Shown piece after piece: positions 1 through 64,000 of a stretch of DNA of 64,000 nt (positions are counted from its first letter, which is position 1; every line of letters begins with the position of its first letter). The position numbers and the translations under genes were made by a program. The DNA is taken from positions 28,163-92,162 of the forward strand of contig JAVBPX010000005.1 in the NCBI GenBank assembly GCA_031549365.1. Direction: 5' to 3'. Under the pieces are notes generated by a model. It did not search any database. It saw nothing but the letters and a program-made list of their open reading frames with translations, and had not been told where the DNA came from. The stretch is from Alphaproteobacteria bacterium. Lineage in GTDB: Bacteria > Pseudomonadota > Alphaproteobacteria > Rs-D84.

Positions 1-177
1 GTTTTACGACATTCTTTTGCTTCGCATTTATTGGCCCATGGTGCAAATTTGCGCGCAATTCAAACTATGCTCGGGCACGAAGATATTGCAACAACGCAAA
101 TTTATACCCATGTATTGCCGCAACATTTGGTTGATGCCGTTCAATCGCATCATCCGTTATCTGGGAAAAAATTATGA
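1..177 (+). CDS. xerD: Tyrosine recombinase XerD, C-terminal part (truncated by window edge)
   Basis: Manual frame-1 translation [38 protein letters not shown]...HHP contains the (H)xLRH, LGH and catalytic Tyr motifs; TGA overlaps the next ATG (ATGA). Confidence 0.85.
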
Positions 178-662
178 AAGTACAAAAATGCGATTTTCCA
201 AATTGTACAAAATTGGGCAACTGTCGCGCGCCCAAGGATCGCAAATTAAACGAATATTATATGTTTTGTTCAAAACATGCCGCCGAATATAATAAAAATT
301 GGAATTATTATTCGGGGATGAGCGAATCTGAAATAAACGCAGATTGGGAACGACAAACATTTGGTCCACATCCATTCGAATCATTTCATGATGATCATCA
401 TTTGGATTTTTTACGCGCTTATCTATCCGATTCGCGTGCTGGGACAAAAAAAATATTATCCCCAAACGCCGCACAAAACCGTGCATTAAAAACACTGGAA
501 CTAAATTGGCCAACTACAATGGTTGACATTCAAAAACAATACCGAAAACTGGCAAAAAAATATCATCCTGATACTTCTGCTTCTGCCAATTCTCAAAAAA
601 TATTCCAAGAGATTGCGGCCGCATACGACACATTATCAAAATGGTTAAAACCAGTAAAATAG
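174..662 (+). CDS. J-domain (DnaJ-class) protein, alphaproteobacterial type
   Basis: N-terminal Cys motif CRAPK...[13 protein letters not shown] and C-terminal J domain with HPD. Confidence 0.85.
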
Positions 663-699
663 CCTTGTTTTTTTTCGTTATATTTCCTAGAATATTCAC

Positions 700-1518
700 A
701 TGAGAAAAATTATTCCATTTTTATTATCCGCCATTATTGCAATGCCCGCCATTGCGTTGGAACCGTTTTTTTTGGACGAAATGGAAGATACTACATCAGA
801 TCAACCATCCGCCACTATTATTGACGAGCCAACATTTGTTGATCAATTTTCGGATGATCAGTTGCCAGATATAATGTATTTGGATGACGGTCAAGATTTT
901 GCAAACGTTCGCATGTTTGATATTGCCGGAATATTTTTGGGCATGCAATTCGAAGATGTACAAACATTATTTTATAAAACCCGGGGTTTGTATGCGCCCG
1001 TGGATAAAAATTCAATCAAATATTCAATACCAAAAGAATGGCGATATAATTTGGATTATGAATGTCGCCAGGGCGGAATTTACATCCCGGCCGAGGTTGA
1101 ACGTTGTATCCAATCGTCCGCCAAAAAACGTGGATTTTTGTATCCCGCAGAAATGCATTTGGTTCGTAAAAAAACCGGCGAAAACATATATGTTTATTTC
1201 ACATCAAATTTAACGAATAATAATGTGTGGAAAATTGTATACCAAAACGATGTGGACGAGGTTGAGGGGTTGGACGAAAAATTTGAATACCAACGGGAAA
1301 AGAAAATATTAACATTTTGGCAATCAGTATTGGATAAATATGGCGCGCCAAATTCTGGAACTGCCGCTTGGATTTCATCCGACAACCCGTTCGATCCGAT
1401 GATGGAGGCCGCATACGGCGAATTAATACTCCAAGATCGTTCAATGCATGCCAATGATATTAACGAAAATACGCTGGATTCACGGGCCAGATTCCAATCC
1501 AAACCTTATGCTTTCTGA
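700..1518 (+). CDS. Hypothetical exported protein
   Basis: 272-aa ORF with signal peptide and acidic N-terminus. Confidence 0.65.
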   Translation: MRKIIPFLLSAIIAMPAIALEPFFLDEMEDTTSDQPSATIIDEPTFVDQFSDDQLPDIMYLDDGQDFANVRMFDIAGIFLGMQFEDVQTLFYKTRGLYAPVDKNSIKYSIPKEWRYNLDYECRQGGIYIPAEVERCIQSSAKKRGFLYPAEMHLVRKKTGENIYVYFTSNLTNNNVWKIVYQNDVDEVEGLDEKFEYQREKKILTFWQSVLDKYGAPNSGTAAWISSDNPFDPMMEAAYGELILQDRSMHANDINENTLDSRARFQSKPYAF

Positions 1519-1630
1519 TAATGTTAATTTCAGGAAAATTAAAAATTTACTACGAAATTAACAAATGTAACAAAAAAACAAACACATTTATATTTTAGTT
1601 GTCATTGATGACAATTACAGCTATACAAAA

Positions 1631-1954
1631 CTATTGTTTGAATACTATTTTTTTGATTGTTTCCGAACCATAATAATTATTAATTTTTTCCAACAATTCG
1701 CGTTGCCGAAACGATAAAACCATGGCGGATGCAGGCGTTGTTAATTTTAAAGTTAATGTTCGCCCATCTTTGTTCGATGATAATTTATCAACAACCATTT
1801 GTAATGCCAGATCGGGTCCAACAATTGTTTCCCAATGATTTTTTAAATCGAAATCACCAATATTACCGCCCAATTCCCGAACAACATGATTTAATCGTGA
1901 CGCCAGTGTCATTGGCCGGGATTTACGTTGATCAAAATCCGGCTTTTTTGCCAT
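1631..1954 (-). CDS. DciA/DUF721 family protein
   Basis: WETIVG..LA motif and ELLEKINNYYG..IKKIVF pattern. Confidence 0.75.
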   Translation of the reverse strand: MAKKPDFDQRKSRPMTLASRLNHVVRELGGNIGDFDLKNHWETIVGPDLALQMVVDKLSSNKDGRTLTLKLTTPASAMVLSFRQRELLEKINNYYGSETIKKIVFKQ

Positions 1955-2895
1955 TATTCGTCCCCCTCGATCAAAGCGACCGGGCCATCGGTTACATATA
2001 AACTCTTTTTATTCTCGGCGTCATCCAAAACCAATTTTTGTAATTTTTCGAATGCGCGTTCTTCAATTTGACGAACACGTTCGCGTGAAATATTATATTT
2101 TTCGGATAATTGTTCCAACGTTTGAACAGGATCGGAAAGTCGTCTGGATTTTAAAATATCCTGTTCCCGATCAGTCAATTTTTTCATATTATTTTTTAAT
2201 AACTCTGCCCCCAACGTAGCCAATTCTTTTTGGTCCAAACGTTCATCAATTGTAATATTATCGCCCGCCAAATTATCAATCATTTCGGACGCATCATCGC
2301 CGGACCCACGTGGCGAATTTAATGACACATCGCGACCCATCCGAGATGCCATGCGTTCAACATCGGATTCAGACACATTTAAATAATTTGCGATTTGTCC
2401 AACAGATTCATTCGACAAACGATTATCCATAATTCCCAATTCACGTTTTGCCCGTGCCAGGTTGAAAAACAACCTTTTTTGATTACTGCTGCTGCCGATT
2501 TTAACAATCGACCAATTGTTTAAAATCGTTTCGTAAATCGCAGCACGAATCCACCATAACGCATACGTTGTTAAACGAAATCCGCGTTCGGGGTCGAATT
2601 TTTTAACGGCCTGCATTAATCCCATGTTGCCCTCGGCAATTAGATCGGACATTGGAATACCGTAATTTTTGAATTCATACGCAACGGACACAACCAATCG
2701 CAAATGCGAAGTAACCAAACGTTCGGCCGCCATTGTGTCATGATCCCGCTGCCAACGGGTTGCCATTGTGTATTCTTCCTCGGCTGACAATATGGGGAAG
2801 CGCTGAATATCACGAATATATTGTTCCAAACCAACTTCGTCGCTGACACCGCGAACGGCCATCAACGATTGATTCGGATTGTTCTTTTTGCTCAT
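1954..2895 (-). CDS. rpoH: RNA polymerase sigma-32 factor
   Basis: Sigma regions 2-4 and RpoH box QKRLFFNL; start placed at MSKK. Confidence 0.92.
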   Translation of the reverse strand: MSKKNNPNQSLMAVRGVSDEVGLEQYIRDIQRFPILSAEEEYTMATRWQRDHDTMAAERLVTSHLRLVVSVAYEFKNYGIPMSDLIAEGNMGLMQAVKKFDPERGFRLTTYALWWIRAAIYETILNNWSIVKIGSSSNQKRLFFNLARAKRELGIMDNRLSNESVGQIANYLNVSESDVERMASRMGRDVSLNSPRGSGDDASEMIDNLAGDNITIDERLDQKELATLGAELLKNNMKKLTDREQDILKSRRLSDPVQTLEQLSEKYNISRERVRQIEERAFEKLQKLVLDDAENKKSLYVTDGPVALIEGDE

Positions 2896-2948
2896 AGATA
2901 TATTATAGCACAAAACGCCAAATTTTCAATTGGTATAAAGTCTTAAAG

Positions 2949-3065
2949 TTAATTAACGGGATAAGTCCGGGGGAAATTCTTGCCACTTGGATGATCTGGG
3001 GCCGATTTAACACCGCACCCAACCACAATAAACGCCAATAAAATCAGTAATAATGCCTTTTTCAT
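2949..3065 (-). CDS. Small lipoprotein, LptM/YifL-like
   Basis: MKKALLLILLAFIVVG-CGVKSAP: lipobox followed by CGxK. Confidence 0.65.
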   Translation of the reverse strand: MKKALLLILLAFIVVGCGVKSAPDHPSGKNFPRTYPVN

Positions 3066-3232
3066 GTATATATATTGCATTACTTTTATTGTTAATTCAA
3101 GAAAAATCCAAGATTTCACTCTCGTTAAAACCAGAATAATTGAAATTATTTTTGGTTTTAACAGCCGTGCAATTATAAATATCTTGAAATTTCGATAAAA
3201 TTCTTTATTATGTCGGTACATTGCCCGGATGG

Positions 3233-3310
3233 TGAGGCATAAAATGAATGTTAATAATATTCATTTTTGCGTAATAGAAACAACAAATTTTTAATTTGCA
3301 TGTTTCGTTG
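3233..3310 (+). mobile_element. tRNA-associated two-hairpin element, copy A
   Basis: Stem-TTAATAA-stem, then AATAG[AAAC..GTTT]CGTTG; preceded by a 10-bp duplicate of the tRNA-Leu 5' end (3223-3232 = 3339-3348). Confidence 0.6.
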
Positions 3311-3338
3311 CGAACCTTTTGGACAAAAAAGTAAATCG

Positions 3339-3425
3339 GCCCGGATGGCGGAATTGGTAGACGCGCTAGTTTCAGGTACTAGTGAACGCAAGTTCATGGA
3401 GGTTCGAGTCCTCTTTCGGGCACCA
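3339..3425 (+). tRNA. tRNA-Leu(CAG)
   Basis: Cloverleaf, anticodon arm CTAGT-TTCAGGT-ACTAG, long variable arm, CCA. Confidence 0.97.
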
Positions 3426-3432
3426 TCAATAG

Positions 3433-3460
3433 TAAAAACCGGCAATCTGCCGGTTTTTTA
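3433..3460. terminator. Bidirectional intrinsic terminator
   Basis: AAAAACCGGCA-ATC-TGCCGGTTTTT between convergent genes. Confidence 0.8.
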
Positions 3461-3465
3461 TTTAC

Positions 3466-4008
3466 TTATTTTTTAGCAATATCCGAACGCATTTTTATAA
3501 TTTTGTCCGGATTTGTTACAGTGCCGCTGCCGGGTGCGCCACGTTTGATTTTATCAACGTATTCCATGCCGGATGTAACATTACCCCAAACGGTATATTG
3601 CCCATCCAAAAATATTGCATCATCAAAACAGATGAAAAATTGGCTGTCCCCGCTGTTTACATCGTTTGAACGCGCCATTGAAACAGTTCCGCGGACGTGT
3701 GGTTCGCGTGAAAATTCGGCCTTTAACTTTTTTCCGGATCCGCCCATGCCGGTTCCCGTTGGATCACCGGTTTGGGCCATAAATCCATCAATCACACGGT
3801 GAAAAACAATGCCATCATAAAATCCAGAATCCGCCAATTCAACAATACGTTTTACGTGTTCCGGTGCCAAATCCGGGCGTAATTTAATTTCAACAGTTCC
3901 GTCTTTTAATTCCAGGTATAACATTTTTGCCTCCGTCGTTTTTGCAAATGCATTTGTTGATATAAATATTGCGACAATTAATGCCAATATGTATTTTAAA
4001 TATTTCAT
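3466..4008 (-). CDS. ppiA: Cyclophilin-type peptidyl-prolyl isomerase, exported
   Basis: FHRVIDGFMAQTGDP, SQFFI, LDGQYTVWG motifs and a signal peptide. Confidence 0.92.
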   Translation of the reverse strand: MKYLKYILALIVAIFISTNAFAKTTEAKMLYLELKDGTVEIKLRPDLAPEHVKRIVELADSGFYDGIVFHRVIDGFMAQTGDPTGTGMGGSGKKLKAEFSREPHVRGTVSMARSNDVNSGDSQFFICFDDAIFLDGQYTVWGNVTSGMEYVDKIKRGAPGSGTVTNPDKIIKMRSDIAKK

Positions 4009-4236
4009 TTTATCCCCCCGTTTAATCCATGCCAACACTGTACAATTATTTATATAATTGGTCAATTAAATTAATAATACATTTATGTTAATTCCAGAAT
4101 AATTAAAAATTATTTCCGGAATTAACAATATAAAAAACAGATAAAAATACAAATTAAATATGTCACAACCATTAAAAAACCGGCCAAATGACCGGTTATC
4201 CCTCAGGGTCAAAACCCCATGGCAATCATTGCAATA

Positions 4237-4938
4237 CTACAATGTATTCAAATATTCGCGATAACGTTGGTCGCATATTTGTTTAATTTTTTCTTGGCCA
4301 CGTTCGTTTAAATGAATTCCATCCACACACATATAGTCGCTATATTTTGGAATCGCCAATAATGTTTCACGAACAGGCACAGTCGCCAAATTATATGACG
4401 CTGCAATATTTTCCAACGCGCTTGCATACAATTCTTGGTGACGATAAATTCGACTCTTGTCCCCCAAAAATTCCATTAAGCGTGCGGCGCGTCCATGATC
4501 AGCGCCAACAATCCAATTAAAATAACGATCCGAATCAATTGGTGGCAAAGTCATAATAACCGGGCGCTTTCCTGAATTTAAAACACGTTCGATTATTTCA
4601 CGTACGTTTTTCTTGAATTCCGCATATGGTGTGTTTGGCAAATGTTCCGCGTAAGGTTTTTCACAAACTGCATCCCAATTATAATCACAATCATTTCCGC
4701 CCAATTCCAATAATACTATGTCCGATTCATCTTCCAATACGCGGGGCAATTTTTCCATCGCTTTGGCGGTTGTGCATCCGAATGCAGCCTGATTATTGAT
4801 TTCGACTTGATTGCTGCTGCCGAATAAATTTGCAGCACTATCCTTTAAAAAACGGTATTTGCCAATCAATTCGTCAAATATAACGCCTTTTAAAATGGAA
4901 TCCCCAATGATTCCTATTTTCTTTCTGATGTTTTCCAT
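4237..4938 (-). CDS. SGNH/GDSL hydrolase
   Basis: GDSI, GGND and DGIH blocks. Confidence 0.9.
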   Translation of the reverse strand: MENIRKKIGIIGDSILKGVIFDELIGKYRFLKDSAANLFGSSNQVEINNQAAFGCTTAKAMEKLPRVLEDESDIVLLELGGNDCDYNWDAVCEKPYAEHLPNTPYAEFKKNVREIIERVLNSGKRPVIMTLPPIDSDRYFNWIVGADHGRAARLMEFLGDKSRIYRHQELYASALENIAASYNLATVPVRETLLAIPKYSDYMCVDGIHLNERGQEKIKQICDQRYREYLNTL

Positions 4939-5059
4939 ATTTTCCCCTATGGTTTTGGTCAACGGTATATTATATAACCCAAAATACCAATAAAACAAGT
5001 TTGTTTTTAAATTCCGCTTTGCTTTTTATTTGGCTTTTGTAATAATCATCCGGCAACAA

Positions 5060-5959
5060 ATGGAAAATGATATGAATTTCGATGAAATAATTTTAAAATT
5101 AAAACCACAAAATCCGAAAAAAATCGCCGTGGTGGCCGCACACGATGACACAGTATTGAATGCGATTAACAATGGATATAAATTGGGATTTATCACACCA
5201 ATTTTGTGCGGAAATGCGGAAAAAATCGTGAAAATCGCGGACGCCCAAAATATCGATATTTCAAATTTTGAAATTATAAATTGTGAAAATGATTCTGAAT
5301 GCGCAAATATCGCCGTTGAATTAATTCGAAACAAACGCGCCGATATTTTAATGAAAGGATTAATCCCAACCGCCGATCTGTTACGCGCTGTATTAAATCG
5401 CGAAACCGGGATACGAGGAAATGGAATTTTATCGCATGTATCTGTTTTACAATCACCGTTACGCGATAAACCAATTTTTATGACAGACGTTGCAATGGTT
5501 ACATATCCTGATTTATCAACCAAGGTCGAATTAATAAACAATGCTGTTAAATTTGCCCGCGCAATGGGGCTTGAAACACCATTGGTGGCGGCATTGGCCG
5601 CGGTCGAGGTTGTAAACCCAAATATGCCAGCAACAATTGAAGCAAACGAATTAAAACAAATGAATAAACTAGGCGAAATTAAAAACTGTATCGTTGATGG
5701 CCCATTGGCGTTTGATTTGGCCGTATCGTCGGACGCAGCGGAACACAAGGGCTATAAATCAGATGTTGCCGGAAATGCCGACGTATTATTATTTCATAAT
5801 ATCGAGGCCGGAAATTCAACGTTAAAGGCCATGACCCATTTCGGAGGGTGTTTATTTGGCGGTATCGTAATGGGTGCTTTGGCCCCAATCGTATTGAATT
5901 CACGATCTGATTCCGAACAATCAAAATTGTATTCGATTGCCTGTGCCTGTTCCCTGTAA
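5060..5959 (+). CDS. ptb: Phosphate butyryltransferase / phosphate acyltransferase (PTA_PTB)
   Basis: ADILMKG, VDGPLAFDLAVS, IEAGN, SRSDS motifs. Confidence 0.85.
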   Translation: MENDMNFDEIILKLKPQNPKKIAVVAAHDDTVLNAINNGYKLGFITPILCGNAEKIVKIADAQNIDISNFEIINCENDSECANIAVELIRNKRADILMKGLIPTADLLRAVLNRETGIRGNGILSHVSVLQSPLRDKPIFMTDVAMVTYPDLSTKVELINNAVKFARAMGLETPLVAALAAVEVVNPNMPATIEANELKQMNKLGEIKNCIVDGPLAFDLAVSSDAAEHKGYKSDVAGNADVLLFHNIEAGNSTLKAMTHFGGCLFGGIVMGALAPIVLNSRSDSEQSKLYSIACACSL

Positions 5960-6066
5960 ATTTATGCAATTTATACGCGAAAAATATCTTTTTGAGGAAA
6001 CCGTGGAAAACGCATAAAAAGTGTGATATAATCAGCACGATATTCAAAAAATATGGGGTATTTATT

Positions 6067-6645
6067 ATGGCCGCAAAACCAGTACAAAAATTAACTTTCA
6101 AAAAGGATCAATTCGTCGTGTATCCAACACACGGGGTTGGTAAAATATTAAAGATAGAAGAGCAAAACATTGCCGGGCAAAAGGTTGAATTGATTGTAAT
6201 TGAATTCGAAAAAAACCGCATGATTCTGCGCGTCCCCGTGGAAAAGGCCGAAGTAGCGGGACTGCGCCCATTGGTTACCGCCAAAAATATGGACGAAGCA
6301 ATTCAATCCGCCAAAAAATCGGCATCTGCCAAACGCGTAATTTGGTCCCGACGCGCCCAACAATACGAAGAAAAAATCAATTCGGGCAACCCAATGGAAT
6401 TGGCCGATGTGATTCGCGATTTACAAAGACGCGATTCGACCGATATACAAACTTTTTCTGGTCGTCAAATTTATATGCGTGCCCTGGAACGCATGGCCCA
6501 AGAATTTGCAGCAATTCATAAAATCCCGGTTGATGACGCCGAAGAAAAGATTGAAAAAATATTGGGCGTGCCCAAGGAAATCGATCTGGACGCCGTTGGA
6601 TTGGATGACGAAGATGGTATTGATTCCAGCGCGGACGAGGAATAA
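6067..6645 (+). CDS. carD: CarD/CdnL family RNAP-binding regulator
   Basis: VVYPTHGVG, WSRRAQQYEEKINSG. Confidence 0.92.
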   Translation: MAAKPVQKLTFKKDQFVVYPTHGVGKILKIEEQNIAGQKVELIVIEFEKNRMILRVPVEKAEVAGLRPLVTAKNMDEAIQSAKKSASAKRVIWSRRAQQYEEKINSGNPMELADVIRDLQRRDSTDIQTFSGRQIYMRALERMAQEFAAIHKIPVDDAEEKIEKILGVPKEIDLDAVGLDDEDGIDSSADEE

Positions 6646-6736
6646 TTGATTCTTTTTGTGTGATCGTTATAGCAAATCATTAATTTTTTCTGGATTTTTT
6701 GAAAAATATCGCCAAAATATGCGTATTCGTTAACAT

Positions 6737-6811
6737 GTCCCCATCGTCTAGGGGTTAGGACGCCAGATTCTCATTCTGGAAACACGGGTTCAATTCCCGT
6801 TGGGGATGCCA
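6737..6811 (+). tRNA. tRNA-Glu(CTC)
   Basis: Cloverleaf, CCAGA-TTCTCAT-TCTGG, CCA. Confidence 0.96.
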
Positions 6812-6853
6812 ATTATTTTAAACATGCCCGAAATGGGCATTTTAAAATAAATT
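6812..6853 (+). terminator. Hairpin terminator after tRNA-Glu
   Basis: TTATTTTAAACATGCCC-GAAAT-GGGCATTTTAAAATAA. Confidence 0.7.
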
Positions 6854-6869
6854 ATATCCAACCCGGGAA

Positions 6870-6958
6870 ACAACGCACCCACCATCTGGCGACACTGCGT
6901 TTGCCAGAATGGATGTGCTATTTCGAACTATATGATTGTTAATCATATAGTTACTACA
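6870..6958 (-). mobile_element. tRNA-associated two-hairpin element, copy B
   Basis: Minus strand TGTAGT-stem-TTAACAA-stem-CGAAATAGCAC..GTGCGTTGT; abuts a 14-bp duplicate of the tRNA-Glu 3' end (6959-6972 = 6798-6811). Confidence 0.7.
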
Positions 6959-6973
6959 CGTTGGGGATGCCAC

Positions 6974-7100
6974 TAAATTTATCTAAATTCATTATCTAAA
7001 CACATTTCTCATTTTTTGCGCGGGTCACGTACCGCGTGTACGCTCCGCCGCGTCAAAAAATTTCGGAAATGCGCTTATCTAATAAATTTTTATAAATTTA
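6974..7100. repeat. Long palindromic element (family H), divergent copy
   Basis: Long imperfect inverted repeat with central GTCACGTAC..GTACGCTCC. Confidence 0.65.
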
Positions 7101-7248
7101 AGTTGATTAGCTCTAAAAAACCAATATAAAATTAAAACTATCCAACCCGGGAAAACAACAAAGTATATAACTTTTCTTTCTGCTTGAAAAAAAATCATGT
7201 TATCTATTATAATGCCGGGACTTATTAATCAAGCAAAGGAGCAGTCCC

Positions 7249-8487
7249 ATGAAAATTAAACCTTTCGCCGCTGTGCGACCACCACGTGAATTGGCATCCG
7301 AAGTGGCATCTCGTCCATACGATGTTTTAAATTCAGCCGAGGCCCAGGCCGAAGCAGGTGAAAAATCATTATTACACATCATCAAACCGGAAATTGATTT
7401 TAACCCAATTATTGATGAACATTCCCAGGCCGCGTACGACAAAGCAGTTGAAAACTTTCATCTGTGGCAAGATCGCAAATGGCTGGTCCAAGACAACAAA
7501 GAAATGTATTATATTTATGCCCAAACAATGGATGGTCGCACACAATACGGCTTGGTTGCTGCTGCAAATGTTGCAGATTATTTGGATGGAAAAATTAAAA
7601 AACACGAATTAACACGCAAAGACAAAGAAGAAGATCGCATGATCCATGTTCGTATCCAAGACGCGAATATTGAACCTGTATTCTTTGCATATCCAGATGT
7701 AAGCGAGATGAATGAATTGGTTGAAAATGTTGTTAAATCAAAATCTCCTGAATATGATTTTGTGGCCGAAGACGGCTTTGGGCACCATTTTTGGGTAATT
7801 GACGACCAAGCAACAAATGAACGTATTACTGAAATTTTCGAAAAAATTCCAGCATTATATGTTGCCGACGGACATCACCGCACAGCGGCGGCGGCATTGG
7901 TTGGTCAGGAAAAAGCCAAAAACAATCCAAACCATAATGGAACGGAAGAATACAATTTTTTCCTGGCTGTTATATTCCCAGAATCACATTTGAAAGTAAT
8001 TGATTACAATCGCTTGGTCAAAGATTTGAATGGAATGACTGCTGAACAATTCATCGAAAAATTGAATGAATCATTTGATGTTTCCGAAATTGGATCTGAA
8101 ATTTATACACCAAATAAATTGCATAATTTTTCAATGTATATTGATTCTAAATGGTATTCATTGACTGCAAAATCTGGCACATACAACGACAATGACCCAT
8201 TGGGGGTATTGGACGTTACCGTTTTGTCTAATTTAGTATTTGATAAAATTTTGGATTTGGGCGATTTGCGTACATCAAAACGAATTGATTTCGTTGGTGG
8301 GATTCGTGGATTGGGCGAATTAAAACGTCGCGTTGATTCCGGTGAAATGGCCGCTGCTTTTGCATTGTATCCAGTATCAATGAAACAAATTATTGATATC
8401 GCGGATACAGGCAATATTATGCCGCCAAAAACCACATGGTTTGAACCAAAATTGCGTTCGGGTTTGGCAATTCATAAATTGAAATAA
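7249..8487 (+). CDS. DUF1015 family protein
   Basis: PYDV, IKKHELT, ADGHHR, MPPKTTWFEPKLRSGL. Confidence 0.9.
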   Translation: MKIKPFAAVRPPRELASEVASRPYDVLNSAEAQAEAGEKSLLHIIKPEIDFNPIIDEHSQAAYDKAVENFHLWQDRKWLVQDNKEMYYIYAQTMDGRTQYGLVAAANVADYLDGKIKKHELTRKDKEEDRMIHVRIQDANIEPVFFAYPDVSEMNELVENVVKSKSPEYDFVAEDGFGHHFWVIDDQATNERITEIFEKIPALYVADGHHRTAAAALVGQEKAKNNPNHNGTEEYNFFLAVIFPESHLKVIDYNRLVKDLNGMTAEQFIEKLNESFDVSEIGSEIYTPNKLHNFSMYIDSKWYSLTAKSGTYNDNDPLGVLDVTVLSNLVFDKILDLGDLRTSKRIDFVGGIRGLGELKRRVDSGEMAAAFALYPVSMKQIIDIADTGNIMPPKTTWFEPKLRSGLAIHKLK

Positions 8488-8505
8488 TCCGCACACAAAC
8501 CACAT

Positions 8506-8531
8506 AAAACCCTGGTATTTACCGGGGTTTT
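8506..8531 (+). terminator. Intrinsic terminator
   Basis: AAAACCCTGGTA-TT-TACCGGGGTTTT. Confidence 0.75.
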
Positions 8532-8540
8532 GTTTATTTC

Positions 8541-8569
8541 TTGACTTTTTGATATTTCCAACGTATATT
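8541..8569 (+). promoter_or_regulatory. Sigma70-type promoter of the valS leader
   Basis: TTGACT-17 bp-TATATT. Confidence 0.7.
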
Positions 8570-8575
8570 GTACTT

Positions 8576-8638
8576 ATGACATATTTAAATCATTCTTTAT
8601 CAAAATTATTTGTCGCATTTGCTGTCGTCGTGCGCTGA
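8576..8638 (+). CDS. Putative valS leader peptide MTYLNHSLSKLFVAFAVVVR
   Basis: 20-codon ORF with 4 Val codons (3 tandem) next to the stop, starting at the predicted TSS. Confidence 0.7.
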   Translation: MTYLNHSLSKLFVAFAVVVR

Positions 8639-8713
8639 CGCGCATATACTATATTCCAATTGATTTTTTAACACACAAACTTTACAATATCCCATTAATC
8701 AAAGGATAAAACT

Positions 8714-11134
8714 ATGGATATTAATAATTTACAATCAAAACCTTTTTCTGAACTAGAAAATGGAATTTTGGATTTTTGGGCCGATAATGATTTTTATTCT
8801 GCAAATCCAAAATCAGACAAAAAACCATTTTGCATTATGATGCCTCCGCCAAACATCACAGGATCATTACATGCAGGGCACGCATTAAACAATGGATTAA
8901 TTGATTTTATTGTTCGATACAAACGAATGGATGGATTTGATGTATTATGGCAACCAGGGACGGATCACGCATCAATCGCAACCCAAATGATGGTTGAACG
9001 CGACTTATCGAAACGCGGAATTAACCCGAAATCTTTGACGAACGACGAATTATTAAATCATGCCTGGGAATGGAAAGAAAAATACGGAAACACAATTGTA
9101 TCGCAATTAAAACGTTTGGGTTATTCCGCTGATTGGAAACGTGAACGCTTTACGATGGATCCTGAATTATCATCTGCTGTTCAAAAAGTATTTATTAAAT
9201 TATACAATGACGGATTAATTTATCGCGACACACGATTGGTAAATTGGTGCCCAAAACAAAAGACTGCCGTTTCTGATTTGGAAGTAATTTCCCGCGAAGA
9301 AAAAGGTAAATTTTATTACATTAAATATCCTTTGGTTGACGGAGGGTTTATTGAATTGGCAACAACGCGTCCGGAAACTTTGTTTGGGGACACTGCAATT
9401 GCTGTTCATCCAGAATCCCAAAAATACGGGCATTTAATTGGAAAAATGGCAATGATCCCCTTAACAGATCGCATCATTCCAATTATTGGCGATGAACATG
9501 CAGATCCGGACAAGGGAACTGGCGCTGTTAAAATTACACCAGCACATGATTTTAATGATTTTGAAGTTGGACGTCGCCATAATTTGCCAATGATTAATAT
9601 TTTGACTGCGGACGCTAAATTAAATGAAAATGTTCCGGAAAAATATCGTGGGATGGATCGCTTTGATGCACGAAAATCGGTTGTTTCAGATTTATCGGAA
9701 TCCGGCTTATTAATTAAAACAGATGATCATTTAATGCAAGTTCCATATTCCGAACGCGGCGATGTTGTTATTGAACCGTATATGACTGAACAATGGTATG
9801 TTCGTGCAGAAACATTGGCTAAACGTGCAATTGACGTTGCTGAAAATGGGGAAATATCATTTTTACCCGCACATCGTAAAAATTTATATATGGCATGGAT
9901 GTCTGATATTCGTCCATGGTGTATTTCGCGCCAATTATGGTGGGGGCATAAAATACCCGCTTGGTATGACGAAGCTGGCAATATTTATGTTGCAGAAAAT
10001 GAATCGGATGCAGTAAAACAATCCGGCGGCAAAAAGTTGATCCAAGATAACGACGTTCTGGACACTTGGTTTTCATCGGCATTATGGCCATTTGCAACAT
10101 TGGGCTGGCCGCGTGACACCGCAGAATTAATGCGTTATTATCCAACCGATATTTTAATTACTGCTCCGGATATTATATTTTTCTGGGTTGCGCGGATGGT
10201 TATGATGGGATGTTATATTATGAATGATATTCCCTTTAAAACTGCATATTTCCACGGCTTGGTACGCGATGCTTCCGGTCAAAAATTTTCAAAGACCAAG
10301 GGCAATGGTGTTGACCCAATTGATGTTGTAAATAAATATGGGGCGGATGCGATGCGTTATTGGATTTCGACTGCACCAATTGGAACAGATTTACGATACA
10401 ACGAAGAAGATGTTAAAAAAGGCTCCAAATTCATAAACAAATTATGGAATGTTACAAAATTTGTATTGATGAATTTATCCGACTTTGATCCAAAAACTGC
10501 GACCGAAATTAATGTATCCGATCGTAATTTAATGGATCGTTGGGCGTTATCTGAAATGAACCAAACAATCCGTGATGTTCGCAAACATTTGGATTCGTAT
10601 GATACATTTAATGCACGCGAATCCATGGATAAATTTTTCTGGCAAATATTTTGCGATCAATACACAGAATACGTAAAAGAAAGATTTTGGCAGGTTGAAC
10701 GTTTTGGGAATGAATCAAAATTGTCTGCGCAATGGACATTGTTTGAAATATTGCAAAACATAATAAAAATGTATGCAATATTTATTCCATTTGTAACCGA
10801 AGAAATTTATCAAAAAACATTTGCTGAATTTGATGATTCGAAATCAATTCATATATCCGCGTACCCCGCGGAATCTATGGATTTGGATACAAATGTTGAT
10901 GATATGAAAATTGCATTATCAATACTTAAAGCTGTGCGTCAATTACGTACAGAAAAACAGATTGGCGCAACAGCAAAATTAAAATCAATTACGATTGATG
11001 GAAAAATTCCAGAATCATTGAATGATATTATTTTAATGGCCGCACGATCGAATGAAATTATTTTTGGAAATGCTTCAACATCTGTTGAAAATATTGATTT
11101 AAAAATTGATATAGTTCCATCGGAAGTAAAATAA
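8714..11134 (+). CDS. valS: Valine--tRNA ligase
   Basis: PPPNITGSLHAGH, GTGAVKITPAHD, WCISRQLWWGH, KFSKT (KMSKS variant). Confidence 0.97.
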   Translation: MDINNLQSKPFSELENGILDFWADNDFYSANPKSDKKPFCIMMPPPNITGSLHAGHALNNGLIDFIVRYKRMDGFDVLWQPGTDHASIATQMMVERDLSKRGINPKSLTNDELLNHAWEWKEKYGNTIVSQLKRLGYSADWKRERFTMDPELSSAVQKVFIKLYNDGLIYRDTRLVNWCPKQKTAVSDLEVISREEKGKFYYIKYPLVDGGFIELATTRPETLFGDTAIAVHPESQKYGHLIGKMAMIPLTDRIIPIIGDEHADPDKGTGAVKITPAHDFNDFEVGRRHNLPMINILTADAKLNENVPEKYRGMDRFDARKSVVSDLSESGLLIKTDDHLMQVPYSERGDVVIEPYMTEQWYVRAETLAKRAIDVAENGEISFLPAHRKNLYMAWMSDIRPWCISRQLWWGHKIPAWYDEAGNIYVAENESDAVKQSGGKKLIQDNDVLDTWFSSALWPFATLGWPRDTAELMRYYPTDILITAPDIIFFWVARMVMMGCYIMNDIPFKTAYFHGLVRDASGQKFSKTKGNGVDPIDVVNKYGADAMRYWISTAPIGTDLRYNEEDVKKGSKFINKLWNVTKFVLMNLSDFDPKTATEINVSDRNLMDRWALSEMNQTIRDVRKHLDSYDTFNARESMDKFFWQIFCDQYTEYVKERFWQVERFGNESKLSAQWTLFEILQNIIKMYAIFIPFVTEEIYQKTFAEFDDSKSIHISAYPAESMDLDTNVDDMKIALSILKAVRQLRTEKQIGATAKLKSITIDGKIPESLNDIILMAARSNEIIFGNASTSVENIDLKIDIVPSEVK

Positions 11135-11152
11135 TTAATAACAACCCTCAAT

Positions 11153-11187
11153 AAAAAACCGACTATTTACTAATAGTCGGTTTTTTA
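11153..11187. terminator. Bidirectional intrinsic terminator
   Basis: AAAAAACCGACTATT-TACT-AATAGTCGGTTTTTT. Confidence 0.8.
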
Positions 11188-11265
11188 TTTTTTATCTAAA
11201 TTGACTCTGATTTCATTGCCGCAAGTTTGACATTTTATCCAATGTTGTCAATCATGACTTTTGCC

Positions 11266-12696
11266 CTAGCCTATTTTGATAACGCATGTAATTCTGGTTT
11301 CGCGTTCGAATCCTTCTCGCAATCCCCCACGCGTAACAACAACGATGTGGTCCCCAGATTTTACAACACCCAATTTTTGCGCGATATCAGATGCAACACT
11401 TTCGTATTTTTGGCCTTTGATAACCGACGCATCAAACACAGGGATAACAGCATGGGACAGACATAATTGATTTGCAATAATTTCTTCGTCGCAAACAGCA
11501 ATGATCGGAATCATCGAACGACGAGCCGATAATTCACGTGCCGATTTTCCAGAATCTGAAAATACAACAATTGCTTTGGCATCGTTTAATTCCGCCATGT
11601 ATGCGATCGATTCAGACAAACTGGATTCGTCTGAAATATCTGGGACTCCGCTTTCTGATTCGCATGAATTTTCAATTTGATCCCATTCCGCGGACGCTAA
11701 AATACGCGCCATCGCATCAACCGTTTCAATTGGATAATCACCCATTGTTGTTTCCATTGATAACATTGTTGCGTCTGTCTTTTGATATGATGCTGTCGCA
11801 ACATCGGACACTTCGGCGCGCGTTGGATATAATGCATGAGTCATACCTTCCATCATTTGCGTTGCAACAATAATCGGTTTGTTTTTTTGACGACACATAC
11901 GTATCATTTGACGTTGAACAACAGGTACCTGTTCATATGGAATTTCAACACCCAAATCTCCGCGTGCAACCATGGCGCCATCACATGCATCAATGATTGA
12001 TTCCAAACGTTCAACTGCTTGGGGGCGCTCCAATTTTGCAATAATTAAAACTGGACGATCTGTGTGCTGTTTAATAAATTCGCGAACTTCGGCAATGTCG
12101 GATGCTTTTTGAACAAACGAAACCGCAATTAAATCAACGTTTTTTGATAATGCGTACACTAAATCTTTTTTGTCTTTTTCTGTTAATACAGATGTATTGA
12201 TTTCGGCATTTGGAATATTGAACGCCCGGCGATCCCAAATATCATCCCCACGAACCACAGTGGTTTCAACAGATTTATCCATTTTTTTTGTAACCAATAA
12301 TTCCATTTTACCGTCATTTAATAAAACTCGGGTGCCTGGCACCAAAGCCTCCATAACATCTGGATCCGGCAATTGAACACGTGTTTCATCTCCCAATTTT
12401 GGATCCAAATCCAATATGAATTTTTGTCCTGGTACCAACTTATATTTTTTACCATCCGCCCCGCCAACAAAATCGCCAATTCTGTGTTTTGGGCCCTGCA
12501 TGTCGGCCATGATCGCAATTGGTTTTCCAATTTTTTTTGAAACAGCACGAATTTTATCAATATTTTGACCGTGAAATTCATGCGCGTCGTGGCTGAAATT
12601 CAATCTGCATACATCCATACCGTGTTCGACCAATTCTTCTATGCGGTCGCACGATGCCGGCCCGATGCTGGCCACGATTTTTGTTAATTTTTTCAT
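11266..12696 (-). CDS. pyk: Pyruvate kinase
   Basis: TKIVASIGPA, RLNFSH, MVARGDLGVE, VATQMME. Confidence 0.97.
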   Translation of the reverse strand: MKKLTKIVASIGPASCDRIEELVEHGMDVCRLNFSHDAHEFHGQNIDKIRAVSKKIGKPIAIMADMQGPKHRIGDFVGGADGKKYKLVPGQKFILDLDPKLGDETRVQLPDPDVMEALVPGTRVLLNDGKMELLVTKKMDKSVETTVVRGDDIWDRRAFNIPNAEINTSVLTEKDKKDLVYALSKNVDLIAVSFVQKASDIAEVREFIKQHTDRPVLIIAKLERPQAVERLESIIDACDGAMVARGDLGVEIPYEQVPVVQRQMIRMCRQKNKPIIVATQMMEGMTHALYPTRAEVSDVATASYQKTDATMLSMETTMGDYPIETVDAMARILASAEWDQIENSCESESGVPDISDESSLSESIAYMAELNDAKAIVVFSDSGKSARELSARRSMIPIIAVCDEEIIANQLCLSHAVIPVFDASVIKGQKYESVASDIAQKLGVVKSGDHIVVVTRGGLREGFERETRITCVIKIG

Positions 12697-12830
12697 CTTT
12701 TTAATCCTTTTTTATTTTTGCAAGATTTCCTCTTTAATTTTCTTGCAATTTCGTTATTTTTAGCCTATTATAGCACGCACAAACTATACATCAATATCGC
12801 ACATAAAATCAAGGACAAAGGAGGTCCCAT

Positions 12831-13073
12831 ATGGCAAAAGAAACAGGAATCGCAGGCGATCAATTAAAATCCTTGGTCGAACGAATCGAAAGACTGGAAG
12901 AAGAAGTATCCAACATCCGTGCGGACGTTCGCGAAATTTACGGCGAGGCCAAAGGCATGGGATTTGAACCAAAATACATCCGCCAAATCATTAAATTACG
13001 CAAAATGGATCCGGATGAACGCGAAGAATCCGAAGAAATTTTGTCCCTGTATCGTCAAGCAATTGGATTGTAA
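12831..13073 (+). CDS. gapR: GapR/DUF2312 nucleoid-associated protein
   Basis: QLKSLVERIERLEEE..EAKGMGF. Confidence 0.9.
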   Translation: MAKETGIAGDQLKSLVERIERLEEEVSNIRADVREIYGEAKGMGFEPKYIRQIIKLRKMDPDEREESEEILSLYRQAIGL

Positions 13074-13162
13074 TTTAAAATACATTAAAATCCCCCAATC
13101 GGGGGATTTTTTAATTAATTCTGGATTTTTATTAAAACACCCTTATAATGGACTTGTTATAG

Positions 13163-13247
13163 GCGGGTATGGCGAAATTGGCAGACGCACTGGATTTAGG
13201 TTCCAGCGAGGCAACTCATGTGGGTTCAAGTCCCTCTACCCGCACCA
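13163..13247 (+). tRNA. tRNA-Leu(TAG)
   Basis: Cloverleaf, CTGGA-TTTAGGT-TCCAG, CCA. Confidence 0.97.
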
Positions 13248-13249
13248 TT

Positions 13250-13372
13250 AAATCCATGAAAATGGAATCCTAAATCTGTTTTGAATTTGCTTCCCTCGGT
13301 CATGTACCAATGCGTACACTCCCTGCGGGCTCAAAATCAAAATATCTTTATTATTCTCATTTTGATGAATTT
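13250..13372 (+). repeat. Long palindromic element (family H)
   Basis: TGAAAAT(13257)...ATTTTGA(13365), central GTCATGTAC..GTACACTCC. Confidence 0.75.
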
Positions 13373-13446
13373 CAAAACTTATGAGATAGTTATTAGAATA
13401 TCTATCGCGAAACATTAAAATTATTTCACTGACGTTTATAATTAAA

Positions 13447-14700
13447 TTAATCTAAATATGGTTTTATTTGATTTATTATATTATCCAAAACATGGCTCTT
13501 TTTGGCCAAAAATGACGATATTTTTTTGGATTGTTTTGCAATTTCATGCGGATTATCCAAATAATACATTACACGTGATGTTAATTCGTCCGAATCATTG
13601 ATTCGATCAATTATTTTCGCATCATCCATTTCATTATATAATTCCGCAAATGTTGATGTGTTTTTACCAACGATTACAACGTTACCCAATTGCATTGCTT
13701 CCAATGGCGAAGACCCACGCATGTCGGATAACATGGACCGACCCATAAACACAATGTTTGATGAACGGTAAAAAATACCCATTTCACCCAATGTATCGGC
13801 AACATATATATTTGTTTTTGATTTTGGAATTTTATTTTCCGAACGGCACGCTATTGACCCACTATTCATTGCCGCGATTTTCTTTAATTCATCCCGCATT
13901 GATGGATGACGTGGTGTAATTATCAATAATGCGTCTTTGTGCTTTTTTAAAATATTTTTATGAACATCAATTGCGATGCGTTCTTCACCTTCACCCAATA
14001 CAGCGGCATGCCATGTTGGACGTTTGCCAATCCATTTTTCAAATGCCAAACGTTCAGATTTATTGTCCGCGGACGGTGGATTGCCGTATTTCATATTATC
14101 GGATACAATTACGTTGCCCGCGCCCATTTTCCCTAGATTTTCGGCATCATGATCCGATTTTGCAATTGCCAAATTAATTGAATCCATCATGTTTTTTGTA
14201 AACGATCTGGATTTTTGATATTTTTTAAATGCACGTTCTGTTACAGATCCATTAACCAAAATTTGTGGAATTTTATGACGACGCAAATAATCCATTTGAA
14301 CAGGCCAAAAATCTGAATCAATTCGTATCATTGCATCCGGGCGCCAATGTTTCATAAACCGATTTATAATAAATGGCACGTCAACCGGCGAATATTGATG
14401 GATTATATCCGGATAATTTTTGTCTGCAATTGATGCCGCCGTCACGGTGCCATACGTTAATAATATTTTATATTTTGGAAATTTTAATTTCAGTTCAGAT
14501 ATTAATTGTTTAACAGATAAAACTTCACCAACCGACGCGCCATGAATCCAAATTAATTTTCCATTCGGACGTTTTGCTTTTGGTTTTCCCAAACGTTCAT
14601 TAAAGCGTAATTTATCCTCTTTGCCGCGACGCATACGACGCCGCAAATAAATATAAATTAATGGATAAAATAACGTTATTAATATTTTATACAAAAACAT
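13447..14700 (-). CDS. waaA: 3-deoxy-D-manno-octulosonic acid transferase
   Basis: IWIHGASVGE, PRHP, DTLGEM motifs. Confidence 0.93.
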   Translation of the reverse strand: MFLYKILITLFYPLIYIYLRRRMRRGKEDKLRFNERLGKPKAKRPNGKLIWIHGASVGEVLSVKQLISELKLKFPKYKILLTYGTVTAASIADKNYPDIIHQYSPVDVPFIINRFMKHWRPDAMIRIDSDFWPVQMDYLRRHKIPQILVNGSVTERAFKKYQKSRSFTKNMMDSINLAIAKSDHDAENLGKMGAGNVIVSDNMKYGNPPSADNKSERLAFEKWIGKRPTWHAAVLGEGEERIAIDVHKNILKKHKDALLIITPRHPSMRDELKKIAAMNSGSIACRSENKIPKSKTNIYVADTLGEMGIFYRSSNIVFMGRSMLSDMRGSSPLEAMQLGNVVIVGKNTSTFAELYNEMDDAKIIDRINDSDELTSRVMYYLDNPHEIAKQSKKISSFLAKKSHVLDNIINQIKPYLD

Positions 14701-15673
14701 TTTTAAACCTTTTTTTAATAATGGATGCCAGCCGATCCGATTCCAAAATTAATTTTGTTTTATTTTTAATTTTTGGTGTTTTATTAATTAAACTGATTGC
14801 CCAACCGTTTTTATAAAAACCGTCCAGAAATTTAATGTTTTTATCCCTTATTAAATCCGGGTTATCATATACAAATACCGGCTTTTTTGTCGTTGCGCAT
14901 TCACCAATCATTGAAATTGAATCCCCAGTTACAGCCAATAAATCAGAACAAGAATAAATTCCAAAAATTGGGTTTTTTTCACCGGATTTATAGTCGTGAA
15001 AATAATATGGAACTGTTAATTTTGATAAAATTATTTTGGTTTGATTATCGCCTGTGCGTCGTGAATTTGTCATAATAATATTTGCATTATTTTTTAATGC
15101 CAAATCATTTATTTTTTCACCAAAATCGTCCGCCATTTCATTTGTAAAAATTGTACCCGGTGTTGACCCGCCAATCAATACTCCCAAATATGGTTGTTTA
15201 ACCAATTTTTTAAATTTTGGCATCCATTCTTTTTTATTATCTGACAAAAATTTATCCGATAATTGATTAATCGCCATTTCTGAAATTATTGTATTTTTGG
15301 AAACGGACCCACGAACATCATGACGATTCATAATAACCAAATCAATGTTTCGAATCCCACCAAAATCCGGCGCCATAATTGTAATGGTTTTGGTTTTTGG
15401 AAATTTATTTTTAATCCACCATAAAACAGGGGATAAACGCCGTCCCGATCCAATCACTATATCAGGCTCCGATTGCGATGACAATGCGCGTTTTAATTCA
15501 GATGGTATTCCAATATATTTCAATGGGCCAAAACGCAAGAAATTCGGCCATTTTCCCCATTTATTTAATTCAATTTTTTGTTCAACAACGTCGTTGGATA
15601 ATGCATAGCCCAGCCCTTGGGACTGACGCCATGATCCGACGCGATCATCAATTAAAATCCAAACTTTTACCAT
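14687..15673 (-). CDS. ELM1/GtrOC1 family putative glycosyltransferase
   Basis: VLIGG, SRRT, VTGDSISMIGEC motifs. Confidence 0.85.
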   Translation of the reverse strand: MVKVWILIDDRVGSWRQSQGLGYALSNDVVEQKIELNKWGKWPNFLRFGPLKYIGIPSELKRALSSQSEPDIVIGSGRRLSPVLWWIKNKFPKTKTITIMAPDFGGIRNIDLVIMNRHDVRGSVSKNTIISEMAINQLSDKFLSDNKKEWMPKFKKLVKQPYLGVLIGGSTPGTIFTNEMADDFGEKINDLALKNNANIIMTNSRRTGDNQTKIILSKLTVPYYFHDYKSGEKNPIFGIYSCSDLLAVTGDSISMIGECATTKKPVFVYDNPDLIRDKNIKFLDGFYKNGWAISLINKTPKIKNKTKLILESDRLASIIKKRFKNVFV

Positions 15674-15781
15674 TTTATTCTCCGTATTGGTAAAACATAG
15701 CAAATTATTCGAAAAAAATCCAGTCTGTACTTTTATTTTGACTTTTAATAATTGCCCGTTATAATACGGCGTATGAATTAT

Positions 15782-15858
15782 GGGTGTATAGCTCAGTTGG
15801 CTAGAGCGTTACGTTGACATCGTAGAGGTCGTTGGTTCGAGCCCAATTACACCCACCA
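15782..15858 (+). tRNA. tRNA-Val(GAC)
   Basis: Cloverleaf, TTACG-TTGACAT-CGTAG, CCA. Confidence 0.96.
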
Positions 15859-15956
15859 TGATTAAAAATGTGGAATGTTAATAACATTCCACATTTTTTG
15901 ATTATCTGTACAGAATTTGCAATTTGAGCCAGCGAGAAAACTCTCCCATTAATAAT

Positions 15957-16640
15957 TTAGCAAAATTTATCCCAACGTTTTTTAACTGATTTAAAAAATC
16001 TCTGCAAACGGTTTGTTGTGTGTGTTGCATAATCAAACCGAACCGCAACGCGTGGTAATTTTAAATCCAACGCCATCATCATGCGATGATGACCCTGATT
16101 CAAGCTGTCGAATGTGCCGAAATTTCTGTGTAATAAAATTTCAATTGGATATTTATCATCAAAACCATTTTTTTCAAATGATTTTTTTAATTCATTATAT
16201 CGGCGAAGACGTTCTTCATCCGACATTTTCCACTGTTTACTGGTTAAAATATATGCATTTTCGGGTGTTCGATGCGCACGTTCCAAACCCATTTTACGAA
16301 TTTCAAACGGATCCATGTGATAGATGTTTGACCCCTGTTTAATAAAGTTTTTTCGTAATACCCGAATAAACGGGGTAATTAAATCAAACCAAAAATTTTG
16401 GCGACGAAATGCCAACCGAACCGGCCAATATGTGTGTTTTGATTTTTTTGCATTTTCCAAAATACGACGCCCAGAAATCAGTTGATCCGATATATTATTT
16501 TTTTTATTCCCCAATAAAATTATAACTTTGTTATCAGATTTTTTATTTTTTTTTGACTTTAAATCCGGCAATGCCAAGACATCATTAATATCCAGCATAT
16601 AACGTTCCGAAGACAAAGCAGTATATAATTTTTTCACCAA
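15957..16640 (-). CDS. Basic hypothetical protein with a ParB/Srx-like C-terminal segment
   Basis: SFEKNGF..PI..LNQGHHR resembles the ParB/Srx (D)GxHR box. Confidence 0.5.
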   Translation of the reverse strand: MVKKLYTALSSERYMLDINDVLALPDLKSKKNKKSDNKVIILLGNKKNNISDQLISGRRILENAKKSKHTYWPVRLAFRRQNFWFDLITPFIRVLRKNFIKQGSNIYHMDPFEIRKMGLERAHRTPENAYILTSKQWKMSDEERLRRYNELKKSFEKNGFDDKYPIEILLHRNFGTFDSLNQGHHRMMMALDLKLPRVAVRFDYATHTTNRLQRFFKSVKKRWDKFC

Positions 16641-16702
16641 GAAAATAATCCCATTTGTTATAAATGGGATTATACAAATATTTTTGCAAAAGTCCAGTAA
16701 TA

Positions 16703-17398
16703 CTATGCCTTTTTGGCACGAAACCGTACCGTTGGATGGGCATGCATGCCGTTACAAAATGGCTTGTTTGACGAAGCACCACAACGACATAATGTTTGTT
16801 TTGGACGAACTTCGTAACTTTGCCCATCGGCGCTTTCAACACGAATTCCACCGCGAATCCACAACGGACCGGATAATTTTAATCCAGAATCTTCGATTGT
16901 TGAGATTTCCGTTGGTTGAGGCGCATCCACCGATTTTCCAAATTTATCGAACATTAACAGGCGGCCCGATGGGCATAAATCAGCCTCGGCAATTGCCCAT
17001 TTATCGGCTTGTTTATCACCAACTGTTACCAAATTCCAGATTTTACCATGAGCATCACAAAAACGTGCAAACGCACAATAATCACGATTATCCATCAATG
17101 TTAAATTTGGTCCGTCTGTGCGTTCTGCATTTTTTAAAATTGGTTCAAAAGACGCTGTTTCCGTTCCATCAAACCCAACGGGAGTATGCGACCCATCGCA
17201 AAACGGCGCCGTTTTGGATTTTCCGCAACGACATAATGCTATTGGATCCGATTTGATTTCAAAAGTTTCCCCATCGCCATATTTCACAGAAATACCATTC
17301 GTATCTGTTAATATAATTTTTTCGGAAACGGATGAAATTCCGTAAACCAAATACGGTCCGTCTTTGCTAACCTTAATGTATGGTTTTTTATCTGTCAT
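16703..17398 (-). CDS. CDGSH iron-sulfur domain protein
   Basis: Two LCRCGxSxxxPFC(D/N)GxH motifs flanking a divergent ferredoxin-like segment. Confidence 0.9.
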   Translation of the reverse strand: MTDKKPYIKVSKDGPYLVYGISSVSEKIILTDTNGISVKYGDGETFEIKSDPIALCRCGKSKTAPFCDGSHTPVGFDGTETASFEPILKNAERTDGPNLTLMDNRDYCAFARFCDAHGKIWNLVTVGDKQADKWAIAEADLCPSGRLLMFDKFGKSVDAPQPTEISTIEDSGLKLSGPLWIRGGIRVESADGQSYEVRPKQTLCRCGASSNKPFCNGMHAHPTVRFRAKKA

Positions 17399-17446
17399 TT
17401 ATTCATCCTTTGCGCTTTTAATTTTTATATATAACTAGTATTTAAA

Positions 17447-17995
17447 TTAAAACACTTTGATAACACCAACAAATGCGCCCATGCGATCAACATTATTCAT
17501 GCTTTGCAAATCTGTATCTTTGAAATTCAATACCGCCCGAGTATATTCCATACCAACGTTTAAATTCCACCCAGAATTAAATGGAACGCGAACGCCAAAC
17601 GTTGAACCCCAAACCCATCCAACCTGGACGTCTGCATCTTTTGGATCATATGCAACGGCACCAATTCCAACCAATAAATATGGAATTAATTTTGCTTCGG
17701 ACGGAGCAACCTCGAACCCGGATTTTATCATCATATTTGAATAATTCGTACTTGGGTCTGTTTTATATCCAAAATTATACGCACCTTCGGTACGCCAAAT
17801 CCAGTTATCTGACATTCTGATCATAGCGCCAGAATGCAACTGAAACCCAGGCATAAAATTTGTATCAACATTTTGTTCGCGCACATTATGTAATCCATAA
17901 AATGCGTTCAAACCGGCATAACTATCCGTTTCATATCCTGCATTTGCAGACGTCACAGCTAAAATTGCAATAATTGATAATGTGATTTTTTTCAT
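17447..17995 (-). CDS. Small outer-membrane beta-barrel protein
   Basis: Signal peptide, PYLLVGIG strand, terminal Phe. Confidence 0.75.
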   Translation of the reverse strand: MKKITLSIIAILAVTSANAGYETDSYAGLNAFYGLHNVREQNVDTNFMPGFQLHSGAMIRMSDNWIWRTEGAYNFGYKTDPSTNYSNMMIKSGFEVAPSEAKLIPYLLVGIGAVAYDPKDADVQVGWVWGSTFGVRVPFNSGWNLNVGMEYTRAVLNFKDTDLQSMNNVDRMGAFVGVIKVF

Positions 17996-18103
17996 TTAAA
18001 TCTCCTTGGGATTTGTTTGATATTAATAATCATAGAAAAAACTAGAACATAAAGCAACAGGATAAAATCCAAAATTTTAATAATATTATGATATAATGTA
18101 TTC

Positions 18104-19261
18104 ATGAAAAGATATGATATAATTATTATTGGTGGCGGAGCGGCAGGAATTATGTGCGCCATTTCCGCATTATCTAGTAAAAAATCGATTTTAATCGTTG
18201 ATATGGGGCCCAAATTATTGCGGCGAGTTTTAATTTCTGGGGGCGGACGTTGTAATTTTACAAACATTCATGCCATATACAAAAATTATCATGGAAATGA
18301 TCCAAAATTTGCAATTGACGCATTGTCTGAATTTGGACCAAATGATATTTTAAATTATGTAAAAAAACATAAAATTGAATGGTATGAAAAAACAGACGGG
18401 CAGTTATTTTGTAAAAACACTTCGGCCGATTTGGTAAATGCATTATTAAGCGATGCACGAGGCGCTGATATTTTATTAAATACATCTGTTTCCGCTGTTC
18501 ATAAACGCAATGATATTTTTTCAATATACGATAACAAGCAAAAATTAATTGCGACTTCAAATAAACTGGTTATTGCAACAGGCGGATTGGCATATCCACA
18601 AATAATGGTTTCCAGCCTTTCGGCCAGCGTTTCAAAAACATTTAAACATACTATTATTCCTTTGAAACCTGCATTAACTGGACTCAAAACCCGGGTTTTT
18701 TCATCATTGTCTGGGATTTCAGTGAATGTTGATTTAAATGTTAATAATAAAAAATTAAACGGATATTTATTGTTTACACATAATGGAATTTCTGGACCTG
18801 TTGTATTTAATTCTTCGCTATTATTTCCATTTGAAAAATATGAAATAAATTTTTTACCAAAATGTAATTTATTTGATGAATTAATTAAATTAAAAAAGAA
18901 TAAATCAAAAAAAACAATTTCTGGTTTTTTATCAACAAAAATGCCCTCGCGATTGTCCAAATTTTTAACAGAAAAAACAAGCAACAATGCTATTGAAAAA
19001 ATATCAGATGAAGAATTAAAAAAAATATCAAATAATGTTCAAAAATATCTTTTGGAAAAACTGGAATTAAATTCATATGAACGGGCCGAAGTTATGTCTG
19101 GTGGGATATCAACAAATGAAATTAATCCGAAAACAATGGAATCAAAAAAAATATCTGGATTATATTTTATTGGTGAATGCTTGGATATCGCTGGGGATTT
19201 GGGTGGGTTTAATTTAACATGGGCATTTTCTTCGGGAAATGTTTGTGGAAAAAACATTTGA
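18104..19261 (+). CDS. HI0933/BaiN family flavoprotein
   Basis: GGGAAG, ISGGGRCNFTN, LFTHNGISGP, GGFN. Confidence 0.92.
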   Translation: MKRYDIIIIGGGAAGIMCAISALSSKKSILIVDMGPKLLRRVLISGGGRCNFTNIHAIYKNYHGNDPKFAIDALSEFGPNDILNYVKKHKIEWYEKTDGQLFCKNTSADLVNALLSDARGADILLNTSVSAVHKRNDIFSIYDNKQKLIATSNKLVIATGGLAYPQIMVSSLSASVSKTFKHTIIPLKPALTGLKTRVFSSLSGISVNVDLNVNNKKLNGYLLFTHNGISGPVVFNSSLLFPFEKYEINFLPKCNLFDELIKLKKNKSKKTISGFLSTKMPSRLSKFLTEKTSNNAIEKISDEELKKISNNVQKYLLEKLELNSYERAEVMSGGISTNEINPKTMESKKISGLYFIGECLDIAGDLGGFNLTWAFSSGNVCGKNI

Positions 19262-19298
19262 TGTTTGTTATTATTTTGCTGTTAAAAAAGGAAATACC

Positions 19299-20036
19299 AT
19301 GAAAAAAATGGAAAAACATATTGTAAACCGCACTGTGCGCGCCTACCAAGTTGATAGGCACGGTCTGTTACGGCCTGTAATTTTAATGAATTTGTTACAA
19401 GATATGGCGGATATTCATGCGGAAAAGATTGGTGTGGGATATACTTTTTGCCGTGAAAAAAATCTGGCGTGGGTTGTAACACACTATGCTATTGAAATTG
19501 AGCGCATGCCTCGCGTTAATCAAGTTTTAACCCTTGCAACATGGCCATCCGGCCAGGATGCATTAAGGGCAACGCGTGATTTTGAAGTATTTGATGACCA
19601 CGGAAATGTTTGCTTTCGCGCAACAAGTCAATGGATATTAATCGATCTTGAATCTCGTCGTCCATTAATATTAGCACGAAATATCCCTGAATTCCCAGTA
19701 TTGGAAGAGAGATCATTGGACATTAAATTTGAATCGTTTCCTGAATTTGAAACACAAAAAACCCAAGAATTCGAACCACGATTTGACGACATTGATGTAA
19801 ATCAGCATGTAAACAACGCAATATACACCGTGTGGGCCACTGAATCCCTGGGTTTTGACTTTCGCAATGCTCACTCATTAAAATCTATTTCCATTCAGTT
19901 CAAAAAGGAAATTCCTGATTCAGTTCGCAAAATTAGCGTAGAATCCCGATTAAACAACAAAACATCAATGCATCGATTAATGTCTTTGGATGGATTATTT
20001 CATGCCGGGATTAAATGCGAATGGACTGATGCGTAA
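19299..20036 (+). CDS. Acyl-ACP thioesterase
   Basis: Double hot-dog pattern, DIDVNQHVNNAIY. Confidence 0.88.
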   Translation: MKKMEKHIVNRTVRAYQVDRHGLLRPVILMNLLQDMADIHAEKIGVGYTFCREKNLAWVVTHYAIEIERMPRVNQVLTLATWPSGQDALRATRDFEVFDDHGNVCFRATSQWILIDLESRRPLILARNIPEFPVLEERSLDIKFESFPEFETQKTQEFEPRFDDIDVNQHVNNAIYTVWATESLGFDFRNAHSLKSISIQFKKEIPDSVRKISVESRLNNKTSMHRLMSLDGLFHAGIKCEWTDA

Positions 20037-20078
20037 AACAAACTTGACTTTTGATTTCATTGTTGTAAAATTACGGCA

Positions 20079-21167
20079 ATGAAATCAGGGTCAAAAAATA
20101 TGACAAAATCTTTTTTTTATTTTACTCCATTTTTTATCGATGCATTACAAATTCCAAGCCATGGATATACGACACATTATGATACGGACGTTTCAGACTT
20201 GCGTCTGTACGTAACATCGCGAGGCGCAAAAACTTTTTTTGTCAGAAAACGCATTAACGGTCGCGACCAAAGAATAATTCTTGGATCGTATCCGGACACT
20301 TCGATTGATGCTGCTAGGGAATACGCAATACAAAAGATGGCTGCACTTAAAAAAAAGCCAACCACCAAAAAGAAACATTCGATAAATCAAATTTCTTTGC
20401 GCGAATTCGTCCCAATTTATATTCGCAAAAAGATCCGGCGCAGGCCTGAATCCCGTGCGAAATTGGTTAAAACAATCAATCGGTTATGGGAATCATTGTT
20501 CCCATTTAATTTAAACGATATTACCGACGAACATGTGTTAACACTCCATCGATATTTGGAAAAGCATCACGGGCCATCCATTGCCAACCGAATGTTAGAA
20601 ATCATGCGCGGATTGTACAGATATGCAAATTTGAACAATTACGCAGATCATAATCCTGCCATATCCGTATCGAAATTTATCGAGGTTCGCCGCCAACGCA
20701 GGTTAAACTCATCCGAAATTCAAACATTGGTTCGAGCCATTAAATCCGAAAAAAACTCAACATTTCGGGCAGCATTATTGATGATGATTTATACAGGGGA
20801 AAAGAAATCTCGTGTTTTTTCAATGCGTTGGTCCGATTTGGACTTTAACCAAAGTTTATGGGAAACATCTGCTGGACCACGCGCATTGGGTGATTTGGCT
20901 GTGGTTTTGCTGGAAAAATTACCACAACGATCCGCATGGGTGTTCCCAAACAAAAAATCATCGTCTGGGCATATCGTTGACCCCAAGCGTCCCTGGAAAC
21001 GCATTTTAAAAAATACAAATATAAACAATGTTCAATTGGATGATATCAATAAAACTTTAAAACAAATTTTTGATAAAGCAATGCGTTCTTTGGAAACCCA
21101 ATATCCAACACTGGAAGACGAACGCCGCATAATTAATCAAACACTATCAAAATTAAAGATTTCATAA
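20079..21167 (+). CDS. P4-like tyrosine integrase homologue with arm-binding domain and degenerate catalytic motifs
   Basis: LRLYVTSRGAKTF..LGSYP..SIDAAR (arm-DNA-binding), YTGEKKSRVFSMRWSDLD, WVFP; HDLR replaced by DDIN. Confidence 0.8.
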   Translation: MKSGSKNMTKSFFYFTPFFIDALQIPSHGYTTHYDTDVSDLRLYVTSRGAKTFFVRKRINGRDQRIILGSYPDTSIDAAREYAIQKMAALKKKPTTKKKHSINQISLREFVPIYIRKKIRRRPESRAKLVKTINRLWESLFPFNLNDITDEHVLTLHRYLEKHHGPSIANRMLEIMRGLYRYANLNNYADHNPAISVSKFIEVRRQRRLNSSEIQTLVRAIKSEKNSTFRAALLMMIYTGEKKSRVFSMRWSDLDFNQSLWETSAGPRALGDLAVVLLEKLPQRSAWVFPNKKSSSGHIVDPKRPWKRILKNTNINNVQLDDINKTLKQIFDKAMRSLETQYPTLEDERRIINQTLSKLKIS

Positions 21168-21169
21168 AA

Positions 21170-21652
21170 ATGCCAAAACATACACCAGAAATGATTCATT
21201 TTTATGAAAATTATTTAAAATCACATATTGATTTGGTAAACAAATACGCAAAAAAATACGATGAACAATTATCATTTTCAGAGCATGATAAATCAAAATT
21301 TATGGAACCTGAAAAATCAGCTTATATTTTCTTATTTTGGTACGGATTTCATCCTGAAATTAAATGGGACTCGGACGAAAAAGCAAAATATTTAAAATAT
21401 CAAATAAATCACTATAAAAACAATTCACATCATGTCGGATTTTATGATGATATAACCAAAATGCCGGAAATTGCAATAATTGAAATGTGTTGTGATTGGT
21501 GTGCTGTGGCAGAATATAAAAACAAAAATTGCGGCCCAGAATACCAAAATCCATATGATTTTTTAAATAAATTTATTGTTAAAAAAATTCCATTTACGGA
21601 TGAACAAATTAATATAATTCACCGAGTTTTAAATAAAATTTGGACTGATTAA
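21170..21652 (+). CDS. DUF5662-like (HD-related) protein
   Basis: HDKSK, HYKNNSHH, EMCCDW. Confidence 0.7.
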   Translation: MPKHTPEMIHFYENYLKSHIDLVNKYAKKYDEQLSFSEHDKSKFMEPEKSAYIFLFWYGFHPEIKWDSDEKAKYLKYQINHYKNNSHHVGFYDDITKMPEIAIIEMCCDWCAVAEYKNKNCGPEYQNPYDFLNKFIVKKIPFTDEQINIIHRVLNKIWTD

Positions 21653-21707
21653 ACACAATCAAAAACTGGATTATCAGTAACCCAGTTTTTGATTGTTGTA
21701 TTGTTTA

Positions 21708-22019
21708 TTAATAACCAGATACGACTGTACAACTTTTCGCATAAATACTTAAAATACTTTCGTTTTCAAGATTTACTGACGAAATGGTTTTAATATTCCC
21801 GTTTTTCTGGGCTGCTGTAATTGATGCATCGCCTCGTGTAATCCACCCTAAAAAGCTTTCCGCGCATGCACGTCCCGTTTTTGATCCGGCACTGTTGGAT
21901 GTTGCCATTACTGGCGCAATTGTTTCTGTGTATAAAATTCCAGGGCCAACAGGCTGATAAGTTCCCGCCATACATCCAGACAGAACAACGACCGAACCCA
22001 TTACTATTAATTTTTTCAT
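21708..22019 (-). CDS. TRL-like family lipoprotein
   Basis: Lipobox LSGC; GRACA..LG....GDASITAA..GNI. Confidence 0.75.
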   Translation of the reverse strand: MKKLIVMGSVVVLSGCMAGTYQPVGPGILYTETIAPVMATSNSAGSKTGRACAESFLGWITRGDASITAAQKNGNIKTISSVNLENESILSIYAKSCTVVSGY

Positions 22020-22108
22020 TTAAACTCCTTTTGATTTCTATATATACATAGAATAACACCCTCGATAATGATTAATCAAGGGTGTTTTACAATGCAATCA
22101 AAAACTGA

Positions 22109-23008
22109 TCAGATCGCTTGGATAAATATTTTATGCTTGTTGGCAGTATCAATAACTTCATCCATATCAATCATAAAACAATATTTTGCATCTAAAACAA
22201 TGCCGCGGATATTTGCGCCAACAATGGTTTTCATTGTTCCCATACCAAAAGCTGGCAAATCAACACGCAAATCTTGTTGCGGCTTTTTTAATTTCGCAAA
22301 TACACCTGAACGATTTTTTGATTTAATCATGGCTCCACAGCGATTGATTAATGCATCTGTACCATCAGCCCCCTCTAAACCCAACACCAACCTATCTACA
22401 ACAACTGCTTGACCTATATCGGCACGGCCAATTAAATGAGAAGCTTCAACAGCACGATTAATGTTTTTCCAATCTTGTTTGTTTGGTTTGGTTTTTGTGA
22501 CTGTTCCTTTTTGCAATACCAAATCCGGACACAATTCATGAGCGCCAACAACTTTAAATCCTTTCTTTTCAATTTCGCGCAATAAAGCATCAAACAATGT
22601 ACTGTATCCGCGATCGCTCATCATTACTTTGGCCACAATTTTCATAGACCACCAATCAGGGCGAATATCTGAAAAATTTGGGTGCCCTATTGCTCCTACC
22701 ATTGTCATTTTTGTAATACCGCGTTTTTTCATTTCACGTGTTGCGGTCCCGCCTTCCCCTAAACGAATTGTTATATCTGGTTTTAATTTTGGATCTACGA
22801 AATTTTTTAACCCAACAACAAATACTTCGTACCCAGATTTAATCAAACTTTCTTTGACATAAAAAGGAAGTTTATAAGCCCCCGCAATCAAGGCTATTTT
22901 TTTATCATTATTTTTTATGACCACTTTATCAATTTTTTTGATTGCTGTTTTTTTTGTTACTTTTTTTATAGTCTTCTTGGGACCCCTTTCATCTTTCATC
23001 GTTGACAC
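22109..23008 (-). CDS. lpxI: UDP-2,3-diacylglucosamine diphosphatase LpxI
   Basis: ALIAG, DIGQAVVV, EGADGTD, KPQQDLRVDLP; Lys-rich N-terminal extension. Confidence 0.9.
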   Translation of the reverse strand: MSTMKDERGPKKTIKKVTKKTAIKKIDKVVIKNNDKKIALIAGAYKLPFYVKESLIKSGYEVFVVGLKNFVDPKLKPDITIRLGEGGTATREMKKRGITKMTMVGAIGHPNFSDIRPDWWSMKIVAKVMMSDRGYSTLFDALLREIEKKGFKVVGAHELCPDLVLQKGTVTKTKPNKQDWKNINRAVEASHLIGRADIGQAVVVDRLVLGLEGADGTDALINRCGAMIKSKNRSGVFAKLKKPQQDLRVDLPAFGMGTMKTIVGANIRGIVLDAKYCFMIDMDEVIDTANKHKIFIQAI

Positions 23009-23425
23009 TCCTTTTGCTCAACAAGTATCATTTTAATTATTTTTATCCCATATGCAAATATTTTATTAAAAACTGACTTGAAATTGGCCATTTTACACCA
23101 ATAACGTCCCAAAAATAGGCCTTTTTCTAATTATACTCTTTTCAATAAAATTTACCCAAAAACTTGTAAATAATCACAATATCAACTCTATTTTTTGGGA
23201 AATATAAATATAAGAAATTCTCGGATTAAACCGTTTTTCAATACATAAAACCGAATGAAACACTGCGTTTATTAACATGCGTGTTACTTACAAATACACT
23301 AATGCTTTATTTACCAGACAGCATGATTACATCTTACTTTTTTTAAACTAAATAAATATTGGTATATTAAGTACTGCATCAGTGATAAATTTAAAATCTT
23401 TTATAGTTTTTTAAATTTAAACTAC

Positions 23426-23451
23426 AAAACCCGCCGAACTCGGCGGGTTTT
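23426..23451 (-). terminator. Terminator of tRNA-fMet
   Basis: AAAACCCGCCGA-AC-TCGGCGGGTTTT. Confidence 0.8.
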
Positions 23452-23453
23452 AT

Positions 23454-23530
<77 letters not shown>

Positions 23531-23715
23531 TTAAACTTTGTGTGGTCATACTACGCCCATTAACATTGATTGTCAAGAAAAAACCACGGATATTAATATT
23601 TATCTGAATGTCCACACATTAAATCTGGGAGATTGACCCATTTTCTGCGAGATACAACAGAGAAAATTTAATCAAAAACCCGGCAATTGCCGGGTTTTTT
23701 AATTGATTTTATGAA

Positions 23716-24708
23716 TTAAAATTCAAATCGTACACCCACATATGCTGTCCCATAAAAATTGTTATGGGATGATACGATATCGCGTGACGATTCCGCCACT
23801 GTTTCATCAATTGATGCTGCTTTTTCATTATTTACAGCCCATTGAATTTTATCAATATACGCAACCTTTAACCCAACGTCAAAGAATTGACCAACGCCAA
23901 ATCCATACGATGCGCCCAAGGATCCGGCCAATGCCACAGTTTGGGTTTTTGTGTCGGATTTATAAAAATGAACAACCTTGTCTGCACCAACAGGCGGGCC
24001 ATACGATTGCATATTGGCGTCTTCGGATAAATTACCATAAATATCATTTAACTGCATGGTTGTTGTAATATCGGCATACCCAAACCCCAAACCAACGTAT
24101 GGAATGAACGTATTTAATGGTTTTGTAACACCTCGGAAAAAATCGCGATAAAACATCAACATATACATATCGGTTTGAACAGTGGATGACATACTGCCCG
24201 ATTTAATTGTGAACACACCAGAATCTGAATCGGAACCAACTGTATAATTCCATGGCTCTTGGTCCCTGAATAATGTTGGTGCATCGGCACTGAATTTTGC
24301 ATAATGGTCCCATGAGCCCTCGACCCTCCATTGGGTGGCGTTTGGCAAAACAAATCCCAAGCCAATTGACGCAAACATTGTTACGTTTGATAATTTTTCA
24401 ACCGCGTCCAAAGCGCCCATGTCATAAAATCCGATTACCACCGAATTTCCGGCGCCTGCAGTACTTGGCGCTGAAATTGGTGTCCAAAATGCACCCTCTA
24501 GCCCATCGCCAGTACCCGTAAAATATTCAACTGTCAACGAACCCATATCGTTTTCCATCTTGGCCGCTTGGATATAAGTGGCACCGCCCTTGGCCGTAAC
24601 GTAAAAACGGGCCCCGTTGTCGCGATCCGTAACAGACGACCAATTTGCATTGGCTGCAACCGTTGTAAACGCCAACATGACAAACGCACTGGTTAAAATT
24701 TTTTGCAT
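23716..24708 (-). CDS. Outer-membrane beta-barrel surface protein (Opa/Msp4-like)
   Basis: Signal peptide, PYVGLGFG, C-terminal YVGVRFEF. Confidence 0.75.
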   Translation of the reverse strand: MQKILTSAFVMLAFTTVAANANWSSVTDRDNGARFYVTAKGGATYIQAAKMENDMGSLTVEYFTGTGDGLEGAFWTPISAPSTAGAGNSVVIGFYDMGALDAVEKLSNVTMFASIGLGFVLPNATQWRVEGSWDHYAKFSADAPTLFRDQEPWNYTVGSDSDSGVFTIKSGSMSSTVQTDMYMLMFYRDFFRGVTKPLNTFIPYVGLGFGYADITTTMQLNDIYGNLSEDANMQSYGPPVGADKVVHFYKSDTKTQTVALAGSLGASYGFGVGQFFDVGLKVAYIDKIQWAVNNEKAASIDETVAESSRDIVSSHNNFYGTAYVGVRFEF

Positions 24709-24821
24709 ATTCTTTCTCCGACTATTTTTATATACGCCCTTATTATACGGCATTTGCACAAAAAAGAAAAGTATAAAATCGCTTGAATGGTGGTGATATA
24801 CGTGTTAATGTCTTTGGTGTG

Positions 24822-25373
24822 ATGAGCGTGAATATAACCTGCCCTTTTTGCCAAACAACATACCGATTGGATCAACCAGAATCCCGTCGCTCTGTGCAGT
24901 GCAGCGTTTGCGGACATGTTTGGGATTCAAAAATAAAACCAAAATCCCGGTTTAACATATCAATTCGTGGAATTTTAATCGTTTTATCGATTGTTTTTTC
25001 TATATCAATGACTGGATTTTTAATTATTAACCCCGAACCTATTAAAAATTTGATTGAATCGGTTGCAAACAATGACGACACTCCATTAAAAATTGGATTA
25101 AATCCATTGCAAACATCAATGGACGAAAATGATCAGATTAAATGGTTAATAACCGGATCAATTAAAAACCCAACTGATAAAATGTTCAGCGTGCCGGGGG
25201 TTAACATCATTTTACATGCCCGCGATGGTCAAATATTGGATGTGTTTTCGTTCTATCCGCCCGCACCAATATTGGATTCGGGTGCTGAAATTGAATTTTC
25301 ATATACTATCACCCCCATGACTGACATGGCGCATCATATTTCGGTCATATTTAAATCAGGAGAGAACAAATGA
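24822..25373 (+). CDS. Zinc-ribbon (MJ0042-type) membrane protein, DUF3426-like
   Basis: CPFC..VQCSVCGHVW, one TM helix, GSIKN. Confidence 0.75.
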   Translation: MSVNITCPFCQTTYRLDQPESRRSVQCSVCGHVWDSKIKPKSRFNISIRGILIVLSIVFSISMTGFLIINPEPIKNLIESVANNDDTPLKIGLNPLQTSMDENDQIKWLITGSIKNPTDKMFSVPGVNIILHARDGQILDVFSFYPPAPILDSGAEIEFSYTITPMTDMAHHISVIFKSGENK

Positions 25374-25819
25374 AAAAAATAAAACAATCTATTATCGGCG
25401 CCACACTGGCTGTTTTATGCGCATTTTCTGCAAATGCCGCGACCCAGGGAACTTCGGATGACTGGGAACGAATTGCCGGGAAAAAGTTTGCAGAATATCA
25501 ATTAATTTTGTCATTGGATTACAATGTTCCAGATGGAATTGGCATTTATATGTTGGATTCATTCCCATGCGTTGGTCAAGTTAATAGAACACGAGTATTT
25601 TTGGAAAACCAACGCGATTATCCATTATTCATCAGCTGTTTATTTCCTCCAAAAACAATTACACTGGGGTACAGGATGAGCAAAAATGTCCAAAAGAAAA
25701 ACGAAGGCCTGGCCGAAGGAATAATGGTATGCACCCCGCAAATAAACGACAAAGATCGTGTAGACGACAGGTATTATATATATCTGTCAAAATGCGCGAC
25801 AACCCCTATTGGTTATTAA
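25370..25819 (+). CDS. Hypothetical exported protein
   Basis: Signal peptide ending ANA, four Cys in the mature part, good SD. Confidence 0.6.
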   Translation: MKKIKQSIIGATLAVLCAFSANAATQGTSDDWERIAGKKFAEYQLILSLDYNVPDGIGIYMLDSFPCVGQVNRTRVFLENQRDYPLFISCLFPPKTITLGYRMSKNVQKKNEGLAEGIMVCTPQINDKDRVDDRYYIYLSKCATTPIGY

Positions 25820-25820
25820 T

Positions 25821-26801
25821 ATGCAAAAACATGAATTTATTATTGATGAAACAAACGTTGGCGTTCGAATGGACCGGGTTTTGGCCGGGTTATTACCCGA
25901 TTTATCCCGGACCGAAATTCAAAATTTGGCGCCAATTGGTAATATAAAATTAAATGGAAATGTTGTATCCAGATTGTCTGTTAAATTGGCGTTAAACGAC
26001 AAAATTGAAATTGATGTCCCGATCCAAGCCGCACTGGATTTAGCGGGCCAAGAAATGGATTTAAATATATTATTCGAAGATGATGACATAATCGTTGTAA
26101 ATAAACCACGCGGTATGCCCATGTATCCAGGACCGGGACACAAAAAAGACACTTTGGTCCAAGGTTTAATCCATCACACCAACGGTCATTTATCATCACT
26201 TGGGGGCGAACATCGTCCCGGCATTGTTCATCGTTTGGATATGAATACATCCGGCGTTGTAATTGTTGCAAAAACTGATATTGCGTTTCATAAATTATCG
26301 GAATTATTTTCAAAACACACGTTGGTCCGTAAATATATTGCATTTTGTTGGAATATTCCAAAACATGATGCCGCTATAATTACTGGGAATATTGGGCGTC
26401 ATTTCAAAAATCGTCAAAAAATGAGCATGGTTAAAACTGGCGGCAAAGAGGCCGAAACCCACATAGATTTAATGCACATATGGACCCGCCCAAATGTATC
26501 ACAAATTCATTGCACCTTGAAAACCGGACGCACACATCAAATCCGTGTTCATTTATCGGCGCATGGATATCCCGTCATGATGGACCCGCTGTACGGAAAA
26601 GACAGAAACTTTGTTCACGCATTACAACCATCGTTTTTATTGGATTTTTGTAATGAACATCATGGCCAAATGCTGCATGCGGATACACTGGAAATCGAAC
26701 ATCCAATTAATGGGAAAACACTGAAATTTCGGGCTCCGTTACCAGATGATATGACCGAGTTACAGACAGCATTGGATGATTACCAAGAAACTTTTGGCTA
26801 A
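25821..26801 (+). CDS. rluD: 23S rRNA pseudouridine synthase RluD
   Basis: S4 domain, RPGIVHRLD, TGRTHQIRVH. Confidence 0.9.
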   Translation: MQKHEFIIDETNVGVRMDRVLAGLLPDLSRTEIQNLAPIGNIKLNGNVVSRLSVKLALNDKIEIDVPIQAALDLAGQEMDLNILFEDDDIIVVNKPRGMPMYPGPGHKKDTLVQGLIHHTNGHLSSLGGEHRPGIVHRLDMNTSGVVIVAKTDIAFHKLSELFSKHTLVRKYIAFCWNIPKHDAAIITGNIGRHFKNRQKMSMVKTGGKEAETHIDLMHIWTRPNVSQIHCTLKTGRTHQIRVHLSAHGYPVMMDPLYGKDRNFVHALQPSFLLDFCNEHHGQMLHADTLEIEHPINGKTLKFRAPLPDDMTELQTALDDYQETFG

Positions 26802-26874
26802 TATTTTCTCGTCGGTCCGCATTGGACACAACGAATAAAATATTTTTAATAATTTATTTCTTTAAAAAATCAAT

Positions 26875-26907
26875 GTCATTGCGAGGAGTAACGACTCGGT
26901 GGTAATT
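26875..26907. repeat. GTCATTGCGAG-type REP-like remnant
   Basis: GTCATTGCGAGGAG..CGAC..GGTAATT; related motifs at 40171, 58731, 63800. Confidence 0.55.
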
Positions 26908-26919
26908 ATTACAATTTAA

Positions 26920-28077
26920 TTATGAATTTAAAATTTTATAAATATCTTTGGAGATCATTGTCGATGGTGTTTTATTTGGTTTTGACCAAAAATTATCCGC
27001 CATGTGTAATTCATTAATCATTTTTTCACTAATGCGTTTATTTTTCAATAATTTCAATATACAATTGGTCAAATTACCGGGATTTACATCACTTTGCACA
27101 ATTTCAGGGTATATTGTTTTTTTGGATAAAATATTGACCAATGAAATCCATTTCAAATTAACAAACTGTTTTGCCAACCAAAACGTTAGCCCATTCATTC
27201 TGTAAACAATTATTGCAGGGATATGCAATATTGCCAATTCAACGGATACTGTACCGGATGCTGCCAATGCAACATCGGTTGCTGCAAATGCATCATATCT
27301 TTCGTTTGTCCCGCGAATAATTAATGGTTTAATTTTCCAATTTTTAATTTCCGATTCAACCATATCCGCCATTGTTTCAACAACCGGCATAACCGGCACC
27401 AAATGTGGAATTTTTCGCGATAAATTATCCAACACCACTTTGTAGTCTGATATTAATTTTTCAACTTCTGTTTTGCGCGACCCTGGAATAAAAGTAACAA
27501 CAGTTGCATCATTTGAAATTTTATATTTTTTTAAAAAACGGGTTTTGCTGGCCGTTTTAATTCCGCCCTCGATAATTGGATGACCGACCGACATTGTCTT
27601 TAATCCGTATTTTGTAAAAAACGGAACTTCAAAATCAAAAAAACAATATAATTTATCAAAAATTTCTGCAAACGATTTTGCGCGCGATGGACGCCATGCC
27701 CAAACCGCAGGCGCAACAACATGAACCGCCGTACCGCAATATCCGGCTTTTTTGGCATTTTTTACCACGCGTTTGGCAAATCCCGGCGCGTCAATTGTAA
27801 TTACAATATCTGGATGACATTCAACAATTTTTGATGCAGTTTCGTTAATTCGTGATGTTAATAATTTTGCACGTTTCAAAACTTCTATGAAACCCATCAC
27901 AGCAATATCGCGCATTGGAAAAATGGATTTTAATCCATTTTTAATCATGTTTTCACCACCAACACCGATAAATTCAACATTTTTAAATTCACGTTTAATC
28001 GCATTAATAATATTTGCCCCCAAAACGTCGCCAGACACTTCGCCCGCCACTATAAAAACACGATATGTTTGTTTCAT
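26920..28077 (-). CDS. lpxB: Lipid-A-disaccharide synthase
   Basis: AGEVSGD, VWAWR, PGSR, ASGT. Confidence 0.95.
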   Translation of the reverse strand: MKQTYRVFIVAGEVSGDVLGANIINAIKREFKNVEFIGVGGENMIKNGLKSIFPMRDIAVMGFIEVLKRAKLLTSRINETASKIVECHPDIVITIDAPGFAKRVVKNAKKAGYCGTAVHVVAPAVWAWRPSRAKSFAEIFDKLYCFFDFEVPFFTKYGLKTMSVGHPIIEGGIKTASKTRFLKKYKISNDATVVTFIPGSRKTEVEKLISDYKVVLDNLSRKIPHLVPVMPVVETMADMVESEIKNWKIKPLIIRGTNERYDAFAATDVALAASGTVSVELAILHIPAIIVYRMNGLTFWLAKQFVNLKWISLVNILSKKTIYPEIVQSDVNPGNLTNCILKLLKNKRISEKMINELHMADNFWSKPNKTPSTMISKDIYKILNS

Positions 28078-28880
28078 CTTTTTGAATTTTCCGCATTAAT
28101 TCCGCGAGTGGAACGATTTTCAATAAAATCAATAGCATCCAGCGCGTATGGGTTTTTACCAACTTCGTGTCGCACACGTTTTAAACGTTCCGCCATTGTA
28201 TCGTCGTTGTTCTTGTCGAATGCAGCGGTATAAACCTTGTAAATTGCGTGAATATCCTCGTTTGTGAAACCGCGACGGGATAATCCAACACGATTGATAC
28301 TGCGGTATTGGGCTGGCATTCCGGTTGAAATACTGTATGGCAATATATCTGTGCCAGCACCCGACATTCCGCCAACCATGGCATGTTTACCAATGCGCGA
28401 AAATTGATGTACAGCGGATAATCCACCAATGATTGCCCAATCTTCGATTTCAACGTGCCCTGCAATTTGAACAACATTTGATAAAATAATATTATTTCCC
28501 AAATGGCAATCGTGCGCAATGTGTGCGTTAATCATAATTTGATTGTCATCACCAATAATCGTCCCGGTTGATGCAGGTGTTCCAGATTGAATTGTAACAT
28601 ATTCGCGGATACGATTGCGTTTTCCGATGACAACACCAGTCATGGTTTCGTCATCTTGGAATTTTAAATCTTGGCCCTTGGTTCCAATAGCAGCAAAAGG
28701 ATATACGATTGTGTCGTCCCCAATGGATGTTTTGCCGTCAACCACAACATGGGACATTAATTCAACACGATCGCCCAATGTAACTTCGGGTCCAATAACG
28801 CAATATGGCCCAATTTTAACGTCAGATCCCAATTTTGCAGAATCAGCCACAATTGCAGTTGAATGAATTTGATTCGACAC
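28074..28880 (-). CDS. lpxA: UDP-N-acetylglucosamine acyltransferase
   Basis: Hexapeptide repeats, QDLKF, HIAHDC, HQF. Confidence 0.95.
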   Translation of the reverse strand: MSNQIHSTAIVADSAKLGSDVKIGPYCVIGPEVTLGDRVELMSHVVVDGKTSIGDDTIVYPFAAIGTKGQDLKFQDDETMTGVVIGKRNRIREYVTIQSGTPASTGTIIGDDNQIMINAHIAHDCHLGNNIILSNVVQIAGHVEIEDWAIIGGLSAVHQFSRIGKHAMVGGMSGAGTDILPYSISTGMPAQYRSINRVGLSRRGFTNEDIHAIYKVYTAAFDKNNDDTMAERLKRVRHEVGKNPYALDAIDFIENRSTRGINAENSKR

Positions 28881-29017
28881 GATATACCCCTTTTTGATAT
28901 AAAAATGAACAGGGTTTTATTATATATAATAATTACCAAAACCCGAATCAAAACTTATAACGAAATATAACGGAAATATCGCATAAAAAAACGGACCAAA
29001 TGGTCCGTTTTATAACA

Positions 29018-30091
<1,074 letters not shown>

Positions 30092-30138
30092 TTAACTTTT
30101 GAATTATAAATAAAAAATGGCAATAATCAAGCGGTGAT

Positions 30139-32277
30139 TTAGGTTATTTTTCGTATAAATTCAGCTGATACTTTTTTAATGCCTGTTCGCTGAAACGCAA
30201 TTGTTAAAAAATCACCGTCTTGTTCAATTACAACACCGCGTCCCAAATCGTCATGTTCAACCAGCGACCCAACAACAGAATTGGAAATCTTTTGTTTTGG
30301 TTTATAAACAGCTGGTTTTGGTGTAAATGTTTTTGGTTTTTGATTATAAAATCCGGTTTTTTCGATAAATTGGTCATCAATTTCATCCAAAAATATTGAT
30401 GGCAAATTATTTTGGCGTTGCCCAAAAACCAGGCGAGATGATGTTGTTGAAATAATTAATTTTTTACGTGCGCGTGTAATTCCAACATATGCCAGACGTC
30501 GCTCTTCTTCTAAACCCTTTTCGCCCTCTTCTTTTAATGTGCGTTCTGATGGGAAAATCCCCTCTTCCCATGCGGGTAAAAACACTGTATCAAATTCCAA
30601 TCCCTTGGCCGCATGTAATGTCATAATTGATACGTGATCTGTGTTTGATTCTTCGTCATTCATAGTCATTAATGCTACTTGTTCCAAGAATCCCTCCAAT
30701 GATGTATGCTGATCATTAATCAATCCAATTAATTCGCGTAAATGTTCCAATCGCTCTTTGGCGTCCAAATCCTTGGATTCTTGCCACATTTTGATATATC
30801 CAGATTGATCCAATAATGTTTGAAAAACCTCGGCCGGTTCTTTTTTCCCAATTAATTCACGAATTGACTCAAATAATTTAACGAATGATTGACATGATTC
30901 TTTCATGCGTTTTGGCATAGCATTGGTTTCAATCATATCGCGCATTGCATCAAATAATGATAAATTACGAGATTTGGCATAATCACGAATATGGGCCAAT
31001 GCAACATCGCCCAAACCACGTTTCGGCGTATTTAAAATCCGAGCCATTGATACATCGTCGTACGGATATACCAATAATCGTGCGTATGCGACAGAATCCT
31101 TGATTTCGGTGCGATCATAAAACCGTGTACCACCAATTAATTTATATGGAATTTTTCGCATCATTAATTCTTCTTCGAATAAACGCGATAAACTTGCATT
31201 TCGAATTAAAATTGCAAATTCATGATATGGTTGCCCAGACATATGTCCCGATTCAATTTCATCCGCAATCATGTTTGATTCCATGTGATCGGAATATAAT
31301 TGAACAATTTGAACCAAGTCATGAGAATCGTTTGAATTTGTTTTTAAATCTTTGCCTAAACGCCCCTTGTTATGCTTGATTAATGAACTGGCAACACCCA
31401 AAATAGCCGGCGTTGATCGATAATTTGTTTCCAACCTAATTATTTTTGTTCCGGTATATTCGCGATCAAATCCCAATATGTTTTGGATTTCAGCGCCTCG
31501 CCATGAATAAATGGATTGATCATCGTCGCCGACACAACAAATGTTTCTGTGATGCGATGCCAACAATCGCAACAACATGTATTGAGCCATGTTTGTATCT
31601 TGGTATTCGTCAACCAAAATGTATTTAAATTGTTGTTGATATTTTCGTAAAATATCAGGTTCGTGCAATAATAAATCCAGAGGTTTTAAAATTAAATCAC
31701 CATAATCAACCCCGTTGAGTCTGGATAACTCTATCTGATACAAAGTATAAATTTCAGACAGCCTGCCATCCGCAAAACCATTGGCGCTTGATGATGTCGA
31801 CCCTGTATGTGTTTCCGCTTGATCATATCGAATTGCGCGATCTTTCAGACGTGAAATTTGTTCCACAGCATCAATTGGCGGCCATTTTTTCAGATCAATC
31901 GACATATTTTGCATAATATTTTTTAACACCGCCTTTTGATCATCTTCGCCCAATATCAAAAATGGATTTTTTAATCCAGCGCGTTCAGCATTTGCCCGTA
32001 ATATCTTGACCCCAATTGCATGAAATGTTCCCATCCAAACAGCACCTGCCATACCACCAATCATTTGTTGCAAACGATCTTTCATTTCATTTGCTGCTTT
32101 GTTGGTAAAGGTCAGGGCCAAAACCTCCCACGGGTTTGCAAGTCCGCTGGATAAAATATGTGCTATACGCGTGGTCAAAACCCGGGTTTTTCCCGTTCCA
32201 GCACCAGATAATATTAATACCGGCCCCTCGGTTGTTTCGACCCCAATACGCTGTTCTGGATTTAAATTTGTTAACAT
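30139..32277 (-). CDS. uvrD: UvrD/PcrA DNA helicase
   Basis: GAGTGKT, DEYQD, HAAKGLEF, EERRLAYVGITRA. Confidence 0.95.
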   Translation of the reverse strand: MLTNLNPEQRIGVETTEGPVLILSGAGTGKTRVLTTRIAHILSSGLANPWEVLALTFTNKAANEMKDRLQQMIGGMAGAVWMGTFHAIGVKILRANAERAGLKNPFLILGEDDQKAVLKNIMQNMSIDLKKWPPIDAVEQISRLKDRAIRYDQAETHTGSTSSSANGFADGRLSEIYTLYQIELSRLNGVDYGDLILKPLDLLLHEPDILRKYQQQFKYILVDEYQDTNMAQYMLLRLLASHHRNICCVGDDDQSIYSWRGAEIQNILGFDREYTGTKIIRLETNYRSTPAILGVASSLIKHNKGRLGKDLKTNSNDSHDLVQIVQLYSDHMESNMIADEIESGHMSGQPYHEFAILIRNASLSRLFEEELMMRKIPYKLIGGTRFYDRTEIKDSVAYARLLVYPYDDVSMARILNTPKRGLGDVALAHIRDYAKSRNLSLFDAMRDMIETNAMPKRMKESCQSFVKLFESIRELIGKKEPAEVFQTLLDQSGYIKMWQESKDLDAKERLEHLRELIGLINDQHTSLEGFLEQVALMTMNDEESNTDHVSIMTLHAAKGLEFDTVFLPAWEEGIFPSERTLKEEGEKGLEEERRLAYVGITRARKKLIISTTSSRLVFGQRQNNLPSIFLDEIDDQFIEKTGFYNQKPKTFTPKPAVYKPKQKISNSVVGSLVEHDDLGRGVVIEQDGDFLTIAFQRTGIKKVSAEFIRKIT

Positions 32278-32356
32278 GATTTATATCCGTTTTTCTTGCT
32301 TTTTTGATTATGATTCAGCATAATGCAATTATCATTAAAAGAAAAGGAGAAAAACA

Positions 32357-32656
32357 ATGGGTTTAATTTTTGTACCAATCATCAGCTTGGCAACTCTGTT
32401 AATTAATATTTATGCGCTGGCCGTATTTGTGGCGGTTATTTTGGCCTGGTTGGTGGCGTTTGATATCGTTACATTAAATCACCCAGCCATGCGCAGCTTT
32501 TCAAAAACATTGTTCATGATAACAGAACCTGTATTTGAACGCGTGCGTCGTGTAATCCCTCCATTTAATAATATCGATTTTTCGCCTGCGATTGTGTTGA
32601 TTTTGCTGTTTGTAATATCTTCGTTTTTGAATCAATTGTTAAAATTGATGATGTAA
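32357..32656 (+). CDS. yggT: YggT family membrane protein
   Basis: ITEP..RRVIPP..IDFSP. Confidence 0.9.
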   Translation: MGLIFVPIISLATLLINIYALAVFVAVILAWLVAFDIVTLNHPAMRSFSKTLFMITEPVFERVRRVIPPFNNIDFSPAIVLILLFVISSFLNQLLKLMM

Positions 32657-32657
32657 T

Positions 32658-33350
32658 ATGACGAATCGTATCGTATGCTTTGATATTGAAACTACTGGTT
32701 TTTCCTGGTCCAATGGCGAACGAATTATTGAAATCGGCGCAGTTGAAATAATCGACGGCGTTATAACCGACAATAAATTTCATTCGTATGTTTCGAACCA
32801 AGGCCGTCCAATCCCCAAAGAATCATATGATGTCCATAAATTATCCGAAAGCTTTTTGTCCGATAAACCAAAATTTGATGAAATAGCAAATGATTTAATG
32901 AATTTTATTGGGACTTCACCAGTCGTTGCACATAACGGAATTGATTTTGACTTTCCATTTTTAAATTATGAATTAAAACAAATTGGAATTAATGGAATTC
33001 CAAATGAACAACAGCTTGATTCATTATTATTGGCAAGAAATCGTGTATTTGGCCCAAAAAGTTACAGTTTGGATTCCTTGGCCCAATGGTTCGGAGTAAA
33101 TTTATCAGCCCGTGCGGACGCGCATGGCGCGTTAATTGACGCATTAATTCTGGCCGAGGTTTATTTATTTTTAAACCAAGCCACAGATCAAAAATCAATA
33201 AAACAAGTTATCGAAGAATCACAAATAAAATTATCCGGATTACCGCGTCAAAACCGGCAAATTCGCACATTTACATTATCAGACGATGAATTAAAAAATC
33301 ATTCTGAATTTATTGAAAAAAATATTAACGACGCCTTGTGGCACGATTAA
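32658..33350 (+). CDS. dnaQ: DNA polymerase III epsilon subunit
   Basis: DIETTG, AHN..FD, HGALIDA. Confidence 0.93.
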   Translation: MTNRIVCFDIETTGFSWSNGERIIEIGAVEIIDGVITDNKFHSYVSNQGRPIPKESYDVHKLSESFLSDKPKFDEIANDLMNFIGTSPVVAHNGIDFDFPFLNYELKQIGINGIPNEQQLDSLLLARNRVFGPKSYSLDSLAQWFGVNLSARADAHGALIDALILAEVYLFLNQATDQKSIKQVIEESQIKLSGLPRQNRQIRTFTLSDDELKNHSEFIEKNINDALWHD

Positions 33351-33645
33351 TCATTGCCCTACGAACCATCATAACACCAGGATCATCAAATATTTGAATT
33401 TGTAATATATTTTCAATATATTGAATTCTTTCTGTTGTTTCTTGGTCCACTGAAATATCCAACGCTATTAAACATTTTAAATTCGATTTAATTCTTTTTA
33501 TTTTTTGTTTGAATGATTCCAACGGTTTGTTTTCTTTCACCTTGCGCAATAAATACCAGTAAAAGTTTGTAATATCTTTTTTAAAGTGCATCCATTGTAA
33601 TTGGATGTATTCTTCGAATGGTCGGTCGCTGTATTTTTTTGCCAC
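33325..33645 (-). CDS. Hypothetical protein
   Basis: 106-aa ORF with upstream SD-like sequence; no recognisable motif. Confidence 0.45.
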   Translation of the reverse strand: MAKKYSDRPFEEYIQLQWMHFKKDITNFYWYLLRKVKENKPLESFKQKIKRIKSNLKCLIALDISVDQETTERIQYIENILQIQIFDDPGVMMVRRAMINRATRRR

Positions 33646-33781
33646 TGATTACGCCTTTTATTTTCGCCTTCCCTCTCTCTATGTAAGACATGATTATAAT
33701 CATACAAAAATTTAAGTCAATATTTAAAAGCGCAAAAAAAAGCCCGCAATTTATGCGGGCTTTGATTGATTTCTATTTATT

Positions 33782-34225
33782 TTAATTGGCTGGTTTGTTT
33801 TGATTTGATTGATATAATTGTTCGAAATCAACCATACCCATAACAAACGGAGGATATCCAGATTCACCTGTCATATGCATTACCAACGAACGCACAGATG
33901 GGTATAAACTGGTTGGAATATCAACCAATAATTTATGTTGTAATTCTTTTTCATCCGATGCTGTTACAGCGGCCAATCCAGAATAAGTCATTTCAATCAT
34001 GAAAATTGTTTTTTTATCTTCTTCGGCTTGGTTGTGAATTTTAACTATTAAATCAACCATATACAGGTTGTTTTCTGTTCCCTTGACCTGGATGTCCATA
34101 TTTACACTTACGTTGGCTTTGACCCCTTCTTTTCTGAAAAATAATTCTGGTGAATTTGGGCTTTCAAAGGAACAGTCCTTTAAAAATTGGGCCATTAAAC
34201 GCATTTCTGTATCTGGTTTGTTCAT
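33782..34225 (-). CDS. secB: Protein-export chaperone SecB
   Basis: QFLKDCSFESP, LYPSVR, GYPP. Confidence 0.92.
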   Translation of the reverse strand: MNKPDTEMRLMAQFLKDCSFESPNSPELFFRKEGVKANVSVNMDIQVKGTENNLYMVDLIVKIHNQAEEDKKTIFMIEMTYSGLAAVTASDEKELQHKLLVDIPTSLYPSVRSLVMHMTGESGYPPFVMGMVDFEQLYQSNQNKPAN

Positions 34226-34321
34226 AACGTCTCCTTTTTATTGAACGATGGGCTTAATTTTGATATAATGTTCTGGTGTCATGTTTTCAAGTATAGCTTA
34301 TAACAAACGGAATTGCAACAA

Positions 34322-34897
34322 ATGTCAATTTGGCCTATTATTTTTATTATTATCGCATTGGTCGTGCTGATTTTATTAAATACGCGCATGCGACCTGTTA
34401 TAAAAATTGAAAAAAAGCTTCGATTTTCGCCAATTGCAATCGGGATGCAATTAAATATAGCAAATGATTTGATGCCAAAATTTATGGAAATGTGCAAACG
34501 ATATCCTCATTTGGATGGGCAAAATTTGGCCCACAGTTTATCCAATATGGTGATTGATGTTATGAATTCATATGTTGTTGGGAAAATTCCAAATTCAATT
34601 TCCGAAAAATTGGCTTTGTTATGGGAAAAAACATGGAATCATAATAATAAAAATGGTATTAAATCGCACGCCGATTTAAAACATTTGAATTCTATATTTG
34701 TTGATGATGTTAAATTTAACGATGATGTTTTAAAAATGAAAATTTTAATAAACAGCGATCAGGTTCGATACACAAAACAAAATGGTAAATTAATATCCGG
34801 GGACCCAAAAACAATAGATACCATTACTGACGTTTGGGAAATCCGCACAAATCCAAAAGAAAGGGAGCTTTTATGGCAAATTACAGAAACTTATTAA
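34322..34897 (+). CDS. Tim44/TimA-like membrane protein
   Basis: N-terminal TM, C-terminal GDPKTIDTITDVW..W; divergent from secB and before mltA as in alphaproteobacteria. Confidence 0.75.
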   Translation: MSIWPIIFIIIALVVLILLNTRMRPVIKIEKKLRFSPIAIGMQLNIANDLMPKFMEMCKRYPHLDGQNLAHSLSNMVIDVMNSYVVGKIPNSISEKLALLWEKTWNHNNKNGIKSHADLKHLNSIFVDDVKFNDDVLKMKILINSDQVRYTKQNGKLISGDPKTIDTITDVWEIRTNPKERELLWQITETY

Positions 34898-35979
34898 TGG
34901 CGAGTATGGTATTTTTGGCCAGTTGTTCATGGTTTGATCAGCCAACCGTTTCATCCAAAAACAATCAAGTTACATCAAATTTAACAGCTGTTTCGTATAA
35001 TTCATTACCTGGGTGGCAAAATGACGATTTGCGATATGCTTTGAAATCGTTCCGCCAATCATGCAAATCCAAAAGTTTTAAAGATGGGACCAGATATTAT
35101 GCAAAAATTCGACCCAATGCTGAATTAATTGCTGAAAAATGTGCGTTTTTACCATCAGAATCCGCTGATAATGCGACCGTACGCGCTTGGTTTGAATCGC
35201 ACTTTCAGCCATATCAAATTCGTGCCGATGGCGGTAAAAACACCGGCGTTTTCACAGGTTATTATTCACCAACAATTATGGCATCCCGGTATAAAAGCGC
35301 AAAATATAATGAACCCATTATGATGGCACCATCAAACATGAATTCGTACAAAGGTGTTGACCGTAAAACAATCGTTTCAAAACAAATTGGCACTCCATTA
35401 TATTGGGCAAACAAGGTTGATGTTCAAAATTTACAGATCCAAGGTTCGGGACTTTTGAAACTGGATGATGGAACTGTCGCAAAAATGAATTTTGGAGCGC
35501 ACAACGATATGACTTTTAAAAGCATTGGCGAACAATTAAAGCAAAAAGGTATTCGCCCAGACGAAGGTTATAAATCAGCCGCTGTGTGGAAACATTTAAA
35601 AGCCCATCCAGCATTGGCAGACGAAGTAATTGATAAAAATCCACGTTATATTTATTTTGTCGAGGCCAAAGACCACGATGCAATTGGAAAATTAGGTGTT
35701 CCTTTGACCAAGATTCGTTCGATTGCTGTCGATGATTCTATTTATACGCTGGGACTGCCAATGTATGTTGATACGCAATTATCAAACGGACAAAAATTCC
35801 AACGTTTGATGGTTGGTCAAGATCGCGGATCTGCAATCACCGGTTGGATTCGCGCGGATATATTCTTTGGATTTGGCGAAGAAGCCGAAGCATTCGCATC
35901 CCCGCAATATAACGAAGGACGTATGTTCATATTAATGCCAAAACCATATGAACCTGTGGATAAATCAATGTTTAATTAA
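34873..35979 (+). CDS. mltA: Membrane-bound lytic murein transglycosylase A
   Basis: Lipobox, FTGYY, QIQGSG, QDRGSAITG..RADIFFG. Confidence 0.92.
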   Translation: MANYRNLLMASMVFLASCSWFDQPTVSSKNNQVTSNLTAVSYNSLPGWQNDDLRYALKSFRQSCKSKSFKDGTRYYAKIRPNAELIAEKCAFLPSESADNATVRAWFESHFQPYQIRADGGKNTGVFTGYYSPTIMASRYKSAKYNEPIMMAPSNMNSYKGVDRKTIVSKQIGTPLYWANKVDVQNLQIQGSGLLKLDDGTVAKMNFGAHNDMTFKSIGEQLKQKGIRPDEGYKSAAVWKHLKAHPALADEVIDKNPRYIYFVEAKDHDAIGKLGVPLTKIRSIAVDDSIYTLGLPMYVDTQLSNGQKFQRLMVGQDRGSAITGWIRADIFFGFGEEAEAFASPQYNEGRMFILMPKPYEPVDKSMFN

Positions 35980-36026
35980 TATTGATTTTGAATTTAAAAC
36001 CCAGCAAAATGCTGGGTTTTTGTTTA

Positions 36027-36902
36027 TTAACGCTTGGTTAAAAATTTAATTAATGCACGTCGCTCGTCTTCGGATTCAAAATACAATATAATTGATCCAT
36101 TACCCGCGGATTTTACATCCAATTTTGTACGCAATCCCATTGAAACGCGAACCTGTTGTTCTATTTTTTTGATTTCATCACGGGACATTCCGGATTCAGA
36201 ACGACCGCGCGATGATTTACGCGGTGCATCTTTGACCAAGTCTTCGACCTGGCGCACTGACAAATTTTCAGATACAATTTTTTCAGCCAATTCAGACGCA
36301 TTTTCAGTAACAATCAATGCACGTGCAGCGCCCGCAGTTAATTTTTTTTCAATCACCATTTGTTGTACATGTTCTGGCAAACTGGTCAAACGCAGGCTGT
36401 TTTTTAAATAACTGATGGATTTGCCAAGCATTTTTTCCAAATCTGTTAATGAATATCCACATTTATCCATTAAATTTTGGTAACCTGTGGCTTCTTCGAT
36501 TGGGTTTAAATTTTCACGTTGAATGTTTTCAATTAATGCTATTTCCATTGCATTTTCTGGCGTAACAGCCTTGATTAATGCGGGGATTTCAGTTAATCCC
36601 GCGTCAATTGACGCACGATAACGACGTTCACCCGCAATAATTTCATATTGATGATTTGTTCCGTAAACTGAACGCACTAAAATTGGTTGTAATACGCCCT
36701 TTTCCGCGATAGATTTCGATAATTCCGCCAATTCAATCGGATCAAATGTTTTACGCGGCTGGTTTGGATTTGGTTTTATCTGATCCAATGGTAATCCGCG
36801 AACAACGACACGATCCCCGCCCGACAATACTGGGATATTTGACGATTCATTGCTTAAATCTTGTTGTAATGACGCCAGTCCGCGTCCCAATCCATGTTTC
36901 AT
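36027..36902 (-). CDS. parB: Chromosome partition protein ParB
   Basis: GLGRGL, PNQPRK, IIAGERRYRA, ENIQRENL. Confidence 0.96.
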   Translation of the reverse strand: MKHGLGRGLASLQQDLSNESSNIPVLSGGDRVVVRGLPLDQIKPNPNQPRKTFDPIELAELSKSIAEKGVLQPILVRSVYGTNHQYEIIAGERRYRASIDAGLTEIPALIKAVTPENAMEIALIENIQRENLNPIEEATGYQNLMDKCGYSLTDLEKMLGKSISYLKNSLRLTSLPEHVQQMVIEKKLTAGAARALIVTENASELAEKIVSENLSVRQVEDLVKDAPRKSSRGRSESGMSRDEIKKIEQQVRVSMGLRTKLDVKSAGNGSIILYFESEDERRALIKFLTKR

Positions 36903-37685
36903 TTATTTAACCTCTATGTTGTTCATTTTTTCCAATACTTCGGCCGCCAATTTTAAATAAGCCTGGGATCCCGGGGATGCAAAATCGTAAAATAATGCTG
37001 GTTGACCATGGGAAGGAGCCTCGGACAATCTGACATTTCTGGGAATTACTGTTTTGAATACACGATCCTTGAAACATTCACGAACATCGTCTTCGATCAT
37101 TTTTGATAAATTATTGCGACGGTCATACATTGTTAATACAACACCCATGATATCCAATGATGGATTTAAACTGGATTGAATTTTTGATACAGTTTGCACC
37201 AAGTGTTGGATCCCTTCCAGCGCGAAAAACTCACACTGTAAGGGCACTATTAATTTATTGGCAGACGTTAATGCATTTATTGTTAAAAAACCCAGTGCAG
37301 GCGGGCAATCCAATAAAATATAATCATAATGTTCGGCAATCTTTGAAATTTCAGATTTTAGTTTATATTCACGGTTTTCAATATCCAGTAATTCAACCTC
37401 GGCCGCGGCCAGTTGCGTGCTGGATGGTAAAATATGCAACCCTTCGACCGCAGTGGTTAAAATACTGGATTCTATTGGTTTGTTTTGAAGCAATACATTA
37501 TAAATCGATTCTTTGCGGTCCGACCGATTTAATCCCAAACCGGTTCCAGCGTTACCCTGGGGGTCCAGATCAATTAATAAAACGCGTTTGCGAATTGATG
37601 CCAATGACGCAGCAATGTTTATTGCTGTCGTTGTTTTGCCGACCCCGCCCTTTTGATTTGCGAATGCTATTATTTGTGCAGACAT
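36903..37685 (-). CDS. parA: Chromosome partition ATPase ParA
   Basis: NQKGGVGKTT, DLDPQGN, EAPSHG. Confidence 0.96.
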   Translation of the reverse strand: MSAQIIAFANQKGGVGKTTTAINIAASLASIRKRVLLIDLDPQGNAGTGLGLNRSDRKESIYNVLLQNKPIESSILTTAVEGLHILPSSTQLAAAEVELLDIENREYKLKSEISKIAEHYDYILLDCPPALGFLTINALTSANKLIVPLQCEFFALEGIQHLVQTVSKIQSSLNPSLDIMGVVLTMYDRRNNLSKMIEDDVRECFKDRVFKTVIPRNVRLSEAPSHGQPALFYDFASPGSQAYLKLAAEVLEKMNNIEVK

Positions 37686-37764
37686 TTTTATAAACCTTTC
37701 CTTTGTCCAAGTACTGTATATTGGAAAGTGTAAAAAGTCAATGAATTTATGAAAAAGCCGGCTT

Positions 37765-38481
37765 TTACCCCAATTTAGTAACGTTTTTTATCAACAAAAT
37801 ATACCCCGGGCCGGTGGATGATTCGTGTAATTTATAATCGAATCGGTATTTTTGCCCCGCTTCGTCAATTTCAGCTTTTACATTTTCACCCTTTAACAAA
37901 GCATAATTTAATCCTAAAACCGCTGTCATGTCCAAAATTTTGGTCAATGACGCGAATGCCCGGGCGGTTATTACACAATTCAAACTCTGCCCCATTTCGC
38001 TTGGGTTGGAATTTGAATTAATGCTTGTTTCGTTATATCGCGGAACCAACCTAGAAACACTATCAATATCTGCGCTGCCGCTTGATATTGGAATGTTTCT
38101 GGGGTTGGTTTCACGTGAAATAACGTTTAAATTTGAAATAACCTGCGCCATGGCGGGGATTTTGTTTTCGATTCGATCGGACCACACCACAACATTTTTA
38201 AGGCCCATAACACGAATACATTCATTTAAAAATATACATTTACGCATATCGCTTTCAATACAATATACATTATAGCCCATTATACCCAATACAATTGCTG
38301 GGAAACCAGCGCCGGAACCCAAATCAAATATAGTTGCGCCCGGATTAATGAATTTTGCCAATTGTTCCGAATCCGCAATATGGCGTGTTTCAATTTCATT
38401 TATTGTATTTGGGCTGATCAAATTGATTTTTGATTGCCATTGTTTCAATAAATCTGAATACTTTTTAAATAGTTCTTGCAT
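37765..38481 (-). CDS. rsmG: 16S rRNA m7G527 methyltransferase with an internal ~50-aa insertion
   Basis: INLIS, RHIADS, DLGSGAGFP, TARAFA. Confidence 0.92.
   Translation of the reverse strand: MQELFKKYSDLLKQWQSKINLISPNTINEIETRHIADSEQLAKFINPGATIFDLGSGAGFPAIVLGIMGYNVYCIESDMRKCIFLNECIRVMGLKNVVVWSDRIENKIPAMAQVISNLNVISRETNPRNIPISSGSADIDSVSRLVPRYNETSINSNSNPSEMGQSLNCVITARAFASLTKILDMTAVLGLNYALLKGENVKAEIDEAGQKYRFDYKLHESSTGPGYILLIKNVTKLG
38107..38122. promoter_or_regulatory. parS: parS site inside rsmG
   Basis: GGTTTCACGTGAAATA, 14/16 to TGTTTCACGTGAAACA. Confidence 0.8.
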
Positions 38482-38525
38482 ATTATTCTTTTGCTTTTTG
38501 GTTTGTTTTTTTGTATTATGCCAAC

Positions 38526-40163
38526 ATGAAAGAAAAAAACCATAAAAAACTTTATTGGATTGGTAGTATTTCGGCAATTTCTCTGGCCGCGGGTGTTTAT
38601 TTTGCACATCCCACACATAAAACCAAAGAACAAAAATTCCCTGATTCCGATTTGGGATTATATTTGGCCGGTCAACATGCACAATATGTTCAAGATTTTG
38701 ACACTATGGCTGAAATTTCCAAAAAATTATCGGATAACAAATTGACCGCCGTTCGCCAATTGGTGGCCCAGGGATTTTTTATATCTGGGGATGTTGATAA
38801 CGCTATAAAACACGCTGATTTCAAGAGCGATGTTGATTCTTTTACAACATTGATTATAAATACAACCGCGCTGGCTCGTGAAAAGAAATACGACAAAATT
38901 TATTCAGAATATAAAAATAATGGATTGTTTTTCTTGGCTCCTATGCAGATTTGGTCCGCCGTTGCAACAAATCGTGTTGACGCCGCGTTAAAGATTATTG
39001 AAAATGCCGATCAGAGTCAGGCTTGGCGTGATTTTAACACCGGTTTGGTTTATGCATATACTGGAAAAATTAAACAGGCCGATGCCGCATTTGCGCGGGT
39101 TCCAGTCGATACATTGAATTTAAATGATTATTTTTATTTAATGTCATTTTATAAAAAGAATAAATTGGACAAGTCTGCCGATAAATTATTCGAATCCTTT
39201 GCAAAAAAGACTGCTGGGCTATATTTGGCCGATATTCCAGCAGATACATACAATTATTCGTTTGATTCCATTGAAAAAATGATTTCTTTTTCGACAATTT
39301 ATGCCATTTCGCATTATCCACAAATGAATCAATCGTCATTATCGTTGTTATTATTGCGTATGGCAGAATCGTTGGACCCAAATTATATTCCGACATATTA
39401 TTATTTGGGATTATATTTTTACGATTCGGATATTAAAAATATGTTTGATAAAACCATCGCAAAAATCCCAAATAACGATGTTTTTTATCCGTTTGCTGTA
39501 TTAAAACAGGCGGAAATGTATTTTCGTGACGGTAAAAATAATCGCGGGGAAGAAATTTTAGAGGATTTATTAAAACAACAACCATTGTTTTATCCGGCGA
39601 TTTCGGCCATTGTTACACAAAATATCAGTGATATTAAATATGATTCCGCGGAACGTTATGTTAATACCAGTTTGAAAAACAAGAATTTGTCCAACCCTGC
39701 CCGCGCTTTTTTATTAAAAATTCGCGCCCATGTTTATGCCATTCAAAATGAATTTGATAAATCAGAACGCGATTTGAATGAAGCATTGATGTTTTTACCT
39801 GGGGATGCTGGTATTTTAAATGATCAAATGTTGATTTGGGCATATCAGGGGAAAAATTTAGACGAAGCATATAAAATGCAAATTACATTAATAAAACAAT
39901 TCCCCGGACAAATCGCGTTTTGGGATACTTTGGGATGTATTTTATTCGCGCGCGGCGATGTCGATGCTGCACAAATCGTATTTGAAAAGGTTGCCGGCAC
40001 AAACCCAGAATCATCCGCATTATTCGAACATTTGGGTGATATTTATCTAAAAATTAATCGTAATGATTTGGCAAAAACCGCATATTCCCGCGCGATTGAG
40101 TTATCGTATGATGGCCAAATTAATAAAAAATATGTTTCCCGCAAATTGAAGAGATTGAAATAA
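38526..40163 (+). CDS. Tetratricopeptide-repeat membrane-anchored protein
   Basis: N-terminal TM, GLYLAG, C-terminal TPRs (DTLG.., EHLGDIY). Confidence 0.8.
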   Translation: MKEKNHKKLYWIGSISAISLAAGVYFAHPTHKTKEQKFPDSDLGLYLAGQHAQYVQDFDTMAEISKKLSDNKLTAVRQLVAQGFFISGDVDNAIKHADFKSDVDSFTTLIINTTALAREKKYDKIYSEYKNNGLFFLAPMQIWSAVATNRVDAALKIIENADQSQAWRDFNTGLVYAYTGKIKQADAAFARVPVDTLNLNDYFYLMSFYKKNKLDKSADKLFESFAKKTAGLYLADIPADTYNYSFDSIEKMISFSTIYAISHYPQMNQSSLSLLLLRMAESLDPNYIPTYYYLGLYFYDSDIKNMFDKTIAKIPNNDVFYPFAVLKQAEMYFRDGKNNRGEEILEDLLKQQPLFYPAISAIVTQNISDIKYDSAERYVNTSLKNKNLSNPARAFLLKIRAHVYAIQNEFDKSERDLNEALMFLPGDAGILNDQMLIWAYQGKNLDEAYKMQITLIKQFPGQIAFWDTLGCILFARGDVDAAQIVFEKVAGTNPESSALFEHLGDIYLKINRNDLAKTAYSRAIELSYDGQINKKYVSRKLKRLK

Positions 40164-40170
40164 AGTTGCC

Positions 40171-40284
40171 GAGATTGCTTCGCAACAAGGTTTTACGACG
40201 CAACCATGGAACCAAAGATCCTTGTTGCTGTTCGGATGGAAAAACAATTATTAATCGTTTTCTGGATCCATCCCGAGTAATGAC
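40171..40284. repeat. Composite REP-like palindrome (GAGATTGC...AATGAC)
   Basis: GAGATTGCTTCG start, nested stems GCAACAAGG/CCTTGTTGC and GGATGGA/TCCATCC, GTAATGAC end. Confidence 0.55.
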
Positions 40285-40346
40285 AATTATTATTTGGGCT
40301 TGATTTTTGAAATTTCATCCGTATAATGTCGGATACATTGATATAT

Positions 40347-40420
40347 TGGGTCATCGTCTAACGGCAGGACAAGAGTTTTTGGTTCTCTTTATCTAGGTTC
40401 GAATCCTAGTGACCCAACCA
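40347..40420 (+). tRNA. tRNA-Gln(TTG)
   Basis: Cloverleaf, AGAGT-TTTTGGT-TCTCT (U31:U39 mismatch), CCA. Confidence 0.92.
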
Positions 40421-40534
40421 TCCTTTGTGGCAAAATAATTTATCACTAGACGATATTTTTGAAAAATTGCGTTCCGGATTGAATGTTGCATAAATTTTAC
40501 TGGATTTTTGCGGTTTATTGGTTATAATTGTTAC

Positions 40535-40585
40535 ATGATTGATACAAGTTTTTATTTTTATTTTGTTTCTTTGCCACGAATGTGA
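40535..40585 (+). CDS. Putative metG leader peptide MIDTSFYFYFVSLPRM
   Basis: 16-codon ORF 6 nt after TATAAT, last sense codon is Met, hairpin over the stop. Confidence 0.55.
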   Translation: MIDTSFYFYFVSLPRM

Positions 40586-40652
40586 TTCGGGTTGTTGTTA
40601 TTTTTATTAAATTCGTATATTATTATTCATTATTATTTAAAAGGATTATTTT

Positions 40653-42326
40653 ATGAAAAAGAATTATTTAATTACTTCGGCTTTGCCATACGTTAATGGA
40701 CCATTACATTTGGGACATTTGATTGGTTGTTTATTGCCGGCCGACGTTTATGCACGTTTTTGCCGCGCAAATGGCAGAAATACTATATATATTTGTGGGG
40801 CTGATGAGCACGGAACCCCGGTCGAGGCCGCAGCCAGGGCCGAGGGCGTGGATCCAGCCAAATATGCAGATGGTTGGTATCAAATTCAGCGTGGGCTATT
40901 GGAATCATTTGATATTTCCACCGATTATTATGGGCGCACACATACACCGCAACATGAAAAATTAATTCATGAAATATTCAAACATTTGGATGACAATGGC
41001 TTTATCGAAGAACGCACAACAATTCAGCCATATTCTGTAAATGAAAACATTTGGTTGGTGGATCGTTTTGTTGTAGGAACATGCCCAAAATGCGGATTTG
41101 AAGGCGCACGCGGGGATCAATGCGATAAATGTTCCGAATTATTGGATCCAAAGGATTTAATTAATCCGCGTTCAATTTCAGATCCGAATAGTCCTGTGGA
41201 ATTGCGAGAAACCCAACATTTATTCTTTTTGTTAACCAAGGCCGAACCATTATTGCGCAAATGGCTATCAACACGTGTTGGTTGGTCAAAAACAGCCATG
41301 GCAATTGCAAATAAATGGTTAGCCGAAGGATTACATGATCAACCAATCACCCGCGATTTTAAATGGGGTGTTTCTGTGCCAAAACCGGGGTTTGAGAGCA
41401 AAGTGTTTTATGTATGGTTGGATGCACCATGGGGGTATATTTCAATTAGTCAGGTTTATGCAGAAATTGCCGGATTTGATTGGCGCGATTTTTGGAAGGG
41501 CGATGAAAATACACATTATGTTCAATTTATGGGCAAGGATAATGTTTCGTTTCATTCTGTATTTTTCCCAAGTTATGAATTGGCATGCAACGATTATTGG
41601 AAAACTGTTGATGTTTTAAAAGGGATGAATTTTTTAAATTTCGAGGGGGATAAGATTTCAAAATCAACCGGAAATGGTATATTTTTGGGTGATGCAATAT
41701 CCGAATATCCCGCAGATTATTGGAAATATTATTTAATTTCAAATGCGCCTGAATCAGACGATTCTGATTTAACTGTTGCTCGGTTTGCAGACGTAATTAA
41801 CAAAGATTTAAACGATATTTTGGGTAATTTTATATCACGTATTACTAAATTTACCGAAAAGAAATTGGGATTGGTTGTTCCTGCCGCTGGCGAAGTTTCA
41901 GATTTGGAAATCGAATTGGATAAAACAATTAATGATAATTTGTCCGAATTAACCAATGCGATTGAATCCTGTGAATTCCGTCGGGCTGGCGTTGCTTTGC
42001 GCGCATTATGGGCCACCGGTAATGAATATATTACACGGGCCGAACCATGGGCAATTATTAAAACAGATCCAATTCGTGCCGAAGTAATTTTGCGTACCTG
42101 TTTTCAATTAATGGATTTTTATTCCAGAATTTCAGCACCATTTATTCCAAATTCCGTTGAAAAAATTCGTGCAATTTTTGGATCACGTCATGATTTATCA
42201 TGGCCAACATCGTTTGAAAAAAGGGTGAAAGCAGGGGACGAATTCATAGTTCCAGAAAACATATTTGAAAAAATTATGCCAGAACGTGTCGAAGAATTAA
42301 GAATAAAGTATTCAAGGAAGGGTTAG
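40653..42326 (+). CDS. metG: Methionine--tRNA ligase (short form)
   Basis: ITSALPYVNG..HLGH, CPKC..GDQCDKC, KISKS. Confidence 0.97.
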   Translation: MKKNYLITSALPYVNGPLHLGHLIGCLLPADVYARFCRANGRNTIYICGADEHGTPVEAAARAEGVDPAKYADGWYQIQRGLLESFDISTDYYGRTHTPQHEKLIHEIFKHLDDNGFIEERTTIQPYSVNENIWLVDRFVVGTCPKCGFEGARGDQCDKCSELLDPKDLINPRSISDPNSPVELRETQHLFFLLTKAEPLLRKWLSTRVGWSKTAMAIANKWLAEGLHDQPITRDFKWGVSVPKPGFESKVFYVWLDAPWGYISISQVYAEIAGFDWRDFWKGDENTHYVQFMGKDNVSFHSVFFPSYELACNDYWKTVDVLKGMNFLNFEGDKISKSTGNGIFLGDAISEYPADYWKYYLISNAPESDDSDLTVARFADVINKDLNDILGNFISRITKFTEKKLGLVVPAAGEVSDLEIELDKTINDNLSELTNAIESCEFRRAGVALRALWATGNEYITRAEPWAIIKTDPIRAEVILRTCFQLMDFYSRISAPFIPNSVEKIRAIFGSRHDLSWPTSFEKRVKAGDEFIVPENIFEKIMPERVEELRIKYSRKG

Positions 42327-42393
42327 TTTAAATCCCCATTAATTTGGGGATTTTTATATTGTTTAGTCTATTTTTTATCAACAATATGTTGAT

Positions 42394-42409
42394 AATTTCA
42401 CGTGAAACA
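42394..42409. promoter_or_regulatory. parS: parS site
   Basis: AATTTCACGTGAAACA, 14/16 to consensus. Confidence 0.8.
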
Positions 42410-42482
42410 ATTTATATAAAATATTGCGCGGTATAACAAAAAAGGTTGTTGTTTAAACTCTAATGTAAGCTAAATTGAAACT

Positions 42483-43634
42483 TTAATGAAACATAAAGCA
42501 TTGGACGTTATGGGATATACATTTACGGATTATTTCGTTGGCGGAAGTTTCCGATAATTTATTTGCACGCACACGCCATAGTCCCGAATATTGTTCAACA
42601 GATGTATTTATTCCAAACAGATTTTTAACCCGTGTTTGTTGTTCGGTAGCCGCGTTTTTGGATGAGAATGCACCAAATTGAACACCCATAGATCCCGATC
42701 CCCAGTTTTTTTGTTCAATTGGTTTGGTGGTTGTTTTTATGGATGATTTTGGTTGTTCTGTACCACTTTCGGAATCATCGTGAGTAATATTACCATTTGA
42801 TGTAGTTTTTGTTTGGTAATTTGTGAAATTACCGGGTTTTTTCCCATCCATCAGATCAAATGAATAATCCAATAGTTTAACAGACGTCTTTAAACGTTCC
42901 GCAGACGATGTTGAGCCCAATACAACCGACATTACCATATCGTCGCCACGTTTTGCTGTTGCAACCAGGTTATAGCCTGATTTTGCAGTGTATCCTGTTT
43001 TCATACCGTTTGCACCAGGATAAACATTTAAAATTTGATTATGTGTGTAATAAGTTTGGCCATTATATGTAAATGAACGTTCATTAAAATATTTATAATA
43101 TTGTGGGAAGTGTTTATAAATGGCGAGCGAGAGCAAGGCGAGGTCGCGTGCTGTTGAAACCTGATCCATCGAAGTCAAACCAGATGCATTTTTAAAGTTT
43201 GTTTTTGATAATCCAATTTCAGATGCAACACGGGTCATTAACGATCCAAAGTCCCCCTCGTCCCCCGTCAGATTTTCAGATAAAACTGTGGCAACGTCGT
43301 TGGCAGAACGGATAATCAAAGCCTTGATCGCGGTTTCAACCGATATTTTTTCGCCTGGTTTCAATCCCAATTTTGTTTGGGGTTTTTCACTGGCACTTTT
43401 TGATACTATTAAATTTTGGTTTAATGTTAATCGACCCTTGTCCAATGCGTCAAATACCAGATACAAGGTCATAATTTTTGTTAATGACGCCGGGTAATTT
43501 TCATCACGGGCATTTTCTTGGTATAAAACACGACCATCAGTCATGTCGATTGATATCAAAGCCTTGTAATCTGCACGGGCAACATTGCAGATAAATAACT
43601 GAATTGATAAAAAAATAAGTATAAGTCGTTTCAT
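42483..43634 (-). CDS. dacA: D-alanyl-D-alanine carboxypeptidase (S11) with C-terminal SPOR domain
   Basis: PASLTK, SAND, KTG motifs; VQFGAFSS SPOR signature. Confidence 0.9.
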   Translation of the reverse strand: MKRLILIFLSIQLFICNVARADYKALISIDMTDGRVLYQENARDENYPASLTKIMTLYLVFDALDKGRLTLNQNLIVSKSASEKPQTKLGLKPGEKISVETAIKALIIRSANDVATVLSENLTGDEGDFGSLMTRVASEIGLSKTNFKNASGLTSMDQVSTARDLALLSLAIYKHFPQYYKYFNERSFTYNGQTYYTHNQILNVYPGANGMKTGYTAKSGYNLVATAKRGDDMVMSVVLGSTSSAERLKTSVKLLDYSFDLMDGKKPGNFTNYQTKTTSNGNITHDDSESGTEQPKSSIKTTTKPIEQKNWGSGSMGVQFGAFSSKNAATEQQTRVKNLFGINTSVEQYSGLWRVRANKLSETSANEIIRKCISHNVQCFMFH

Positions 43635-43659
43635 TCCAACATTCCAATATTGCATAGTA

Positions 43660-43975
43660 TAATGATTTATTGAATATTGGTCAAAGTAAAATATTAACAG
43701 TTAATACAAAACAATATAAATATTATATATAAGATATTATTTTTATTGTTATTAGCGTTGGTTATGTTGGAAATTGTTTTTAAGGTTTGTTTTTTGAATT
43801 ATTAACAATATAACATGTTGATTTTTATTAATATTTGGAGTTTTCAACAGTATTGTTAATAACTTTTTAACATGTTGAGAATAGTTTTATTATTAAGATT
43901 TTTAAGATATTTAATGGTTTTATTGTTTTTATTGTTAATAACTTGTTTTTTTTAACAAAAAACGTTAAAATAGCT
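43660..43975. other. oriC: Probable replication origin (oriC)
   Basis: Very AT-rich gene-free interval with repeated DnaA-box-like 9-mers, near parAB/parS/rsmG; + strand becomes G/T-rich and all later CDS are on +. Confidence 0.6.
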
Positions 43976-43990
43976 GAGAGAGGATAGAGA

Positions 43991-44269
43991 ATGAGGTTGC
44001 CTGTATTAAAAGCAATTGCAAATCCAACACGGATTTTTTATGTGCCATATCATTTGGCACTGATGAATTTTTTTATCCAATTCATAGTATTTATAGTTTT
44101 ATTAATAGTTACAGTTGGAAATTTTAATCCATTATGGTTTTTATTAAATGTTATTTTTGTTCATTTTATTTTAATGGGGATTTCGCGGTCCGAGCCACAA
44201 ATGGGACAAATTTTATCAGCAAAATTAAAATTATTTAAAGTTTCACCACCAAAGGTATTAAGGCCGTAA
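43991..44269 (+). CDS. virB3: Type IV secretion protein VirB3-like
   Basis: Small two-TM protein with PVLKAIANPTRIFYVPY, directly before virB4. Confidence 0.7.
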   Translation: MRLPVLKAIANPTRIFYVPYHLALMNFFIQFIVFIVLLIVTVGNFNPLWFLLNVIFVHFILMGISRSEPQMGQILSAKLKLFKVSPPKVLRP

Positions 44270-44271
44270 AT

Positions 44272-46704
44272 ATGCAACAGTTTATGAATTTATTTGTTCA
44301 AGATATTATGCCAATGAATCTAACAATTATTGGTTTAGGCTTGGTTTTAATATTTTTAATATTGTTATTTATTATTCCAATATTATCGAATATGTTGTTT
44401 CCGGCGTTTTCGTATAGTTCTTTTGCAAAATATTTGCCTTTTAAACAACCATTCAAAGATAAGGTTTCAATAGAATTAAATGATGGTGGATTGGTTAGGG
44501 TTTATAAATTAAAAGGTGTTCAAACATCGTTACAAGATCAACAACAAAAAGAACAATTTTTAGATTTGCGCGCTCAATTATTTCAGCAAATAAAAGATCC
44601 AAATATAACATTTCGGTTTTTTATGTTGCGGGAAAAAATGTCTGTGAAAACAGATTATACGTTTGATGAACCAGTTTTACAGAAAATTTATGATAAATGG
44701 AATAGTCAAGGTATCAAAGTTTTTGATAATCAATATTATTTGGTTGTTAGTATTTCTGGGAATAAACCAGAGGATAGGATAGGCAGCGTTTCAACAATGG
44801 TTGAATCAATATTGGCACCATATCAACCAAAATTATGTTTTAATTCGGATGAAAATAATGCTGGGTCTTTTTATTCCAGGATTTTATCACCAATTACTCG
44901 TCCAATTTTAAAAGGATTAAATTCAAGTATGAACGATTTGATGACATCTGATCAGGTTGAGTTTTTAGAAGGTGGTAAGATTCGTTTTTCCGCGGGAGAT
45001 ATTGAAAAATATGCAGGTTTGGTTTCTATTAAAACGGCGCCTGATTTTTTTGACGAGGATTTTTTCAACGATTTAGGCACAGTTTCATGTGAAATGGTTA
45101 CGATGAATGCGTTTCAATTATTATCAATTGCAAAAACAGAAGCATTAATTAAACAAAAGCAAAGTGTTGCAACGTCTAATAAAGAATCGGAAGATATTGC
45201 CGTTGAACAAATAGAAGAAACAATGACGATGATGGATGAAAATATTTCAGGAACACAGAGTTTAATGAATTATTATCCTTTGTTTGTTTTATATGGTGAA
45301 ACAGCAGATGAAGTCGATAAATCAATTCAAGAATTACAGAAAATTTGTGCTGCGTATGGAATTAGTCCAGTTGTTGAAAATTTTGCCTCTAAAGTTTCGT
45401 GGTTTTCAATGTTGCCTGGGTTTGATGTATTTCCGCGTACTTATAAATTATTATCGCGAACTGCGGCGATTACTTGGCCGTTATCAACGGTGCCTGTTGG
45501 TATTCCAAATTCAGATTGGGGACCGGGTCCCATTGTTGTGTTTCCAACGTCGCTGGGGACACCGTATCAATTCCAGTTTCATGTGTCTGAACAATCTGGT
45601 GCTGTTGGACACACATTAACAATTGGGCCCACAGGTCAGGGTAAAACCACTTTATTTTCATTTTTAATTTCACAATCTTTGCGACATCCAAAGTTAAAAT
45701 CATTTTTCTTTGATCGTAATCGTGGGGCCGAAATTTTTACATTAGCAACAGGTGGTAAATATTTAACTTTTGAAAACAAATCACAAAATGCAGATAAAAT
45801 TAATGCTGGGTTTCAAACCAGGTTAAATCCGTTATTAATGGAAGATTCTGCATCAAATCGTGATTTTTTACGTCGTTGGTTTTCAATGATTTCAGGTCAG
45901 GATGACCCAAAATCGTTGGATGAAATTGCGCGAGCGGTTGCGGTCAATTTTGATTATTTAGATCCAAAAGATAGGATGTTAAAAAATTTATACAACAGCT
46001 GTTTTTCATCCGAGGGTAAAATGCGCCCTGCGCTTAAAAAATGGGTGGATGATTTACAATACGGTTCTGTGTTTAATGAGCCACAAGATACTTTGGATTT
46101 GTATTCCCGGTTGTCCACGTTTGATTTTACAGATATTTTAAGTGATGAAACTTTGGCCCCAGCAGTTATCAGTTATTTAATTCAGCGCATTAACAGTTTG
46201 ACTGTGGCCCAGGGTAATCCATCATTAATAATGATTGATGAAACGGCGCCGATGTTGGCCAACCCTATGTTCAGACAGAATTTTATAACAGGGTTGCAAG
46301 AAGGACGTAAAAATCGTCAGGCATATATGGCTGCGTTCCAACAGGCAAATATAATTGATAAGTTGGGAATAGGTGATGTTGTTCGAGGACAGGCGCAAAC
46401 AATACTGTTTTTCAGAAATCCTGGTGCTGATCCATTGGATTATCAACATTGGCGTTTAAATCCACGTGAAATGGCATTTATTCAGGGTAAGGCATATCCA
46501 AATTTAAAACGCGCAGTATTGTTATCGCGCCCGGTTACCGGGGAATCGGTTGTTTTAAATACAGAATTGGGTGGTTTAGGATCATATTTGAAATTATTTG
46601 AATCTGGTCGTAGCAGTGTTTTATTGGCGGAAGAATTGTATAGCAAGATGGGTGGGGAATTTGTTGATACGTACCTGCGTCGAGTAAGCACAGAAAATGT
46701 TTGA
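44272..46704 (+). CDS. virB4: Type IV secretion ATPase VirB4
   Basis: GHTLTIGPTGQGKT, FDRNRGAE, IMIDE, RKN. Confidence 0.9.
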   Translation: MQQFMNLFVQDIMPMNLTIIGLGLVLIFLILLFIIPILSNMLFPAFSYSSFAKYLPFKQPFKDKVSIELNDGGLVRVYKLKGVQTSLQDQQQKEQFLDLRAQLFQQIKDPNITFRFFMLREKMSVKTDYTFDEPVLQKIYDKWNSQGIKVFDNQYYLVVSISGNKPEDRIGSVSTMVESILAPYQPKLCFNSDENNAGSFYSRILSPITRPILKGLNSSMNDLMTSDQVEFLEGGKIRFSAGDIEKYAGLVSIKTAPDFFDEDFFNDLGTVSCEMVTMNAFQLLSIAKTEALIKQKQSVATSNKESEDIAVEQIEETMTMMDENISGTQSLMNYYPLFVLYGETADEVDKSIQELQKICAAYGISPVVENFASKVSWFSMLPGFDVFPRTYKLLSRTAAITWPLSTVPVGIPNSDWGPGPIVVFPTSLGTPYQFQFHVSEQSGAVGHTLTIGPTGQGKTTLFSFLISQSLRHPKLKSFFFDRNRGAEIFTLATGGKYLTFENKSQNADKINAGFQTRLNPLLMEDSASNRDFLRRWFSMISGQDDPKSLDEIARAVAVNFDYLDPKDRMLKNLYNSCFSSEGKMRPALKKWVDDLQYGSVFNEPQDTLDLYSRLSTFDFTDILSDETLAPAVISYLIQRINSLTVAQGNPSLIMIDETAPMLANPMFRQNFITGLQEGRKNRQAYMAAFQQANIIDKLGIGDVVRGQAQTILFFRNPGADPLDYQHWRLNPREMAFIQGKAYPNLKRAVLLSRPVTGESVVLNTELGGLGSYLKLFESGRSSVLLAEELYSKMGGEFVDTYLRRVSTENV

Positions 46705-46818
46705 AAATCAGCGCCTCTAAACAAGTTTTTAAATTTTTAGACCCTGATATACCACAATGTATACCGCGGGCCAAAAAATTTAAAAATTCTTTACAATCAT
46801 CTGATTTTGAAACATTTT
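46694..46818 (+). repeat. Long palindromic element (family H) overlapping the virB4 stop
   Basis: AAAATGTT-TGAAAATCAG...CTGATTTTGA-AACATTTT. Confidence 0.85.
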
Positions 46819-46883
46819 AAAAAGTTGGGTTGATCATCACATTCTGACGCATCTTGGTGTTTTTGGTTTAATAGGAAAAATGG

Positions 46884-47513
46884 ATGAAAGTATTATTGGG
46901 ATTGATTTTATCAGTATTTTGTTTTTCCGCAGGATTTGCGGCGGATCCTTGTGTTTTGGAAAAAAAGAATGTTTTGGTTTATGTCAAGCCCGTGCCTTGG
47001 GATATGGAGGTTCAACAACCGTTGCGTCCGATCAGTATTGAACAATCTTTGCATGGTTTAACGACCGCCGTTATGGCCGAAGGGTATCGGTTAACCGTTG
47101 ATTTAATCCCAATTGATGATGGATTTTGTGTTGTATTGGATAGGGTCGAGGTTGTTTCCGGATTTACAAATTTTATGATACAGATTGATTCTGCGCATCC
47201 AAAAAATTCGTGTGTTTATAATGCAATTTATGATCATGAAATGTTACATGTTAAAGCATATCATTCTGTTATGAATGATTTATATCCACAGATCGAAGAA
47301 ACAATTACCAAAGTGGCCAATCAAATTTATCCTAAATATATTCCACATGAAAATGATACCAGTAAAACAATTGATCAAATGGAACAAGAATTACGCAATG
47401 CGCCAATGACTGTATTATTACGTCAGAAAATTGAGGCCGAGAAAGAAATTAAAAATAAGGCGATTGATAAAAATCCGAACAGTGATTTGATTAAAAGATG
47501 TGAAAATCAATGA
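46884..47513 (+). CDS. Exported protein with HExxH motif (putative Zn peptidase, DUF922-like)
   Basis: Signal peptide; IYDHEMLHV. Confidence 0.6.
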   Translation: MKVLLGLILSVFCFSAGFAADPCVLEKKNVLVYVKPVPWDMEVQQPLRPISIEQSLHGLTTAVMAEGYRLTVDLIPIDDGFCVVLDRVEVVSGFTNFMIQIDSAHPKNSCVYNAIYDHEMLHVKAYHSVMNDLYPQIEETITKVANQIYPKYIPHENDTSKTIDQMEQELRNAPMTVLLRQKIEAEKEIKNKAIDKNPNSDLIKRCENQ

Positions 47514-47548
47514 ATTCTGTACATTCATCCCATTTTGATTGATTTTGT
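47493..47548 (+). repeat. Internally deleted family H element
   Basis: AAAAGATG-TGAAAAT left end fused to right-arm AATTC..TCATCCCATTTTGA. Confidence 0.5.
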
Positions 47549-47623
47549 AGATGGTGTGTCATTTTTTGAAGTTTGTTAAATTTGTATAGTTGTGGTATAA
47601 TTTTTGCGTACAAAGGGGTCTTT

Positions 47624-48157
47624 ATGCAAGTTACACCAGAATTAGCCAAACAATTATTTAATGCTATTTTGCAAATTCCGGAATTGAATTTAAACAAACC
47701 AGAAACAGGTTGTTTTATTCGTGCAAAATTAATTGCTGAATTTTTAAAAGGCCAGGGTGTTAATCCAAAGATTGTTTTGGTAAAAAACCCGGGAATTATG
47801 GGTAAAATTTTTTATAAATTAAATGGAAAAATTGAACACAAAATGGTTAATTGGAAATATCATGTTGCGGCTGGGACGGAAATTAACGGCGAAACAATAG
47901 TTTTTGATCCTGTGTTATTTAATGCGCCAGAAACATTAAAATATTGGGCATCCAGGATGTTAATTGGGGAAAAATCAATTTCAGATGACTATGTTTTAGT
48001 TAATGATTATGAACCGATTGGTAAAAATTTTATATCCAAAGAAATTGAAAGATTGTCCGCGCAAAATCACCAAGAATGGTTTGAAAAATCTGAAAACCCG
48101 GAATGTGAATTGGTTGTTCCAAATTCATTTTGGTCCAGAAAATTTGGCAGAGAATAG
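47624..48157 (+). CDS. Protein-glutamine glutaminase (deamidase)-like protein
   Basis: GCFIRA, WKYHVA, VFDP: Cys-His-Asp triad pattern. Confidence 0.75.
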   Translation: MQVTPELAKQLFNAILQIPELNLNKPETGCFIRAKLIAEFLKGQGVNPKIVLVKNPGIMGKIFYKLNGKIEHKMVNWKYHVAAGTEINGETIVFDPVLFNAPETLKYWASRMLIGEKSISDDYVLVNDYEPIGKNFISKEIERLSAQNHQEWFEKSENPECELVVPNSFWSRKFGRE

Positions 48158-48210
48158 GGTCGTATTTTAGATTCGGTATTGAAAAACCCCCATTATGGGG
48201 GTTTGAATTT

Positions 48211-48286
48211 TGGTGGAGTCAATGGGAGTCGAACCCACGACCTCTACATTGCGAACGTAGCGCTCTACCAACTGAGCTATGACCCC
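48211..48286 (-). tRNA. tRNA-Ala(CGC)
   Basis: G3:U70, CTACG-TTCGCAA-TGTAG, CCA. Confidence 0.95.
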
Positions 48287-48287
48287 A

Positions 48288-48413
48288 AAAAAGTTTGAAA
48301 ATACATTTCTTGGTCGCGTTTTTAATTTTTTGCCACGGCACGTACCATATGTACGCTGGCGCGCGGTCAAAAAATGAAAAAAACCGCCCAATAAACGCAT
48401 TTTGAAACTTTTT
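48288..48413 (+). repeat. Long palindromic element (family H)
   Basis: AAAAAGTT-TGAAAAT...ATTTTGA-AACTTTTT, central CACGTAC..GTACGCT. Confidence 0.8.
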
Positions 48414-48520
48414 GCTATACATCTAAAATTAGATGAATTCTTTTGCAATCATCATATTTTGATGCGTTTCAAATTCTAATATTTTAAACAAAACCCACCC
48501 GAAGGTGGATTTGTTATTTA

Positions 48521-48598
48521 TGGGGCGAATAACCGGATTCGAACCGGCGACATCCAGTACCACAAACTGGCGCTCTAACCAACTGAGCTATATCCGCC
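48521..48598 (-). tRNA. tRNA-His(GTG) with encoded G-1 and C73
   Basis: CCAGT-TTGTGGT-ACTGG, CCA. Confidence 0.96.
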
Positions 48599-48606
48599 AC
48601 AAACTT

Positions 48607-48682
48607 TGGTGGAGCTGATCGGACTCGAACCGACGACCTCTTGCATGCCATGCAAGCGTTCTACCAACTGAACTACAACCCC
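48607..48682 (-). tRNA. tRNA-Ala(GGC)
   Basis: G3:U70, CTTGC-ATGGCAT-GCAAG, CCA. Confidence 0.96.
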
Positions 48683-48746
48683 AAGTATTTACAATATTTT
48701 AGTAGCATGCAAGAGGTTTTCAAAAATATTTCATATTTTTGACCTC

Positions 48747-48843
48747 ACAACGCACCTGCCATTCGTCTCTGTCCGTTGGACTTCGCCGAAATGGACGTGC
48801 TATTTCATAAAAATAAATATTATTAACATTTATTTTTATTACA
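48747..48843 (-). mobile_element. tRNA-associated two-hairpin element, copy C
   Basis: Minus strand TGTAAT-stem-TTAATAA-stem-ATGAAATAGCAC..GTGCGTTGT, interrupting a second tRNA-Ala copy. Confidence 0.72.
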
Positions 48844-48882
48844 CATGCCATGCAAGCGTTCTACCAACTGAACTACAACCCC
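48844..48882 (-). pseudogene. Exact duplicate of tRNA-Ala(GGC) nt 1-39
   Basis: Identical to 48644-48682 (200-bp offset). Confidence 0.9.
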
Positions 48883-49009
48883 AAAATGTATGAAAATGGG
48901 TGATTAAAAACAAGTTTATTGTTTTTTAGAACCCTTATGTACGCTTGTGTACACCGCGGGCCCTAAAAAACAATAAATTCTTTATACTCATCCCGTTTTG
49001 ATGCATTTT
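48883..49009 (+). repeat. Long palindromic element (family H)
   Basis: 111-bp core nearly identical to 53018-53128. Confidence 0.9.
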
Positions 49010-49211
49010 TGCGTCATACATATTTCGATTGGAACCGAAAGTGTGGTTTGGTTTATTTACAATGTGTAGCACACTATATAATGGGTTTTAATGAAAGTCA
49101 AGGAATTGGCGAAAAAAATTGAGTCGAGAGTTTGGGCATTTTTTGTTTGAATTTAGGGTTTTGTGTGTTAGAGTTTGGTTCAGAGAGAGTGATAGATAAA
49201 AAGGTTATAAA

Positions 49212-50060
49212 ATGGCGTATGATTTATCGCGTGAAAAAAGAATGATAGAATTATATGGAATGGTGCTGGCGGCCCGGGATAAGGCTGTGCAAAAAGCCAA
49301 AAATACCGGTAAATTGTGTTATTATGATCAAGAATGGATTGAATTGGCGACCATTAACAAAGAATTTGAAAAGTTAAATGGTCAATTTGATGATATGATC
49401 ACTTTGTTGGGGTCTGAAATTCGCGATATGAAACCAATAACAGTTGATGATATATTTGGTGGAATGTCTGTTTTTAAAAAAAATGGCGATTTAATGTGTG
49501 CTGGGAATGCTGTGTTATATGCAAAGATGAATAATGATTATTTCTTGTGTGTTACAAACAAAAAAGATAATAAATTTGATTTTAATTATAGTTGCGAAAA
49601 AGATCAACGAGTTATGTTGTCGGGAGAAGATGTGATCTTATATAATCCTCCGAAAATAAAAGAAAGTTGGTTGGGTAAAACAAAAATCAAAGAGCCAAAA
49701 GCCGTAATATTTAAAAATGCAGGGGATCATGTTCGTATAAGTTATTCGTATGGTTTGGAATATGAATCTTTGGATAAAGAAATGATTGGTAAAAAAATGT
49801 ATCCAGGGTGCGAACATTTGTTTTATTCGGTCAAATTTGACAAGGCATATCAGGACAGTTTGACACATCGTGGCGAATATATTAGTGAAGGGGACAGGAT
49901 GTGCGCAGTTCATGGAAAAGTTTCCAATGGAATTTATAGAAGTGTCGAAATGCCGTTAAGAGATATTTCAATTAAAAATTCGGAAATTAAAAAATTGGCA
50001 GATGAAACCAGAGAATTTTATGATAAAAAATATTGCAGAAGGGATAACGGAGGTAAGTAA
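49212..50060 (+). CDS. Hypothetical protein
   Basis: 282-aa ORF with SD; no recognisable motif. Confidence 0.6.
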   Translation: MAYDLSREKRMIELYGMVLAARDKAVQKAKNTGKLCYYDQEWIELATINKEFEKLNGQFDDMITLLGSEIRDMKPITVDDIFGGMSVFKKNGDLMCAGNAVLYAKMNNDYFLCVTNKKDNKFDFNYSCEKDQRVMLSGEDVILYNPPKIKESWLGKTKIKEPKAVIFKNAGDHVRISYSYGLEYESLDKEMIGKKMYPGCEHLFYSVKFDKAYQDSLTHRGEYISEGDRMCAVHGKVSNGIYRSVEMPLRDISIKNSEIKKLADETREFYDKKYCRRDNGGK

Positions 50061-50293
50061 TGGTTGATATTAAAGATTTAAATTTTGAAGAGGCTTTGAC
50101 ACAATTAAATACGATCGTTCAAAAGATGGAATCAGGTCAGATTTCATTAGAAGAATCAGTCAAGGCGTATGAAATGGGGATTGCTTTGAAAAAACATTGC
50201 GACATGAAATTGAAAGAAGCGGAATTGAAAATTGAGAAGATTAGGCCAGAGAGTTTGACGCAAAACGGGGATGTAGAAACGACTCCATTTTAA
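50060..50293 (+). CDS. xseB: Exodeoxyribonuclease VII small subunit
   Basis: FEEAL..L..IV..MESG..SLEES..YE.G. Confidence 0.93.
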   Translation: MVDIKDLNFEEALTQLNTIVQKMESGQISLEESVKAYEMGIALKKHCDMKLKEAELKIEKIRPESLTQNGDVETTPF

Positions 50294-50402
50294 AATACAT
50301 GAAAACCAACGATTGAAAACAAGTTTTTAATTTTTTTGAGCCTTATATAGTTTATATACACAGCGGTCCTAAAAAATTATTTACATTCATTTGATTTTGA
50401 TG
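50292..50402 (+). repeat. Family H element with partly deleted right arm
   Basis: TGAAAA..AAACAAG..CCTTATATA..CAGCGG..ATTTTGA. Confidence 0.7.
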
Positions 50403-50442
50403 AAAAGAGTTAGATTTAGGAAAAGTATAAAAGGGTTATAGA

Positions 50443-53034
50443 GTGGAGAATCAGGAAAAATTATCGCCGGTGATGCAGCAATATCTGGATTTTAAACGGG
50501 AAAATCCAGAAGCATTATTGTTATTCAGGTTGGGTGATTTTTACGAAGTGTTTTTCGATGATGCCATCATCGTTTCGCGCGCGCTGGATTTGGTTTTAAC
50601 AAAACGCGGAAATGAAATTCCAATGTGCGGAGTTCCATTTCATGCTGCGGATAATTATATTGCACGGTTGGTTAAACAGGGTTTTCATGTTGCGATTGCA
50701 GAACAAATGGAAACGCCAGACGAAGCCCGTGCCCGAGGAGCAAAACAATTGCGTCGGGATATTGTTCGGGTTTTAACGCCTGGGACAATTGTGGATGATC
50801 ATTTATTAGCCGGGTCGCAATCAAATTTTTTGGTTGCGGTTATTAAATCAAAGTTTGGTTGGTCGTTGGCGGGTTCGGAATTATCCACGGGGGATTTTTT
50901 TATATCAGATGTTCGAGGATCCATTATTGATACGATTATGCGGATTAAACCGGCCGAAATTTTGGCGGATGAATCGGTTGCAGAAGATGTTGATATTCGT
51001 GCTATTAAATCCATGATTCCGGTTACTTTCGTTCATGAGCGTTTATTTCAGAAATCAAACATGGATGAAAATTTAGGGCGGGTTTTTGGAGTGCATCAAA
51101 ATTTTAATCGTATGAATGAATCACAAAAGTTGACGGTTGGTTTATTGGCTCATTATTTAATCCAAACACAACGCGGGTCATTTGTGCCGTTCAAGAGTTT
51201 TCGTATTTTGGGCGATGGATCCAGATTGCAGATTGATGCTTCGACCTGGAAAAGTTTAGAGATTGATGAATCAATGTCTGGGAAATCTGGCGTTACATTA
51301 TTAGATGTGATTGATAATACGGTTACTGCTGCTGGGGCGCGCTGTTTGCGTTCGATGTTGCGTGAATTATTGGGGGACGTTGAAATAATAGCAGATAGGC
51401 AGGATAGAATCGAGAATTTGGTCAAAAAAACCGGTGTTTTACGTGATTGGCGTGCGTTATTAAAGAAAATGCCAGATATTGAACGCGCATTATCCAGATT
51501 GTTATCCGAACGTGGATCTCCACGGGATTTGTTATCGATTTCCCATGCTCTGCAAATGATGCCTGGGGTTCGGGCGATGGCAAATGAGTTAGATGAAAAA
51601 ACTTTGGATGAAGTGAAATCTTTGGCATTGCATGAAGCGTTATCATTTGAATTGGTGCGAGCATTGGAAGATGATTTGCCTGCATTCTTTCGAGAGGGTG
51701 GTGTTATACGAGAGGGATTTCATGCTGGTTTGGATCAATTGCGTGATTTGGCTGCGAATTCAAAAAAAATTATTGCAGGTTTGCAAAATGAATATGTTTC
51801 AAAATCTGGCGCCAATTTATTAAAGATTAAATACAATAATTTATTAGGGTATTTTATAGAGGTTCCGCCAAAACAGGCAGAATCAATGTTGGGGATTGAA
51901 TCTGAATTTATTCATAAACAGACTTTGGTTGGCGGCGTTCGGTTTACAACAGTTCGATTGGCTGAATTGGATTCGGAAATTAGATCTGCCGCTGAAAAAG
52001 CCGTGGCTGTTGAAAAAGAAATTGTTCGAGAATTAATCGAAAAGATTCGTGGGGCGGCCGAAGATTTGAGAAAAATTGCAGAAGTGTTGGCGAGAATTGA
52101 TGTTTATGCCGCGTTGGCCGAAGTTGCAATAATTAATAATTGGGTTCGGCCCAATGTAGTTAATGAAAAAGTATTTAATATAATTGGAGGTCGCCATCCT
52201 GTTGTTGAACACGTTTTATCGAATAATCATTCACAATTTGTTGCAAATGATTGTGTTTTTGAAAATGGTAAAACTGTTTGGTTAATGACTGGGCCAAATA
52301 TGGCTGGAAAATCAACATATTTGAGGCAAAATGCGATAATTGTTGTGTTGGCACATTTGGGGTCATTTGTTCCCGCCAGATCGGCACAAATTGGAATTGT
52401 GGATCAATTATTTTCCCGTGTTGGGGCGTCCGATAATTTGGCCCAGGGACAATCAACATTTATGGTTGAAATGATAGAGACTGCCAATATTTTAAATCGT
52501 GCGACAGATCGTAGTTTTGTTATTTTGGATGAAATTGGCAGGGGGACTTCTACTTGGGATGGTTTGTCCATGGCTTGGGCTGTATTGGAATATTTAAATC
52601 AATTAGGGTGTTTGACATTATTTGCAACACATTATCATGAATTAGTTGCGCTGCGCGATACGTTATCTAAATTGGCCTGTATGACGATTGAAATCAAAGA
52701 GCAGGATAATGAAATTATATTTATGCATCGTGTAATTTCAGGTGTTGCAAACAGATCATACGGAATTCATGTGGCAAGTATGGCGGGTGTTCCAAAGCCG
52801 GTGATTTTAAGGGCCGAGGCTGTTTTAAAACAGTTGGAATCAGATCAAAAAGTTGGTAAAGATTTAAGGACGTTGACTCTGTTTGATGCCCCCAGTTTGG
52901 TTGTTGATAAAAAAGACGTAAAGAATGATGCGGTTTTGGAAAAATTGCGTGGGTTGGATTTGAATTCAATGACACCAATGCAGGCATTGGAATTTTTGGA
53001 TAAATTGAAAAAAGATGTGAAAATGGGCGATTAA
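50443..53034 (+). CDS. mutS: DNA mismatch repair protein MutS
   Basis: FRLGDFYE, TGPNMAGKST, DEIGRGT, FATHYHE. Confidence 0.97.
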   Translation: MENQEKLSPVMQQYLDFKRENPEALLLFRLGDFYEVFFDDAIIVSRALDLVLTKRGNEIPMCGVPFHAADNYIARLVKQGFHVAIAEQMETPDEARARGAKQLRRDIVRVLTPGTIVDDHLLAGSQSNFLVAVIKSKFGWSLAGSELSTGDFFISDVRGSIIDTIMRIKPAEILADESVAEDVDIRAIKSMIPVTFVHERLFQKSNMDENLGRVFGVHQNFNRMNESQKLTVGLLAHYLIQTQRGSFVPFKSFRILGDGSRLQIDASTWKSLEIDESMSGKSGVTLLDVIDNTVTAAGARCLRSMLRELLGDVEIIADRQDRIENLVKKTGVLRDWRALLKKMPDIERALSRLLSERGSPRDLLSISHALQMMPGVRAMANELDEKTLDEVKSLALHEALSFELVRALEDDLPAFFREGGVIREGFHAGLDQLRDLAANSKKIIAGLQNEYVSKSGANLLKIKYNNLLGYFIEVPPKQAESMLGIESEFIHKQTLVGGVRFTTVRLAELDSEIRSAAEKAVAVEKEIVRELIEKIRGAAEDLRKIAEVLARIDVYAALAEVAIINNWVRPNVVNEKVFNIIGGRHPVVEHVLSNNHSQFVANDCVFENGKTVWLMTGPNMAGKSTYLRQNAIIVVLAHLGSFVPARSAQIGIVDQLFSRVGASDNLAQGQSTFMVEMIETANILNRATDRSFVILDEIGRGTSTWDGLSMAWAVLEYLNQLGCLTLFATHYHELVALRDTLSKLACMTIEIKEQDNEIIFMHRVISGVANRSYGIHVASMAGVPKPVILRAEAVLKQLESDQKVGKDLRTLTLFDAPSLVVDKKDVKNDAVLEKLRGLDLNSMTPMQALEFLDKLKKDVKMGD

Positions 53035-53138
53035 AAACAAGTTTATTGTTTTTTAGAACCCTTATGTACGTTTGTGTACACTGCGGGCTATAAAAAACAA
53101 TAAATTCTTTATAGTCATCCTGTTTTGACATCTTTTTT
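53008..53138 (+). repeat. Long palindromic element (family H) supplying the mutS C-terminus and stop
   Basis: AAAAAAGATG-TGAAAAT...GTTTTGA-CATCTTTTTT. Confidence 0.9.
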
Positions 53139-53176
53139 GTGAGCGTATATTATAAGAGTGTTGAATATTTGTAAGG

Positions 53177-54337
53177 GTGTTGGAAATTATGAAGTCTGGG
53201 TGGATTGTTTTAGATAAACCAAAGGGATTGACCAGTAGTCGCGCTGGGTTTATTTTGCGCAAAATTTTTGGGGCAAAAACGGTTGGGCATTTGGGGACAT
53301 TGGATCCCATGGCGACCGGGGTTTTGGTGGTTGCGTTGGGGGAAGCAACAAAAATGATACCGTATATTGCTGAAACACCAAAAGAGTATGTTTTTCAAAT
53401 TCAATTTGGGCAAAGTCGCGATACAGATGATGCCGAGGGGCGAGTTATTTTGGAAAACGATAATAGGCCGACTTTGACGCAAATATTGGAAGTTTTGCCA
53501 AAATTTATTGGAAATATCGAACAAATTCCGCCGGCGTACAGTGCAATTCATATTGATGGGAAACGTGCGTATGATTTGGCGCGCAAGGGTGTTGAGGTTG
53601 ATATGCCAAAGCGGACAGTTCGGATTGATGAATTAGAGGTTTTTGGTGTTGGTGTTAATGATTTAGGAGAACATCGTGTCACGGAAAAATCGTTGCCGAT
53701 TTTTCGCGATGTTCTTGATTTTGATGTTAAGTCTGGTGTGGATAAAAGTGATGAAAAAATTTTGTGCAGAGATAAAGATTTAAATATCAGTAAAGACAGT
53801 ACGGTGTTGCATTCGCAACAAGATGTTTTGTTGGATTCTGTGATGTTAAGGGTGGTTTGTGGCGGGGGGACCTATGTTCGTTCGTTGGCCCGGGATGTTT
53901 CGGCCGCGGTTGGATGTTTGGGATATGTTGATGTTTTACGGCGCACCATGTCCAACGGATTTAAGGTTGAGTTTAACAGTGAAAAATTGGGGATGTTTTC
54001 AGGTTGTTTGGAAGACGTTGTGCCCATAAAAAATGAAGAAATAACGAAAAATGGCCGAAACTGGGAAAAATGTGCGATAAAACTTGAAAAATCAAACGAA
54101 GTGGATTATCATGTAGTTGCCGAATCGCTGGATGATTCGTTAATTCCCATTGATGCCGTGCTGGGCGACATCCCGGTTATGCAGATTAATGGGTCGGATT
54201 TATCGTTGTTTTTAAATGGCGGTATGTTGCCGATAGCGGATAAGGGCGTCTTTCGTACTTATTGCGAGGGACGGTTTCTGGGGATTGCGGTGGCGGACGG
54301 TGAATTCGTTCACATTGTTCGTCGAATTAATGAATAG
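53177..54337 (+). CDS. truB: tRNA pseudouridine(55) synthase with two insertions
   Basis: LDKP.G, GHLGTLDP, PPAYSA, GTYVRSLARD. Confidence 0.93.
   Translation: MLEIMKSGWIVLDKPKGLTSSRAGFILRKIFGAKTVGHLGTLDPMATGVLVVALGEATKMIPYIAETPKEYVFQIQFGQSRDTDDAEGRVILENDNRPTLTQILEVLPKFIGNIEQIPPAYSAIHIDGKRAYDLARKGVEVDMPKRTVRIDELEVFGVGVNDLGEHRVTEKSLPIFRDVLDFDVKSGVDKSDEKILCRDKDLNISKDSTVLHSQQDVLLDSVMLRVVCGGGTYVRSLARDVSAAVGCLGYVDVLRRTMSNGFKVEFNSEKLGMFSGCLEDVVPIKNEEITKNGRNWEKCAIKLEKSNEVDYHVVAESLDDSLIPIDAVLGDIPVMQINGSDLSLFLNGGMLPIADKGVFRTYCEGRFLGIAVADGEFVHIVRRINE
53668..53715 (+). repeat. TGTCACG-type hairpin element, in frame inside truB
   Basis: Same scaffold as 59526-59575. Confidence 0.65.
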
Positions 54338-54346
54338 TGGTTTTGA

Positions 54347-54412
54347 CCCCTCACTAGATTTTCTGCAAATCAGAGATTTGTGAAAATCTTGCCTCTCTCG
54401 CAAGGGGCGAGG
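54347..54412 (+). repeat. CCCCTC...GGGGCGAG REP-like element
   Basis: Same scaffold as 63933-63999 with a different internal stem. Confidence 0.65.
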
Positions 54413-54452
54413 AATTTGAGAGAGTTAAAATAAACATACAAAAGGAAAAAAG

Positions 54453-54737
54453 ATGTCGATTAAAAGAGCTGATAGAAAAGTAAAAGAAGCCGAGTTGGTT
54501 AAAGCGTTTAAAAATTCTGAGAAAGATAATGGTGGTTCCGCAGAAGCACAGGCTGCCATTTTAACAGAACGTATTCGTAATTTGACGGAGCACATGAAAG
54601 CAAACCACAAAGATCAACATTCCAAACGCGGTTTGTTGTTGATGGTTGAAAAACGTAAAAAATTATTGGCCTATGTCAAGGGCAATGATGTTAAGGCTTA
54701 TGAAGAGTTGATCAAGAAATTGGGAATTCGTAAATAA
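54453..54737 (+). CDS. rpsO: 30S ribosomal protein S15
   Basis: GSAEAQAAILTERI, KDQHSKRGLL. Confidence 0.96.
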   Translation: MSIKRADRKVKEAELVKAFKNSEKDNGGSAEAQAAILTERIRNLTEHMKANHKDQHSKRGLLLMVEKRKKLLAYVKGNDVKAYEELIKKLGIRK

Positions 54738-55235
54738 GTTGATGGGATTGCGCCGAATGGCGCAGTTCCCTTTTTTGAAAGCATGGTGTTTTCAAAAATA
54801 AATTAGTGTTAATAGGGATAAAAAGGATCGTTTATTTTTGCAGATTTGATCTATGTTATTGGAAAAACATTTTTTAAATGTTTTTATAGTTTCGATTAAG
54901 GCCGGTGCGGATTAGATTTATTGTTCTATAATGTTAGGTATATATTGGACCGATATAGCAAATTGCTGTGTTTTTAAAATAGCAATAATAATGATGATGT
55001 TTTGAGTCTGTGAGGACAAACGATTTTTCCCTGTTGATTTTTGTAAATAGCGATTATTAGTTTTAGTAAAAATGTGTCGCAAGCGACAGCATTGTTTTAC
55101 TGAGTCCCCGACCAATATTCCGCCCATGGCGTCATTTGTCGAGGATGACCAAAGAGAAAGATTTGTTTTGCAAAATAAGCAGCAGAATAAATTTATGGAA
55201 ATTAATAATCGGACCAAAACATTAAGGAGAAAAAT

Positions 55236-57386
55236 ATGTTTGGTATTTTTAAAAAAGGACAAAAAAATCCAGGGGGATTGAATCACCCGGTTTCTGTGTC
55301 TATGGAATGGGGCGGCGCAACATTAACGTTGGAAACAGGCCGTTTTGCGAAACAAGCAACGGGCGCTGTTATGGCAACATATGGAGAAACCATGGTGTTG
55401 GCAACAGTTGTTTCCGCAAAAAAAGCAGTTGTTGGACAAGATTTTTTCCCATTGACAGTTAATTACATTGAAAAAATGGCATCAGTTGGAAAAATTCCAG
55501 GTGGTTTTCCACGTCGTGAATTAAGACCAACGGATGAAGAAACATTAAAAGCACGTTTGATAGACAGGCCAATTCGTCCTTTGTTCCCAGAAACTTTTAA
55601 AAACGAAACACAAATCGTTACAACTGTTTATGGATATGACAAAAAGAATTCGCCAGATGTGTTGGCTGTGGTTGCTGCGTCAGCTGCGTTGGCAATTTCA
55701 GGAATTCCATTCCAAGGACCAATTGGTGCCGCACGTGTTGGATATAGCGACAAAAAATATTTGTTAAATCCAACAAACGAAGAACGTTTGACATCCGAAT
55801 TGGATTTGGTTGTTGCTGGAACAAAAGACGGAGTTTTGATGGTTGAATCCGAAGCGTCCGAATTATCAGAAGACGTTATGTTGGGTGCTGTTAAAGCTGG
55901 GTTTGAATTTTTCCAACCAGTTATTGGTTTGATTAATGAATTGGCCGAAAAAGCCGGTAAAGATGCATGGGAAGTTGAAGCGTTGGCGCCAGAATATGTT
56001 GCAATGCAGAAAAAATTGGAAAAACAATTTATTTCAGCGATTACAGAAGCGTTGACCATTTCCAAAAAAGAAGAAAGATATGCTGCGATGGATTCAATAG
56101 TTGCAGATGCGATTGCTTCGTTGGGTGATTCCGCAACAGATTTGGATCAAAAATGGGCCAAAGAAATTGTTGATCATTTAACTGGTAAAGTTTTGCGTCG
56201 CAATATTTTGGATTCAAAACCACGTATTGACGGTCGCGACAATAAAACTGTACGTCCGATTGAGGTAGAAGTTGGTTTGTTATCACGTTGTCACGGTTCA
56301 GCATTATTTACGCGCGGTGAAACACAGGCGTTGGTTTCATTGACTCTGGGCGGAAAAGCAGATGCAAAATTAATGGAAGATATGGATGGTAAACGTGATG
56401 AAAGATTCATGTTACATTATAATTTCCCATCATTTTCAGTTGGTGAAACAGGTCGTATGGGCGCACCTGGACGTCGTGAAATTGGTCACGGAAAATTGGC
56501 ATGGCGCGCAATCAATCCAATGTTGCCATCACAAGAAGAATTTGATTATACAATTCGTATGATTTCAGATGTGTTGGAATCAAATGGTTCGTCTTCGATG
56601 GCGACTGTTTGTGGTACAACATTGGCTTTGATGGATGGTGGTGTTCCAATGAAACGTCCGGTTGCAGGTATTGCGATGGGATTGGTTAAAGAAGGTAAAG
56701 AATTTGCCGTATTAACCGACATTTTGGGCGACGAAGATCATTTGGGTGATATGGATTTCAAAGTTGCTGGATCCGAAAAAGGTGTTACAGCATTGCAAAT
56801 GGATATTAAAATTACATCCATTACATTTGAAATTATGAAGATTGCATTAGCCCAAGCATTTGAAGGACGCAAACATATTTTAGGAATTATGACGTCGGCA
56901 ATCAAAAAGCCACGTACGGAATTATCAAAATATGCTCCGCAAACTTTGGAAATGAAAATCAATCCAGATAAAATTCGCGAAGTTATTGGTAAAGGTGGTT
57001 CTGTTATTCAAGATATTACTAAAAAAACCAATACATCGATTGATATTAATGACGAGGGCGTAATTAAAATTACAGCCACAGACGTTGAAGATGCAAATCG
57101 CGCGATTGATATGATCAAAGTAATTACTGCCGAACCAGAAGTTGGTATGATTTATGAAGGTAGCGTGGTTTCGATTAAAGATTTTGGCGCTTTTGTTAAA
57201 TTCTTTGGTTCGAACGAAGGGTTAGTTCATATTTCAGAAATCACCGGCGAACGTTTAGATTCCATGGATCAAGCCAAATTGAAAGAAGGACAAAAAGTTT
57301 TCGTTCAATATACTGGCATGGATAAACGTGGAAAGACGAAATTGTCTATGGTGGGAATTGATCAGAAAACTGGCAAAAAAGCGTAA
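55236..57386 (+). CDS. pnp: Polyribonucleotide nucleotidyltransferase
   Basis: [28 protein letters not shown] and S1 domains. Confidence 0.97.
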
Positions 57387-57512
57387 TTTTTATGAAAATT
57401 CGCGCTTGGAAAACAAGACATTAATTTTTTCGAGGGTTCATGTGTGTTTATATACATGAACCCCAGAAAAAATAAATGTTTCTGTCCAATCATCGTATTT
57501 TGATAAAAATTA
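57384..57512 (+). repeat. Long palindromic element (family H) starting at the pnp stop
   Basis: TAATTTTTA-TGAAAAT...ATTTTGA-TAAAAATTA, 111-bp core. Confidence 0.85.
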
Positions 57513-57703
57513 GAGTGGTTGGTTTTTTAGGTGTGAATTTTAAAAATTAGTTTTTTGTAGCTCGGCGCATGGGTCGCTGTGTTATCAAATTTAAAAACAG
57601 TCGGCACAACGAATATAGGCATAATTAGCCTGGTTGAGGTTTTGCCGCCATCGGTTAGGTTTGTGGTTGATTAATTTTATAATTTACAATTTTAGGGTTA
57701 CAG

Positions 57704-57970
57704 ATGAAAAAGAGTATTAATTTAAGAGCGGACAGAGTTCGCAATAATTCACGTGCTTTGCTTTTGTGGGCAAAGGATGCGCGAGTAATTATTTTACCAA
57801 TGTTATTGGTATTTGGTGGTGCAGGTTTGGCTGCCAGTCATTTTACAAAGGATGGTAGAATTGTCGGGAGTTTATTAATGTTTCCGTTTTTTCCATTATT
57901 AGAAACGTGGAATAAACAAAAAGATTCTTATCGTAGGCAGATTATAAAACAACGCAGTAAAAAACGTTAG
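57704..57970 (+). CDS. Small hypothetical membrane protein
   Basis: 88 aa, two hydrophobic segments. Confidence 0.5.
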   Translation: MKKSINLRADRVRNNSRALLLWAKDARVIILPMLLVFGGAGLAASHFTKDGRIVGSLLMFPFFPLLETWNKQKDSYRRQIIKQRSKKR

Positions 57971-58095
57971 TTGAATTTCACCCAAAGATTTGTTTTTGAC
58001 AGATGTGATTAGATAATGTGAATTTTAGTTGTTTTTTGGTGATTTGTTTGCTATGGTTTTCATGAGTTAGATGAAAACAAAACAAGGAGTGTTTT

Positions 58096-58659
58096 ATGGT
58101 TGAATTAAATGCATTACGCACAGAAGCCAAAGAACGTACAGGACAAACAATTGAAGTTTTAAAAAATGAATTTGTTGGATTGCGTACTGGGCGTGCGTCG
58201 ATCAATATGTTGGATCCAGTTCGTGTTGATGTTTATGGTTCGTTGATGCCGATTTCACAATTGGCGTCCGTTTCAACGCCAGAGCCACAAATGATTTCAG
58301 TGTCAGTGTGGGATAATTCAACAGTTGGTAAAATTGAAAAAGCAATTCGCGAATCTGGGTTGGGTTTGAATCCGCAGGTTGATGGTACTTTGATTAGGTT
58401 GCGTTTGCCGCCTTTGACCGAAGAGCGTCGCAAAGAATTGGTTAAAGTTGCAAAAGAATATGCAGAAAATGCACAGGTTGCCTGCCGCAATATTCGTCAG
58501 GATATTATGCAAAAAATCAAAAAGGCCGAAGCTGAGAAATTAATTTCCGAAGATGATCAGAAACATTTTTCCGAAGATGTTCAGAAAATATTTGACGAAC
58601 GTTCATCCGAAATTACAGAAATGGCCAAGAAAAAAGAATCTGATATTTTGTCGGTATAG
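58096..58659 (+). CDS. frr: Ribosome recycling factor
   Basis: LRTGRAS, GLNP, PPLTEERRKEL. Confidence 0.97.
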   Translation: MVELNALRTEAKERTGQTIEVLKNEFVGLRTGRASINMLDPVRVDVYGSLMPISQLASVSTPEPQMISVSVWDNSTVGKIEKAIRESGLGLNPQVDGTLIRLRLPPLTEERRKELVKVAKEYAENAQVACRNIRQDIMQKIKKAEAEKLISEDDQKHFSEDVQKIFDERSSEITEMAKKKESDILSV

Positions 58660-58730
58660 TTTGTTATTATAGGTCAATAGCGTTACGTTGAAAAACGTTT
58701 TTGCTGTTGGCCTTTTTGTGATTAGTTGTT

Positions 58731-58765
58731 GAGATTGCCGGGTCGTTAGCGCTCGTCACAATGAC
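58731..58765. repeat. GAGATTGC...CAATGAC REP-like element
   Basis: Matches 63800-63827 at both ends. Confidence 0.6.
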
Positions 58766-58788
58766 AGAGAAAAGAAAAGTAAAAGGGG

Positions 58789-59508
58789 TTGTTAGTGGTT
58801 GATAAAAACAAAGTAATTCCAAATCATATTGCTTTTGTTTGTGATGGAAATGGGCGTTGGGCACAGGCGAGGGGTAAAAAACGCACCTATGGACATGCTG
58901 CCGGAGAAAAAGTTTTTGAATCAGTTGTGGATGCGTTAATTAAACGCGGTGTTTCTACGATTACTTTTTATGTGTTTTCAACCGAAAATTGGAAACGGTC
59001 CAAAGAAGAAGTCGGATATTTAATGGAGCGTTTTGAATATGGGTTAAAAAGCCAATTGAAAATGGCACAAAAACGCGATTTGAGGGTTAGAATTATTGGA
59101 ACACGCGAAGGATTATCCAAAAAAATAGTTAAATTAATCGAAAATATGGAAGAAAAGACTGTTGAAAATACAAGCGGGACGATTTGTTTTGCATTAAATT
59201 ACGGTGGTCAAGATGAAATTGTGCGGGCGGCCAAAGATATGGCCAGGGATGCGATTTCTGGTGATGTTGATTTGAATTCTGTGGATGAAGGTGTTTTTTC
59301 AACGTATTTGGATTCAGGAGATTTGCTGCCAATTGATTTAATGGTTCGCACATCCCAAGAAATTCGTATTTCAAATTTCATGTTATGGAGTTTGGCATAT
59401 GCGGAAATGATGTTCATCAAAGAGTATTGGCCGGATATGAATGAGAAGATTATTGATAGAGTGCTGCGAGAATATGCGAAAAGGAATAGGAGATTTGGGA
59501 AAGCGTAG
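58789..59508 (+). CDS. uppS: Undecaprenyl diphosphate synthase
   Basis: DGNGRWA, FSTENWKR, RTS.E.RISNF. Confidence 0.96.
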   Translation: MLVVDKNKVIPNHIAFVCDGNGRWAQARGKKRTYGHAAGEKVFESVVDALIKRGVSTITFYVFSTENWKRSKEEVGYLMERFEYGLKSQLKMAQKRDLRVRIIGTREGLSKKIVKLIENMEEKTVENTSGTICFALNYGGQDEIVRAAKDMARDAISGDVDLNSVDEGVFSTYLDSGDLLPIDLMVRTSQEIRISNFMLWSLAYAEMMFIKEYWPDMNEKIIDRVLREYAKRNRRFGKA

Positions 59509-59525
59509 CGATATGTATTATAAAG

Positions 59526-59575
59526 GCGCAACTTTGTCACGAAAAAATCTACGATGCGATTTTTTGAAGTTGCGC
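59526..59575 (+). repeat. TGTCACG-type hairpin element (intergenic copy)
   Basis: GCGCAACTT-TGTCACG-AAAAAATC..GATTTTTT-G-AAGTTGCGC. Confidence 0.65.
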
Positions 59576-59633
59576 GAGGTTGTTTTAAGTGTCGTGCGGA
59601 TAAATATTATTTAAAGATAAGGTGGTGGTAAAA

Positions 59634-60419
59634 ATGTATGGGTTATTTGGAAAAGAATTGAGTAAAAATACACGCAACAGAATTTTGTCGTCGATTGCGA
59701 TGATTGCAATTGCATTGGGTGTAATTTTGTTGGGAAAAAATGCATGGATTATTGCATCCGTTATTTTTGGATTATCCATGATGTGGGAAGTTGAAAAAAT
59801 TTATGTTGGATCGATTCGTGCATTGGTTTTTCCGGCTATTTCGGCGATTTGTGTTGCCGTGTATTTTTATTTTGGAATTAATAATTATTGGTATTTAACG
59901 CCATTTGCGGCCGTTATCTTGGGTTGGGTTGCGGCATTTGGAATTCGTAAATATAATTTTGAGCGCGCGATCGCATTATTATGGATTTTTAAATTAATGG
60001 TGGCGGCTTGGATTTTGATGGCGGTGCCGTTTATTTTTGTTTGGTTATTTTTTGTTATTGCGGCGGCAGATACAGGGGCATGGTTTTTTGGGCGTTTAAT
60101 CGGAGGCGATAAATTATGGCCAAGTATCAGTCCAAAGAAAACATGGTCTGGGCAAATTATGGGCGTTGTGTCGGCGGCGATTGTGGGCGGATTAATTGGT
60201 TTGATATGTCATGATTTATCGTTCTTTTTTTATGCTTTGATTGCTGTGTCGGTTGCGCTGTTATCGCAGTATGGGGATTTGACGGTATCATATTTAAAAC
60301 GTCGTAATGGGATCAAAGATATGTCCAATTTAATTCCAGGACATGGCGGAATTTTGGACCGTTTTGATGGTTGGATTTATGTGTTGCCAATTATGGCGGC
60401 AATAATTTATTGGTTATAA
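59634..60419 (+). CDS. cdsA: Phosphatidate cytidylyltransferase
   Basis: ISPKKTWSG, KDMSNLIPGHGGILDRFD. Confidence 0.95.
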   Translation: MYGLFGKELSKNTRNRILSSIAMIAIALGVILLGKNAWIIASVIFGLSMMWEVEKIYVGSIRALVFPAISAICVAVYFYFGINNYWYLTPFAAVILGWVAAFGIRKYNFERAIALLWIFKLMVAAWILMAVPFIFVWLFFVIAAADTGAWFFGRLIGGDKLWPSISPKKTWSGQIMGVVSAAIVGGLIGLICHDLSFFFYALIAVSVALLSQYGDLTVSYLKRRNGIKDMSNLIPGHGGILDRFDGWIYVLPIMAAIIYWL

Positions 60420-60431
60420 GGAGAGATTTTT

Positions 60432-61481
60432 ATGATGGGATTATTAGGTTTTTTAATCGTTTTACCAATTGTGATTTTAATTCATGAATTGGGACATTTT
60501 TTGATGGCGCGTTTATTTGGTGTGAAAGTATTGGCGTTTTCAATTGGGTTTGGGCGTGCGATTTATTCTTGGGTTGATTCCCGTGGAACCGTTTGGAAAT
60601 TGGGCTGGTTGCCGTTTGGGGGATATGTTTCGTTATATGGTCAAGAAGATATGTTTGATCGTGAAAAATATAAAAAATTAAGTCTGAAAGAAAAACGCGG
60701 GCATTATTTATCCGTTGCGGCGTGGAAACAAGCAATAATTATTGGCGCAGGTGTTGTGTTTAATGTTTTATTGGCTTGGGTTTTATTTGTTTGTATTTAT
60801 TCTGCAAAACCGATTGTTCATCAGCCTGGGGTTATTGGGTTTGTAGAAGAACAGTCAATTGCCGAAAAAGCCGGTATTAAGCCTGGGGATCGATTGGATT
60901 ATATAGGAGATGAGTATATTTCAAGTTTTGAAGATATTTTAACATATAAAATGCAAAATGCAGGGCGCGATGTTATTGTTAAAATATCAAATAATGGGAT
61001 AGAGCGCGAAACGGTTTTAAATGCCGATGAGAAATGGGGAATTGGTCCGGATATTTCCAAAGCGCAAGTTGAAAAAAAGAGTGTTGGTAAAGTTTTGTGG
61101 TTAGCAACGTCCGAAGTTGGAAACCAAGCAAAAACATTATTTGTTGTTTTAAAGCAAATTGTTACTGGGGATAGATCAAGTAAGCAATTAGGTAGTTTTT
61201 TAACCATTGCCCAAGTTTCAGGCGATGCGTTATCAGCAGGAGTTTTTGCATTAATGACTTTGGTTGCAGTTTTATGTATTAATTTGGCTGTGATTAATAT
61301 ATTGCCTCTGCCGGTTTTGGATGGAGGCTTTTTGTTGATTTTATTAATTGAGGCAATTACTCGTCGTAAATTAAATGGCAAAGTCATGAATTATATTATG
61401 TTGGGTGGATGGGTGCTGATTGCCGCGGTATTTATAATGACTATGAAGAATGATATATTCCGAGTATTGGGAATCGCATGA
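60432..61481 (+). CDS. rseP: RIP metalloprotease RseP
   Basis: HELGH, PDZ domain, NILPLPVLDGG. Confidence 0.95.
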   Translation: MMGLLGFLIVLPIVILIHELGHFLMARLFGVKVLAFSIGFGRAIYSWVDSRGTVWKLGWLPFGGYVSLYGQEDMFDREKYKKLSLKEKRGHYLSVAAWKQAIIIGAGVVFNVLLAWVLFVCIYSAKPIVHQPGVIGFVEEQSIAEKAGIKPGDRLDYIGDEYISSFEDILTYKMQNAGRDVIVKISNNGIERETVLNADEKWGIGPDISKAQVEKKSVGKVLWLATSEVGNQAKTLFVVLKQIVTGDRSSKQLGSFLTIAQVSGDALSAGVFALMTLVAVLCINLAVINILPLPVLDGGFLLILLIEAITRRKLNGKVMNYIMLGGWVLIAAVFIMTMKNDIFRVLGIA

Positions 61482-61597
61482 GAATCATGAGCCTCTGAAT
61501 AAGTTGCTTTATTTTTCAACCCTTATGTATGTTTGTATGCGCAGCGGGCTTGAAAAATGAGGCAATTCTTTACAATCACATAATTCTGATGCGATTT
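61471..61597 (+). repeat. Long palindromic element (family H) overlapping the rseP stop
   Basis: AATCGCA-TGAGAAT...ATTCTGA-TGCGATT, 111-bp core. Confidence 0.85.
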
Positions 61598-61688
61598 AAT
61601 TTAGGCTTGGTTGGGGTGGATGTTTTTTAGATTTTTTTGATTAAAAAAGAGCTTGCCTAGATTCGGGTATTTGTACTATCATTTCAGT

Positions 61689-63011
61689 ATGAGAAGGATA
61701 ATTCCATTTTTTATTATAGCAATGTACCCGATTTTCGGCGGAGCTGTGTCGGTTTCGTTGCCTGCGGTTTCGTTGGACAAGGAGCCTGTGTCGGCGCGTG
61801 CTCTGTTTGGTGATGCCGAGGATTATTCCAAAAAGCCGGAACCAATTGCAGAAACAAAATCATCGCGTACTGTTGTGTCAAGGTCGGAACCTGTCGAAGT
61901 TGTTGAACGGTTGATGCCAAAAAAAGTATCGTCAGACATTTGGGTTAAGGGCGATGGAATGATTTCGAAAAATAAAAATAGTGACGCAACAAAGTTGGCC
62001 TGGAAAAAAGTTGATATGGGCGGTGTTGAATTGCCAGAAGAATTTTTAGAATTAAATCCAAAACAGGTTTCAAAAAAAGTAGAATCAAAATTAGCATTAA
62101 TTAAACCATCGGGTGTGTCCGATATTACTGTTGCTGCCAGTTTGCCAAAAGTTGGAGTTAGATCTGTTCAAAAGCCGGCGATGGATGATGAAACGCTGTC
62201 TATGATTAAGTCTGCGAAATATGTTGATGCGGCCAACAAGAAAGTTGCTTTTCCGGAAGTTGAGGCGCCGATCAAAACAGTTTCCGCCGCGCCAATTACA
62301 ACAGTGAATGTTGCAACCCCAAGTGTTATTCGTTCAATGAAGCAGGCAAAAGATTCAACAAAGGTCGCAAGTGTTGAAACGCGACCAATTTTAAGTGTGA
62401 TTGAAGATACAAAAGAAAAAGTTTTCGAAAAAAAAGACACAGGGAGTTTGGCGGATTTGTCGCCGAGTCAATTAAAAAAGGCTTTCTATAAAACATATGT
62501 TTCCGAGAATAAACATTTATCCGCGTATGCTGATTTTGATACGGCTAGTTCTATGACCGATGCGTATGAATATGTTGAAACAGAGGGATTTGTTGGACAG
62601 GATGTCATTAGTAGTTCCAGCGCAATTCAGCCGCGCCCGCTGGAAATTAAAATTTCGTTTAAGGATGATGATAGTTCTCTTTCCCGTGAGAATTTTCAGT
62701 TGTTGTCGGAATATGCCGTTATGATGTCGTCGAATCCAAAAAAAGCAATTCAGATTGCAATTAGCGAAGAAGAAACAAAGTCGTATGAGGGTCGCAAATT
62801 GGCAGCCCGTAGATTGGCAATTATTGAACAGGTTTTGCGCGATTCAGGTGTTGCAGAACAGCGTATTATGCCGGTTTTATCGGCCAGGACGGACGATGCA
62901 TTTGTGTTGAGGATTATTTCGCAGGATCAATTTAAAAGCTTGGTTCAGCAGCGCAAAGATATGTTCGGCGATAATGTTTCGAAAAAATCCAGTCGCAGTT
63001 TGTCGTGGTAA
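61689..63011 (+). CDS. Exported protein with low-complexity linker and OmpA-like C-terminal domain
   Basis: Signal peptide; ISF..DSSLS..LAARRLAIIEQVL..GVAEQRI. Confidence 0.55.
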   Translation: MRRIIPFFIIAMYPIFGGAVSVSLPAVSLDKEPVSARALFGDAEDYSKKPEPIAETKSSRTVVSRSEPVEVVERLMPKKVSSDIWVKGDGMISKNKNSDATKLAWKKVDMGGVELPEEFLELNPKQVSKKVESKLALIKPSGVSDITVAASLPKVGVRSVQKPAMDDETLSMIKSAKYVDAANKKVAFPEVEAPIKTVSAAPITTVNVATPSVIRSMKQAKDSTKVASVETRPILSVIEDTKEKVFEKKDTGSLADLSPSQLKKAFYKTYVSENKHLSAYADFDTASSMTDAYEYVETEGFVGQDVISSSSAIQPRPLEIKISFKDDDSSLSRENFQLLSEYAVMMSSNPKKAIQIAISEEETKSYEGRKLAARRLAIIEQVLRDSGVAEQRIMPVLSARTDDAFVLRIISQDQFKSLVQQRKDMFGDNVSKKSSRSLSW

Positions 63012-63727
63012 GATTTTTTAGTGCGGTTTTAGATTTTTTATTTCCACCAGTTTGTCCTGTATGTTCAGAATCTGTTACCAGGCATGGGGCGATGTGTCAT
63101 AATTGTTTTTCAAAAATTCGTTGGATTTCAGATCCAAAATGTTCAAAGTGTGGGTATCCGTTCCCAGCAAATATTGATCGCAACGCAAAACGTTTATTGT
63201 GTCCGGATTGTTTGGTAAATAAATCCAAAATTGATTGGATGAGAGCTGCCACCGTGTATGACGATGGATCCAAGGGGATTATTTTACCGTTCAAGCATGC
63301 TGGAAAAATAAATTTCAAAGGAATGATTTCAAATTCGATGGTTGGATTGTTGAAAGAGTGTCCACATGAAATTGATATTATAGTTCCTGTGCCGTTGGCA
63401 AATGCCAGATTGCGACAGAGAGGATACAATCAATCTGCCATAATTGGGTCGGAAATATCCAAAATGACCGGGATTAAGATGGATGTGCGTACGGTTTCCA
63501 GAACAAAGTGGACGCATGATATGGGGCATTTAAAAGCCAAAGAGCGCAAGAAAAATATTAGTGGTGCGTTTAGAGTTAATAAAGATTTAAAAGGTAAAAA
63601 TGTTTTATTGATTGATGATGTTCGAACAACAGGGGCGACATTAGAAGAGTTAGCCAAAGTTTTGAAAAAAGCAGGAGTCAAAACTGTTTCTGGATTGGTA
63701 TTTGCACGAGTTGTCAGGGATTTTTAG
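63005..63727 (+). CDS. comF: ComF family protein
   Basis: Double zinc ribbon, PVPL..R..RGYNQ, LIDDVRTTGAT. Confidence 0.92.
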   Translation: MVRFFSAVLDFLFPPVCPVCSESVTRHGAMCHNCFSKIRWISDPKCSKCGYPFPANIDRNAKRLLCPDCLVNKSKIDWMRAATVYDDGSKGIILPFKHAGKINFKGMISNSMVGLLKECPHEIDIIVPVPLANARLRQRGYNQSAIIGSEISKMTGIKMDVRTVSRTKWTHDMGHLKAKERKKNISGAFRVNKDLKGKNVLLIDDVRTTGATLEELAKVLKKAGVKTVSGLVFARVVRDF

Positions 63728-63766
63728 TGTGATGTTTTAATATTGTTGATATTGGTGCGGAGTTGT

Positions 63767-63999
63767 GATTCCGAAGGATGACATATTATTTATATTGTTG
63801 AGATTGCCGCGCTGTGCTCGCAATGACAATATTACATTGCTGTCGCAACGTTTGTTTTGCTGGATCCTTTCGGCAAAGCCTCAGGATGACCAAGGGTTTG
63901 GGGTGGTTTAATTGTGGTTATTGTTTTTATTTCCCCCTCTCTATAAAACATGATGATCAAAGATCATATGTTTTATTATCTCTCCCCGTTGGGGCGAGA
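63767..63999. repeat. Cluster of REP-like elements
   Basis: GAGATTGCC..CTCGCAATGAC (63800-63827), CTGGATCC..CAGGATGAC (63860-63890), CCCCTC..GGGGCGAG (63933-63999). Confidence 0.65.
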
Positions 64000-64000
64000 T

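Follow-up and report, generated by a model that had tools for sequence, protein, structure and literature searches.

Short, structured, non-coding units in this 0.91 Mb alphaproteobacterial genome lie, at eight loci, between an intact gene and a displaced copy of part of that gene. The reading that we favor, with confidence about evenly divided, is that these are non-autonomous integrative elements of miniature size that carry att-like repeats and are mobilized in trans by some recombinase. Each integrated unit would comprise a two-hairpin scaffold, a unit-specific stretch in which a hairpin or a promoter-like site often occurs, and a short block that repeats the target gene's end exactly, with the scaffold serving as the constant, structure-defined arm of a non-coding element family.

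In the window, a 64,000-nt stretch of this genome, an initial annotation had described three such elements beside tRNA genes for Leu, Glu and Ala. All three (copies A, B and C) are present, with the exact tRNA duplicates listed below and repeat-to-repeat distances of 116 bp for A, 161 bp for B and 200 bp for C. Bit scores are from the covariance model (R1 and R2), and intact tRNA genes are ARAGORN calls.

3184..3211, plus strand: promoter-like site 5' of the displaced tRNA-Leu piece; sigma-70-like, 10/12 positions, 16-nt spacer
3223..3232, plus strand: displaced tRNA-Leu(CAG) nt 1-10; exact 10-nt direct repeat of 3339-3348
3231..3313, plus strand: scaffold copy A, two hairpins; R1 102.3 bits, R2 87.7 bits; fold -22.3 kcal/mol
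3314..3338, plus strand: unique spacer from copy A to tRNA-Leu; no other genomic match in self-BLAST
3339-3425, plus strand: intact tRNA-Leu(CAG)
6737..6811, plus strand: intact tRNA-Glu(CTC)
6812..6867, no strand: copy B spacer, a hairpin region within a long imperfect palindrome reaching the tRNA 3' end; inverted arms
6868..6960, minus strand: scaffold copy B; R1 32.4 bits, R2 53.9 bits; fold -34.5 kcal/mol
6959..6972, plus strand: displaced last 14 nt of tRNA-Glu, abutting the copy B 5' end; exact direct repeat of 6798-6811
15859..15935, plus strand: weak model match, a stem-loop like the first hairpin, directly 3' of tRNA-Val; R1 24.0 bits, E 0.0032
40193..40274, minus strand: fourth copy in the window, a "type 2" variant; R1 42.8 bits, R2 66.5 bits
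48607..48682, minus strand: intact tRNA-Ala(GGC)
48683..48744, minus strand: copy C spacer, with a promoter-like site and an inverted 13-nt tRNA-Ala copy
48745..48845, minus strand: scaffold copy C, second hairpin lengthened; R1 61.3 bits, R2 68.3 bits; fold -27.1 kcal/mol
48844..48884, minus strand: displaced tRNA-Ala nt 1-39 plus 2 upstream bases; 41-nt exact direct repeat

The promoter-like site before copy A is the best sigma-70-like match within 3100-3460 and stops 11 nt short of 3223; transcription starting there would traverse copy A into tRNA-Leu. The 10-nt repeat at this locus is weak alone, since random 32-mers of this genome typically have a second match of 12-15 nt somewhere, but its place and register make it credible. 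At copy B, the spacer palindrome has 29-nt arms (6794-6822 and 6841-6869, 72% complementary), and a 151-nt RNA-library contig of depth 2.7, a form of data from which strand, ends and level are not readable, spans 6851-7001. The promoter-like site in the copy C spacer runs from 48723 to 48696 (10/12 positions), and the inverted copy, at 48705-48717, is 100% complementary over its 13 nt to tRNA-Ala nt 35-47 (48636-48648). Another repeat family directly abuts the displaced tRNA-Ala piece, from 48883 outward. As for an assembly artifact, both duplications in 2900-7400 are spanned, with 0 differences, by third-party contigs from a DNA run, although this is not independent support because that run may be the source of the present assembly. 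Neither an empty site nor a circle or excision joint was seen, a point against integration; the contigs of the one DNA run list none for copies A and B, though contigs cannot show absence.

The scaffold has two dissimilar hairpins with conserved single-stranded linkers between them, and two hairpins form in all 13 copies folded alone (MFE -16 to -34.5 kcal/mol). The early observation that stems differ in sequence yet keep pairing is borne out by strong compensatory covariation across 22 copies. In the model-fitted alignment 91.6% of cells pair and 20 of 23 base pairs show changes on both sides, values reached in 0 of 500 shuffles, with slid controls pairing at 37-51%; because the alignment was fitted to the proposed structure, these statistics lean towards it. 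Stems that vary while pairing is kept are as expected of a site recognized by shape, and the enzyme may well recognize the folded scaffold rather than one sequence. First- and second-hairpin variants are shared among copies in different combinations, as mosaics. The two scaffold ends are dissimilar, and direct repeats are either absent (15 copies) or 10-69 nt long, unlike the terminal inverted repeats and short, fixed-length target duplication of a MITE; in 4 of the 23 copies, inverted scores between the two flanks attain the 95th percentile of controls.

Across the whole genome, the covariance model found 23 scaffold copies, all outside credible ORFs, in units of about 100-200 bp that themselves contain no ORF. 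Seven adjoin a duplicated tRNA piece; one more is located in the 5' end of a murG-like gene, next to a duplicate of part of that protein-coding gene. The other 15, all intergenic, lack any flanking direct repeat that reaches 10 nt. The initial annotation had placed the element always between a tRNA gene and a duplicated piece of the same tRNA; this is true of the seven, and most further copies proved to be unlinked to tRNA fragments, those 15 having no duplicate of any kind. A tRNA gene lies within 110 nt of 9 of the 23 copies, whereas such neighborhoods make up about 1.5% of the genome, an enrichment that counts for integrative elements. The fourth window copy is 73 nt from tRNA-Gln (40347-40420) and has no flanking repeat; the weak match beside tRNA-Val, also found in a hairpin scan, was left out of the count. 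The scaffold was not found in 150 genomes of the same order or, by exact-pattern scans, in two large collections. Consistent with the earlier impression that the element belongs to no described family, tRNAs alone reached the Rfam gathering threshold in the 64-kb window, and they alone passed in 20 loci with scaffold copies, where all other matches fell far below it.

Polarity is identical in all eight duplicated loci: the displaced piece, 10-69 nt long, directly adjoins the scaffold at its 5' end, and a gap of 16-67 nt separates the scaffold 3' end from the intact gene. Seven of these are tRNA loci with direct repeats of a tRNA segment, one gene intact and one partial. Two further small element families repeat the layout at Met, Arg(CCT), Cys and a tRNA-like gene, with the same polarity in 4/4 units of the second family and in the single unit at tRNA-Met; with the scaffold family, they leave scars of this kind on about 11 of 45 tRNA genes. 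What was noticed at three loci, a small element at several tRNAs, at varied positions and with an intact gene kept, extends to more loci and to two other families. In Leu, Ala, Glu and Ser the repeated blocks stop no more than 2 nt from the gene terminus; at both Lys genes they extend into the flank. Six tRNA blocks (Glu, Lys-ctt, Ser, Met, Arg-cct and Cys) are the last 14-20 nt of the gene, the part that Williams reportedly described in 2002 as the usual place of integrase crossovers. At tRNA-Cys, one 20-nt block occurs three times in a tandem array, always stopping on the same base, and two complete units and a partial one separate the copies. At the murG-like locus, the stop of an upstream ftsW-like ORF borders directly on the left copy, the rebuilt gene has its RBS-like site and start codon within the unit-specific stretch, and the 37-nt block carries one difference, which is synonymous. 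The fixed polarity, the blocks at gene termini, the same-base array and the murG-like gene rebuilt from the unit all count for integration, and the tRNA-Thr block, 13 nt internal to the gene and short of its end, counts against it.

One rather unlikely alternative is that a transposon-like, MITE-like insert, made of the scaffold and its 3' stretch, entered by staggered cleavage, that fill-in duplicated 10-69 bp of target, and that insertions in essential genes survive only if the duplication reaches the gene end. Near-perfect direct repeats of variable length fit this idea, as do the outermost and innermost flanks of the tRNA-Cys array, which are identical at 82 of 83 nt over block and adjacent sequence, as from a long duplication of native flank. 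Copy A, with a good, native-looking promoter 5' of the displaced piece and a 10-nt block, likewise resembles a plain insertion with target duplication, and to that extent speaks against integrative elements. Long, variable target duplications are known in print (PMC2853133). However, a mechanism that always duplicates should have marked the 15 repeat-free copies, which are equally preserved, and insertion in random orientation does not predict an orientation to the intact gene that is fixed in every duplicated locus. The 3' stretches are unique to each copy, so the copies are no recent products of one master, and the three tRNA-Cys events end at the same base. Under the integrative reading, the repeat-free copies would have to be a different kind of insertion, or no insertions, which counts against that reading.

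Genomic placement suggests another explanation, which we consider improbable. In 17 of the 23 copies the scaffold 3' end faces the 3' end of the neighboring gene, and 10 lie between convergent genes (crude ORF calls, at least 90 aa), the typical position of REP/BIME sequences. The scaffold could thus be a resident REP/BIME-like structure with a cellular role in termination, insulation or RNA stability, where fork stalling leads to local duplications by template switching. Stalling at tRNA-gene arms and scaffold hairpins would leave the scaffold at the joint of duplications, some direct and some inverted. Such a process would accommodate the mosaic copies, the 2-5 nt that junctions have in common with the scaffold start, and a genome in which no mobility enzyme was found. 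It would also explain inverted 11-13 nt copies of junction-proximal gene sequence, here tRNA arms, which occur in the unit-specific stretches of 3/8 duplicated loci versus 9/3000 control windows and which the integrative model does not predict, so that they count against it. Yet a joint at one scaffold position in 8/8 loci, and at one tRNA-Cys base three times, is too precise for microhomology, the same architecture recurs in two other small families, and the genome has no REP-associated Y1 transposase.

No integrase gene lies within or adjacent to any unit, and the genome yielded neither a multi-copy ORF nor a transposase gene. PF01548 (IS110) and PF01797 (Y1, RAYT-type) gave 0 matches in this 97.6% complete genome, reverse transcriptases gave none at the family cut-off, and PF07282 (TnpB) gave one 62-aa ORF at 20.7 bits, below cut-off; the searches for RNA-guided enzymes covered the IS110, TnpB and reverse transcriptase families. 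The Pfam Phage_integrase search returned three genes, one XerC-like, one XerD-like and one divergent recombinase; the divergent tyrosine recombinase lies in the window at about 20079-21167. That no partner enzyme was found is listed in favor of non-autonomous integrative elements, while the lack of a dedicated integrase beside any unit counts against them.

A further idea, which we regard as very improbable, is that the units encode guide-plus-scaffold RNAs. The gene-derived 5' piece, in some units with an inverted 3' piece, would guide an RNA-directed recombinase or nuclease, as omega RNAs do for IscB/TnpB and bridge RNAs for IS110. There is indeed a variable gene-derived segment fused to a constant structured scaffold, and in three units plus one imperfect case a segment 3' of the scaffold is complementary to the other strand across the junction; two-part, two-strand recognition is a feature of bridge RNAs. 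The RNA-library contig spans copy B together with its 5' piece, and transcription from the promoter-like site at 3184-3211 would include copy A along with its own, but contigs cannot show the strand, ends or level of an RNA. No IS110, TnpB-class or reverse transcriptase gene was detected at family cut-offs, the scaffold has no Rfam match, a guide would vary from 10 to 69 nt, and the 5' flanks of the 15 duplicate-free copies match nothing elsewhere in the genome above background. Excluding A, C and the murG-like locus, the duplicated copies (five of eight) run antisense to both neighbors and lack an evident promoter, and wobble asymmetry, G-U versus A-C, is 15 to 7 only. The early suggestion of RNA-directed targeting is not supported on these grounds. 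Its companion, a variable guide with a constant scaffold, survives at the DNA level as a variable address, since each element joins a different gene-derived block to the same scaffold.

If the units are integrative elements, a trans-acting site-specific recombinase would insert the unit into a gene at a fixed point next to the scaffold 5' end. The block carried by the unit would restore the target, while the gene's original end would stay as a fragment abutting the scaffold, comparable to attL/attR of tRNA-targeting islands. Candidate enzymes include the XerC-like, XerD-like and divergent tyrosine recombinases, one large serine recombinase, or a protein from an unassembled phage or plasmid. 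A given integrase normally has a single site, and the use of at least 12 different sites counts against this model; a double-stranded circle of 110-200 bp is also physically awkward. From the original proposal of a non-autonomous tRNA-targeting mobile element, this model keeps the varied tRNA positions, both orientations and the intact gene, and drops the constant tie to a tRNA duplicate, which seven of the 23 copies show. A bolder extension, which we hold to be doubtful, is a new class of miniature, gene-less integrative cassettes in which the gene-derived block by the scaffold is a programmable address, read as DNA or RNA, that would let one trans-acting enzyme reach at least 12 sites, in tRNA arms and ends and a coding gene, with the target always rebuilt.

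Integrative elements of about 150 bp, if that is what these are, would be to integrases what MITEs are to transposases and would show how little DNA site-specific integration needs. Such scars mark roughly one in four tRNA genes of a 0.9 Mb genome, and fragments of this kind can mislead tRNA annotation and break assemblies. The pairing of one scaffold with many gene-derived blocks raises the question of whether the carried block chooses the target, in which case it would be a natural re-addressable integration module.

IS110 bridge RNAs and IscB/TnpB omega RNAs share with these units a target-derived variable segment on a constant scaffold and, in some units, a second segment that matches the opposite strand across the junction; the present units differ in that IS110 and TnpB were not detected, the segment length is far more variable and the scaffold is much shorter. 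REP/BIME sequences and REPINs are short palindromic units outside genes, present in many copies that combine as mosaics, mostly located past gene ends and with covarying stems. The scaffold family is likewise extragenic, palindromic, present in 23 copies and mosaic, but its genome has no RAYT/Y1 transposase, its two dissimilar hairpins have conserved linkers, and we know of no reports of REPs carrying duplicated gene ends. Integron attC sites, whose folded shape is conserved over sequence and recognized by a Xer-related tyrosine recombinase, belong to cassettes that can be tiny and non-coding. The units resemble attC sites and ORF-less cassettes in a scaffold conserved by shape and in very small, non-coding size; unlike integrons, they come with no integron integrase, attI or cassette array, their targets are tRNA gene arms, and attC core motifs were not identified in the scaffold.

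PMC2853133 describes insertions whose target duplications are long and variable, from 30 to over 400 bp, as well as duplications of 19-26 bp for IS1630. As there, target repeats of tens of base pairs flank an insert without transposase or inverted ends, and their length varies per event, but those inserts carry genes and were found through strain comparison, whereas here the unit is tiny, structured, non-coding and of fixed polarity, with most copies repeat-free. tRNA fragments as integration scars are described in PMC9897764, where tRNA-targeting elements of 9-23 kb and about 121 kb carry genes; the present units, of about 110-200 bp, have no ORF and no adjacent integrase. They differ from tRNA-targeting islands also in that a single 0.91 Mb genome offers them at least 12 target sites, among them tRNA 5' ends and a protein-coding gene. 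With tRNA-targeting prophages, ICEs and genomic islands that use tyrosine integrases, they share tandem accretion at one tRNA and blocks that mostly comprise the final 14-20 nt of the gene or reach from an arm to its end.

The window corresponds to G000:C15:28163-92162, where G000 is its source assembly and C1 to C15 are that assembly's contigs. The genome comprises 911,163 bp in 15 contigs, with ~39% G+C and a completeness of 97.6%; the relatives used for comparison have genomes of 0.7-1.1 Mb and all belong to other genera. When coordinates and exact repeats were checked in the sequence, the three loci described in the initial annotation (copies A, B, and C, beside tRNA-Leu, tRNA-Glu, and tRNA-Ala) proved to be placed and built as it had said, and a fourth copy of the same two-hairpin scaffold lies between them.

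3231-3313, + strand: copy A scaffold, with tRNA-Leu nt 1-10 duplicated exactly before it; intact tRNA-Leu from 3339
6868-6960, - strand: copy B scaffold, directly next to a perfect duplicate of the final 14 nt of tRNA-Glu (6959-6972 = 6798-6811)
48745-48845, - strand: copy C scaffold, directly next to a perfect 41-nt duplicate of the tRNA-Ala start
40193-40274: fourth scaffold copy in the window

The duplications at copies A and B were bridged with 0 differences by contigs built independently from a DNA run, which may be the assembly's own source data. In one sparsely covered contig from that run (depth 4.1 vs ~36), positions 4079 and 6839 are connected through 32 letters of other sequence; a repeat artefact could account for this, as could a variant or relative that lacks ~2.7 kb including tRNA-Glu.

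Genome-wide, a loop-anchored hairpin scan, nhmmer, and two covariance models (R1 and R2) agree on 23 copies of the scaffold. Two hairpins form in all 13 copies that were folded singly. In an alignment of 22 copies, fitted to the structure and thus leaning towards it, 91.6% of cells are paired (37-51% in a control with partners shifted by 1-3 columns), 20 of 23 pairs carry changes on both sides, and none of 500 shuffles matches the observed values, upholding the earlier claim that the stems vary yet keep pairing. A wobble-pair strand test counted only 15 G-U against 7 A-C after removal of two misaligned columns. The constant parts are all single-stranded: the 5' start, the first hairpin's 7-nt loop, the stretch linking the two hairpins, and, at the 3' end, a motif of 5 nt. 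Copies are mosaics, one first-hairpin variant occurring with different second-hairpin variants and vice versa, and in a "type 2" subgroup conservation extends over a longer 5' part. An inverted repeat from flank to flank around the scaffold was not significant, with the control 95th percentile reached in 4 of 23 copies. Directly after tRNA-Val, a hairpin at 15859-15935 of the window has the 7-nt loop of the scaffold's first hairpin, on a stem that consists of the conserved 5' start motif.

The family was not found outside this genome by the searches used, which can miss divergent relatives. At gathering and E-value thresholds, Rfam returned only tRNAs for the window and the loci holding copies; the initial annotation had counted a match to an existing Rfam family against its proposal, and the scaffold matched none. 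When R2 was run on 150 other genomes of the order, under stricter filters that may lose weak matches, the single marginal match (E 0.0063) turned out to be a plain hairpin that scores equally on both strands on re-scanning. Exact patterns, which miss variants, gave 0 matches (two patterns in a collection of genome contigs, one in metagenome contigs). A pattern for the hairpin only retrieved 24 metagenome loci, and R2 confirmed none of them (best E 0.017). When the copy C locus was compared with 40 relatives by BLAST, essentially nothing besides the tRNA matched, the exceptions being three weak matches (38-41 bits) to the A/T-rich part of the first hairpin in relatives G024, G037, and G040.

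The element had been described as always lying between a tRNA gene and a duplicated piece of the same tRNA. That "always" does not survive the full set, in which only 8 of 23 copies have a flanking direct repeat. These repeats span 10 to ~69 nt, and seven are tRNA pieces (Leu, Glu, Ala, Lys-CTT, Lys-TTT, Ser-TGA, and an internal 13 nt of Thr); both Lys repeats take in flanking sequence, that of Lys-TTT including a terminator-like hairpin. The eighth, 37 nt with one mismatch, comes from the 5' end of a murG-like ORF, the sole protein-coding target. The other 15 copies are intergenic, with no flanking repeat above background. Across the family, checking 3' stretches against the flanks of other copies as donors gave no match. 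Even so, nine of the 23 copies lie within 110 nt of a tRNA gene, neighborhoods that by our own arithmetic make up ~1.5% of the genome, which ties the family to tRNA genes.

At all eight duplicated loci the displaced piece, the leftover duplicate of the gene end, touches the 5' end of the scaffold, while the 3' end faces the intact gene, with a copy-specific stretch of 16-67 nt between the two. With polarity fixed in this way, the orientation of the scaffold relative to the gene is set only by which gene end is hit: it is co-oriented at 5'-end targets (Leu, Ala, and murG-like) and antisense at 3'-end targets. Read from sequence, the left copy at the murG-like locus is continuous with the stop of an upstream ftsW-like ORF, and the copy-specific stretch supplies the working gene with a ribosome-binding-like site and start codon of its own. 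The best promoter-like sites at two tRNA loci are as follows.

3184-3211: copy A, upstream of the displaced piece
48723-48696: copy C, inside the copy-specific stretch

Scanning all 45 tRNA genes with 400 nt on either side for exact copies of at least 11 nt, a cut-off too high for Leu (10 nt) and Ser (9 nt exact), and dropping rows that reflected mere similarity between neighboring tRNAs (Asp/Thr, Lys/Gly, Gly/Tyr, and Ala/His/Ala), added four loci, the first four below; the fifth entry gives the array at the tRNA-Cys locus, and the sixth a tRNA-like gene.

tRNA-Met, contig 1: last 14 nt duplicated
tRNA-Arg(CCT): last 17 nt duplicated, plus a 12-nt inverted T-arm copy
tRNA-Cys: last 19-20 nt duplicated
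tRNA-Arg(TCT): nt 8-27 copied upstream
C5:15739-16170: tandem array at tRNA-Cys, with a 20-nt tRNA 3' block three times, each with the same end base
C14:~11290-11396: tRNA-like 3' region, last 15 nt duplicated beside a second-family unit

The tRNA-Met locus holds a divergent scaffold relative with an identical loop. At tRNA-Arg(TCT), the left fragment (C7:101199-101260) matches gene nt 1-27 with one mismatch, no scaffold separates it from the gene, and it runs on into a tRNA-like anticodon arm with the same anticodon and a different yet paired stem, as if it came from another allele of the gene. A second small family, with a variable hairpin and two invariant parts (a 10-nt start and a 14-nt motif), occurs at tRNA-Arg(CCT), tRNA-Cys, and the tRNA-like gene on contig 14, and in all four units its 5' end touches a displaced block of 15-23 nt. 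Two full units and one partial unit lie between the three blocks of the tRNA-Cys array, whose outermost and innermost flanks are identical at 82 of 83 nt. The contig 14 region, with the T-arm and acceptor end of tRNA-Arg(TCT), received no ARAGORN call even at a relaxed threshold; elsewhere on that contig (C14:155784-155856) ARAGORN reports a tRNA of undetermined type with a two-base anticodon. In total, scars are present at 11 of the 45 called tRNA genes, as well as at the tRNA-like gene and the murG-like gene.

Another abundant repeat, ~120 nt long and folding as one long hairpin, has at least 11 copies genome-wide, and composite-unit arrays of ~205-265 nt per unit, made of several different small hairpin modules, occur at many contig ends of the assembly.

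48883-49009: ~120-nt hairpin repeat, in the window
~46694-46818: same repeat, in the window
~50292-50376: same repeat, in the window
~53010-53127: same repeat, in the window
~61498-61578: same repeat, in the window
C11:1-730: composite-unit array
C13:8870-9300 and 20450-20782: composite-unit arrays
C3:1-140: composite-unit array
C12:1-144: composite-unit array

The G+C-rich core of the ~120-nt repeat is conserved, and its outermost stem arms differ per copy yet are complementary, as expected if it occupied the center of terminator-like palindromes that were there before it. One copy lies immediately against the displaced tRNA-Ala piece. The composite-unit arrays, to which some "type 2" scaffold copies are attached, probably break the assembly.

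Integration of units (scaffold, copy-specific stretch, and block) by site-specific recombination is the best fit to these loci, and we give it about an even chance. It is favored by the fixed polarity, by blocks whose ends mostly coincide with gene termini or fall close to them, with a preference for the last 14-20 nt, by three events at the same tRNA-Cys base, and by rebuilt gene ends that have their own signals. The unit would come with its own duplicate of the gene end, displacing the original. This reading is weakened by the 15 copies without a repeat and by copy A, which resembles a plain insertion with a 10-bp duplication. Transposon-type insertion with a long and variable target duplication, for which PMC2853133 offers a precedent, would cover copy A, and we regard it as unlikely.

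Inverted copies of gene sequence are also left unexplained by site-specific recombination, which weakens it further. In three of the eight loci the copy-specific stretch contains an exact inverted copy, 11-13 nt long, of the gene sequence located at or just past the junction (control, 9/3000 windows), copy B has a 29-nt inverted version with 72% complementarity, and tRNA arms are involved in every case, copy B included. By eye, a T-arm-like stem-loop stands between scaffold and terminator-like hairpin in several units of both families. As a further alternative, the duplicated loci could be template-switch by-products around a resident REP/BIME-like structure, an origin that seems to us decidedly improbable.

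Site-specific recombination would need an enzyme, and here too the reading is weakened: no integrase lies in or beside any unit, and one enzyme would have to serve many different sites. Pfam-based genome searches found three tyrosine recombinases, scored by NCBIfam as XerC-like, XerD-like, and a divergent protein in the window, and one large serine recombinase.

Window ~20079-21167: divergent tyrosine recombinase ORF, 362 aa, weak match (~25-32 bits), distinct from the XerC-like and XerD-like genes
C8:49258-50778: large serine recombinase, 506 aa, the sole one in the genome, ~1.8 kb from tRNA-Ser(GGA)

The ORF at ~20079-21167 is, by its sequence, a candidate trans-acting enzyme. The same Pfam-based searches found no IS110, Y1, or reverse-transcriptase domains and only a sub-threshold TnpB match, and no ORF of at least 100 aa occurs in near-identical copies in the genome, so the units are non-autonomous within the assembled sequence. 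Reverse transcription from a primer-binding site, suggested by several 5' pieces antisense to tRNA 3' ends, was rejected: no reverse transcriptase was found, two loci have sense 5' pieces, and one target is protein-coding.

A guide-plus-scaffold RNA, in which the displaced piece would serve as guide, strikes us as very improbable. One 151-nt RNA-library contig spans 6851-7001, covering copy B and its 5' piece, at a depth of 2.7, although such contigs give no strand, ends, or level; none of the listed RNA-library pieces covers copy A, and a lack of cover is in general uninformative. The 5' flanks of the 15 copies without a repeat have no match elsewhere above the 12-15 nt reached by random 32-mers of the genome.

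Integration scars made of tRNA fragments, insertions with long target duplications, REP/BIME mosaics, and shape-recognized recombination sites are already known. In the literature searched, we found no account of gene-less units this small that occur at a quarter of one genome's tRNA genes and pair one scaffold with many gene-derived blocks. As it is the shape of the scaffold, rather than its sequence, that is conserved, we infer that the recombining enzyme would read a folded site. Integron integrases read folded attC sites, and the scaffold may be recognized in an analogous way. The units would also share the attL/attR logic that PMC9897764 describes for tRNA-targeting islands, reduced here to a non-coding unit of ~110-200 bp.
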